A stretch of 63,223 nt of DNA, filler included, from Lenisia limosa (lineage: Eukaryota; Protista; Breviatea), in assembly GCA_001655205.1 (NCBI GenBank). It is 6 parts of 6 records of this genome, joined end to end, with 100 filler letters (N's around TTAATTAATTAA, not from the genome) between each part and the next. Parts side by side here need not be neighbours in the genome. Positions count along the whole stretch, not along the records: positions 1 to 15,672 come from LPNZ01011220.1; positions 15,773 to 39,584 come from LPNZ01005501.1; positions 39,685 to 47,207 come from LPNZ01007542.1; positions 47,308 to 58,171 come from LPNZ01006510.1; positions 58,272 to 62,094 come from LPNZ01004022.1; 1 more part is not named here. One strand, given 5' to 3'. The notes beneath the pieces were generated by a model that did no database searches, was not told the origin of the DNA, and saw nothing but the letters and a program-made list of their open reading frames with translations. Numbering within the stretch: position 1 is the first letter of the stretch; each line of letters starts with the position of its first letter. Both the position numbers and the translations under genes were made by a program. Positions 1-63,223 of the stretch are shown here, piece after piece.

Positions 1-3000
1 GACGACTACCTCATTGACTTCGAAACTGCAGTCAACGTACCGCGACCGGAGAACATTCTGTCACGCGCCTTTGTCTTATTGGCCAAGCCCTGGGAGAGGT
101 TGGTCCGATATAGTTGTTTTTTTGTAGTAAAGTCTCTATTAAAACTAGGATCATAGAGAACTTGAACTGTACACAAAGAAAACACCCGCCAAAAACAACA
201 GTATAACCGCTTTCTATTACCGGCTGTTGTGGGAATCAGGGTTAATATTCAAACAGGCGTTATTTGACAAAAAAAATCTAAATTTCGGACACTTCTTGAG
301 AAAAGAGCAACCTGATACCTCCAGGAACGACCTCGGTACCAACCTGCTGCACATGATGGGCGCCCTGAGCCGTGTCATCCACCCAAGACTCGAGAACGCC
401 TGGGACGACTTGGTCCCCAAACTCTGCAACTATCTGGACAACCACATGGGTGAGTGGAAAGTTTACTCTGTCACCTCCATATCGCGTGACGGTGTTGACG
501 GCTTCGGCTGGATACAACCTTGTTTTATTCTTATCTCTACTCTAAGTATCCTTAACAACTGTATCGTAACCCCACTTTACTAGTAACATAAATGTAGGTG
601 ACAGCTTCCGCCCTGAGGCCTGGGGAGAGCATCTCCTGAAATGGGCGCATTTGACTCTGAAAACCGTCAACGACGACGAGTTCACGCGGGCTCTTGGCGG
701 TGCATTGGCTGTGGTGGGTATGGGGCTTCAGTAGCAGAACAACTGGATAAATAGTGAGGAAAGCTGGATAAATAGTGAGGAAAGCAGGATAATAGTGATG
801 ACAGCTGTAAATAGTGATGTGAGGGTTTCGACCGATTCTCTTCAGACCCAACCGCCTAGGACCTCTACACGCTGTACCCTTCAGGCACTTTCGAACGGCA
901 AATGGCATGCAAACTCCTGGGTCGTGTGCTCTCCTTCTGCCAAAACAGGGTAGGCTGTAAATAATGACTCCATTTCTCGATATTGTTACCACGGCGGTCT
1001 TTGTTTGGACCGTAGGGAGATATAGGCAGAATAACGACAAGCAACCCTATTATCACACTCATGCCTTCTATGTCCATAAGGATAAGGTGGAGGGATTAGA
1101 CCTTACTGCTTTATCAATGTTCTTACTGGTTTAGGCCTTTATCCGCGAGCAGCTTGACATTATGTTCTCTCACATTGACCACGCCAACAAGTCCGACAGA
1201 GAAGGTGTGGCTTCAAACCGTTGAACTATGTAACCTTTGCACAGTGACCGTGATAAATAAATAGTGACCGATAATGTTGAGTCAGTCATTTCTTATCCGT
1301 ATGCGTGTTCAAGCGTTATCCTTACCACCATGCTGCGTTTGTTTTGTTCTCAACACTCGTGTGTTGTCTGCCAACAGAGTTGATTTTGGGCTTTTTGTTT
1401 TGTTTCATATAATTTCCAATTTTATTCCTCCAGGCTGTGCGTTCGGTATTGGACAGTCAGCAGCGACCCATTTGGACATCGCTTTAGAGAAGCTCCTTCA
1501 CGTTACGAAGGTGGGAGTGCACAGAGTCTTATGGAAGTATTTTGTGGTTCAACATGGTCTAATTCCCCATCAACAGGGTTTATTCGGTCTCGGTTTATTC
1601 CTCATTATCACGGTTTATTCTATCATCATCACGGTTTATTCTTCATCTATTCTCTCTCATTATTCTTGCAGAACGACATGGTCAAGAAGTCCTCAGGCTG
1701 GTTCAGCAAGGACAAGAGCNNNNNNNNNNNNNNNNNNNNNNNNNNNNNNNNNNNNNNNNNNNNNNNNNNNNNNNNNNNNNNNNNNNNNNNNNNNNNNNNN
1801 NNNNNNNNNNNNNNNNNNNNNNNNNNNNNNNNGTCCTACTTACAGTGACCGGGTTAAGTCTTGACCGATTTTCTCCATGCTTTCCGAAGGAAAATCGGTC
1901 AACATCAATCCAGGTCACTGTATATTCAAACATGTTTCGTTCAATAGGCTGACCCGAGTAGCGCAGTAGCCCGTCTGGCCCCCTCGGAATTACTTATGTC
2001 ACGCATTGACGTTCACATCACTACCCCCATGATGCCCTTCCTTGCCGCTCCTCCGAGGTTCGAGGGTTTAGTGGTGGAATAAGGGTCAATATTCGATTGT
2101 TAGGAAACGTATCGGATGCTTCTTTTAATATCTTCTCCCTATCACAACACCCCCGAGCTGAAAATTGGGTGACAATTTTGCACTATTATATTTTTATTTT
2201 GTACATAAAAACACGGCTTTTATCCCTTTTTATTTGTTTACAAGATATACTAAACATCGCCGGATCATCAGGACATTGCCTGACTNNNNNNNNNNNNNNN
2301 NNNNNNNNNNNNNNNNNNNNNNNNNNNNNNNNNNNNNNNNNNNNNNNNNNNNNNNNNNNNNNNNNNNNNNNNNNNNNNNNNNNNNNNNNNNNNNNNNNNN
2401 NNNNNNNNNNNNNNNNNNNNNNNNNNNNNNNNNNNNNNNNNNNNNNNNNNNNTTCATTCTGAAGGCACGTGACCACCAACTCAAGACCGTGACAAGGATG
2501 CTCACCGGTCGGCCATGATGGATGGACTTATGCTTATGCTTATGGCTTCCCTACGAATTTCGATATTGGTCTTTTTCGGACCGTAGGGAAGCCCTCTCCA
2601 GCACGAATATAAGATGCTTTGTTGAGTACAGTGTAACGCAACTATTACGATGTGATTGTTATTCAGTTTAGCATTTGCGTGATATTGATAACCCCCCAGG
2701 CTGGGTATGGCCTGAAGCAGAGGACAAGAAAAGACCGCCCTTCCCGACCTCATGGCCCAACATCCCCAACTCCATCCGCATTGTTGCTCTCGACTCCATC
2801 ACCAGCCTCCTGAGCTTGGAGGTTGGCCATGTTTCTTTTCCACCGACCAATTATGTTTCTTTTCATTGCTGGATAAGTCCTGACACGGATATTGAACTTT
2901 ATCTTAGACAATCATGTCAGGACTTATCCATTCAGTGTGCATCTATTCCCCCATGTCCTCGATGTTGAGTCATTAGAGGCACTTCACACCCCTCACTCCC

Positions 3001-6000
3001 CCCATCTGGCTTTTGTCTAGTTTTATCGATGGTTGCTCATTTTGTTATTGCCCATTCGGTTCGTCGTGATTGGTACCTTTACGCCAATATTCGTCATCGA
3101 AATTTCCTTCGTTTTACCCAATTTACCCCCCCCCCTCTAGCCTGCTATGATCCCGTCCGACGACCAGCTTTCCTGCCTATTCCAGGCCCTTCGCCCGGTC
3201 TTTTTCCTCCAGCCCCCCGTGGTGGGTCAAAGCGGTCGTTGTACTTACAAATTAAATTCGTAAATGTACATGTATTATATGTATATTATGATGTAAAAAT
3301 TTTGGGAACATATGGATTTTGTAAACGGTAGTCAGGCTATCCCAAGCTGTAGATATTGCAAAATATCCCTGGGCACATACAAATGGTTTAATATCCCCAT
3401 CATCTGACCACCCAATATATATATGATAGAGTATGTACCATAAAACGGTGTCCTAACTACCTCATCCTCTGACCACCCAGGACAAGAACCAGAAGCCCAT
3501 TGCCGTCGCAGCCGATGAACAGACATGTGACGACGTCTTTGAGGCCTCCCTTGAAGTCTATCGCACCGTCCTGGGCATGAAAACGTGGGGGGTGACTACT
3601 GGGTGACTACTTACAAAGCAGGGTAACAACTTTTCTTGCTATTTGTGACCATATGTTCTCAGTTTAATCACCAAGCTTTCCCGTACATTGATAACTTCTC
3701 ACCCTGGCAGGACAGTAGAATGTCTGTGTCAAACTCTGGACTTCCTCGAGGCCCTGTCACAGGACCCCTCGGAGAACGTCAGGATGCGGGCAGTTACCGC
3801 CAGCAACGCCTGTATCTCACACTTCATCACAATCAAAACCGGCGATGAGGACACTGGTGAGGGGTGGAGTTTGAGGACACTGGTGAGGGTGGAGTTTGAG
3901 GGATATGCAGTGAAAGGGATAAGTCTTGACCGATTTCCCTTGGGAAATCACATTAGTACCAAATCGGTCAAAACTTATCCCAATCACTATATTCCATATC
4001 ATATCATATCCTTGCCATGTTCCTTTTTACTCCGTGTCTGCTCCATTTGATCACTTAGCGCTTAAAAATTCTCAATAAATCCTCAATACTAACAAACCAC
4101 GCAAGTGATCTAGAGATCTCACNNNNNNNNNNNNNNNNNNNNNNNNNNNNNNNNNNNNNNNNNNNNNNNNNNNNNNNNNNNNNNNNNNNNNNNNNNNNNN
4201 NNNNNNNNNNNNNNNNNNNNNNNNNNNNNNNCGCTGGGTCGGCAAGCTGGCACCGCGCTGCACGGACCCCTGTATTGAGCTCCGACGTGAGGCGTTGCGC
4301 GCAATGCATGCCGCTCTGCACCTCGACGCTCTGCTCATCGAATCCGAGGTGGCTGGGACCTTCTTTATAAGGCAACTGCCTAAGGTGGTTATAGTTTCTT
4401 ACAACAACGATTTTCCAAATATCATTACTGTTATTCTCTGCTGAGATTACACTAAATCTAAATCACGCAAGTTATGCACGTTTTCGTTTCTTTTTGTCCT
4501 TTGTCGGGACCAGTTTTGGAACACTATTCTTAACACCTTAGGGCGAGGCATTGATCGAGTCCGAGGGACCCCCGCAGGAAATTGAGGCTCTGTTGACTCT
4601 CGTGGACTCTGCCGATACGTCTACCCCGGCTGAATTGTTCGGCCTGGTGCAGAAGGTGGGGGGGTTGAGCACTTTGCACACTAGAACAATTCAGCCGGGG
4701 TGGGTTTTGCACACTAGATAGTATAGAAAGTTGGTAGTAGTGATATTATGGATAGCATAGATAACATAGGATGATTCCAGTCTTCGTCTTGAGTGTCAAG
4801 GACAAAAGATCCAAATATTACACATGTATGTATTCTTATCTGCATACATGTGGATAAGTAGCTCCATTGTCGACCCCTAATTGCAACAGATTGGCCAGGT
4901 CCTTTCAGAGAACGTCACTGAGGATGATCTGCCCTACCTGATTCAACACCTCATTTTTGCGTGAGAGGAAGGTCCTTTGCAATTGCCTAATGCTGTCAAT
5001 GTCATGGTCAAATCTCTTTGTTCCCATTGTTCACCCCATCCCCCTGTCCAATAAATTGTTCAAATTTTACGTATACGCTGGAGTGTGCTGCAGAAGCGAC
5101 TGGCCTAGGCTTTGTTTGTTTTGTTGTTNNNNNNNNNNNNNNNNNNNNNNNNNNNNNNNNNNNNNNNNNNNNNNNNNNNNNNNNNNNNNNNNNNNNNNNN
5201 NNNNNNNNNNNNNNNNNCAGACTGACCGACCTGACGCCAACCGGAGCGAGTGGCGCAGTCGTGGTGCTCAATGCGGTGTTTAAGGCCCGAGCCGAGGAAA
5301 TGACCACTTACGTCGCCGGCTGCATCGATGGTGGGTTTTTTGGGAACAAAAAGAGTATATCTGTCAAGATACCAAAGCTGTGTGACAGAGTTGTCAGGCA
5401 AATGATTGGGTAAATTAGTACAAGAATCTAATATCTCTTTTAAGTGTAATGGTGTNNNNNNNNNNNNNNNNNNNNNNNNNNNNNNNNNNNNNNNNNNNNN
5501 NNNNNNNNNNNNNNNNNNNNNNNNNNNNNNNNNNNNNNNNNNNNNNNNNNNNNNNNAATCTTGACCAATTTTGTTATGTGATATCCCAAGGAAAATAAGG
5601 CAAGACTTTTCCCGGTCACTCTATATTAAATAATATATTTTGGGAAACAAATAGATACACAGGGATACCATACACAAATTACTGTGTTGCTCATCTTAGT
5701 TCCCTATCAATAACTTCTCCCTCTCAAATGAACCTGTTTGACCTTGCTTCTTGTCCCTATATCATTAGTTGTGAGACTATTGATAACTTGGGCAGTCTTT
5801 ATTTTTGGCTAATAAATACTGGGATACCCCCCCCCCCATCACGCCTCTCAGGCCTTCGCGTGGCCTTGGGTGAGATGGAGAACGAGCNNNNNNNNNNNNN
5901 NNNNNNNNNNNNNNNNNNNNNNNNNNNNNNNNNNNNNNNNNNNNNNNNNNNNNNNNNNNNNNNNNNNNNNNNNNNNNNNNNNNNNNNNNNNNNNNNNNNN

Positions 6001-9000
6001 NNNNNNNNNNNNNNNNNNNNNNNNNNNNNNNNNNNNNNNNNNNNNNNNNNNNNNNNNNNTAGCGTGATGTTGTGGATAGCTTCGGTAAGATATAGTATAT
6101 TATATTGTTTTGTTTATGATCTCTACATATGAAGGACGCTGAAATCCATAAGCATGTCATATCAGGGTTCTCTGAAAGCCGCAATCATGTCCCTTTACCA
6201 AACCAGTCCGTACTCAACGAGCTGCTTAACAGTCCCATGCCGTTCTCGCCCAAGATCACAAACGTCTTCGCCACTCTGGCCAAGAACCAGACTCTCTTGT
6301 CCAACTGTGTGGCCCATCTTTGTGGTATCCTCAACACCGTGCCTCCTACTGTGGAGGTTGCGAGCCCCAAGTCCAAGGACCAATTCATCATGGTGCCCAA
6401 CAAGTGGGGAATGTGATCGCTTTTATGATAAACTTCATCGTTTTGTTTTTAGCCATATGGTTTTTAAAACTTATAAATAGCATCATTTTCAGCCAATGTT
6501 AACATCATCATCATCATCATAATGGAAAGCTGTGGTAGCTCCCCATCACCATCCTCTCCTCACCTCCCAGAACCATCATGGCCGCAACCGAGGGTCTGGC
6601 TGCCTTGTGTCATACCGAGGAAATGGGAGCTGTAAGGGGGCTGCTGAAAAAGTGGAGTTATTCATAGAGGTCCGAAAATGACCTTGAAAATATCGATGTT
6701 TATCGAGGATTTATCGAGAAATGCAGTCTTTTTTGGGATAGTAAAGAAACCCTAATTATACTGTATAACAGCTAAAGCTTCACTTCGGTTCAGTAAAATA
6801 TCGACAGTTTTCGAGGATTTATGGAGTCAGTCTTTTTTCGAACCGAAGTGAACCCTAATTACAGGCTATATGACACCCTAGGCCTTCGAAGACGAGGTTT
6901 CGATATTGGTGAGCACGGCGATCCTGCGTGTCGGCTCGGCTGCTGACCTCGAGAAACTGGATGGAGTGCTGCCTTCCGATCAGGTGGGGGGGGGGTTGAT
7001 TTTTATNNNNNNNNNNNNNNNNNNNNNNNNNNNNNNNNNNNNNNNNNNNNNNNNNNNNNNNNNNNNNNNNNNNNNNNNNNNNNNACAACCAGGTGTGTGT
7101 GAATGTTTGACGGGAGCACATTCATTATCCCATCTAGGCAGCCATGTTGGTGAAGTCCCTCTGTTTTGCTGCCGGCGAGGACGAGCTTGCTCAGGTTGGG
7201 AGGGGCGATTTCTATTAAGAATTCTGGCATAAAGGCAAGAACTGAAGAATCTGAAACCCAATCAAACCTTATTCAAGCGTTTCAGCTTAGCAATAATGTC
7301 TGGCAATAAACAGTAATAACAATACATATTTTTTTGAGCTTTGGATGCTGTGACTTGATACCTGGCAATAACGTACACAGCAAATGGAGGCTGCCAGCGC
7401 GGACTTCGCATCGTCCCTGTCGTACCCCCATCATTTGGTCATCTTCACGAACACCATCTTCAAAGTAGTCTTGAGGATTTTTTGTAAACATTGTATTTTT
7501 GGGGATTCAAGTGAGAACTCTACTTTGTTTAATCTGCTTGTGCTCTACGCATTAGCTTCTTTACCAAATTAACTGAAGGGCAGTGTTTTTAGAAAAGCTG
7601 AATAATGGTTGCAGCTTTTCGAGGGCATCATTCCTCCCGTCTTCAAGAGACTGTCCACCACGGCGTCCCTCTCCACCCACGGCTTCAGACTCACTTCCAT
7701 TGTGGCTATTGGTGGAGGGGGGGGGATGATGGAATGGGCTGTAATTGGGACTTCACTTCGGTACGAAAATATCGGTAAAATATCGAAATATATCGATATC
7801 GAGGATTTCAGCCATTTTGGGACCAGTTAGCTGCAACACTGCTCTTGTTGACTGTATTGATAGATTGCTGTGCACAGGCAAATGTTTGGGTGAATTAAAA
7901 TTAAACTCTAATCCAATATCTCTATTAATAAAGCTTGATGCTGTGGACGATTTCTGCCAGATATTCCTACATATTGTGGTTCTTTGTACCCCCGTTTCTT
8001 TCAGTTCAGCTGATCTCTGTAGGAGTGGTTCTCGACAATTTACCGCCCGAAAGCACTGTTGCTACCGATTTACTCCATCAGGTTTGAAGATTACCACTAA
8101 ATATCGGAGAAGAAGTGGTGTACTTACCATATTAGGCATGTGTCAACGTTCTTCTTGCCTTTGTGACAGACAAGTCCGAAGTGATTCGAGTACATTGCTT
8201 CAGGTAAGGTACCCTCCAGGCCCATCAGAGCTGATTCTGGGGTGTTGTTTCACAAATTCTCCATCCCTCCCCCATAAACTACCCATTTTTTCGCCATCAA
8301 CATTTTTCTAACCCCCAGGTCTCTGGGCAACCTGGTGAGCGCAGGCGCCACCGCTGTCGGCCGTTACGCGTCGCCGATCATGAACGCCCTTCTTGCTGGT
8401 GGGAGGGGTGGTGGTGATACTATTACCTGCTTGTCTGATATCTGTCTGTCCGCGATAGGATGTTATCAGCCTTTGTGTGTTNNNNNNNNNNNNNNNNNNN
8501 NNNNNNNNNNNNNNNNNNNNNNNNNNNNNNNNNNNNNNNNNNNNNNNNNNNNNNNNNNNNGTTTCAATTTTTTTCCAATTTTACTCCCGTGTAGGCATCG
8601 ACGACTCAGTGGACGACAACGGTATGGAGGCTATGAAGAGTCTCAGTCGCATCTTCGAGGTTGTGGACGAGGTTGGTAATGGGACTCTGTACAGAATGTG
8701 CTCTTCCTTACTTAATTGATACATTTACATTCTTGTTCTTAAAAATGGGAAGGATATGAATAGGGCTTCCCTACNNNNNNNNNNNNNNNNNNNNNNNNNN
8801 NNNNNNNNNNNNNNNNNNNNNNNNNNNNNNNNNNNNNNNNNNNNNNNNNNNNNNNNNNNNNNNNNNNNNNNNNNNNNNNNNNNNNNNNNNNNNNNNNNNN
8901 NNNNNNNNNNNNNNNNNNNNNNNNNNNNNNNNNNNNNNNNNNNNNNNNNNNNNNNNNNNNNNNNNNNNNNNNNNNCATCCGCGCGGCTGCCGTGGTTCTC

Positions 9001-10899
9001 TTCGGAACCCTTCACCGCTTCGGCAAGATTCCGGGCATCGATGTTGGCGGGCCCTAGTTTATCTCACCAAAGCTGCCCCCCATCCCCCCTCCAGAGCCCC
9101 ATAACTGTACTTAGCTATTTGGAGCTGAATACAAGCTTAGTGCTCTTTTAAATAATGTTACGTACAATATTTAAGCTTGGTATTAAGCGATAAAGAGAGG
9201 GGGAAAACGTTTCAGCTGAGGGGAAATTCCGTGTTTTCGGGGGTTCTTCTTCGGTACCTCGAGCATGTTAACAGTTCGTAAGGATCCTAGTTTCAAAAGA
9301 GACTTTCAAAAAGAGCATTCTATAACGCATTTAGGACACCTTCCGTGAGCAGATCCACACCAACCTTATGACTCTCATGGTGCATCTCAACGATGAATGT
9401 AGCGAGGTCCGTGGCAAGGGTTGATAGTTATTCAGTGACCGGGATTAGTCTTGACCGATTTGCACTTTGATTTCCCATGGAAAATCGGTTAAGACTTATC
9501 TCAGTCACTGTATACTGTATATATAGTATACACAATATATATGGTAGCCACAAGTACTCACCCCACCCCCCCAGGTTAGTGCCGCATGCCGGTCCACTAT
9601 CAGATGTCTCGCGCCCCTCCTCAATTCTGACGATCTCACTGATCGTGTGGCTCAGCAAGAGTGCGTATGGCTTGGAAAATGGAATTAGGGCTTTGCGGCG
9701 ATCCGAAAAAGTCCGGCAAAATATCGATATTGATCGAATATTTATCGAGAAATTCAGTCTTTTTTGGGACCGTTGGGAAGCTCTAAATGGATTATTAGTG
9801 CAAATGTTGTTAATAGATTCGTGACTCTATGGGTGTAATTAAACCCTCTTTTAATAAATAGCTGATATTCCACCAAAGACCCTTCATTTATCATTATGAG
9901 ATATTTCACCAAAGACTCTTTGCATTGATCATTATTAAATCGGATAAGCGTGGTGGTTTGTAGGACGGCTTCAGCCAGATACAAGTTGTTACCCCACATA
10001 AACCTGATGCTTTAGCTTTGACGAAACCTGTGTTGGCGGCTACTATGATACTCTGGACTCCATGTGTAAGGTAATAGGGTCCTCACTATTATGTAACAAC
10101 GAGCAAGTTGAGTGATTATTATTAGGGCGCACTGCAATTAATTTTTTGAGGAAATCAATTGACAAAATTGGATAATTAAGTATCTGAAATGGGGTTCTCG
10201 TTACAATATGTCGACTTCAAATTTTGAAATTCTTGGTTGTTTGGAGTTATAATTAATATATAACATGGCAACACAAGGTAACATGTAGAGTAGCATAATA
10301 ACATATGCATTTGAGTTCAATTCTCACCCCCCCCCCCAGATCCTTGCTACGGACTTCCCAGAAAAGTCCTCCTTCTACNNNNNNNNNNCATTGTACAGTT
10401 CTTCTCGAGCCAACATGAGTACATCAAAACAAACGCTGCTCAGCTTCTCTGTGGGTTTCGTCACCTGCTGATAGTGTAGACTGTAATCCAATATCTCAAT
10501 GAAGCGTGAGGCTTCGGCCAGATACAACCTTGTTTTATTTCCCCTCTCAGTATATCCTAATAAGGGGGTTCGCAATATCTCACAGACTTAGGCTGTATCC
10601 TCTTCTTCACTCCAAACGACTCTCGACAAACTCTTTCTGTTGACAGGTCGGGGGGGGGGGNNNNNNNNNNNNNNNNNNNNNNNNNNNNNNNNNNNNNNNN
10701 NNNNNNNNNNCTTTTGGGCGGAACATCCATTGTCTACTGCTGATAACGACTGGCCTGGGCTTTTTTGTTTCATCAATTTCCACTTTCCTCCCCTTTACGC
10801 ATTAGTGTGTCGCATGGTCTGACGGGGCTGATGAGGGATCCCAGCTCTTCAGTCCGCGCCGCTGCCGTGTTGGCCATGGGCCGCCTCTACGAGTACTAG
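1..10899 (+). CDS. MROH1: Maestro heat-like repeat protein (MROH1/SGR6 family), 5' partial, more than 30 exons
   Basis: Spliced exons give VPRPENILSRAFVLL, GCAFGIGQSAATHLDIALEKL, FILKARDHQL, WVGKLAPRCTDP, FREQIHTNLMTLMVHLND, and a last exon LMRDPSSSVRAAAVLAMGRLYEY* (TAG 10897-10899). These match recalled MROH1/SGR6 motifs in order. Confidence 0.85.
743..823. repeat. 21-bp intronic minisatellite x4
   Basis: CTGGATAAATAGTGAGGAAAG, decaying in later copies. Confidence 0.9.
1843..1920. mobile_element. Tc1/mariner-type MITE family B
   Basis: TA-CAGTGACC...GGTCACTG-TA with about 30-bp TIRs. Confidence 0.8.
3908..3989. mobile_element. Tc1/mariner-type MITE family B
   Basis: GGGATAAGTCTTGACCGATTT / AAATCGGTCAAAACTTATCCC. 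Confidence 0.75.
6775..6857. mobile_element. hAT-type MITE family A (a second decayed copy lies at about 6660-6755)
   Basis: CTTCACTTCGGTTC...GAACCGAAGTGAACCCTA. Confidence 0.75.
9433..9510. mobile_element. Tc1/mariner-type MITE family B
   Basis: Same TIRs; right flank TA. Confidence 0.8.
9686..9785. mobile_element. hAT-type MITE family A
   Basis: TAGGGC...CTCTA termini; TSD aatggaat/aatggatt. Confidence 0.75.
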
Positions 10900-11100
10900 T
10901 TCTTATTGTGTTGTATTGATGTGGAATGCATCCCTATCAAGTTACAACTTGGCTCAAAAGGGGGTGGCTTTGTAGTTAAAAAAATAAAAAGTGATAAATG
11001 TGGAGCTACATTTTTAGAAAAGCCCAACTGGTCTATGGTACAAAATTTCTGCTGCAAAAAAAGAAAGAAGAAAACGTGGGGAATAAGACCCGAAACAATC

Positions 11101-14100
11101 CTAGCAAGCAATTTGATCCTCGTTACACACGTCCCAGATGCCAAGCAGGTACGAGAAGCGTATCCTGAACAGGTCGCGTCCCATGCCTGGGGGGGGGGGG
11201 GNNNNNNNNNNNNNNNNNNNNNNNNNNNNNNNNNNNNNNNNNNNNNNNNNNNNNNNNNNNNNNTGAAAAAAGTACAGTGGGTTAGTTTTCATATAATATA
11301 TATATCCCAGGGTTTCTTGAGATAAAAAAATGCAGAAAATGGTCACGCACCTGCAGGAGCTTCCATGCCGACTTTGCTGCCGTCAATCTCCTGCCAGTTG
11401 ATTGCATCTAGGTCAAGATAAGTGCAGATTGTTAATTGACGATAAACTCCGATGCAGCAAGACCTTATTCTGTTTTTAATGAGTTTGAAAAAGCCCAGGC
11501 AAACTTTCGATGATAGGGACGCCATATCGCTCGCAGAGGAACAAATGCTCGACGTCAAAAGACCATCTTGCTGCACCACGTTAACAACGTTATAACAAAC
11601 ACTGAAGATTGAGACAGTCAAGCAAGACAATCGATGCACTCCCTACCGATTCTCTGATTTGAGAAGATGAAGCGAGCGGCCTTCCTTGAGTACAATTTGA
11701 AGCCGCACTGTGTGTCCTTCACTGTTCGAACGCAGAGGGACCTTTGGAGTTAGCAAAAGGACTCGAGGTTCAAGGGTGGCAACTCTCATTGTATCTAGGG
11801 CTTCACTTCGATTCGAAAAAAGACTGAATTTCTTAATAAATCCTCGAAAACTATCGACATTTTTCCAAACCAAGTGAAGCCGTAATTGTCTCATTATTAG
11901 CAAAACAGACTGCCCTCTCTCCCCACTTCTCTTAGCAAACCTCTCCCCACACCTCACCAAACAAGGAAGTGGAATCCGTGCATCAGTAAGTTGCGAAGGA
12001 AAGTTCTCTGTCAGTGTCAGGTTGTTGCAAAGATTTCGATTGAAACTGGGATACCAATCTGAAGGCAAGACGATAGAAAGAGAACATCGCCAACAAAGGA
12101 GGACTGTATACTAATTGCATACAGTATGATTAGGGCTTCCCTACGGTCCCAAAAAAGACTGAATTTCTCGACCAATCCTCAAGAAATGTCGATATTTTAC
12201 CAGTCGTTTTCGGACCTTGGAGATCCTGATATACAATTCGCTATATCCAACAAAGCAAGATCCCCCCCCCACGTCAGCCACGGCATCGTCTTGAAGATGC
12301 GCCCTGCTGCCAATTGAGAGATAAACGTCGTCCCAAGGAAGTGCGGCCTCCTGTCCGGTAAATTGAGGGAAAGAACACGATTATGCACCACTATGAAATA
12401 GAGGTAAATAACCCGATTATGCGCTGTTGAACAGAGTGGCCGATTATGCGGTAAAACAGAGGGAAACTACCCGATTATGTGCAATTGAACAGAGGAAAAG
12501 TGGCACACTTTAAATTGAAACAAGGAGCCCAATAGAACTCTATTTCCATACATCTCCAATAAGATACTTGAACCACCAGGAGCGAAGTCGCCTCCCAAAC
12601 CTCGAGCTTCTCCATATGTGCAATTTCGGACGCCCCATCCGCGTCAAGCATCAGCAGCGCGCGGCCGCGGGCTCTCAGTGCTCCCTATTTACTGGTTATT
12701 GGGGACTTCAAAGTAAATAGCAAATACAAACAAGGTTGTAGCTGGCCGAAGAGATCGAATTATAGTAAACAACATCATATACATGTATATGTACATATAG
12801 CAATGAGAAATAAAAAACAAGGCCGTCTTGAGATATGGAATTATAGTAAACAACATAGTAATATTAGAGCTGTTTATCGGCAGTATACATTTACATAAAC
12901 TCATGATGCAGGAATAACGTGAAAATGAAATACTAATTGTATGCAGTGGATCATTTGTATCTATAGATGATACTCAGCTTCAAAAAATACCGAGCTCACC
13001 TCTCTAACTGCAGTTCCCTTTCCACCGTTTCTTGGAAGGGTCATCAGACGAATCTTGTCACTTCCATAGGCAGAAATGTATCCATATGCCACCTGTAAAA
13101 CAGGTCAAAATTGAAACCACTACCCATCCAAGGTGCTCTATCTCACTGATACTTTTCATATTCAGAAAAGAAATTAATGAAACAAAGGGCATATGAAAAT
13201 GGGATAATTATAAGCTCTGGCATTAACTTGACAGAAGGTATATTAGCATATTATTGGTCGCTTCAGGGCTTCACTGAGGTTGTTGAATCAATTATAGTCT
13301 AGCTAATACAAACATATACATATTATAATAAATACATGGGAGCCAGTAAAGTAGAGAAAACGAGTCACAATTACAAATACAAGACGCAAACCTGTCTGGT
13401 GGTGTCCTTTGACCCGTCGTCAATGATGATGATCTCGTACGTGAAGTCAGGGTCTCGGGTCTTAACGGTGAGTTGATACACCGCATATGATACCAAGGGC
13501 TTCACTTCGGTTCGAAAAATACCGGTAAAATATATATTTTCGAAGATTTATCGGGAAATTCAGTCTTTTTTCGAACCGAAGTGAAACCCTAGATACCCCT
13601 TGGGTTAAGGTATGGAGTCGGATGCTGAGGCCTTACCTGGCGTTGGTGCAGGTATGTGAGGGTCGAGTTGAGCATAGGAGGAAGGCGCTTCTCTTCTAAA
13701 GAATCCAGATTAGAAAGAGGAATAATACATCTTTTAGTAATCTTTTGGGAATAATAAATCTGTTGAAGGGGGAATAAGATATATTATTTAGGGAAATCAT
13801 TTGGAGAAGAATCTGTCTCTCTTTTGAAACTAAATCCGGAGATGAAATTCCCAATTCGAACAACATATAATTGAGAGAATGGAAATGAAACAGAAAACAT
13901 CCGTTTGGCCCTACCGTTATAGGCCGGGACCAAAAATGTGATGTCAACAGAAGCGTCAGCCCAGATCGATGGGAAGTCTTCATACTTCTCGGGAAGCGCT
14001 TTTGCGGGGCAATTGATTTGCAACTTATCAGATGTACCTGTTGCAACCGGGTATGATGGGGTTACATTGCCCCAGTCGTACTTACAGTCATTACGAGTAA

Positions 14101-14226
14101 TCCATAAATATAGCAAGAAAGAAAAGAGCTGAAATGGTTAACTCGCCCGATCTAATCAAATTTTCTCACCATAAAGAGCCCAATTGAAAGGACAATAGCC
14201 AAGAGGAACACAAGAGAGACCATCAT
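11101..14226 (-). CDS. ALG5: Dolichyl-phosphate beta-glucosyltransferase (GT2)
   Basis: N-terminal TM, then [75 protein letters not shown], and [17 protein letters not shown] at the C-terminus. Confidence 0.95.
11796..11884. mobile_element. hAT-type MITE family A
   Basis: TIR TAGGGCTTCACTTCG; TSD attgtatc/attgtctc. Confidence 0.8.
12131..12222. mobile_element. hAT-type MITE family A (A2 TIR TAGGGCTTCCCTACGGTCC)
   Basis: Left TIR intact, right TIR decayed. Confidence 0.7.
13495..13591. mobile_element. hAT-type MITE family A
   Basis: Long TIRs CTTCACTTCGGTTCGAAAAA / TTTTTCGAACCGAAGTGAA. Confidence 0.85.
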
Positions 14227-14499
14227 CTCAACAAGGTAAAAGAAACTATCACAACAACCCTCTCTTAACTCACGTATACTATAATTTTTAACTTAAATGC
14301 ACTCAGAAAAGGCTGGAAAAGCAGAAAAAAAAACAACACAAGTAGTCAGATCTGGCAGATCAAAATGAATGGCGAAAAACGAGAAAAATAACGAAAAAAA
14401 TGGGCAAGTTATAATTGAGTTATAATATAATTTAAATAAAGACACATCAATCCGTAAGATATAAGAGATAAAAGTAAGTCCTCAGAGAGATCTTTCAAA
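14227..14499. promoter_or_regulatory. Divergent ALG5/PRIM2 promoter region
   Basis: 273 bp AT-rich gap between head-to-head ATGs. Confidence 0.6.
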
Positions 14500-15659
14500 A
14501 TGGCGCCTCCTAAGGTGCAGCAGAGGGGTATCCCTATCTCAATGTATGTCTCGCCACCAGCTGACAAGGTTTCAATCGAAACAATGGAGAGAGCGGCGTT
14601 GGACAGGCTACAACGTGGGTTTTCCTCTTGACCAACGCGCCTTTTTGCTGTGGCTATCTTAGTGGTCTTCTACTTTCTCTCTCTTACTCTGCATAGTTCT
14701 TCAACGAATTGAATCCTTCCGCACTTCAGGCAGCCACTTTAACGAGTACAAAGGCGCGCTAGAGGGGGACTACAAAAAGAACGTATGCATTAATAAATGC
14801 ATAAGGATAGTTGTGAATAACATTTTAATCATAGTCGTAGAACTCGGAGTATTTTATATTGGCGAATTTCTTCATAGTGTTCAGTATTATCTCAATAGTT
14901 TCAATGGATTGTTAGCATCTAGTCTCAGCCCCACAAGCATGTTTCTTTCAGTTGCATATCTCTTTCACTAGCATGTCTCAGAACCATCCACATAACATAT
15001 TAATAAGCTCATCCGCACTGATGCTGCAGATTGCAAGGGCCGAGAAGCGGATTGTCATTGACGATATTTCCCTCCAAACTGATGATTCTCTTTCGCACTT
15101 TGCGCTGAGGCTTGCAATGTGTTCAACGTTGGAGGGGGAATATGTAGTAAATAGCATGAAAATTTTGAAGGTAAATTTGGAGGGAGGAATAATTAGCATT
15201 AATGATGAGTAAAGAGATGATGCCCTTTCTCTACCATTACTCACATTGCGAGGGGCTAAACTCACAATGTGAGCCAATTTCACTCCACAATTTGAGCCAA
15301 CTTCACTCCATAGGCCGGATAACCGCCAGTGGTTCGCGTCAAATGAGGTCGAACTTTTCAGGTGTGTTGTTGGGTATTTCTTGAGTGTATTAAATGATAT
15401 AGTATTATGTATGTAGGGCTTCACTTCGGTTCGAAAATATCGATATATTTCGAGGGTTTCTGGAGAAATACAGTCTCTTTTTTTTGAACCGAAGTGAAGC
15501 CTTTTTATTTGTATTCCTCTTGAAGCAGTCAGAGACAAAAGGGAGGACAACAAACAGCCACTTGCGTCTAATAAGACCAGATTTAAAGCCTCGCGTCTGA
15601 GTCAGAATGATGGGTCTTTTGTCACATTCCTGAAGGAGCATAATATCCAAATCGAATCT
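14500..15659 (+). CDS. PRIM2: DNA primase large subunit, 5' portion only (cut by linker at 15673)
   Basis: MYVSPPADKVSIETMERAALDRLQ, DDSLSHFALRLAMCS and RQWFASNEVELFR match the PRIM2 N-terminal motifs. Confidence 0.88.
15414..15503. mobile_element. hAT-type MITE family A
   Basis: Same TIRs, in a PRIM2 intron. Confidence 0.8.
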
Positions 15660-15672
15660 GTAAGGGGGGGGG

Positions 15673-15772
15673 NNNNNNNNNNNNNNNNNNNNNNNNNNNN
15701 NNNNNNNNNNNNNNNNTTAATTAATTAANNNNNNNNNNNNNNNNNNNNNNNNNNNNNNNNNNNNNNNNNNNN
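15673..15772. other. Artificial assembly linker (also 39585-39684, 47208-47307, 58172-58271 and 62095-62194)
   Basis: Identical 44 N + TTAATTAATTAA + 44 N; the 12-mer gives stops in all six frames. Confidence 0.95.
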
Positions 15773-15854
15773 TTGCAATGAATAACACCCAAGGTCTATA
15801 ATATCGTTGCTATACATAACACCCAAGGTCTAGAATATAACTCTAGGAGGAAAT

Positions 15855-18800
15855 CTAGCCTACGCTTCCACCGCCCCGTAGAGGACGTGCAATGTGAGAA
15901 GAGAACACCCGGTTGCCACTCTGTCTGTCAGCCTGAAGGGGGTGAAGGAATGTGATAATGGATAAAAAAAAAAGAATAGTAACCAATAAAACTGACAGCA
16001 GGAACTACAAAACGTACGGGAAGGTGTTTATATTGCATTTACTAGTTAAAACACTATGAAAAAGAAAATGAACCTTCAATCTGGTAGTGAACAAAAACAG
16101 TGAGGTGTGTGTGTGGGGGGTATGCTGTATCCAGCAATAAAACGCGTAAAACGGGCAAAAACTCAATGATGGAAAGCAAACCTGGTATTTACTGAGTTCG
16201 TTCCGATGCTGTTCCTCCTTCTGTGCCATAGAGGTTTTGAGGGTGGACAGCGTGTTCTCAAGCTGAGATATCCGTGCAAGGCGCGAGGCTAACACCTTGT
16301 TGTTTTCCTGGGGGAGAAGTTACTCAGTATCCATTTTTTCACGTGGATGAATACCAATCGAAACGCAGTACCCCTCTACTCCATCCACTCCACCACGATG
16401 TGATGCCATAACCCCCAATCTTGCTGAGAAAACCCCCAGAGCGGCTCACATTCGCCTCATTACGTAGCTGGCTGTTCTGCGCTGAAAGCTGCTGGTGAAC
16501 CTAAAAGGTGTTACGGGGGGGAGGGGGGAGGAGGGTGATCAAAAAACTGAGCACAAAAGATAACGTTCTTTATATTGTCTATTACAGGGAGTGGGGCTTC
16601 ACTTCGGTTCGAAAAAAGACTTCTATAAATCTTTGAAAAATATCGATCTGGTCTTTTTCGATGGGAGTCTTGATACCTGAGTCAAGTGGTCGAGGTTCTT
16701 CTCGTAGACTGCAATCTTCTTGTGCAAGTTCTTATTGCCACTTGTCTGAACACTATCAAAAGGGAAGTCCATGACTAAAGCGGAAATAGTATATCATATT
16801 AAGTAAAGACAAGATCAGTGTGTTGATTAGAAATGACAATAACTGCGCATCAAGAAATCCAGCATCCAGAATTATCGGCAACCCCCCCCCCCCNNNNNNN
16901 NNNNNNNNNNNNNNNNNNNNNNNNNNNNNNNNNNNNNNNNNNNNNNNNNNNNNNNNNNNNNNNNNNNNNNNNNNNNNNNTCGCACCTAATTGTTAGAAGC
17001 CATGAAAAAAAAAATGAAATGGCAATTGAAACCCCGCGCACCTGTTCTGTAGGTCCTTCAAGAGATGGGTCTTGGTAGTGCTGAATTCGGCCATTGAACG
17101 TTCGGCCCGAGCCTGAAGCTCCAATAGGTCCTTCTCAAGCTGTGGGGGGGGGGGTGACATTGATAGGGCTTAGATGAGTGCCAAGGTCAACAGCAAGCTT
17201 GTTACCATGATATACGTGGACGCTGTCTTCATTCAACCCAATATACATGATCCCTCAATAGCAATTGGTATAACACCGACCCTACCCTCTCCTTCTTGGT
17301 CTTGAGCACCAGTACCTCCTCGCCCAGGCCAGCGTTGCGAGCCAAAAGCTCCTCCTCAGCTGCTTGCCGCTTCTCCTCAGCCTCGCGACTCGCTCGCTAT
17401 ATGGATCACTTCGATCAAAAAGTCCAATTTTAACACTAAATACTCCATGAAACTCAAATAACTGTGTATTCTCAAGTAAGGCCCACGTTGAGTTTTCTAT
17501 TTGACTCCTCAAGATCAGATATCTTCATATTCAAGTTTGTTGTGTCAGTTTTGGCCTCCTAAATTGTTCATCAGCTAAAATAATTTAGATGACGATCGCA
17601 CTTATCAATTCAATTTTCTAAATGAACAGATTTTTCATCCCTCTAATCCACATAAAATTAACTTGCTCGGTTGTAATATGTTTTTCTTACCTCTATGAGA
17701 CCCCTTCCCCACCTCCAGGTCCTTGATCAACTTCTCAACATCACCACCAACAGCCGCCCGCTCCGACTCAACCATCTCCGCTTTAGTTCGTAGCATTTCC
17801 TGGGTAGATGAAAGATGGGAACATATAAAAGAACACAAGTATAAGAGTCATTATTCTAAAATAAAGAAGATTGGAAGAAGACAAACTGTATTGTTTAAAA
17901 TATCCAACATGAGAAAGTTGAAAAATCAACTGTTTTTGAAACGATCGAGTTGACCTTCAAAAACTGTGGTCAGAAACATTCGAACGCACCTTTTCCTTGT
18001 TGGCTTCTGACAGCTGCGAAAGTGCGTCCTCGAGTTTGTCAGATGTCTAAAGAGTTACTCTTTGTAGTTGTGTGGGGAGGAGGGAAACGTACTACATCAA
18101 TTGTACACTTATGATATGATATCATCAGCTGCATTAAACCAAACCAAAGACGTCATATTCCCCAGTCAACAGACCTCGGTTAGCTGCTGACTGGTGGTAG
18201 CTATTTTGGCCTTCAACGCCAGATGCTGCGACTGGAGCGTCTGATGTGAGGCATCAAGCTCAGCAGCCTTATCCTTGAGCTCGGAATTAGCTTCACGCTG
18301 GGTCTTCAATTCGAAGGTTAGCTCCGCTTGACGGGCAAGTTCGGCCTGATGATCATGGGTAAACAAATACGAGAGAATTTTGACAAGCGTGAAAAAGAAA
18401 CAAGTCCAATAGTTACTCAAGTGTCAGGCACAAGAGAAGAAAGCTGTGAGCGGGCATTCTAAACGTTTTCCCTAGAAAAGCAATATTCATTCTTTGAACC
18501 AGGCCACAAACTTCAATATCGATTGTCGGTTGGGCGGCCTCGGGTACCTGGAAATGTGACTATCTTGGAAGAAAGGCACTGGAAAGCGAAGAAAACAAAA
18601 TTGTAGAGAAGAATAAAAAAACATAGCNNNNNNNNNNNNNNNNNNNNNNNNNNNNNNNNNNNNNNNNNNNNNNNNNNNNNNNNNNNNNNNNNNNNNNNNN
18701 NNNNNNNNNNNNNNNNNCGAGTCTCCCAGGATCTCGAGACGGAACAAGTCGTCAGCCTTGGCCTGGCAGTCAATCGCAAGCTCCTCACCCAGGAACACCG

Positions 18801-21800
18801 ACAGCGACAGATCCTCAGCACATGGCTCGGGAGCTAACAGGCGCTTCGTGGTCTGGGGGGAAGGGATGAATTAAGTGCTATGATTGATAGATAGGGCTTA
18901 ACTTTGGTTCAAAAAAAGACTGAATTTCTCAATAAATCCTCAAAAGCTATCGATATTTTACCGGTCTTTTTCGAACCGAAGTGAAGCCCTAGATATGACC
19001 ATCTGGCTGATGTCAAAAAGTGCTGCTAAAATGCGATCGAAATGCCAGCCAATAAATACAACCTATAGTTATTATCCCAAAATACTTTACGTGATTCCAC
19101 CTCAATGATACTCCTGAGGCTTTGGATCTCTACGACCGCGCGTGACAATGACGCCACATCTGTAATGGGCGCGCTCATGGGACGCGTGATCCTGGAAGAG
19201 ATGGAAATGAGAACTTATGGAAGAAGAGAAAAATAATAAAAGCAATATTTATGAAACCCACATGAGGTCCCGGGGGAAGAAAGTTCTGATACAAAATTGT
19301 AAACTACCCCATGCAGTTGAAAATAAAAACCAACCCATGTGTATATAGACCCGAATATGAACCACTGACTCTGAAGTATCTGGACCGCTTCCATCAATGA
19401 TCGCCTAAACTGTGAAGACAGAAGAAAAATACTACCAAAATCATTGTCCAAGTAGCTAATACCCACCCCCCTCCACCTTAAGTTTTTTAATCTCCTTCTC
19501 AGCTTTTGAGAGGGCTAGCTTGAGTTCGGCTGCGCTGCGCTCTCTGTTGATCTTCGCCTTGTTCTTGATGGACTTCGCTCTTTGGGTGGTTTATGTTGGG
19601 GAAATAAACAATCAGCTCTGTTTCGTGATATATATACATATAACAGGGTGAAAAATGGAATAAAAAGATCGACCCTGTCGCTTTCCAGTACTGTGGATAA
19701 TATAAATATTGAAATACTTGAGCCACTCTGATTATTCAGCAAACCCTTTACCACCAACCTGGTGCCAAATCTCAGAGTGGACACGGTTTCAGGCTCATTG
19801 ATGCGGGCAGGCGAACAACAGACAATCAGGGACGTGCGTGAGTTGCCTCCCACTGACTCTTGCAGAATGCGGGTCAACTTTGAGTCGCGATACGGGATGT
19901 GGGTAACCTGAAAAGTCAATTCATGGAATTGGTGATAGCAAGATTGAATACTGTGCATTAACAGAATAAATGTGTGTGTGTGTGTGTACTTTTTTTCGCC
20001 CCATTTGAATCACAAAATCCCCATATGTGACGCTCATAAAAAAAACCGTTCCTACCGTGGGGTCAGTGAGCGAATTGATTACGTTGCCCAAGGCGGAGAG
20101 GGACTTATTAATCATTTTAGCCTCATCAAGTGTCAGTCCCTGTGCGTCCGTGCGGTCGACCTGGAGGACATGAGGCCAAATACTGTGATCTTTGACAAAG
20201 CTAATACTTCCCCACAAAGTTCTCAAAGTAGAACCTGCCCCTGTTCAACCTCCACACACCCTCTCAGAACCAGCCAAATCCACGAGGTTGAGCTTGCCAC
20301 TTCGCGTGCTCAAATCGGTCAGATTCTTCTGAGTCACAACAACGGTAAAGATACTGTGCGAACGCGAAGAACCTGCATTCATTTCTACACCAGTAAGCCT
20401 AGCCATAAGATAGCCGGACCAATGTCTCGATTTCTCACAATATCCTCCACGATTGACAGTGATACCTTGAATGCAACCCCCACCTACTTGTCACTGCTTT
20501 GGCTCTGTTGTTGCTTCCCATATCGAGAAGCTCAATCACTTCCTCCAGTGTAGACACGTATAGTTCTGTGGCTCCCCCCACCTAAGGGGGGTTGGAGTGA
20601 AAAAATCAGACTCAATAGGTTAAACAATATTACACACATGAAGATATTAAATAAACAAATCTAACTCTGGGAGGGTGGGATAGATTGTTAGCAAATACAC
20701 GCATCAATAAAAAGAACACGGAAACGAGAATACATGATGACAAATGCAGAACATCACGATGCGTACGTATACACCGCGCTCCTTGCTTTGGTGAATCTGA
20801 AGATTGTCGTTGGCGACTAAACCGTTAGGACTTAGTGACTGCCTGGTTGTATTCAAATATAGAACAGTATAGAAAAAAAAGAAATAATCAAGACATACCG
20901 TTGAAAAGATCTCTGACACGCTCCATATATATTTCAAAATAAGAGACTTTGACGGTAAACTCCAAATCCTCAGCTGCATTTACAATTTCATCAAAAAGCC
21001 TCCCGACCTGGGTGATTAATCAATAAGACAAATATGAAGATAATGACATGCTAAATATTAATTTCTGTCCCTCATCCTCAAAAACAATATCGGAACTCTC
21101 GACCATCATCGACGCTGTGAACCTAATGAAGCCCAATATACCAATCTGGGAGTGAGTCCGGCCTGTGGTCCAGTCAATGTTGGGCCCTGCATTGTATACG
21201 TCTTACCCGCACTAGTTTGGCCTGGTTGATGATAAAAATAGGACACGGGGAGGGAGGAGGTACACATAGTCAATATTCAAACAATCCGCAAAAATGGTTT
21301 ACTCCATACCGTAAGCAAAAACGGTTCCATTGTAGCCTTTGAAAATATCTGAAAATGTGAATTTTCAAGAAAAAAAACCATGAAAACAGATCTAACGCTT
21401 GGGGAAAACTAGCCAATGACCAAACCAAACACCAGTCATAGACAAACCGTCAATCGTGGGCTTGCCAACAATGTCATAGATATCTGCCTGTGTTGCACCC
21501 CAGAAGATGTTGTCAAAGTTAAAACGATGTGTACCAGTAGCGCCCTAAAAAGCCATGAGTAGCGACTCGGAGTTTACACATTTTATCTGTTTGATAACAT
21601 TATGAGCAATTCAATATCATATCATATGCATTCGTGAAAGAAATGTGGGTTGAAAGGTCTTTTAATTCTGAATAATATATAAATATATGTATCATCTATA
21701 TAGTTCAATGAACAAATACCTCCATCCTCCAACGTTTAGCTCAACACTGGTGTTGTCATCATTGAAATTGGCGCATATACCTCCGCCAGATTTCTTTTCT

Positions 21801-22199
21801 GCAGCATTTTCGGGTCGAAAGCGGCAAACAACCTGCCAGGTCATTGTTCAGGGGGGNNNNNNNNNNNNNNNNNNNNNNNNNNNNNNNNNNNNNNNNNNNN
21901 NNNNNNNNNNNNNNNNNNNNNNNNNNNNNNNNNNNNNNNNNNNNNNNNNNNNNNNNNNNNNNNNNNNNNNNNNNNNNNNNNNNNNNNNNNAAGAAATTTA
22001 AACGAATTGGAGACTGTACTGGCTAAGACTGTATTTGATTCATTGGCGAGTCATAAAAGTTCCCTTTAGTATTCTTCAAGAACACATATGAATATGACTA
22101 TTCCTAGTACATCATCATACATCCTCAGAAAAAAGGAGAATGAAAGGGATTCTGAATATGGTGGATGGAAAGGCTGAGACAAACCTTTATGTTGCTCAT
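15855..22199 (-). CDS. KIF5: Kinesin-1 (conventional kinesin heavy chain)
   Basis: [26 protein letters not shown] (P-loop), [31 protein letters not shown], coiled-coil exons, and tail [10 protein letters not shown] (IAK-like motif). Stop at 15855-15857. Confidence 0.95.
18892..18992. mobile_element. hAT-type MITE family A
   Basis: Full-length copy with TAGGGC...GCCCTA, in a kinesin intron. Confidence 0.85.
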
Positions 22200-22831
22200 T
22201 GTGGAATAGCTTGGTCAAATAGACTGCGCCTAATCCCAGCAATGCTAAGCGAGTCTTGGAGAGCCTCTGTGCTAACTTAGAGTTGCGAAACCAAAATGTC
22301 TAGTTAACTTTTCGACCTATTACACCCAGTACTGATATGAAATGACACCTTTAAGCAAATTGCTGCATAAGTGGGCCACTTTATTTGGTTCCATCATAAC
22401 TTAAAAAGTCCGGCGCCGGCAAATAATTGACTTCAACCAGAGAACCAACCTCTCAACCTCTCAACCTCTCAACCTCTCAACCTCTTCTACGCGAAAGTAA
22501 CTTTAAAAGGGTGTCTCTCTGAAGGATTATATCAGAGAGACTGGAGAACTTGCCCTTACTTGCCACAAAAAGCGGAGAATTTTATCATAAACCCCGCCTC
22601 ACTTCAATTTTTAGCTTCCTGTCGATTCTACTTAATTAAAGACAATAAATATTGATGAAGATCACTTAGGTTAACAGAAACCTCTGGCAAGAAGGCCTCA
22701 AGTTTGGCAGGTCTTCTGAAAACGGGTTTGTTGGTTTGTTGTGGAATGTTGCTGGGTTCGTGATGGGCTCGCGTATAAAGTTGATTTTGGTCTTTGTCTG
22801 GTTTCTTCATTTTTGTTCACTTTTGACCAGG
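22200..22831. promoter_or_regulatory. Divergent kinesin-1/Zn2Cys6 promoter region
   Basis: 632 bp between head-to-head ATGs; contains CCGGCGCCGG and (AACCTCTC)n. Confidence 0.55.
22447..22485. repeat. (AACCTCTC)x5 in the divergent promoter
   Basis: Read directly from the sequence. Confidence 0.95.
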
Positions 22832-25800
22832 ATGAAGCCGTCTCGTACACCAAGTGCCTGCCATGCGTGTAGAAGGTCCAAAGTCAAATGCAGGTTGAAG
22901 GGCTTTTCGGTCCAGTCTTGGATAACGGATTTGTTTGATGGACTGATCGGGTTTAACGGATGTAAATTCCATGTGATTGATCTCATTAAATCCTAAGAGG
23001 TATTAATCTTTTTAACCGTACTCAATCCAAGATGCTGTCCCTAATTTATCAACATTCACATTTTCTGTTTTAACATCTTTCTTACAGCGGTCCGCCTACA
23101 TGCACTCGATGCCAAAAACGACAGATCAGTATGGGGGAGGGGGGTACTTCCTACTCCATTTGCTTTGAAATAATGATCTGGTGTTCATTGACAACTCGTT
23201 TTAACCCCCCAGGCTGCCAGTTTGATGTGGACTCGCGGACTTTGAAATGGCAAGTCAATGTACCGAAGCAGCAAGGCATCCCATCACACCACCCTGCCCA
23301 TCCTCCCAGACATGGCCACATCACCTGTCCTTCACAACATTCATATCTTCTTGGTACCGGTCCTGCTCCTTCTTCATACCCATCATTACCCCCCACTTAT
23401 TCTTCAATACCCCATCAGCAACAGATGCCCCCTAGTGTACCGCATTTTGCTGAAACAGACCTGTCGCAAATACAGAATGAAGAGGTTGGGTTACTGTTAT
23501 TCAATTCATATTTTTCTAAAGGGTCTTTATTATGTTCATTATTTCATTCTGTAGCACGAATTCCTTGACAACAGTGCCTACTTAGAAGGACTTCAGGGTC
23601 GAAGTGTAAGCGGCTAACCACTCTTTTGCTTGGGATTTTGCAATTACCGTAACATGAGGATCGCTATGCTATCTTGTAATACTTCACATAATGGGTGTAA
23701 CTTGCATCAGCTCAATACTTGAAGTGTTAATACGCAATATTCAAGTTTGTCAGGAACAGCAAATCCAAGACCACTCGTCAGTCTTCTTCCAACAGCACAA
23801 CCCTTCTTCACTGGCCCACACATACACTCTCCCAAAGCCCCCACAAAGCCACTTTCAGAGCCTTGCTGATCATGTTCGGACCTTACCGGCGGAAAGAGAA
23901 GAGCCAAAGCCACTGGACCCTATTGAACGCATTATTCCCCCCCGTCCACTAAGCCCTCAGACCAGCTTCCTCGATACAAGTCACACTGCTCCTGCAAAGG
24001 TTGATTGGCAGCTATGAGTGTGAAATGAAACAGGATTTCGATAACCCTATTGATTATGTCTCTAATGTGGGATACTAACCCTACAGATTCTTCTTGATAT
24101 GAACGACAACTCAGGGTCCAGAGAATCTAGTTAGTGGAGAGGATTTTCAAAAAGGAATAGCTTTCGTATGTGTAACTAAGGTAGAAAAGATAACATATAT
24201 TACTCACCTTACAAAATCTCTCTTAACAGCTTAGGCCATTTTGGTGATATTGGAAAGATCAGAAGTACGTTTGTCATGGTCAACGAGGGCTTTAGTCCCT
24301 CGCGGTTCACCACCAACTTCTCGGACGAGTTTCTAAACCAATACTTGGAGTTTATGAAGCTTTCGCCTCCTGGTTTGCTGAATGTTATTGCAAGCTGCCA
24401 GTAAATTCACTTTTTTTGTTTTAATTCCACGCCAGACAGTGAAAGACTCCTAAGGTACACACTGGAAGCGTCTCAAACAGACTCAGCCCCGGTGGTCCAA
24501 ATGGTTCGGAACAAGCCCGCTCGATCTGATTCTTTTGACCGTGGGAAGGGGATGTAGTGTGTCATATTTTATTTATCTTTTCTTGACAAAAATTTAGTTT
24601 ACTTTTTCTTTTTACTTCAAACCAAACTTCCATAACGTGTTGTTTATTCTGTTTAGAGGAGATCAGTGAAGCTGACGTTGCAGCGATTAAAGCAAGCGTA
24701 AGAGCTTCATGGACTAATTATGTATCCTTTTTAGTTCCTATTCATGAGGTAATTTTTTCTAGTCTTTAAGCTACCGAAAAACTAACCCAAGATCATTCCT
24801 AACTCATAATGGTCAGATATCATATGTAAATATTACCCCACTGATGTCTAAATGTTGCACTAGAAAACCAACCCGGCGTCAGTGATTGAAATGATTCGCC
24901 ACAATATGAAGCAATCCGAGGAGCTTGCTGGTTTGAGGGGGGTTGCCTTCTCAACACAGGCAAATAATTGTTTAATCATTCTTAGAAATCCTGTGTCAAC
25001 CTCAAAACAATAATATTTGATATACTATCTGTGCTTGATGATTAGTTCAGTCATACTCACTGTATTCTGATTTATATTACTACTCAGGGCTGTAATTAAT
25101 TCTTATCATAGAGTGATATGTAGATATACTGTATGTCATTGTTTCCACCTGAATTAGTATTTTCCTGTCAGTTTTTGACCTTTTAGTCACCAACATTCAG
25201 CGTCAAAGGCAAGACCCTGTTCTTGGTGAGGCAACAAGTTTATTGGTCTTCATACGGTAGTCGTCAAATATACAGCATATATGTATATACTATATGATAT
25301 TGTATAAGTTGTCCCAAGGGGGGGGGTCTCAAATTATACATAATATATACATGTATGGGGGTATGGGTTCAGGGGGTAAAATATACATAGTTTTTAAAAA
25401 ATCATTTTGTTGGTAAATAGATGGGAAATTTGCCTGAAATGAGTAAAACTATTTTTTAATTTCTCTGAAATCTAAGATTTGATAAAATATCCTCTTCTGG
25501 TTGATTCATATGAGGAAGCCACCAATTAGTTGGATAATTTTTTTTGTTTTAAAAGTTTTAAATTTTGACCACAAGATAATATAGTATACATAATGGGTGG
25601 GCCAAGTATATACATAACAAATACATGACGGCTCCATGGGGTATGGGGTAAAGGCTTATATTCAAATATGTATATATTTGACGACCACCCTAAACAGAAC
25701 ATTGTTTATTCATTAGGGAACAACCAAAGCAGCACTAGACATTTTACTACTTAGGGGCCAGCGTGGTGGATTTGATTGAAACCTTTCGACACCATCGTGA

Positions 25801-26597
25801 TGACATTTATGACCCATTGGCAACAATTGCAAAGTGAGATGGTGTTCTCTAATTCAGTTTCATTGGTTCAATTTATGGTTGACCATGGATTTTACAATTA
25901 TTCGATATCCATCACTTCAAAAAGGGGATTTGAAGATTCCTTCAACGCAAGAGTATAACGCATTATTTCAACACATTTAGGATATTCAGCTGTGTATCGC
26001 GCCCTGACTTGGATGAGCGACTGGTCACAACATCAGCCCGTTATGACCTTTATAGTTGGCGACGCTCATCAGTTGTTCCCCCCATCAGACCTCCAAATCT
26101 TTTACCTCCGTGATATCAACTACTGTATATGATATAATGTAATTATTTACAGTAATATATCTAATACAATTAATTCAAGTTTTGTTATTAGCATTATATT
26201 TTAAGAATCATTATCTGCACTTTGTAACAAGTAGGTACGTTCTTTTGTTTAGAGCGAGTACTGGGGCCACGAATTGAACCGAAATGGATCGTTTTCCCGG
26301 AAAATACGGTTAGCGTTTGGAGATGTTGAGAGTTTGGAAATACTTTGCCTCAACTAAATTTCCCATTGTTGACCACCCAGAGTGACATTTTCCTCTCGGA
26401 ATGTGTTTGTTTCTTGGCAGTATGTTCATTAGGCCTCTTCGATCATGCAGTCCAGTATGGGGGCTTTGTAAAACAATTAAAATATTAAATTACCGTCTCC
26501 TGTTTTCGATAGTAGGCTATCTTTTGAACCCCCCGTACCCAATAGAATGTCAACAAAACAATGGTATATTACTACATATTATCATACTATGTATATC

Positions 26598-26629
<32 letters not shown>

Positions 26630-29600
26630 CTTGTGTTCGACACCATATATAATACATATTTCTGTTTCTTTTCCTGGGAACTGAAGATAAACCCAGTCTT
26701 TCTTCATTATTGCAACCTCAATGTCGATGAAATCCGAACTCAACCCTGTTCTTTTGGCATTTTCCAGTTTAACTACAATCACAGAATTCTGCAAAGCCTG
26801 AACGACCGTTTGGAATCTGTCATGGCCAAATCGCCGAAGGAGTCTGCAGTCTATGCCCTCTCCCTACTCATTCAGATTCACCATGATTTCGCTGACCACG
26901 CTTCGGCTAGAATGGTGGGGATGGCAGATTATTACTCAGCTTTACTAGTTAACTCTACATCCTAGAGTAACACCACATACGTGGATAATTGTGCGAAATA
27001 AGTTCAAATACAACTATCAAATTCATAAGCGCAATTTTAATCCTCCCCAGTTTCTAACAAAGGCCGAGATCATCATCAACAGCTTGCCTTCAGTTAACAA
27101 TGACGTGCTCTTTGACCTTGCGTTGGCCGACACCGTCTGTAACACCAGTTGGCAGTGGACAGATTAGTGTTTTGTCATAATAGTTTTTTTCGAGAAAAGC
27201 TCACAAATTGCATGATATGTTGATAATATTAAGTGGGTCCTGCACATGTACATACATATGATATACCCTTTGGAAATCTCTTACGGTTCAGCTGAGCTGC
27301 CAGTGTCCCATGATCTCCTCCAGCAACATCCCTTTATGGCCATTATCCTGTGGGGGGGGGGGGTATCTTGAGTCTTGATCTGAACTGGTTCTTGTTTTTT
27401 TCGGTAAAGTTCCACATATTCATCGTGAATGTAGGTCGTATGAGAACCTGTGTGGCTCGGGCGATGTGAGAAGAATCACCCAGTACCCATGCTATAACCA
27501 ACAAAACAGGTAGGCTGTGCTTAGAGGGTTTTTTTGTACACTACTTTATTATCAAGCTCTGATTTCTTGTTATGTCATGTTTCTCTCTAAATCAGTAGAT
27601 TGCCAGATCACTCCCAGCCAACTCCTTTCCAGTGAGTATGGGACACTAAAAATTGAATCCGTTCCTAATCAATCTTTTACTTTAATTCATTTTATCTGTA
27701 ACAGAGAACAAATGAATCTTTGATCAAAGAATATTTGTTTTGAACCCTTACGCTGAATCCCCTCAGTATGCCTGACCGAGACGATGATATGCCCTGGGAC
27801 TCAACCCACATGATCAAAATCAACAACCACGTTTTACCCTTGAACCATAATACCTTTGTACTTTATTTGGCGGTTGGGGGATGGATGTGTAATCTCATTC
27901 TACATTACCATATTATCATACGCAATACTTTTCCATCATTGAAACAGGTGTATGCTAGGTAGAATTAGCACTCTTACACCATCGCAACACAGATTTGGAG
28001 ACGCTACTTTCAGTTCTGCATGTCATGCCCCGAGGGGATCTACGAAGATCAGTTTTTCAGTCAAGTTGTTTGGTTTAGTATGGGGGGAGGGGGCACCTTG
28101 CAATTAATTGCCAATTAATTGAAAATAATTGCGTAATATGTTGCAATCTTTTGGAGAGAATCATATTATCTATAATGTTATTTTGAAATACAGCTAATTA
28201 TTGAGTGGCTGTTGGAAACTTTCAAGAATACAAAGGTTTAAACCGTTTTCATTTCAGATTTTATGAGTCTTGATAAATTACTGAAGAATATACTTGTGTT
28301 TATTTCTCTTTTTTAGGCAACAATTACATTTTTCAATTTATTGCCAATTTATTGCGCAATTATTTTCAGTTAATTGTCAAATATTTGCGATGATCAGGCA
28401 ATTAATTGAAAAAATAGTTACCGGCAATTAATTGCAATTAATTGCACTGAGCCCTAGATAATGATTTTGTGTTGTACTGGCAATTTACATTTATCTTTTT
28501 TTGTATGTCTTGTGGTGATATTATAAAATTGTAATTTGAAGTTGCTGAAGTATTATGAAACCCTGACAGTCTGAATAGTCTTGATCTTACACTGCCAGAA
28601 TCGATTATGGCCTTGCTGTACTTCCGCTCAGGAGACTTCAAAGGAGGCGTGGAGCTCGTCAAGGCATATTTGGACATCTTTAAAGTTGTTGGGGATTAGA
28701 ACCCTGTTCCTGAACCCTGAATTTCTTGTTTCTAATTTCATATCAAGACAAATTCCATAGACTTTAACACGAAAGAGCCAATATCTAAATTCCCTCCTCG
28801 CATTGACGATTTAGAGTGACCCAGTGTTGTTCTGCACCATTCAATATGTGTCAGTCATTATCATGCAGAAAACGTTCTGGTTTCTTGCAGTCTGCGGTCA
28901 GGTATGTACAGAGAGATAGAGTGGAATATATTTCGACCCCCAAATACTCAATTTCCCAATACAGTTTGCAGTGTTCAGCATGGTGTTCTTGATGCAAGGA
29001 TCGGGTATTATAGATACCCTCCGCTATTTCAACCTTGAAATGAAAGTGAAAGCTAATAATAGATGACACATATCAACTATTTCTCTTTGATTGTTGTGTT
29101 TGAAGCAGCTTTTTACTTTGTAGAGAGACGTAATGAACGACTTATACCTTACTTACTGCTCTGCTTCAAGTAGGCCACCCAATACATTTTTATTGTCAAA
29201 ATAATCAAATAATCAAGCCTTGGAAATTATGAATAAATACCATATCAATGTTGTAATAGTTAAAGAAACCGACAACTTGGTAAAGTGCCTGTTCTTCATG
29301 AAGATATTAGATAAACGATACTAAGAGTCATCTCTTCATGAAGAACAGGCACTTTACCAAGTCTTAGTATCGTTTATCTAATCTACCAGCCCCACGTTTG
29401 AAGAACTTACTGCAACCCATCATCAAGGACCTAGAAGCCTACTTAATGTACATGAACCTCTCAGACCCTCTTCCAGCTGGTGGGAGTATGATGTGATTGA
29501 ACAACATTCAATATAACCTTCATATGTTATTATGATCTATTCTACGTAATAATTTAGATTATGTGTGTCCCACATTCTTTTGCTACCTATATTCTTATTT

Positions 29601-30714
29601 TCATGCAGCAAAACCCCTGGCCTCCCCTGAAATGAAGGTTATTGATCCTCGCAATCCCTTCTGTAACTATACCATGTCTTGTCTCGTCTTTCTCCACTGG
29701 CGTAACATGTCCAATCCTAACTCCCCTCCTTTTAAGGTCAGTCGGTTTTGGGAATATATATTTGTGCTTTTTGACAAAATTCAAGCATGTGGGGATAATT
29801 TATTGGATTAGAGATAAACTAAAGTAACGAAAGTCTCAAAATCTACCTAGTGATTAATTCCAATCACCAAACCAGCTGTATCCTGGAGGAGCTCTTTCAG
29901 CCACACGATGCCACTTTGTCAACAAAGGCCCTCTTCGCATACCTAGCTGTCTCCCAGAGTCGTGCAAGAGGACCCTCCTGGCTATCTCTGAACAAATGCC
30001 GGTGGGTGGTGTGAGATGGATATTAAATCCTATTTAATACCGGAAATTGTTCCTTCTTTCGCTTACTGCTCAGTCTGAAGGAAACCGATCACTCTTCCAC
30101 ATGCTCCCAACCTGTCCTCTTGGAATTCCACGGTTCTTCCCCAAGAACCCTCCCTTTGACAAGCTCATTGAGTTTGAACTCTTCAACCTCGACCAGCCCA
30201 CCATCTCATTTATGCAACCATGCAACGACAAATCGTGAGGTGACTTTAAGGGGTTCACTTCGGGTTTGAAAGCGGATTTGGGGGACTAAAAAGATCACTT
30301 TTCGATACTGTAAACGGTTGACGCCCTGAGCACCTTCATTATTCGTATTTTATTATCATCAGACACCGGCAGCCTTTTGTTCTCATGGCCAAAATTGGTG
30401 ATGATAAAGACAACCCCAAGTGTAGGTGGAGAGGCCATGTTCTCTTGAATCAGACTTAGTCTTTAATTTCTTGCTCCTCAATGCGATGTTGTTAAGGCAT
30501 CAGCCTAGCCTTTCCCTTCTTTTAGTTTTGATCTTTCCTTCACGTAATAGGCGATCCGGTGGCAGTTCCAGCTCTTGTCCGGGGGCTTTTCACCCAGAAA
30601 TTTGAGCCACCTACCCGAAGCCGAATGCTTTCACCGGACCACACTAAGTACGTGCACCCGGACCCTGAAATGACGGAGGATGATTTACAGAGGCCTCTTC
30701 CTATGAAAATTTAA
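22832..30714 (+). CDS. Zn(II)2Cys6 binuclear-cluster transcription factor with long uncharacterised C-terminal region (possibly two genes)
   Basis: Three exons (22859-23217) splice to CHACRRSKVKC-x5-CTRCQKRQI-x-C, i.e. C-x2-C-x6-C-x5-C-x2-C-x6-C. A Pro/Gln/His-rich linker and many in-phase exons follow, to a stop at 30712-30714. The 3' extent is less certain. Confidence 0.75.
28088..28456. mobile_element. Probable hAT-like MITE family E with GCAATTAATTG subterminal repeats (partial copy at about 10123-10180)
   Basis: Ends GCAATTAATTGCACTGAGCCCTA; the 10123 copy begins TAGGGCGCACTGCAATTAATT. No clear TSD. Confidence 0.55.
29275..29382. repeat. Interleaved inverted repeats A-B-A'-B'
   Basis: A 29275-29304 pairs perfectly with 29333-29362 (30 bp); B 29306-29326 pairs perfectly with 29362-29382 (21 bp). 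Confidence 0.95.
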
Positions 30715-30849
30715 GTTAATTTCTGTTACACGCTATTTATGTTTCTTGTTTTGAAGTTGTGCAGTACTTTTGTTGTTGCTTTTGTTGATGTATGATCAGC
30801 CCATTGAGAGTAAGGGGATAACTAATAATAGAATTATGTGTTTCTTAGA

Positions 30850-33800
30850 GAACAACTACATAACACCATGACACCATACCAAGTACCTGCAACTCAGCAG
30901 CCTTACACCATAGCGATAACAAGACCCGCAAGGCACACCAGCAAAAATACTGAGTTGTAAACAATTCAGCAGAAGTGATTATGTGAAGAAAGTACCCTGC
31001 ATACTGGTAAGAACAAGAATGTCGAGATTCAAAGGATCAGAGACTGTCAGAGAAAGGTCAACACTAAGACGTCAGGGCATAGATTATTTGAACGTCAAAG
31101 TCAGGTTATATTGATATGATATATATTCAATTGCATTTTTCAGAGGATTGTCAAAAATTTGCCACAAGACTTCTTACATTGTCTCTTCGAGAGTTGGAAT
31201 TATTGAGAGAGGGTGGTAACTCAAGTGGCTGATAAACCTCGAAAATTGCCTGAGTAGTTACCTAACATATAACTAACATGAAAGTTAAATTGTCAATAAA
31301 AAAAATCAAAACTCATTTGCAAGCATATGATATATCATATGTACAGGTTACATGTAGTAAATATTATGAAATGATCACAACTAAATGTATCTTGTGGAGC
31401 TATACCGCCAACGAAGGACCACGGTATCGGTGGAAGCTGGAGGTTGCTGGGGAGGGAAGCACATACGATGCACTACCTGGATTGATAATTTGAAATGAAA
31501 TTATCACAATTGTACTGCTCTGCATTCACTATTATGTTATCAGGATTTTACTAAGTCCCTTCATTGGAAAAGTACCACCATATAAACTCAACTCCTCTTA
31601 CCAGTTGCAGATGACGATCCACTTTCAATGTCCCAGTTCTGAACAAATCACTTTCAAAACAAATAGGAACTGAGTTCGATAGTATAATATACCACATCCA
31701 CATTCATCTGAAATCTTACCCCATGTGTAATCGTCATACATATCCCATACAAATACAACCGTAGCCAACTTTTGAATCAGAAGACGCGAACACAGATTGG
31801 ATTCTTTGAGTCAACCCCTCTTGAGTGATAAATATTGATATGGGGAAAAGACCACTCTCTCAACAACGGTTTATCAGAAAATTGATAATAGACTCAATTC
31901 ATCAAGAAGTGCGGACTTTTATGTGGATTTGCTCCTTTGAAATTAACCCAAGACCAACGTTTAGATGACGAGGGGAAAGGAATTGGCGATGAAGCCATTG
32001 GACGAACTTCCATAGTGATTATCAGTGAAGGTTTATCGCGTTGCTATCGAATCAAGTCCGACGGGTAACAAGATGGTGATGGTAATAGAGGAGAGGGAGC
32101 ACAATTGGACTTTTTTTGACAAGAATACCTTTTATTCAGAGCTAAGAAAGAATTTAAAACTGAATTGAAGAGCGATAAGAAGGTGAGTTATAAACAGACT
32201 ATGACATAGACAGATTACCTTATAAGGAAAGTCTCTATCGAATTTTTACCATTTTCAGGCGGCGGAGATTTTTGTCTGCTGGATGGACAGTCAAAAATTA
32301 TTTCCGTTCAATTCTCGTAAACAATACAGTAACCTGCACGTAACTTGATATTAATAAATTAATCACTGTAATAGCATCATCAACGTTTTCTGTGCAAAAT
32401 TGTTGGATTCCATAGTTTCAGCGCAGCAGACTCCAGCTTGTAAGGGACACGTTTCAAATTCCAACCCCTTCCAAACTTTCAAAAAGACAATCCGTACCAA
32501 AACTACCAGGCTTCCAAAACTCGACTCCCCATTTCTATTGAAGAGATGTCGGCTAATCTCCTCAAAACAAGATATTACCTCCTTTCTAGTATTTAAACTA
32601 TCTGCTATTAAAGGACAGAACATAGTTGGTTGGAAGAAAAAAGCAGAACTCAATGTAGAAAAAAATAGCTGAAAGAACACGTGTTACAGAAGTTGAAGCA
32701 GCTCGGGTGCAACAAGAAGGCACAGTAAAGACGCTTTCTAATCAATAAGATGTTGAATAGCAGTGATTTATCTTTTTCTATTTGGGAACAAACACCACAC
32801 ATATACATACCTTAATTTCATGGTAGCTCCATGACTCAAGAGTAAACCTATGTTCACCGTCAGTCGTTCTAACCTTGCCCATTTTGTCCATTTCAAACCC
32901 AACTGCCCCTCTGATAGGGGGGTTAATTTTAACCTAGAACGTCAACGTGTGAACAACAACTGGTCAATGATTGAAATAACCAACCCGCATAGAGTCCAAA
33001 GTAATGAATGCGACACAACTGTCATCGTTGTCATTGACCACAAAGTGGTGGGCCTCAGGGAGGGTGGATACTGAGCCGAGGGATTGAAGGTCACTATATG
33101 TGTTACAAGAGTATTACTGCCATAGGAAAAAATGTAATTTTAGGAAATTATGAGCCCCTAACATGTAAAGAAGTGCTGTGTTTACAAAATAAGAATAACA
33201 ACTTACGCGTCAAATGCTTCTAAGTCGCGAAGGTTGATACAACCTGCACAAAATTAGATTCAATGCAAAAGCTTCATAAGGGTTGAAATTAAATAAATAC
33301 ATAACCAAACCAAGGAATTGTCCATTTTTGTCAGCAACAATTCCTCTGGAGGTAACCTGGATAAATTAGGAATTTGTTTATCAAATTAAAATCACAGCAA
33401 AAAATGGACCCAATAATTGTAAGGGGGCGCCAAGGAGCGTGGGCGCGAGATCTTGGTAATTTGTTTATGGTATGTATCTCTATGTATTTATTTGTTTACC
33501 AAGATTATTTGATCAATTTCAGATATGTTCATTTATTCTGAATTTAAATGCCAGATAAACAACCCTCTTACTACTCCCCAAAGGTTTCCAAATCTATCAG
33601 TGATCATGCAGCCATCGCCACGAGTCATAAAAACAGCTTCTAAAATAATAATCAACTGAGAAAGAGCAATGCAAAAAGGCAGCTCTGTATCCAACCTTCA
33701 ACCCCCCATAGGGCTAATTCGAAGTTTAGCATAGTTTTTAAGTCCCTCACCCCCACTTTCATCATCAATCTCCTCGTTGCGCACATAACCGTCGTCCTCC

Positions 33801-34948
33801 ATTTCAAGGTCACTTTCCTCCTCTTCATCATCATCCTTCAGGCCCGCAGCCAACTTGATCTTCGCATCGTGAATCTAAATAGTTTGACGTACTTTACAGT
33901 ATTGTGAAAAAAAAAGTTCGATGTAAGATTGTAAGCATTTTTTGATCAATAAATATGAACGACGAGGACGGCTCTGGTCGGACGTACGTAAATTTTTATT
34001 GATTTCTATATACCATATACGTTTGATGCAAAAAATATAGCCTGCTTTTGGACTGAAAGCTCCTGGTATCAATATTTATGGGATTAGGAATTCAGGCTTC
34101 AGGGAAGCCTTATGAAATATAAGTGTAAAATGCACTGTTGTTTCATCTCGCACCTCTTCAAGAGTCATAGTTTCAGTAACATATTGATCCATTCTGAAGA
34201 CATTCCACAAGAACCGACCAAGTGCTTTGTAAATCACATAAAACTACATTAGTGAAACCAGAAAAAGATATAATTTCAAAAAGGCAAAATGTTATTTAAC
34301 AATAACTGTTTGCATACCACAACTGCGATCAAAAGCAAATCCGAGAATTTCACAGACTGGACGGTCACATCAACTACTGCTTCAACAGAAGGGTCTATAA
34401 TAATGTCAGAAGAATAAACTAAAGCCATGGTGAAAACAATGTTTCATACAGAATGATTCCTTGAAAGCAGTTACAACACTGATAAAAATCGGTTCGAGAA
34501 CGCTCAAAATGGGGTCTGTGGTGGGAGAAACCGCCGGTGCCACAAGAAGCCAGAACGCCTGAGAAAACTCTAAAGCAATGAATACACGCAGTTCATTGAA
34601 TGGATAGAAGTTCCCCCAATTCTCTTACCTCTTACAAATGAAAACACTGGTTCAAAAACACCCATAGCTGGGCAATTAGAACGAAACAGGGAAATAAAGA
34701 GATTAAGCGGTGGTGTGGAAAGAAATTACAGTAAACTTACGCCTACCTTGAAGTAAGCCATTCCATAAAGACATGGAAAGTGAGCACAGCCAGCTCCAAA
34801 CAACCAACAGCCAGGGCTCAACAGCATGATAGAAATCATCACAGGCTGGCTTCAGCGGGGCAATGAGGTCGAGGAAGTAAGTCCAAAGCTCCATTGAAAT
34901 TTGGGAAACGTATCTTGCATTTTCATAGAGCTCTTCAGCCGAAACCAT
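30850..34948 (-). CDS. Hypothetical membrane protein (N-terminal hydrophobic helices, acidic linker)
   Basis: Chain of GT-AG exons from MVSAEELYEN: SDLLLIAVVFYVIYKALGRFLW, KDDDEEEESDLEMEDD, RKRLYCAFLLHPSCF, FGRGWNLKRVPY. No family recognised and the 3' end is approximate. Confidence 0.55.
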
Positions 34949-35208
34949 GTTGGAATCCTTCAAATCCCAATCAGTTAAAGATAGTGGTGGTGCGATTGAA
35001 GAAGATTAGATGTGTTTTGTATATTTTTTGTGGTAGTGTGGTATGTGAGTAGAGAAGAGGACGAGAGGACGAGAGGAGACGGGAGACGGAGAACAACCGC
35101 AAGAAAACACTGGTCCAAGATTAACAACTACGACCGCAAACCACCTGAAACCAAGGCCAAGAAGGCACCAAATAGGTATTTACCAAGCTTAATCAATAGA
35201 ACCACACT

Positions 35209-38200
35209 ATGGCTTCCATAGAGGTGTTTCAGAAGGCATTCAAAGGAGATCTCCAGGGTGTTCTTCAGCTTTTTGTTGAAAAGAAAGCTTCTATCGCTGA
35301 TGTCGATCCTTTACAGGTATTTAACTGCTTAACCATGCTAAATATCTGAAACCTATGACATTTTAGGGCTCCACTGCCCTTCATTGGGCTTCAGGAGGAG
35401 GGCAATTGGCAGTTGTTAATGCTCTTCTCAAACTAAAATCAAACGTTAGAGCAGTCAACCAGGAAGGTAACTCACCATTGCATTTGGCTTGTAAGTCCAA
35501 CCATGGCATTGTTGCAAAAACCTTAATTGAAAATGGTGCCGATCCTCAACAGAAAAACAATGCTGGTCAACTGCCTTCAGATCTTCTCAAAAGTTGGTGA
35601 TTGATTGCACCAATTGATTGCTTGCTGGTTCTTAATATTATTGATTGTTAATTTCTCATTGTATTTAGTTGCATTAGAGCGACTCAGAGATGAAGGTCTG
35701 TTGAATTCGTCTAGCGTTCCAACCCTAACTTCCTTTCTTTGCCCCTCTTCTGTTTCTTTTATGGTTGTCTTTTTATGAACGTAGGATCATCCAGTGAAGA
35801 AGGAAGCAGTGAAGAGGAGTCTGAGTCTGAGGGTTCATCAGAGGAAAGTGAAAGTGAAAGCGAAGAGGAGGAGTCTTCTGAGGAGGAGAGTGAAGAAGAG
35901 GACGGTGAACAAGCTGACGCTGACACAGGCAGGAAGGAAATTACTTCTACTACTGAAGATAAGAAGCCAGTTGAATTGGTGAAAACTGAAAAGGAAAAGG
36001 AGGAAGAAAAAGAGGAAGAAGGTCAGCTAGTTGAAAGGAAAGATGATGAAAGTGAAAAAAAAGCGGAAGAAGAAAAGAAAGATACCACAGTCGAAGAAAG
36101 CCTCAAGAAAGAAGAAGAAGAAGAACAAAAGAAAGAGAAAGAAGAAGAGAAACAGATCAATAAGATAGAGGTTTCCGATCGTTTGGAGGAATTGGTGATT
36201 GAGACCGAAAAACCGAAGCTGACCAAGAAGGTGAAGAGCAAAAAGACTATCACTACTACTGTGACTGTTAAGAAGAAGAAGAAGAAGGAGATGTGGGTTT
36301 CCTGATTTTAGTTGCCCTCTCTGATTCCTTTTAGTGTCACCCCTCCTGCCAACGACGTTTCTGGTGATCTAATTGTAAGCTTTACCCAATATCGAGCACC
36401 CCCTCACTGTTTTAGCTCCGCGTCCGTCTGATCGACAACAGTAGAAAGGTTACCAAGGGCAAAACCCTTTCCTACTCTCCACAAGCTCTCATTCAAGACG
36501 TTCTCCAGGTAAATAAAATATGCTGAATAAACAAGCCTTTCAGTGTATTGAAAGAGTTGCTCGTTCTCATTTTCAAATCCACCTAAATTGTCAGTTGCCT
36601 TTTTTACTATTCAGGACCTTGCCCACCGCTTTGAGCTTATGTCATTTGGAGACTGGGGGCTATTCATGTGGCCTGATGAAGGAGAGACTCACCGTGGCGA
36701 ATGGCTTGATCCCCTGTTGACCCTCGGCACTTATTCGGTTTGAAAGCAAGTACCTTGACCATTTAACGAAAATGAATAAGTAGAAGTGAGAAATTGGAAG
36801 TCAGACCATCTGTCTAAATAGTATATGCCTTTCAGCTTCATGTAACATCTTACTGTGTGAAATGAATAGCACACAGATATTGGATGACTTTCCATCAGCT
36901 AGTGCACCGCTCTCAGGCTCTCGAGTTCCGGACACGATTCCGTCCCGTCATCCTGCAGTCCACCGGAACAGCTTTTGGAAGGAAAACGGTGTTGTACGAC
37001 GACTCTGCTCCCACAGGCCAACTCATTGAGGGTCTTGCGTCGGAAATAGGTTGGCTCAGTGTTATGTTGTTTATTGCTGTTGAATACATCGCTCGTAACA
37101 GATTAGATATGCCATCACTTTCCGCAAAGGTTGCAAACTACGAAGGTGAAATGAACCATGTGGGTTCCTATTTTGGTTGCTATTTTATGATGAATCAAGT
37201 CAAGGTCCTTTTTTTTTGTCCGCTAGACCAACCCTTGTAGGTCTTCCTTGACCCACGGCGTACCCTGAGGTCGCAAACCTTCAGTGGTGATATTGAACTT
37301 CGTGCTATTTCGTCTTCAGCCCGTGGAGGCTTTGGGGCACTTGCTGGTGGGTGCTAAACTGTGATAATGATAGTATATCCTTTTTTTTCTTCTTTGAAGA
37401 GAGGAAAGTAACCTTCATTTACTGGTTTTTCAGATTATGCAGTTGAAACCCCCAAGGGTTTCTACGCTCTATATGTTGCCAAACCAGTTGCACAGTCCTT
37501 CGTCAGAATCAGGAAGAAGAAGAAGTTTGGGTGGTTTGGTTGATGCTACTTGGTTCTTCTTCATTTATGTTTTACCCTCCAGGTCTCTGAAAGCTATCAA
37601 ACGTCGCTTTGCTGTTCTGGATGGAAATGTTCTTTCACTCTTCCACTCAGAGAAAGTGGGTATTCTCATTTTTTTGTTTTTTGGGCTTCCAAAAATGTTG
37701 TAAATGTTCTCCTTTTATAAATGATCATATTTTCAAATATCCTCCAACCCTCATTGCCGCAGAAGCAAAACATGGATAGTGCCTTGACCATCCGTATGGA
37801 AACGTTGACTGACACTGCTGTGCTTCCCCCTGATGACCCGCGTGTTTCTGCACTGAACAAAAAGTTCCACTCGTGAGTGCAATTTTAAGTTTAATGAGAA
37901 CAATCGTTAACCACACGGGTTTCCCTTCTTCCTGAGAGTTTCTTGACATTAACAACATTCACCAGATCAGATGTTATTTTTTTAATATTATTTGCCTTTA
38001 GAACCTGCCTGGAGCTGACGACATCACGAAATGCGTTCCTATTTGTGACTGAGAGTCGAGACGATGTTTTCCTTTGGCTTGGTTTGCAATGGATAAATGG
38101 ATGCAATACTGTGAGAATCAATATGATGGGTATTGGATGAGACCGCTGTTTACCACAAAGATGTCCTTCAAACTGCACGCAGAAGTTATGCAGACAACCC

Positions 38201-39570
38201 ATCTTTCTGGGCAACTAGGTTAGTTGAGAATCCAAGACTCTGATATAGTTTATATGATGTATTATACACAGATGATATGATATATGAAACGCATAATGGA
38301 ATCCTTTTTTGTTTTGCGCCGTTTACACCTAAATGTAATTATTTGACTGATGCACTTACCGCCCATGATCACCCTAGACGTGATGCACACAACGACAGTG
38401 AATCGGAGGAGGAAGTGGAAGAAGAACAGGAGATTGAGGTGGATACTGAAGAGGAGGTTGAAATCGAAGACGACACTCCTTTGAGTAGGTTTTTTCTCTT
38501 CCTTCCTTCATGTTTTTTTTTTTTTTTTTTTTTTTNNNNNNNNNNNNNNNNNNNNNNNNNNNNNNNNNNNNNNNNNNNNNNNNNNNNNNNNNNNNNNNNN
38601 NNNNNNNNNTTTCACACACATAGTCATTTTTTTACACATGTTTGTACATATTTTCATTATTTGTTAGTATACACTGAAGTTGACATTTTCCACCTCGCTT
38701 TGTATTACATTATGCCTCACGACTCAGCCCCAGTTAAGGCAGCCGTGTCGGCACCGATTACTCCGAAACGCACCCCTGTTCGCCCCAAACGCACAGTAGG
38801 ATTGCTGTTCCTTGGTAACAAAAAGACTGCAGCTACTCACCATGTTTAGCAAAACAAGAGGAGACCTGGTGCTCGTTCAGGCCCCGCCGTATCTGACCAG
38901 CCAGCTGTACAAGATGACTCTTTCAAGAACTACTCTGAAGACGATGTTGTTTGTGGGGCTATTGACTTTAATACTGAAAGCTGTACAACTAAAATATATA
39001 TATAGTACATGTATATAATACACTTCTTGAGTTTCGGTGTTGCCTTGTTGACCCCTACCACAGGCTCGAAATGCCAGTGTGGAAAGCGTATTCAACGGCA
39101 TGTATGAGAAGGACCCTTCTTTCCGTTGGCTCTCTCCTTTGGACGTTTATTCCTCCAACTTCGCAAAACTGGCCCAGGTAGTTATAATCGCTTCTTATCG
39201 ATTGTTTTTTTTTTTTTTNNNNNNNNNNNNNNNNNNNNNNNNNNNNNNNNNNNNNNNNNNNNNNNNNNNNNNNNNNNNNNNNNNNNNNNNNNNNNNNNNN
39301 NNNNNNNNNNNNNNNNNNNNNNTTATTCATCTGAAAATTAATGTATTCAGACGGGCTTTGCTCTGACCTCGGTTCTCAACTACGCCTACCCAAGTACCGT
39401 GGATGAGCGCGTACTCCACAGACCTCCCAAAAACGGTATGCTTATTTTTTGTCAAGGTTGTTAATATGTTTTCTCACTTGCCAGCCCTTTCTCTCTCCCT
39501 TGCCTCTTGCCAGTCCAACCTGAGAACCGGTATTGCTGCTGCCTTCACTGCGTGTTTGCCCTCAGACTCC
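35209..39570 (+). CDS. Multidomain cytoskeletal protein: ankyrin repeats, acidic/Lys-rich spacer, talin F0/F1-like ubiquitin folds, PH, acidic spacer, CH domain (cut by linker)
   Basis: Ankyrin: GSTALHWAS, GNSPLHLAC. Talin-head-like: WGLFMWPDEG..GEWLDP..TL and LEFRTRFRPV..KTVLYDDS. PH: IKRRFAVLDGNVLSLF..FLFVTESRDDVFLW. Fimbrin-like CH: GFALTSVLNYAYPSTVDERV..NL. Confidence 0.75.
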
Positions 39571-39694
39571 GTGGGGGGGGGGGGNNNNNNNNNNNNNNNN
39601 NNNNNNNNNNNNNNNNNNNNNNNNNNNNTTAATTAATTAANNNNNNNNNNNNNNNNNNNNNNNNNNNNNNNNNNNNNNNNNNNNGTATTATTAT

Positions 39695-39793
39695 TAGGGC
39701 TTCACTTCGGTTCGAAAAAAGACCAAAATTGTTGATAAATCCTCGAAAACTATCGATATTTTACTGGATTTTTTGAACCGAAGTGAAGCCCTA
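39695..39793. mobile_element. hAT-type MITE family A
   Basis: Full-length, near-perfect TIRs. Confidence 0.85.
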
Positions 39794-39989
39794 ATTATTT
39801 ATAATAATAAAAGACTGCGGGGGGGAGGGGTGACAAAGGAAATGTCGATGAAAGGGGGCAGGGGTACTATTATGAAGCTGAATCATAAATTAATCCCTTC
39901 ATTCTATACAACTGTTCATTTATAATAAAAAAAGCTGCTGGACCAAAAACGATAATAAAAAAAGGGTTCTGACCCGAACTTTACAGTTT

Positions 39990-42900
39990 AAGTGCAGAAA
40001 TGGATTTGCCATTTGCATGCCCCCCCCCCCCCCNNNNNNNNNNNNNNNNNNNNNNNNNNNNNNNNNNNNNNNNNNNNNNNNNNNNNNNNNNNNNNNNNNN
40101 NNNNNNNNNNNNNNNNNNNNNGCGATGAGAATCACAAACCGACAGAGGTACAGGTACTGAAACGTCAGAGAACAAAGATGCAAAGGATGAAATGCGAAAA
40201 GTTGTATCGCCCTGAAATCCAACACACTTCCATTTTGGATGGCAACGGAGACCCACAAACGTTTCCAGGGGGGAGGAGAACGGTGAAGAGGATGGTTACA
40301 AAAGGCGCTGCGTAAGCAATGAAGGTTTGAAGAACCTGGGGGAGTGAGGAGCTTGGGATGGAAACTTTGAGGACATAGAGAACACAAGACGAAAACAAGG
40401 CGTATGATTTATTATTTCATACTGTCTGATATGGAGAGATGCGAAATAAATATTGGTAGTTTCTGGCCGGAAAACGTACACACCAGCAAGCTAAAAAGAG
40501 ACATTGGATTACAAGTAAAAATATAGTGTAAATAAGAAAACAATTACATGTAGTATATACGCTCTACCAGAACAGCGTTATTTCCCCAATCCTCGTCCAT
40601 CCAGACCTTGTTTTCTTCCCAAAACGCAGCCTGGAACTCCTGCTCGATAGCAAAGGGGCTCTGTGCTTTTCGCTTCCTCAAGGGCGGCTGATTCGATTTT
40701 GCACTAAACACCGTAAGACTCCACGGTTGTTATTTTCCTAAAAATAGCCGAATTTCTCCATAAATTCTTGATTGATATCGGTATATCCTGTTGGCTTTGG
40801 TTGTGTTTATCTGTGTGTCCATATGCAATACAGGCATACCTAGGGCCTCCCTTCGATCCCAAAAAAGACTGAATTCCTCGATATATCCTCGATAATTATC
40901 GATATTTCACCGGTCTTTTTCGGACCTTAGGGAAGCCCTAGGCATACCTGATGAAGGGATCTTCGTAAGACGCTTGGAAAGACCTAAAACTAATGAAAAG
41001 AAACTTAAAAATCGACAGTTTGCTTGGAATAAGAGAAAAGCGTCACAGATAGCGCAAAAGGCATTGTAACAGAGATAAGTAAACAAATCAGACAAAAATG
41101 CACAACATAAATCGGGTGAAAGTTTCAAAAATCCACACAATCCTCCTTCCCACCTTTGGCTCGGAGTTGAGATCATGGTGGTTGGCGTCGTCGAAAGATA
41201 GGCAGTAGGAAGTTTGGTCCGTTGAAACGTTTCGGCTGGAAGGCGCAGCGGAGGTATGCGATGCTGGAATCGCGTCCCGATGCTGCCAAGCTGGATGATG
41301 TTAAACAGTAAGTTATTGAACAGTGTTTGTATGACATTTGACAGTATATGATATGATACTAAACATGGCACTAATACTTCGATATTACTAGGTTATCTAA
41401 CTAATCTATTTTTATGTGTATATTTTTATGTGTCAATTTTATTCAATGATTATTGTTAGCCCACCTCCAGGCCTGTGACTGCATAGGCATGATATGGCAA
41501 AATGGAGTTCTTTGGCTTTGACAACCGGGTGAGCTCGGAAGAGAAAGGAGCAGCCTGCAGTGTGAATGAGGTGGAAAGGACTGGAAAGAGAAACTGTTAT
41601 ACCCTATATGATTATATGTTTAATCGATTCCGTTTCATAATCTCCCTTTCCCCAAGCATGTCATTCACCCTTTCCCCAACCATGTCATTCACCCTTTCCC
41701 CAAGCATGTCATTTTCGCGTTCATCCATTCGGTGACCATAGATAACCATATCCTACAACGTAAGAGAAAGGGTCAAAAACAATGGGGGATGGGGGGGGGT
41801 AATAGTGGAAAATTATGAAACAAAAAAGACCAAATCAAATCTGTTGGCTGACAACACGAAGCACCATCCCATCAATGGGAGGAATCAATAAAACCTCCTA
41901 TTTAAGTAAACGCCCGCACACCAAAACAACATCATCATCCGAAGCATCGCTCCACTCTTCATCGGAGTTGTCATCGAACAATTCATTGCCCATAGCCTTG
42001 ATTTCCATTGACTCTGATGTGATCTAAAGAGTGACAATTAGGGTTTCCCTTCAGTTTGAAAACGTTTATCCAGAAATTTAGTCTTTTTCGAACCGAAGGG
42101 TAACTCTAGTGACAATGGAAGGCTGGGTGACGTGTACAAGACCGCCACCATAATACACCACCTTGGTAGATATAAAATATCATATGATATGATATGAATA
42201 ATACCCCCGCACCTTGGACGAGACAGCAGACCACACGGGGCGGCTGAGGGACTTCCAGTGGGCTTCACCCAAATAGGAGCAGGAGAAGTTGTAATGCGGG
42301 CTGTAGAGGTACTTGACGTGCCGGGTCGGAACCCTGGGCATAGGAATGTCTGCCACCACTACAGGGTCAGAATTGCCCATGGGTCAGAATCATGTATGTG
42401 GTGAACTCTCTTCTCCTTCAATATATATGCAATATGATACAATGTTATACCATGTGATGCTGCTCCAAAGAGCCCCATATACTCCATTAGTCCTTGATAA
42501 ATCCCCTGTTTTTGTCGCAGCTGGCCAAAGAAAGCCCACCAGGGGGGTCTCCGGAGTAGATCGGAGTAGCGGAAATGTCATTGGTTCGGACATGGTTGGA
42601 GCAGAGAATGGACGAAACAATCTGGCGGGATGAAAAAATAACAGGGTGACTATATAGCAATGAGAAATAAAAAAAGGTTGTACCTAGCCGAAACTGTCCA
42701 CGCTCATAAGAGTTATTATATTGGATTTTAGTAGAGTATTAATTATAACTCTGTGCACAGCTTTCTGCGTGCCTCCAGATGACTAGTCAAGAATATTGAA
42801 ATGGATGGGACAATAATAAAGAATATAATCTTAAATCGAGGTAAAGCTCATGCTATTATGTAATTTAGTCGTTATCTCACCTCCTCAGAAAGTTGGAAGT

Positions 42901-45900
42901 ATTTATCCTGACTGGAGAGCTGAGGTCTAGTTTCGCGTGTTGAGAGAACCGTCACAGATCTTAAGAGTGAGGTGGTAGTGTGGACACTAGGGCTTCACTA
43001 CAGTTCCAAAAGACTAAATCTCTCGGTAAATCCTCCATAAATATTGATATTTAAGCGGTCTTTTTTGGACCGCAGGGAAGCCCTAGTTGACACGAAGAGT
43101 TCAATAATTAACATGCAAAAGAAGAGACGATCCCTTACCGAGCTGAAACGATTCGAGGGGAGGCGACAGACTTGGCCGAGCGAGCGGATAAGGCCGAATG
43201 GACGCTGAGAACAGAGTATGAGGGTTGGAGGTTGTTGTCGTTTGAGGTTGACGGTGCTAAGACCCTGGATGGTGAGGCGTGGTTGCGTTGGGTACAGGCG
43301 TATATTGGTAGGATTGAGTACCATAGATTAAGAAGCAAATAGATATTACAAATGATAGTAGTACCATGTTGGGATCCAGAATAAAAAACCAGAGCAGACC
43401 TTGCGGGTGTGGAAGCCAGGTATGAGGCATAGTCACGTGACGAACCGTGGAGATACCATGAAAGCGTGTGGAGATCTGAAGAGGTGAGTACACTGATAAA
43501 AAAAGCCGTCCACAGAGAGATAATAAACCAAGCCGTCCACACCATCACATTAATGAGAAATAATAAACCAAGCCGTCTACACCATCACATTAATGAGAGC
43601 TAATAAACCAAGCCGTCCACACCATCATATTAATGAGAGATAATAAACCAAGCCGTCCACACCATATATTTATCAGAGATACCAACCGTATTTACAACTC
43701 CGTTCACAACGCCCAAATAGAATTGCTATATAATAATCCAAATACTCATCCCACTTTCCATTAGAATTCAATTACAACTAGGGTTTCACTTCCGTTCGGA
43801 AAAAGATTTCCCGAAAAATCCTCAAAAAAAAACGTTTTATTAATGGCCTTTTTTTGAACCGAAGTGAAGCCCTATTTACAACACACTATAACAACTATTA
43901 CTTAATACGGTCGACCTCATAATAACCATGAGTCAGGAATTAACACATTATCGGTGTTTTACCCACTCAGCAATCCCGTCACGGCGGAGCCCATATTGGC
44001 ACCCATTTGAACGCTGACATCAAGATCGGAGCAGACTGACAGGATATTGGACCCCAACGTGACAATGGAAATGGCCCCGACAGTACTGGGGTGCTACAAG
44101 TGGTGAGCAATCGTCTTAGGCGGCATGATGCAATAAAAAATATAGCAATGAGAAATACAAAATATGGCTGTTTCTGGCTGAAGCCGTCCACACCATCACG
44201 CTTAAAAGAGATATTGGATAATAGTATAATAATAATACACCAATCATTTACCCTACAACCCTGTACCCACAGCTTTCTGAGTGCTCCCTCAGCATGCAAT
44301 AAAATACAAATGAAATATTTCTTTCCCAGATTCTTGGGCCAAAAGTGAAGCCATTCAAGCCATTTAAAGCTTGGGAGGGTTTAAGGCTTTTTTGGCCCAA
44401 TGTCAAGCCCAAAAGTTTCGAACCTCAGTAGTGCTACGACTACTACGCATCGAGACCGGTGAAAACACGGATGCCTAAAACGTCAGAAAAGTCCCAGGAG
44501 CTCCGTGTAAACAATTGAGAAAATAATTTGGAATAAAAGTGCTTCACTGTAGTCCCAAAAGAGCCTGTAATCTCAATTAATTCGATTCTTTATTCGGACT
44601 GGAGTGACTTCCTCAAAGCCCAGAACGTACTTCTTTTGCTAAAACCTCATCATCCTTCAAGTCGGAAATGATCACCATCTGGTCTTCAATTTGATCAAGT
44701 TTGAAACTAAGTGGTTAACCAGAAGAAATCAAATACCATACCAGACTGTTCAGATTAAAAACTACAACATTATATCAATGAGAAAAAACTGGCTGGGATA
44801 AGTCTTGACCTCTTTTCTCTTTGATTGTTTCCCAAGAAAAATTGGTCAAGACTTATCCCAGTCACTGTATAGCAGCTATATGATATATAATATCGATAAA
44901 ATATATACATACCTGATATACTAAATTACTATGACGGCTACGGTAAGATACTTCCTGTTTTTATTAAATATCATAGTAATAGTTATGTACTTCATATGAT
45001 AACCGCATGACTGAAATTTCTGAAGGGGAAAAGAAAGGCGCAAACCATTTATGCTGAATGGTCTGAGAATCAATGCTACTAATAAGGGAAGCGGCTAGCT
45101 TGACAATCTAAAGAGGTGAGGGCCGAAGCTCAGGGGGTCTAATAATTAGGGCTTCACTTCAATCCAGAAAATGACTGAATTTCTCGATAAATCATCGATT
45201 TATTTCGATAGTTTGCCGATGACTGAGTGAAGCCCTACTAATGATGCACATCAAAGGATTATCCAGTCCAAAAAAACCAACTTCATCTATCAATCCTGAT
45301 TAATATCTCAGATGCCCACCCCCCAACCTCAGCAGGATGACTGCTTTCGCTATTCAAAATATTCACCTAAAAGATAAGCAAGGGGAAGGTTTACAGTAAT
45401 AGTTAAGAAAGCTTCAAATGCCTCCTCCAAAATAAAAAAAAAACATCCGGCAAAATATTGCAAGTATATCATGAGTAAGTATCAAGGGTAGTATATCGAG
45501 CGGCCAAGTAAATCATTTGAAAGAAGAGAAGAAGTAAAGCATTTGAAAGAAGCAAAGACGGCCCACATGGATGACCAAGATGCTGATGTACGGAAATCGC
45601 TCGCCTTGGACATTCTTGCCCCCAGTCTGAAATATGAATTGAGCATTTTTATTGATCAAAGACCTTGTTTATTCTATTAAAGCACTACAGTATTGGGGTT
45701 AAACAAAGGATATCTCGAGGATAGAAAGAATCCTATCCGCCTTACATCTCTCAAAGACTGCACAACTCGAGGAGGTAGAAGGTCATTTATGAATTGTTCT
45801 GACACGTCAATGATAGTTAAACAGAAAAACAAACCTTGTCTACAGTAGAATTGACCATGGCTTACCTAGTTTGCCAATTTGGTTCTCCAATTGGTACTGA

Positions 45901-47010
45901 GAAGTAGTATCCCTCTATACAAGTTACATAATATGTAAAAAAACGAAATTATCAGAGTCGTACACACCATCACGAGATATTGATTATGAATGCCATTCAA
46001 CCCAATCCAGTGCTTGTGAACAAAGATTGCGTGCTGAAGAGCCTTCACCAGCCCCATACCACAATCTTGAGGTCTCTTTCGTAGTGCAGAAAGGGAATGG
46101 AGAAGATGACGATAACATTGAAAATAATCTCGTTCCTAAAGGGTGAGCGCTATATACGTACTCACATATGATATGATATGATCCTTTGTATTTGTAAAAT
46201 ACGCATATTAAACATTTGAAATGAGATCCCTTCAGCTTAACATATCAATACATCATAATATAAATACGAAACAAAAACCACCGCGAAGCAGCGCAATACT
46301 ACCCATCAATCGATTGAAAAATGATGACTATCTCCTGTGCCCTTCTCACATATGAATGTGGCTATGATGGAGGGCAAGGCCATGTACGACGATGGCGGCC
46401 GCAACCTCGATAACAAGCTGGTGCATCATTGTAATGTTGTGGAAGGACACTAGAAAGGTGAAACAGTCTAGTTTGTAGTAAAGCTGTCAATCTTATGTTA
46501 CCCAAAACAGCCAAGGGACTGCTCTTACTTATTATCAACAGAGAAAACACACAAAATTATATGTTGCAGTAAAGGTCATACATATAATTTTCCAAGGTTA
46601 ATATTCTTTCATAACTAGAAACACATAAGAGAATATTTTATATGATAAGATATGATTTGAATTTTTAAGCTCAGAATGATAGTGAAAATCTGTATGATTA
46701 GGGCTTCACTTCGGTTCGAAAAAACCCGTGAAAATATCGATAGTTTTCAAGGATTAGCGAGAAATTCTTTTTTTTTTTGAAGCCCTATGTACGATAAATC
46801 CCGATATTCTATTTGACCATTCGGCCAGAGAAACCCTACCATTAATAAGACTAGTTACCCCGAATAGACAGAAGATATAATCATTGTCAAAGTACATGGC
46901 GTCAAGCGAGTGGGCAATGGCTAGCAGGATGCCATATGAACGAGAGCGGAATGAAAGAGTGAAAAAGCTCTTCCAGGCGAAGATGCTGCAACTAAACACG
47001 TGAGGGTGAA
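39990..47010 (-). CDS. Membrane class III adenylyl/guanylyl cyclase-like protein with degenerate catalytic domain (both ends cut by linkers)
   Basis: TM exons, then EQFINDLLPPRVVQSLR, GERFPYISILVIHV, CFKLDQIEDQMVIIS, VQMGANMGSAVTGLL and WYLHGSSRDYASYLAST, colinear with the class III cyclase fold. Further hydrophobic exons occur near 40165-40340. Exon phasing after the cyclase domain is unresolved. Confidence 0.7.
40841..40940. mobile_element. hAT-type MITE family A (A2)
   Basis: 100 bp with perfect 8-bp TSD ggcatacc. Confidence 0.9.
41645..41712. repeat. 21-bp tandem repeat x3
   Basis: CCCTTTCCCCAAGCATGTCATTCA-like units. Confidence 0.9.
42039..42108. mobile_element. hAT-type MITE family A, internally deleted
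   Basis: Perfect TSD gtgacaat. Confidence 0.8.
42988..43085. mobile_element. hAT-type MITE family A (mixed A1/A2 ends)
   Basis: TSD gtggacac/gttgacac. Confidence 0.8.
43521..43665. repeat. Tandem array of about 3.6 x 40-bp units derived from family C
   Basis: Unit TAATAAACCAAGCCGTCCACACCATCACATTAATGAGARA at 43521, 43561, 43601 and 43641. Confidence 0.95.
43779..43874. mobile_element. hAT-type MITE family A
   Basis: TSD attacaac/tttacaac. Confidence 0.8.
44141..44300 (-). repeat. Interspersed repeat family C, representative copy. Others at about 484, 5372, 7865, 9944, 10487, 12722, 40436, 42651, 48338, 51648, 54677, 56965, 59751 and 61937
   Basis: Consensus ...AATATCTCTWTTAAGCGTGATGGTGTGGACGGCTTCGGCCAGATACAACCTTGTTTTATTTCTCATTGCTATA. 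No TIR or TSD. Confidence 0.85.
44787..44867. mobile_element. Tc1/mariner-type MITE family B
   Basis: Same TIRs; left end decayed. Confidence 0.75.
45147..45237. mobile_element. hAT-type MITE family A
   Basis: TSD ctaataat/ctaatgat. Confidence 0.8.
46699..46787. mobile_element. hAT-type MITE family A
   Basis: TSD tgtatgat/tgtacgat. Confidence 0.8.
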
Positions 47011-47392
47011 CAAGACCCTTCCAAGCCCCACAAAGCCACACAGAAGTCCTACAGAGCCTGACAGAGCCAAGTCCCACAGATCCCCATATATCCCCTTTAT
47101 ATATAGGACCACCTCCAGCATCTTACGACCCCCCTCCCCCCAGTACTAAGGGCTTCACTTCGGTTCAAAAATAGACTGAATTTCTCGATAAATCTTCGAA
47201 AATCATCNNNNNNNNNNNNNNNNNNNNNNNNNNNNNNNNNNNNNNNNNNNNTTAATTAATTAANNNNNNNNNNNNNNNNNNNNNNNNNNNNNNNNNNNNN
47301 NNNNNNNCCCCCCCCCCCCCACCACCATTGTCCTGAACTCTCAACTTTCAACTTTTACGGACTGATCAAATTGATACCAGTCGCATATTTTC

Positions 47393-50300
47393 TTTAAGTT
47401 GTTGTTTACATTTCGCAGTTAACGGCTACAACACCCTGTTTTTCATTGGGGAAGGTGCACAGCCTTACCGGCAACAGATGTGGGAGGGAGGGTTTCAAGA
47501 ATATGATATGAATAATTCAGCTCAATTGTGGAATAAAAATAACAAATAAGATGATTATTCTCTGATTAAATCGAATCATCTTTTCCCGTGCACTGAAATA
47601 TACCATCTTGTCTAAAAACGGGGTAGCTCTAAGAAATGTAGTTGCAAGTATTGACCTTTTATTTTTTAATTTTGTTCATAAAAACACCACTTTTATCACT
47701 CTTTTTAGGCAAAAATTATCAATGCTTCGGACGAAGTTTTTTTCACTCACCAACCAGACTTCCACTATCTGAATTTGTCCACTGTGGCGAACCAAACTTC
47801 CCATTTCATGAAGCCTCTATTATTCGTATCTTTTGGGATGTCACCGGGGATGATACCGGTGTGGCTGAGGGTTGTAATTTCTTCTTTATTAAAGTGGTAG
47901 TCACACATAAATAGACAGATATTATATATTCTCATCATATCATATTGTTACTTTTCGCAATTACCACCTTTTATTTACATATTCAGCTCGAATCTGCATC
48001 GATGACTTTACTGCACTTTTTGTTGACCCTCCTCTCACAAATATTGAAGGAAATGTAACAATGGGGGTGAAGCTTGATAGGTTTTTATTTCACATAACAC
48101 TGACTTTCAATTCACGTATTTGTATTACGGCATAAGTATTGTTTCAAAATGGTTTTTTTTTCATGAGTTTTAGGTGTCTGTATGTTTTATTATTTAACCT
48201 TTATTTATTGGATTCTTTTCCTCTTTTTACAACCAACAGAAACGCGCGTTGTATGTTGCTCCTGGCTTGTCCTTTAAGACGATTAGTCATTTCCAAAAGT
48301 GGGTTGGAAGATTGTCTGGCTGTAGAATTCTTCTAAGGGTGATGGTGTGGACGGCTTCTGCCAGACACTATAATTACTCAGGATCCTTTATAGCGAGATG
48401 GTTCCGTGTTTACAGCTAGCTTTTGGCGTGTATCTCCATCTCAAGCATACGCATGTATTATACATAGTATATGATATCGATATAGATGTATATATCGATA
48501 TAAATCTCATATAATATGTATATGATATGAAATGTATTAATTATAATATTGTCACCATTGACCGCTCTTCTTCTTTGCCTTTATCACACACATCCGGGTA
48601 GAGGTGTGGTCTGTCGTGGCAATAGTATACTTTCACAAATTTTCTGTTAATTGTAATAACACTATTTTTCACAGTTGCAGGCAGCCTGGATACTCCAGTG
48701 ATACCCCTACAGTAGTGCTTCTTCAGGAAACTCCTGAAAACCTTTCCTTTACCTTCGGTTTGTTGTAATTAGGGCTTCCCAGTATACACTGCTAGTCATA
48801 GTATGTCTAGATAGTTCTAACAAATAAAACAAAACAACGAAGAAAAAAAGTAAAGTTCCATCACTGATTCATTTCAGATCCTATTGTCAACTCTGACACT
48901 GCAATAATTCCCTTTGAAGCGCGTTTTGCTCTCAGTAACTGTATGATGGAGATGAAAACTGATAAACACTATTAATATGTGTGAAACATAAAAGACATAG
49001 CATAGCGACTTTGCACCCAATATCTATGGGGAAGCGATTCACTATTCAATTTAAAGAAAAAGATATCTTTTTTTTGGATATTTCGAATAATGACCTTTAT
49101 TAGGTTACAGCTAGGATAAATTGTTTTCACAGATTTCTTTATTGATGCATTCGACAAAACTATCACAACGTCACCTCCAATTTAGCAGCCAAAGTTGACA
49201 CAGTCCTCGAAGTCTCTCTGTTATTCCAATTCCCTGGTGAGAAAATTTGACAAAGATATAAGCTCATTTTTACACCAATACAAGTCACGCTTGAGTGATG
49301 GGGTGGTGCCTAAGCGACTGGCATTGGTGTTGTGTTTCCAACCTGTGTTTTTTCAGCCAACAAATTTGATTTTTGGGTTTTTTTTGCTTCATAATAACCT
49401 TTTCGCGACTATTTTTTATCAAGATTTCCTTTGTTTACCCCACCCCCGCAGGATTCGCGGACTCTATGACTCAGTTGTTTGAGGTTCATGTAGTTGAGGC
49501 CTCACCGGAGCCTCAGGAGTATGCCGTGCTTATAGTGTTGTCTCTTGGGCTTCACTTCGGTTCGAAAAAGACTGAATTTTTTGAGAATTCTGTTAAAATT
49601 ATCGATACTATACCGCTATTTTTGAACCGATGTGAAGCCCCAGTTGTCTCTCTTGAAACTAGGATCATAAATAGCCAGCGGGAAACTGTACACCCAAACA
49701 CGATTAACCAAATTGGCTCATTCTCTTTTCACCCCCCCCCCCCNNNNNNNNNNNNNNNNNNNNNNNNNNNNNNNNNNNNNNNNNNNNNNNNNNNNNNNNN
49801 NNNNNNNNNNNNNNNNNNGTCCGGCTTCGATTCTGAGGACCTACCCGCAATCAGAGATCGAGTAGCGAAACCTGGTGAGACTCCTGTGATAATTTCATGG
49901 ATATTTATGATCCTAGTCTCAGTAGACTTCACTCCAATTAGTAAATCTTTTATGCTTTCAACAACAATGAAATACCCAGTTGTTTTGTTACATGATTTTA
50001 GCAAAATAGGCAAATTCTGTCAAAACAGCAAAAAAAAAAACAACTGTTAACTTTGGGGAACGAATGGATAGAGTAGTTACATGTATAATGTATAATGTAT
50101 GAATGATTGGTTGAGCCCCCATAGACAAAAGAGTTATAAGATAAGAATTGTAAAATTTTGAAGTTGTCTCCATGGCCAGCTCAGAATAATTTTACATTTA
50201 GTAGTCTGGCTTGATGTGACAACCCGTTGAATTCACGTTTAACCTTGACTCTCATAGGAACGTCAGCCTATTTGGTTTACAACAAGTACTTGGACGTTGC

Positions 50301-53300
50301 TCATAACCTTGGAAACCCAGATGTGTTTTCATGGACGTTGGGATGGGGTTTGTGGGTAAGGGCCTTACGAGGGGGGGGAGGGTGAGAATCAANNNNNNNN
50401 NNNNNNNNNNNNNNNNNNNNNNNNNNNNNNNNNNNNNNNNNGTGGAATGTAGGAGGGACTCACAGTTTTACTTGAAGCATGAACAATCGACCTATTGTTT
50501 CAACATCATCGAATTAGTTATTTGACCTAGACCCTTCCATTAGACAATATCTCCAAACAATAACTCTGATTAGGGCAGTCTTCAGACTTTTTCATTTGCG
50601 GTTCTGGGACCCCTCTGGAGTTCAACCCTCGTTCTCCACACAGGCATTTCTGCCCTGAAAACGGTTGGTGTTGCTCGAGGAGAGTGGCGGAATTGATTTT
50701 TGTTTTTTTATTTAAAATAAGAAAAAAATCAATAAGTGTGCGATTGATATAATACTTATAGTGATATATTTTTTAGAACTATCTTCCTCCTCCGAGGGAG
50801 GCAGATACAATTTATGGTAAAATGTATGGGGAATTTTGTTTTTTTACATATTTGTAACAATAAAAATAAAAAATCAATCGCTGCATAACAACCGTGTGTG
50901 ATGTTTCTCTTTCTTTACCCCTGTTCACCATGTTTTTCATCATTTCTATGAAGCTAATTCCAGCGTGCTTGCGGCAGATTTTCCTCCTATCATGAAACCA
51001 GGTCATTTTGTTGAGTCTGCTGAGACAAACTCGGCATGGATCACGCAAAGAATGCTCATCAATATGGACAATGTCCATCATGCATGTGTGGCTGCATGGA
51101 TTTCAGAGTCGGCTGAATTGAAGGACGATGTGTTTGGACAGGTACGTCTCTAGGGGACCCCCACAGTCCCAAAAAAGACCGAATCTCCAGATAAATACTC
51201 GATGAAATATCGGTATTTTACCGGTCTTTTTCGGACCGTAGGGAAGCCCTATATGTCTCGTATTGAAAAGTTACACATTATGATGTTCATATATAACGTT
51301 TTTTTACCAAGGGATGTTAAAATGGAAATATTGGGAAATATTCCTTAGATGTTATATTGGGAAATATTCAAAGGTGGTCTTGCCAAGATGAGTGTGAGCA
51401 TCAGTTAATCTTTCATAATAATACCTACAATTTCTGCACCAGATAGATAGCACCCGTCATATTATTATTCTTGTTGGCGATGATAGGTAGCTCTCTTCAT
51501 GCTATTTTCTAGTTGGCGATAAGTCGATCAGACCTTGATTTTCTTTGAAAAGATAAGTTATTTTGCTAAAACATAATCAGGCTGAGAGATGAAATTGAGG
51601 GACAGAATAGATACTGGAAGTATCTGATTGATATCATTGTGGCTATAATTCAATATCTCTTAGAGGAGTGATGTGGACAGCTTCGGCCTGATGATACAAC
51701 CTTGTTTCATTTATCATATTGCGTGTGCAATAGTATTGAAAGCACTTACTAAAATTACCTAGGCTGGTGAGTTACTCTTCAACCTGAGTAGCCACTTTTC
51801 GAATTTCCCTAAGCGAGACAGGTTGGATGAAGGGGAGTCGTCGCAATTTATCATATATAAATGATATACTGTATGATGTGTCATATGTTTCACCTTTGTA
51901 TTTGGCAGTTACTCACTTTTCGAGTTATTAACTTAATATAAATCAGAATTATTTTATTGGCATCTAGTTTTACTTTTCTTATTGATTAGCTCCCACACCA
52001 TTAACCATATGCACATGGCTCTGTCGATATTTTACATTGTTTCCAGTTTTCTTTATTTCTCCTCACTTTTTATTTTATCTATATTATGTTGCATTATTTG
52101 CTCTTTGAGCTTTGTTTCTTTTTCTCACTTCCTCAAACCCTGATGCTGGTTCATGAAAAGCCCCCGTAATGCCTTCTTTGTTAGGTCAACTGTCTTTACA
52201 TTTTTTTTAGAACCCGCGAGTTTTCTGATGGTGGCAGACTTTTTGCTGATATCGCTGTAAGAGGGGGGTGGGGGTGGTTTGCCTCTAAAATATGACATGC
52301 ACAATCTGCCACAATCCTAGATTATTTTTAGAATTCGATTTCTGTTCTAGTGCTTTCCGATAATGTTGATGTATGTACAGTGACAGGGGTAAGTCTTGAT
52401 CGATTTTTCTGGGAAATTACATTGTAAATCAGTCAAGACTTATCCCGGTCACTGTATATGCAACAGAATTAGTGCAACAGCAACACAATACCAGTCTTGT
52501 TTCCTTTGCTGCGTCATTTGATTAGGACGAAAACAAACTGGTGTACAAGGCTAGTCAAATTTTCGACCTTATTGCCACCACCCTCCCCGCTGACAAAAAA
52601 GCAGTGGGAGGGAATTTCTTTGTATACTGTCAATAGTATTTTTATTTTGATCGAGATTAAGTAGTGTACAAATTTATGTATTACATTAGTAGTATTTTGC
52701 ATTTAACTCTGTATACCATGCTTTGCGTACGCGTTACATACTTGCTCTGTAATTCAAAGATATGTTTGCTTGTATATGCTATATCAGTAACGTACCCTGC
52801 ACTTCCTCCTCCGTCTCGTGTATTACTCTACCTTAATGATACCATCACGGTGTTATTTACCATGTAGATGATTGAGTACAATCTCTTAAGAATAGCGTGT
52901 GAGCCTCTCCTGCGCCTCAGACAGTTGGGGGGGGGGGTTACAATGTCTTACTTTTTTTTTTCAAAAANNNNNNNNNNNNNNNNNNNNNNNNNNNNNNNNN
53001 NNNNNNNNNNNNCGTCGAAGAATTTATGAAACAATGAACTACTACGATACCCCCAACGATGACAAGGATTGTTAATGCTAGGCGAGTAGTAGAGCAATTG
53101 TGAATGCTAGCAATTGTGAATGCTAGGCGAGTTGTGGAACAATTGAATCTGCAAGTCGATTAATTTTTTTCTTTACCTTAATAATGGTTGGAAGTTGTTA
53201 TGATGGAAAATGGGAGAAAGCACTGAAAGGCAGTTCTATAAGCAAGCTTTTCTGCATTCATTTACAACAGTCAAATTTGCAAAATCCCTCGTGGAATCTT

Positions 53301-55699
53301 GATAAATTCAGTTTACAACTCCCAATGGAACCAACATAGCCTATTAGTCCCCAATGTAAAATGGCTTTCATGCTCTTCATAATCGCCAATTTTAAATATC
53401 ATATATACTATATACTATATCATATGATATGATATGATATATAATACCATATTCTCTTCATAATCCCGATTTGAAACCTATTATAATATATGTATCATAT
53501 GATATACTTTTCTCTTCATAATCCCCAATTTATAATGGCTTCAATTCTCTTTTATAATGGAAATGACTCTATTTAGAACGTCAAGCATTGATATAGTCTA
53601 TCGAAACACCGCACTGCTCATGACAGGTGAGGCTGGTGAGGCATACAGCAAGCTCTTTGCCCAGAGTTTTAAGATAAATGATTGAGTGGAATTTGATCCA
53701 ATAATTTGTATGTTTTTATTATTTGATAGAAATTATTTGCAGTTATTTTTGAAGGTATTTTTTTTTTTTTTTTTTTTTTCAAAACCTTGNNNNNNNNNNN
53801 NNNNNNNNNNNNNNNNNNNNNNNNNNNNNNNNNNNNNNNNNNNNNNNNNNNNNNNNNNNNNNNNNNNNNNNNNATTCGCCATTCCTCACAGGGAGTATAT
53901 CCAAGCTGGATTAACAGAAAGGGGTGAAGGTTTGTATAAAGGAGGGTTATTGCTTGTTTTCAGTATTGAAATAATTTGGTTTTTTAAACACTGACCGCCT
54001 AGGCCATCTTTATCAATACTGATGGTGATGGTACTGATTAATTAGACGTTTTTGTAATATAGGCCTTCTTGACGATATACACTGATTAATTAGGCCTTCT
54101 TGACGACATCATCAAATTCATGTCTGACGAGGGACTTTGGGTTGATCTCGCGCCTTCAGTTCAGGCTCAGGTCTTGGACACTTATATTGACGCAGCTGAA
54201 GTGCTCATTTCGGCATCCCATCTGGGAGTGTATCAGCTCAGTGTAAGGGAGGTGTACCAACTCAGTGTAATGTGATCGCTTCGGCCCCAAAAATGTCTGA
54301 ATGTCTTGATAAATCTTCGATAAATATCGATATTTTTCCGATCTTTTCCTGTAGGGAATACCTATGTAGTAATGTACTTCTTGAAACCCCAGTTTTTTAT
54401 CTCATTTCTACTTGTTTTTCTTGACCCCTGCAGTATCCCACGCATGACTTCGGAATAAAGATCTTCTGTGACATGTTTTCCAGCCTTCAAGGTGCCTGGG
54501 ACTATGGAAATAATTACAATATTGGTAACGTAGTATGACAAGATTGACCCCCTCAGACTTACTCCTTCCATCCCTCGACTTGGTTTCAATCAACTCTGCC
54601 CGGCCTTTCACCCTCCACAGTCTTGAGGTTTGTTCCCACAATTCTCTATTAATTGTTTGTTCCCTCCTTAAAGCAAAATGATTGGGTGCATTCATATGAT
54701 ACAATATCTCCAATAAGCATGATGGTGTGAAAGGCTTCGGATTTCCCAAAATTGCCTAATTTCGTAACAATTGCAGAATATTCTCGTAATTGGAATGCGG
54801 CGATGTGACAGTGATCACAACGACATTTCCTCTATGTGGAACATGTTTACAAAGGTGTGTGGTGATGCGTGATCGATATGGTAACATATATATGTATCAG
54901 TTAAGGTGATCTTGTGTATTTAGGTGTTTGATGTGTAATGGGTGGTGAATAAATATCACTAAAACAAGGAAGTTCTCCAACCAATTAAATAAGAATATTC
55001 GTTTTTTGATTTTCTTCACAAATTCTCAATCTGCCTCATTTGAGTCGTTAGACTTCAGTAAATCTATAGGCATACGCCTCGACCCCTTCAAGTTTTTATA
55101 GTCTTTTTGATGATGTGACAGTTAAAGGTGACAGAGGGTACCGTTATATTCGTAGTCCATTTGAATCATTCTTTCCTGTCACCCTGCTAAATATTATTCT
55201 GTTATCTTCAACATACACTTAGCATGAGAAAACATTGTAATTTGTTGAAAGTGCTATCTCAAATAATCTGAATATAAAAGATGCGAAAAAGCTGGTAAAA
55301 GGTACATTCGTGGATAAGCAAAATACAACTTTTCATTCATATAATACACACATATTTATTCAACAGCACTATTTACATCAAGTATATTTGATATTGCATC
55401 ATAGTCGATCTAGAATATGGAACTAGGGCTTCACTTCGGTTCGAAAAAAGAGATAATTTCTCGATAAATCTTCGAAAATTGTCGATATTTTAGGTCTTTT
55501 TTTAACCGAAGTGAAGCCCTATATGGAACCATACTGTATCGCATGAATGATTGTATCATTTACTCGCTAAAAGAGAGCTTTAAATATAATAGCTTTTTTG
55601 TCGTTCTCAACAAACAGATCAGCAACATCTTCCAAAGTCCCGCTTCTTCTCATCATCGGGTGTGAGCGTTCTCAGATCTCCTGCTGCGGACCCTTCTGA
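47393..55699 (+). CDS. Hypothetical protein, 5' partial, about 20 exons
   Basis: Series of GT-AG exons (AKIINASDEVFF, VLAADFPPIMKPGHFVES, GLLDDIIKFMSDEGLW, KVPLLLIIGCERSQISCCGPF*). Several N-x-S/T sequons in the 5' part. No family recognised. Confidence 0.55.
49545..49642. mobile_element. hAT-type MITE family A
   Basis: Perfect TSD gttgtctc. Confidence 0.85.
51151..51251. mobile_element. hAT-type MITE family A (A2)
   Basis: TSD tacgtctc/tatgtctc; inserted 9 nt into the intron. Confidence 0.85.
52378..52454. mobile_element. Tc1/mariner-type MITE family B
   Basis: TA-CAGTGAC...GTCACTG-TA. Confidence 0.8.
55424..55521. mobile_element. hAT-type MITE family A
   Basis: Perfect TSD tatggaac. Confidence 0.9.
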
Positions 55700-56035
55700 T
55701 TTTTCAAGTGGGCGGGTTTGTTCCTTTTAATATAAAACCTTACTTCATATTGGTGATATATGTTGTACCAGTTGACACCTACATATTACCATGTATTTTT
55801 GTTCCTACATTTTTTAAAACACCGATACAAAATGTTACTTCTCTACCCCGCGTCGTCTATTTTATTGCCCTGAGGACCAATCCCTCTCATTTTTTTCCCG
55901 TAGCGGTCCCCCCCCTTATTTTACCGCAGAATCATCATTTCCCCTAATCCTGACCAACTCATGTGTGTTGCTAATCAACAGAATTGATTTTGCTCCTTTT
56001 TTTGTTTCATAAATTTTCCAATTTAACTCTCCCAG

Positions 56036-58034
56036 CATCATCATTTGCAATGATGACGGCGACAGATAAGGCTCCAGGAAGAGACCAACTTGGCCTGATT
56101 ATCTCGTCATATGGCCACGAGGTAACCCGGGATTTTTGTTTGTTTCTTACAGTCTCTAAGAAAACAAGTTGTGCTGTTTTATTGCAAAAGGGTCGGGTCT
56201 CGGAACGATACCAATTAGGATAATTATACCTAGTTGATACATCCTGTTGTTGTTATTTAGTTTCATCAGAATGATTCTTTGAGCAAACATGTACATAGTG
56301 TACAGGTATAGTATTCTTGAATTGAATTACTGATTATAAAGTAGTGTTGCTATCAAAGGATACATTCCTGTGTTTTAGTTTGAGATTATATCTCTGGAAT
56401 CAAAATTCCATAGGTGCAGTTGCTTTTTCAATTAGCTATGTTGGATCAACAATTTTGATAAATATATTTTGTGTTCTCCCAATACACTGTTCTCTTTTGA
56501 ACTTCCTCAATTAGGCATAAAAGTTGAAAAATAGTGAAGTATACTGTATTATTAATATAATAGATGTTGTTGGCTCAACAATTAAGATGTGTATTATATG
56601 AAGGGGGGGGGGGGNNNNNNNNNNNNNNNNNNNNNNNNNNNNNNNNNNNNNNNNNNNNNNNNNNNNNNNNNNNNNNNNNNNNNNNNNNNNNNNTTAGGTA
56701 CTTGCAGGTCAGCCCATCTACTCCCCAGAGGCTCCAAATTACAATGTGTGCCCTGTTACGCCCTTTTGATTTTGTTGTTTGTTTTGTTGTTTGTTTTGTT
56801 TTTTATTTTATTGTTCTCACCTCTCCTCCTACTCCCCTCCATATTATCATTATGACACCTCCAGACATTCCTGCAGCAATCCATCAGCCGTTCTACGGTC
56901 ACTGCAGGGCACCGCTCCCAGCCTGCTAAGCCTTTCACCAAAATGATGAAATACTGTAAGGAGTTGCTAGGCAAATGATTGGGTGAATTTCTAGTATGTA
57001 TGCTGGGGTGGCACGCTGAAATTGTATGCACAAAGTTACTTGGCATATGATTGGGTAAATTAATATCTCTATAAGCATGATGGTGTTGACGGTTTCGGCC
57101 AGATACAATCTCTTTTTTATTCTCATGGAATACTATATATTATATACGCGTTGTTGCTGTCATTTTGCCAAAATGAACTACTGTGACGGTCATAGTTATA
57201 TCCATATGCTGTATACAACCCCGTGATGGGATGAGGAAGACATTTTCCAATTCGCTTTTGAGAGTTTAATTTATTTCATAGTATATAATTAAATGGCGGC
57301 TTTTGTCGATCATAAAAAAATGAACGCGGACATTATTGATTTCGCTTTATGGCTGTCACCTGGGCCGGGGTTTCTAAAGTCTGGATTATTTAACTGGGCA
57401 GTGTGGTGGTTGCTGATTTCCATAACCTTCCTTTTTGAGTAATTTACTCTTCAACAGCGTCTTAAGCTTAAGTTACGTGTAAACAAAGCGGGGTACATGT
57501 TGAAAACTTAAAGGTATCCAACCATATTTCGAATATTTTCGGGGTCATCTATCCAAATTGATAACATACTTTACATAAAGGCTGTTTTGATATGATGGTT
57601 ATGATATTTCCTGGGCCTCTTCTCGGAAATGATCAACTATTCTGTGGTTTACCTGGTTTTTTCTGTATGGTGTGTTTTATGTTTCTATTCTTAAAACGTC
57701 TATTTTGCCTGGATTTTTTTACGGTTTAGACTCGGACGGAGCAGTTTCTGGGTCAATAGCAGTGGCTGAAATTGGTGCTACACACCCCTTGTAGGCAGAT
57801 AGGGAGGTTCTATATAATATCCCCGTTGGCTCGGGCTGTTTTTTTGGTTGTTTTCAACCCTTGTGTAATATCAGATAACATATTTGATTTGGTTTTTCCC
57901 TCATAAATTTCCAATAACACTCCCCCAGTGGCTCACAGATTTTATCCACACGAGGCCTGCTTTCCATCAGCCTTCCTACTGCTGCTGTGCACTTGTCGGT
58001 CATCAGTGGGGGCTGCAAGAAAGAAGCCGGGAAG
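56036..58034 (+). CDS. Possible hypothetical gene fragments
   Basis: Exon-like GC-richer blocks with GT-AG borders (ATDKAPGRDQLGLIISSYGHE, VLAGQPIYSPEAPNYN). Frame continuity is uncertain. Confidence 0.3.
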
Positions 58035-58348
58035 GTTAGGGGGACGCCATGTTTCCGCCGTCTGTATTAAGTACCATAACAATATTCAGTGTGCGTTGAT
58101 GTGGAGATCTCCTTTCATAGTTTTCATTTTCGTTTCAAAAAGTACCTCTCACTCTCTTTCGTGACACTCTTNNNNNNNNNNNNNNNNNNNNNNNNNNNNN
58201 NNNNNNNNNNNNNNNTTAATTAATTAANNNNNNNNNNNNNNNNNNNNNNNNNNNNNNNNNNNNNNNNNNNNAAAAAAAAAAAAAAAAAAAGGAGCATTAT
58301 TGACCGAATGTTCTTTCTTATCATTCATATTTTTTTCATGAAATTTAG

Positions 58349-61300
58349 CCCATTATTGAGAGTTGGCTCGAGAAGCAGCCAAGCGACATGAAGGGCCGAC
58401 TTGGGGGGTGGGTTGGGCGTATTATATACTACATGCATATCATATATTATATTGAATTTTGTAAAAAAGAAATGATATGCATTTGAAATCTAGGAAATAA
58501 ATAAATACATAGGGATACCATTTGGGCTTCACTTCGGTTTCAAAAAAAAAGGCTGAATTTCTCGATAATTCTTCGATAAATATCGATATTTTATCAGTCT
58601 TTTTCGAACCGAAGTGAAGCCCTAGATACCATAAACAAATTACCAAACCCTTGCGCCATATATCTACCACATGATATATTGGAATGTGGTCCCTACAGAT
58701 TTCACACCGATCAAGTCAAATTCACCACCTTACAGATGGGTGAACGATCATGTTGGAAAGTGTCTGGACTGGCTGAGTTGCAACGGTGAATACGTCTTGC
58801 CATTCTCTACCCAGGTTGGGGGGGGGGTATGTTCATGTCTATTGTATATATCGATATATATAATTATATATATACATGTATATATAGAAGTATTTACAAC
58901 TACATATAGTCTCTATAGTATAATATCATACATATGATATATAATATATAATAGTATATAATATACTATATTGAGCTACCTAAACAGTGACCTGGATAAG
59001 TCTTGACCGATGTTCCTTGGGAAAACATAGCAAATCGGTCAAGTCTTATCCCGGTCACTGTATACATAACCTGTTCTCGTCTTCAAACGCTCGGAACACT
59101 AAAATTCGACCGCATTTTTCTATTGTTTTACCCTTTAGGGTGTGCTGTCAAATGCGTTGTCTCACCTCGTTGGAGTTACTAATAAAAGTGGGGGGGGGGG
59201 GNNNNNNNNNNNNNNNNNNNNNNNNNNNNNNNNNNNNNNNNNNNNNNNNNNNNNNNNNNNNNNNNNNNNTGCAACATATCAGTGAACCGTTCTCCCCTTA
59301 CGAATCAGCTGAATTTGTTGTCGCGTTGGCTCGTGGAATGACTGCGAACCTCCCTCCCGACATGCAGAAAGCTCTTGCAAAGGAAATATTCAGGTTTGAG
59401 CATCCCCACCCCCATGTTTTTTTATTTTTTATTTGTGTTTTTTTTAGATCCCAAATTTGCAGCTTTTCACGCAGTATTTCACCTAATCGTAGATGGAACA
59501 ACGAGCAGCCTCTCGACATCAACGAACCCCTCGACTGCTACTACTGCACCAAGGCCGGCGGGCTTAGGTCCTATAAAACTGAGATCTTGAGTGATCTGTC
59601 GGCTGACCATGTCCGCGAGGGCGCTGTCGTTCCCACACGGTGCGGGGAGGGGTATATTATAGATATATATACTACATGATATACATATATACGATATATA
59701 CGACTATATTTTATCATATACAATGAGATATCATATGTATGTACATATATATAGCAATGAGAAATAAAAATAAAAAAAAATAGGGATGTATCTGGCCTCA
59801 GCCGTCCACACCATCACGCTTAATTTGACCCCCCCCCCCCCCNNNNNNNNNNNNNNNNNNNNNNNNNNNNNNNNNNNNNNNNNNNNNNNNNNNNNNNNNN
59901 NNNNNNNNNNNNNNNNNNNNNNNNNNNNNNNNNNNNNNNNNNNNNNNNNNNNNNNNNNNNNNNNNNNNNNNNNNNNNNNNNNNNNNNNNNNNCTCGTCAA
60001 TGTCGTCACTCCCTGGATGGACACTCTATCCGCGATTATCCTAGTCGGGCCTGACGGTGCGGGCAAGGACCTTTTGGCACAGTACATGTTCGGAAGTGGG
60101 AGTGGGGTATTATTGTATTTATTGGGGTGTTTATACGATATATGCCGTGCCCCCACACACATCCATATATATTCTATATATATACAAATATGTACATATA
60201 TTACTAGTCTATTTTTCACAGCCACATACATATAAAATTTAGTAGATAATAGATACAATATAAAATAAATATCCAATGTAGTACACACATATATACATAC
60301 TATTCTATTCTATTGTATTTATTTTTTCACGCTCCCCCTCCAGACATTCGTCGAGTCCAAGTGGTGCCTGTGTATTGCTCCAGTGTAACCTCTGCTGATG
60401 ATGTCATTGCGCGCCTATCCGCTTCTGCCCTGTCGTTTAGCACGAAAGATGGTAGGACACTGAACTGAATTGTGCAAAATCAGCGGTTGTTGTTTTATTT
60501 TTACTGGACAAAAATGTTGATGGTGTCCCTAGGTTTTTTTTTTCTGAAATATAATATGATATTCTTGCTCTCTAAACACTTTTGTAACCCTTGGAGGGCC
60601 GGATAGATATTTAGGACCATATATCGGAAATTACCATAAACAGCTATCAATTCATAACATTTAACACATAAACCATAACACACCAATTCATACATGCATT
60701 GAATCATCTTAAGCCTTCGAGAGCCATAACCTTCCTTTTTAACCCCTTCAGGCCGGGTGTTCCGTCCTCGGGATGGGTCGGACCGACTCATTCTCTACAT
60801 CAAGGTTGGTTACAAGGTTCTTTGGTGTTGTTGATGGTGTCATTAGGTTGTTTATCTGTTTCATAAATTTTTCAATTTTACGTATGATGGTGCTGCTGAA
60901 GCGACTGGCCTGGGCTTTTTTTGCTTTGTTGTTATAAACCCTTGTGTGTTGTCAGCCAACAGAGTTGATTTTGGGCTTTTTTTTTTGTTTGTTTCATCAA
61001 CTCCCCCCAGGATCTGAATTTACCCCGTCCCGACAAGTACCGGACTACTCAGCTGGTTGCCTTCCTCCAACAAATCGTGACTTTCAATGGGTGGGGGGAT
61101 ATTCTCGCAATATATGCTTGCTCTTTTTACTCCCGCCACACCCCTCCTAAATTGCCTTATATTGGTCAAGGTCCTCTTTTTACTCCTTTTTGTTTTAGAA
61201 ATTTTCCAATTTTACTCCCCCCTGCCCCCCACCAGTCTTCTTACACGTCCCCACATATTTCCTATCAAAGATCCTGCTCTTTTTATTCCCGCTCACCCCG

Positions 61301-61843
61301 AATCAAAAACTGTATTTTACACCCTCGCAGCTTCTACGATAAGAACCTTGATTGGGTGGTGTGCGAGAGAATTCAAATAGTGTGTACAATGACACCGTCC
61401 ACTTCTGTAGGGCGCTACCCTGTTACTACAAGGTGAGCGGAACGTCGTGACTTTTTTGAGGTGTTTAACTTATTGCTTTAATTCTCATTCATCAATAATT
61501 GGAACAGCGTAGTATTATTGTATTATAGTCTTATAAAAAAGAAAGGAAAAAAAAACAAGAAAAAAAAACTTCACATTGACTATCTCAGGCTTACAAGTAT
61601 TTGCCGGGTATGTAGTGTGGACTACCCTTCGAAAGACCAGGTAAGCCCCGCATAATTCGCCTTCTCACACGTTCTTCACGCATTTCCAATGTAAGAACCT
61701 GCTGTTTTGACCTCCTCTTCCCTCGACAGCTCCAATCGGTGCTTTCCTCGTATCTCGAGGCCGTTCTTGCTCCTGCTTGTTCAGATAATCCGATTTTGTC
61801 TTCTCCGGCCAAGCGCCATTTATTAGCCGGAGCTATGACCGAT
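58349..61843 (+). CDS. DYNC2H1: Cytoplasmic dynein-2 (IFT dynein) heavy chain, internal fragment AAA2-AAA3
   Basis: IESWLEKQPSD, AEFVVALARGMTANL, IILVGPDGAGKD (Walker A), RVFRPRDGSDRLILYIKDLNLPRPDKY, LVAFLQQIVTFNGFYDKNLDWV..ERIQIV. These are colinear with recalled human DYNC2H1 segments. Confidence 0.88.
58522..58624. mobile_element. hAT-type MITE family A
   Basis: Perfect TSD gataccat. Confidence 0.9.
58985..59060. mobile_element. Tc1/mariner-type MITE family B
   Basis: Same TIRs; right flank TA. Confidence 0.8.
60850..61010 (+). repeat. Interspersed repeat family D forming intron 3' ends, representative copy. Others end at 1433, 5220, 8594, 10805, 19580 (-), 49451, 56035 and 57928
   Basis: Consensus CTGCTGAAGCGACTGGCCTGGGCTTTTT..CAACCCTTGTGTGTTGTCAGCCAACAGAGTTGATTTTGGG..GTTTCATAAATTTCCAATTTTACTCCCCCAG. 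Confidence 0.8.
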
Positions 61844-62213
61844 GTGGGGGGTATCCTTCAAAAGTGTTTTGATTTTGTGTTGAGAAAATCATACAATATG
61901 TCTATCATGTATGAATTAATGTTATACAACTATACTTCAATATCTCTTATTAACGTGATGGTGTGGACGGCTTCGGCCAGAAACAACCTTGTTTTTTTTA
62001 TTTGTCATTGCTAGATAAATCTATATCATATATCATATATCCCTATTCTGCCCTCCCCACAGCGTATCATAAGGCAACTCATCCCCCCCCCCCCNNNNNN
62101 NNNNNNNNNNNNNNNNNNNNNNNNNNNNNNNNNNNNNNTTAATTAATTAANNNNNNNNNNNNNNNNNNNNNNNNNNNNNNNNNNNNNNNNNNNNGCATTG
62201 GGGGGGGGGGGTT

Positions 62214-63223
62214 ATGAATTGTTTGAAAGTGTTCAGAGAAAATGGTGCCATGAGACTTCTTACGCAGCAGGTAAACCTTGAACAGTACCGCTCCCAGCTT
62301 GTTGAAAAGGGCTATCCCGTGGGCCAGATCATTGTCGGCCACGACGACAAGCTCCGATGGAACGGATGTTCCAAGTCCTCCGTGCCGTGCTTCCTCAGAT
62401 GCTTCGTTGACGTTCTTGGTTTGTTTCGGCAAGGGGATTAGAGGGGAGGGGTCAGTAACGGTTTCTTTGTGCTGTAATAATGGTGTAGGATATAATACAC
62501 CTCCCTGCTGCGCCGACCACATGCGTGAGCTCACCCACGATATCTGCGAGTGGGATGGATTTCTTTTTTTTTCTCAAGAACTGTTCCGTTTTTTTCCTCA
62601 GCCCCTCCTCTATGTATGTGCCTTTGGTGTTTTGTAATTGACGTTCAAACATTATCTTAAGTTACCCCATTCTAGCTTCTCCATTTACCCCCTCAGTGTT
62701 CTCTCACAACTTGACGTACCGCATTGGATTGACGGCGGTACTCTTCTCGGTGCCTGTCGCCACAACGGCGAGCTTATCCCGTATGCTGCTCCCCAGGGAT
62801 AATTCCAATAAACCGATCTAATGGTCTAATGGAGACAGCTATTTGTTTTTGTGAATAATCCGCTTTGACTGACCGTGTAGTTGGGACGATGACGTGGACA
62901 TCGGATACTACATTGACGACCCGACATTCAACCCTCGTGACCCTGAACACCCCATTATGGCACGCCTCAATGCAGCTTGTGAGGGGGTGGGTATAGAGTA
63001 AGAGTGAACATAACAGGCACCCTGGAGGCTTACAAGCTGTCTGTTCAATAATTTATTGCAAAAGATTGGATAGACTAATAATGATTAGTTTCATTAGGAT
63101 TGTATTTTAAACAATATTTTTGGTTTCATACATTTCCATTTTCCATCCTGGTTTAATGCCTCAGGCAAGGAGTTTGGTTACACTCTGTTCGTCTCTGATG
63201 GAGGACATATTCACATCATCTAT
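62214..63223 (+). CDS. FKRP/fukutin-like LicD-family nucleotidyltransferase, partial
   Basis: WNGCSKSSVPCF...YNTPPCCADHMREL...HWIDGGTLLGACRHNGELIP/WDDDVDIG, spliced across four exons. Confidence 0.85.

Follow-up and report, generated by a model that had tools for sequence, protein, structure and literature searches.

Copies of a short repeat, here called D, lie near the 3′ ends of introns in several unrelated genes of the breviate Lenisia limosa. Their arrangement raises the question of whether D is a decayed introner, a mobile element that once created these introns whole, or an element that supplies acceptors to introns already present. We addressed this in a stretch of 63,223 nucleotides (the window), in which six contigs appear to be joined by N-flanked spacers.

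Repeat D and its host introns

D is a non-coding, high-copy repeat of about 145 nt. The window contains 12 copies in 12 introns (Table 1), all 12 in sense orientation to the host gene, and these 12 copies from one window are the sample for the counts below. A profile search of the window gives 10 matches of at least 10 bits, compared with 0.03 per shuffled window. The kinesin copy lies below profile detection but passes a pairwise test in which none of 1000 shuffles reaches its score, and the copy at acceptor 8594, interrupted by an N run, was identified by eye. Together these confirm D at all nine sites given in an earlier note on this DNA, always in sense orientation, although that list lacked three further copies (8222–8274, 41874–41793 and 61186–61221). 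Weak profile matches at 45059, 63117 and 60855 (4–5 bits, about the null rate) are excluded from the counts.

A single 481-nt stretch containing two D pieces attracts alignments from 7,652 contigs of the DNA run in which the window is found. Depth in DNA-run contigs along intron 60805–61010 shows how abruptly the repeat begins: the first 33 nt are single-copy (about 29), single-copy depth reaches 60837, and beyond this sharp 5′ boundary the D body rises to 3–6 × 10^5, with family depth maintained through the tail. An exact search for the D pattern in JGI metagenomes gave no match.

Open reading frames fit the acceptors at 1433, 5220, 8594, 10805, 19580 and 61010, the reading frames require removal of the D introns at the predicted boundaries, and the exons downstream of 61010 and 61330 match DYNC2H1. 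The gene hosting the phase 2 intron 19758–19580, which falls within the Arg of FGTR/AK, matches Pfam Kinesin, and the sole full-length database protein match to its exon is an unspliced ORF call. Searching for homologues of an MROH1 exon returned no match. Acceptors 49451, 56035, 57928 and 41753 are predicted from the gene model alone, the genes at the first three being orphans. One RNA contig bears MROH1 exon pieces (2699–2819 and 3711–3857); the contigs listed include none with a junction across a D intron, in an RNA run that covers a small share of the stretch (0.07) and whose contigs with D could represent either DNA or unspliced RNA. The D introns are 115–328 nt long, a wider range than the 160–250 nt first estimated. 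The genome is intron-dense, with about 33 introns in one gene, and D is present in 8 of 60 introns of five homology-anchored genes.

Table 1. Copies of D and related pieces in the window, with their positions relative to modelled introns.
Feature	Position	Strand	Context and basis
D copy, 5′-truncated	1337..1433	+	Ends at acceptor of MROH1-like intron 1205–1433; profile, frame continuity
Family F copy	3042..3129	+	Runs into acceptor 3140
D copy, 5′ start visible	5075..5220	+	3′ part N up to CAG, intron 4961–5220
D fragment, 13.4 bits, outside profile seed	8222..8274	+	44 nt upstream of acceptor 8318
D copy with internal N run	8461..8588	+	6 nt before acceptor 8594; by eye
D copy, internal deletion	10743..10792	+	13 nt before acceptor 10805; profile
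Diverged D copy	19580..19684	-	Acceptor of kinesin intron 19758–19580; pairwise test
D copy, internal deletion	41793..41874	-	40 nt before modelled acceptor 41753; profile
D copy, full 5′ start	49288..49394	+	57 nt before modelled acceptor 49451; profile
Family F fragment, between D and AG	49396..49451	+	Score 23.5 vs best 11.5 among 76 other acceptor regions
Likely target-site duplication, 13/14 nt	55927..55940	+	Upstream near-copy of acceptor CAG and exon start 56033–56046
D copy, 5′-truncated	55951..56035	+	Ends at modelled acceptor; profile
D copy, 5′-truncated	57826..57928	+	Ends at modelled acceptor, intron 57791–57928; profile
Extra D tail, weak (4.3 bits)	60855..60881	+	Head-to-tail with next D copy
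D copy, near full-length	60879..61010	+	Ends at acceptor of DYNC2H1 intron 60805–61010; profile
Lone D tail	61186..61221	+	109 nt upstream of true acceptor 61330; profile

The 3′ end of D and the host acceptor

D mostly forms the final stretch of the intron, sense to the gene. Among the 11 copies with a visible end, six terminate 0–6 nt from the AG and one more within 13 nt; the end of the copy at 5220 is not visible, because its 3′ 89 nt read N. When the generic acceptor module is trimmed away, the D body stops 12–21 nt before the AG in 7 of these 11 copies, where 1.6 are expected (P = 1.4 × 10^-4), whereas none of 37 copies of the comparison families M, C and E stops there. The proposal that D runs up to the intron-terminal AG holds for most visible copies, although not at 49451, where family F intervenes. 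Four of the 12 copies fall short of the acceptor, and as these include all three that the earlier list lacked (44, 40 and 109 nt upstream), that list was enriched for abutting copies.

What the repeat brings to this position can be read from the host introns. In introns without D, a TNAC/TRAY motif with its A at -9 or -10 is present in 49 of 69 (shuffle mean 10.6, maximum 22), and the 3′ end of D matches this putative branch-point-plus-C-run acceptor module. The tail retains TTAC and the C-run even away from acceptors (41793, 61221), and in the three complete tails that do not abut an acceptor (8274, 41793, 61221) the C-run ends in T or AT, not AG. The YTGAT that had been taken as branch-point-like is unlikely to be the branch point: five abutting copies show it, 36–54 nt before the AG, against -9/-10 for the host branch-like A. 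Because the D end carries the host module and abuts the AG beyond chance, the suggestion that D is an acceptor-donating element is largely supported, without its corollary that D survives only there, given the four copies elsewhere. The terminal AG may be D's own or the target's. Decayed D tails are not widespread across other introns (2 of 64 at P<0.05). Both copies of family F likewise end at acceptors; a tail shared between D and F was considered and rejected, the likeness being non-significant (P 0.15–0.29).

Intron gain or insertion into existing introns

The opposite end of the introns tells a different story from the acceptor. D starts 18–243 nt from the donor in the 12 introns, within 10 intronic nt of the 5′ boundary in none of them, and no copy begins with the GT at the donor. 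At their 5′ ends, D introns resemble one another no more than other introns do (P 0.68–0.85), and shared 5′ starts were rejected as a feature of the family. Nor do the two D introns noted for their similar starts stand out: 8 of 82 introns begin with GTTGG, and 11–34% of pairs of non-D introns reach an equally high score. A decayed introner, in which D once spanned whole new introns whose 5′ parts later diverged or were replaced, would be consistent with the sense orientation and the match at the 3′ boundary, and with five introns that retain little (35–74 nt) once D is removed. Erosion, however, should not leave a boundary as sharp as that at 60837, where single-copy sequence gives way to a body found in 792 contigs at least 99% alike. 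Tandem and mid-intron copies occur, the introns lack 5′ similarity, and the kinesin position is one that we take to be common to human KIF5 genes, all of which make this reading very unlikely. Among 80 metagenome kinesin loci there is no intron at the kinesin site where the motif was found, but the set is ranked for uninterrupted matches and is uninformative about intron age. It is likely that D entered introns already in place and substituted for their 3′ ends, rather than creating introns.

Several features of the copies resemble those of retroposons. Five copies are 5′-truncated with the tail kept (1337, 8222, 55951, 57826, 61186), and two others are internally deleted. D joints among the contigs listed include those of a tail followed by a new copy that starts at differing internal points, and one listed joint has a C-run and AG between two D tails. 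About 10 positions before the D start have C as their majority letter (70 contigs, agreement 0.51), as do 9–12 positions after the tail (DNA-run contigs); these C-rich flanks are low-agreement majority letters that tandem D tails or the element itself could account for. The motif CCCA is found 15 times within the final 30 nt of 41 repeat-free introns and 19 times in their interiors. The copy at 56035 is flanked by a duplication of AG plus 11 exon nt (13 of 14 nt, the best of 82 introns), and target duplications number one clear and one possible among the 12 copies. The copy at 41793–41874 has a possible 10-nt flanking duplication. A boundary test for such duplications gives a combined P of 0.035, driven by one copy, and sequence ahead of D starts shows a weak enrichment of acceptor-like relics (P 0.03–0.06; E and M null), both tests being exploratory and chosen after sight of the 56035 copy. 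Whole-intron tests detect no enrichment (P 0.17–0.30), with values below 0.1 in 1 of 12 D introns and 7–10 of 70 others.

The searches for element class were largely negative. There is no tRNA in the window, Rfam gives no match better than E 0.77 in 60700–61400, and neither search detected a SINE-type tRNA, 5S or 7SL head. The ends of D do not pair as the terminal inverted repeats of a MITE would, and folding is unexceptional (z 0.24, -0.02, -1.47, 2.18); an origin from a structured RNA, tRNA or snRNA was rejected on these null results. For a Helitron-like element, which would have a 3′ hairpin before CTRR and no target duplication, tandem copies would fit and the one clear duplication would not; D has no stable 3′ hairpin. 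By eye, no partner reverse transcriptase is evident in the window ORF list.

Strand needs separate treatment. The earlier note had argued that ordinary transposons lack a fixed orientation, which is untrue in this genome: family E is in sense orientation in 20 of 22 matches, and intron interiors avoid sense A-runs (in 41 repeat-free introns TTTTT 34 vs AAAAA 9, TTTATT 17 vs AATAAA 5), so fixed orientation is not special to D. A strand filter must nonetheless be assumed for D, since donor G-runs (TGGG 17 times in the first 12 intron nt) provide equally many C-runs on the opposite strand yet hold no D copy.

Starting from the observed copy positions, orientation, copy number, unique intron 5′ ends and module match, we infer priming at C-runs, landing at acceptors with AG duplication, and purging of antisense copies. 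D RNA would be copied by a partner enzyme from its C-rich 3′ end into a C-run, and such priming would yield both the 5′-truncated copies and head-to-tail re-insertions into older D tails. Acceptors being the largest single class of sense C-runs, many insertions would land there, duplicating the AG and first exon bases behind D and lengthening the intron, while the stranded upstream AG would decay or be skipped. Antisense copies, which place A-runs on the sense strand, would be purged, as for family E. We assign a probability of about 0.5 to this reading, in which D retroposed at C-runs into existing introns and copies at acceptors would take over the 3′ end.

Selection might do the whole of the work, with D inserting without site preference and most antisense and mid-intron copies purged for adding A-runs or a competing branch-plus-AG, so that survivors sit at the intron end or carry a dead AG. 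The general strand asymmetry and the bias of family E agree with this, as do the T or AT endings of the complete non-abutting tails and the lack of enrichment for target duplications. Random insertion, however, should leave the old intron end behind D, and six visible copies end 0–6 nt from the AG; the C-rich 5′ flanks and tail-to-head joints point to site preference, and thousands of copies imply very many purged insertions. On balance a filter alone seems rather unlikely. Less probable again is homing coupled to transcription or the spliceosome, through machinery tethered to 3′ splice sites or using the non-template strand, which would set strand and position without selection. It would suit the sense orientation of all 12 copies, their absence from donor G-runs, the two F copies at acceptors and the strand bias of E, but a third of the D copies lie away from acceptors, tethering is hypothetical, and composition asymmetry is a simpler cause of strand bias. 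Going beyond C-run retroposition, it is possible, and here we are tentative, that D and probably F are acceptor-homing retroposons for which 3′ splice sites serve as a safe harbour throughout the genome, and that they target these sites and rebuild a working branch point and AG behind them.

Known systems and significance

Introner surveys, in the available text of PMC9860276 and PMC12130899, require similarity starting within 10 intronic bases of both boundaries and discard secondary insertions into existing introns. Because D fails at the 5′ boundary, pipelines of the kind described there would drop it. Like introners as those sources present them, D is high-copy, sense to the host, reaches a splice boundary and can carry the 3′ splice signal; it differs at the 5′ end, and intron gain is no part of the case for D. 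Introns with a constrained branch point, for which the available text of PMC2483917 and PMC6679479 describes a short, nearly fixed distance to the AG, mainly in intron-poor lineages, have branch-to-AG spacing similar to that seen here, in a host that is instead intron-dense. Such a compact module may be the reason that a repeat end of 14 nt can do the work of an entire acceptor.

Copies of SIRE in Trypanosoma cruzi can supply the pyrimidine tract and acceptor for trans-splicing, and as a repeat-supplied acceptor SIRE is perhaps the closest functional analogue of D. SIRE is intergenic and longer, whereas D is found in cis-introns, where taking over the acceptor appears to be the rule. PMC3418195 and PMC4006747 describe SIRE as a short repeat linked to VIPER. 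Antisense Alu elements and other SINEs also donate 3′ splice sites, their T-rich strand serving as pyrimidine tract and acceptor, although rarely and usually yielding alternative exons. D shares with them the use of a repeat as acceptor and an intronic orientation bias that selection would explain; unlike them it lies mostly at apparently working acceptors and carries a branch-like motif, and it lacks a poly(A) tail and any detected tRNA or 7SL head. Site-specific non-LTR retroposons include TRE5-A, which inserts near tRNA genes, and others that target microsatellites or telomeres. D resembles these in that its position and orientation are fixed, at a harmless site of a gene-dense host, and in re-insertion into older copies, but no autonomous partner was identified in the window ORF list. 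A limited literature search revealed no retroposon reported to target 3′ splice sites.

Two ways in which transposons shape introns are known, the creation of introns outright and the occasional donation of a splice site; a family that replaced thousands of constitutive acceptors would add a third. Acceptor replacement by D would lengthen introns and turn over their 3′ splice signals, and may explain the fixed branch-to-AG spacing in an intron-rich genome. If acceptor homing is true, acceptors have been rewritten in about 1 in 8 introns (of the five homology-anchored genes), by a lifestyle that introner surveys filter out and that could homogenise a genome's splice signals. Should selection alone explain D, the repeat would still illustrate strongly how the constraints of splicing sort repeats by strand and by position.

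Placement and abundance of repeat D

The window joins six contigs of an intron-dense eukaryote through N-flanked spacers (joins inferred); these are likely artificial, so gene order across them is meaningless. The stretch is present in one DNA run (X1), and a small share of it in one RNA run (X2). HEAT_Maestro and Kinesin were identified by Pfam matches and DYNC2H1 by PDB matches. Our curated set holds 82 introns of the GT-AG type. Of these, 60 belong to five genes that are anchored by their reading frame and by a recognisable protein; the other 22 come from a small gene model for which the window served as training data.

A profile of D, a non-coding repeat of about 145 nt, was made from window slices and gives 10 matches of at least 10 bits (0.03 per shuffled window), nine of which had seeded the profile. 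In a pairwise test, 0 of 1000 shuffles score as high as the kinesin copy, and the copy at acceptor 8594 is seen on either side of an N run. The total is 12 copies, spread over 12 introns and each sense to the host gene as the earlier note claimed (binomial P 5e-4), with ends 0, 0 (not visible), 44, 6, 13, 0, 40, 57, 0, 0, 0 and 109 nt from the AG. Because the last 14 nt resemble any acceptor, they were trimmed before placement was tested; seven of the 11 visible copies then stop 12–21 nt before the AG, where uniform placement expects 1.6 (P 1.4e-4) and where no copy of family M, C or E ends (0 of 37). The claim that D ends at or shortly before the intron-terminal AG holds for these seven, but three copies missing from the earlier list, all sense, lie 40–109 nt away.

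The special trait of D is position, not orientation: 20 of the 22 family E matches (17 of 19 loci) are likewise sense, and E ends at least 29 nt before the AG, usually 29–100 nt. Acceptor-end position is also a trait of family F, both copies of which end at acceptors (3140 and 49451) and which at 49451 sits between D and the AG. No match of family M, of 26 in all, comes within 26 nt of an acceptor.

When X1 contigs are aligned to 60770–61250, 7,652 are placed, 792 of them at least 99% alike. Summed depth, which is not a copy number, is about 29 over 60770–60837, a stretch of exon, the donor and the first 33 nt of the intron. It reaches 3–6e5 over 60889–60973, is about 28 in the following exon and is 1.6e5 over a lone D tail (61195–61211). 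D thus occurs in great abundance, and its sharp limits leave out the donor.

Repeats and other features of the window (positions along the whole stretch)
Feature	Location	Remarks
Family F	3042–3140, 49396–49451	second repeat ending at acceptors; bin 2601–3120 has high depth
Family M	11797–11882, 18893–18990, 40842–40939, 55425–55520, 22 more	~100 nt, palindromic, MITE-like, often TA-flanked
Family C	9430–9510, 52378–52457, 58985–59063, 4 more	~80 nt, MITE-like, CAGTG ends; presumably Tc1/mariner-like
Family E	476–530, 7895–7963, 10477–10545, 42651–42761, 44139–44259, 57027–57139, 61920–62017, others	~190 nt full length, 5′ part often missing; four-unit tandem array at 43530–43681
Intronic minisatellites, long imperfect inverted duplication	1570–1650, 12360–12480, 29270–29385	minisatellites short; duplication near 29270–29385; by eye
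Spacers	15673–15772, 39585–39684, 47208–47307, 58172–58271, 62095–62194	identical, N-flanked, 12 nt
ALG5-like glycosyltransferase	11000–14300 (−)	presumed from translation
LicD-like gene	62195–63223 (+)	presumed from translation
Ankyrin-like start, then acidic low-complexity region	35200–36300 (+)	presumed from translation

Branch point and acceptor

Of the 69 introns without D, 49 carry a TNAC or TRAT motif 5–9 nt before the AG (10.6 on average in shuffles and 22 at most), its A peaking at −9/−10 from the intron end. The D tail ends in TTAC and a C-run, placing an A at about −10 when AG comes next. The predicted branch point therefore likely comes from the D tail, judging by motif position, and not from the YTGAT favored by the earlier note, which lies at −36 to −54 whereas the host A is at −9/−10. 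The donors are rich in G, with GTGGG in 18 of the 82 introns, and the acceptors in C; many N runs adjoin G- or C-runs. The branch-like A at −9/−10 recurs across curated introns in this intron-dense genome; excerpts of two papers describe a compact motif-to-AG layout for several mostly intron-poor lineages (PMC2483917, PMC6679479).

Origin of D

The simplest account, to which we give a probability of about one half, is that D insertion would be primed at C-runs by its own C-rich end, with AG restored behind it. It is simplest because copies abut acceptors without a remnant of the old intron end, flanks are C-rich on both sides, copies are 5′-truncated and repeats run tail to head. In the X1 loose-end consensus, C is the majority letter about 10 positions before D and 9–12 after its tail, at low agreement (0.5–0.64); among the X1 joints listed, D tails are followed by new copies beginning at several internal points. 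The 56035 copy fits this model exactly, CAG and 11 exon nt being repeated (13/14) directly upstream of a truncated D. Against it, the 12 copies taken together show no enrichment of duplications, the excess of relic acceptors upstream of D is only weak (P 0.03–0.06), and we know of no partner enzyme. None of the 12 copies sits at a donor G-run, which is a C-run on the opposite strand, so a strand filter must be added.

In 41 repeat-free introns TTTTT occurs 34 times vs 9 for AAAAA, and TTTATT 17 vs 5 for AATAAA; with the strand bias of E, this leads us to expect a T-rich repeat to survive mainly sense, and selection alone might explain both strand and position of D, though we think it unlikely. 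Transcription- or spliceosome-coupled homing is more doubtful, and descent from a decayed introner, one of the two readings in the earlier note, slightly more so again. The published criterion for introners asks that similarity start no more than 10 bases into the intron at each boundary, and it filters out secondary insertions (PMC9860276, PMC12130899). D begins 18–243 nt past the donor, D introns are no more alike at their 5′ ends than other introns, and the GTTGG pair, which the earlier note saw as similar intron starts, is ordinary among curated introns. Metagenome kinesin loci, in a set ranked for uninterrupted matches, are uninterrupted at the D-intron site; we assume that human KIF5 genes have an intron there, which the literature searched neither supports nor denies. 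By the features tested, D is not an introner, MITE or tRNA-derived SINE.

In the full-text literature searched, of incomplete coverage, no element is described as targeting 3′ splice sites. SIRE and antisense Alu are short repeats that donate acceptors, and D acts like them; unlike them, it seems to do so at scale and at working acceptors.
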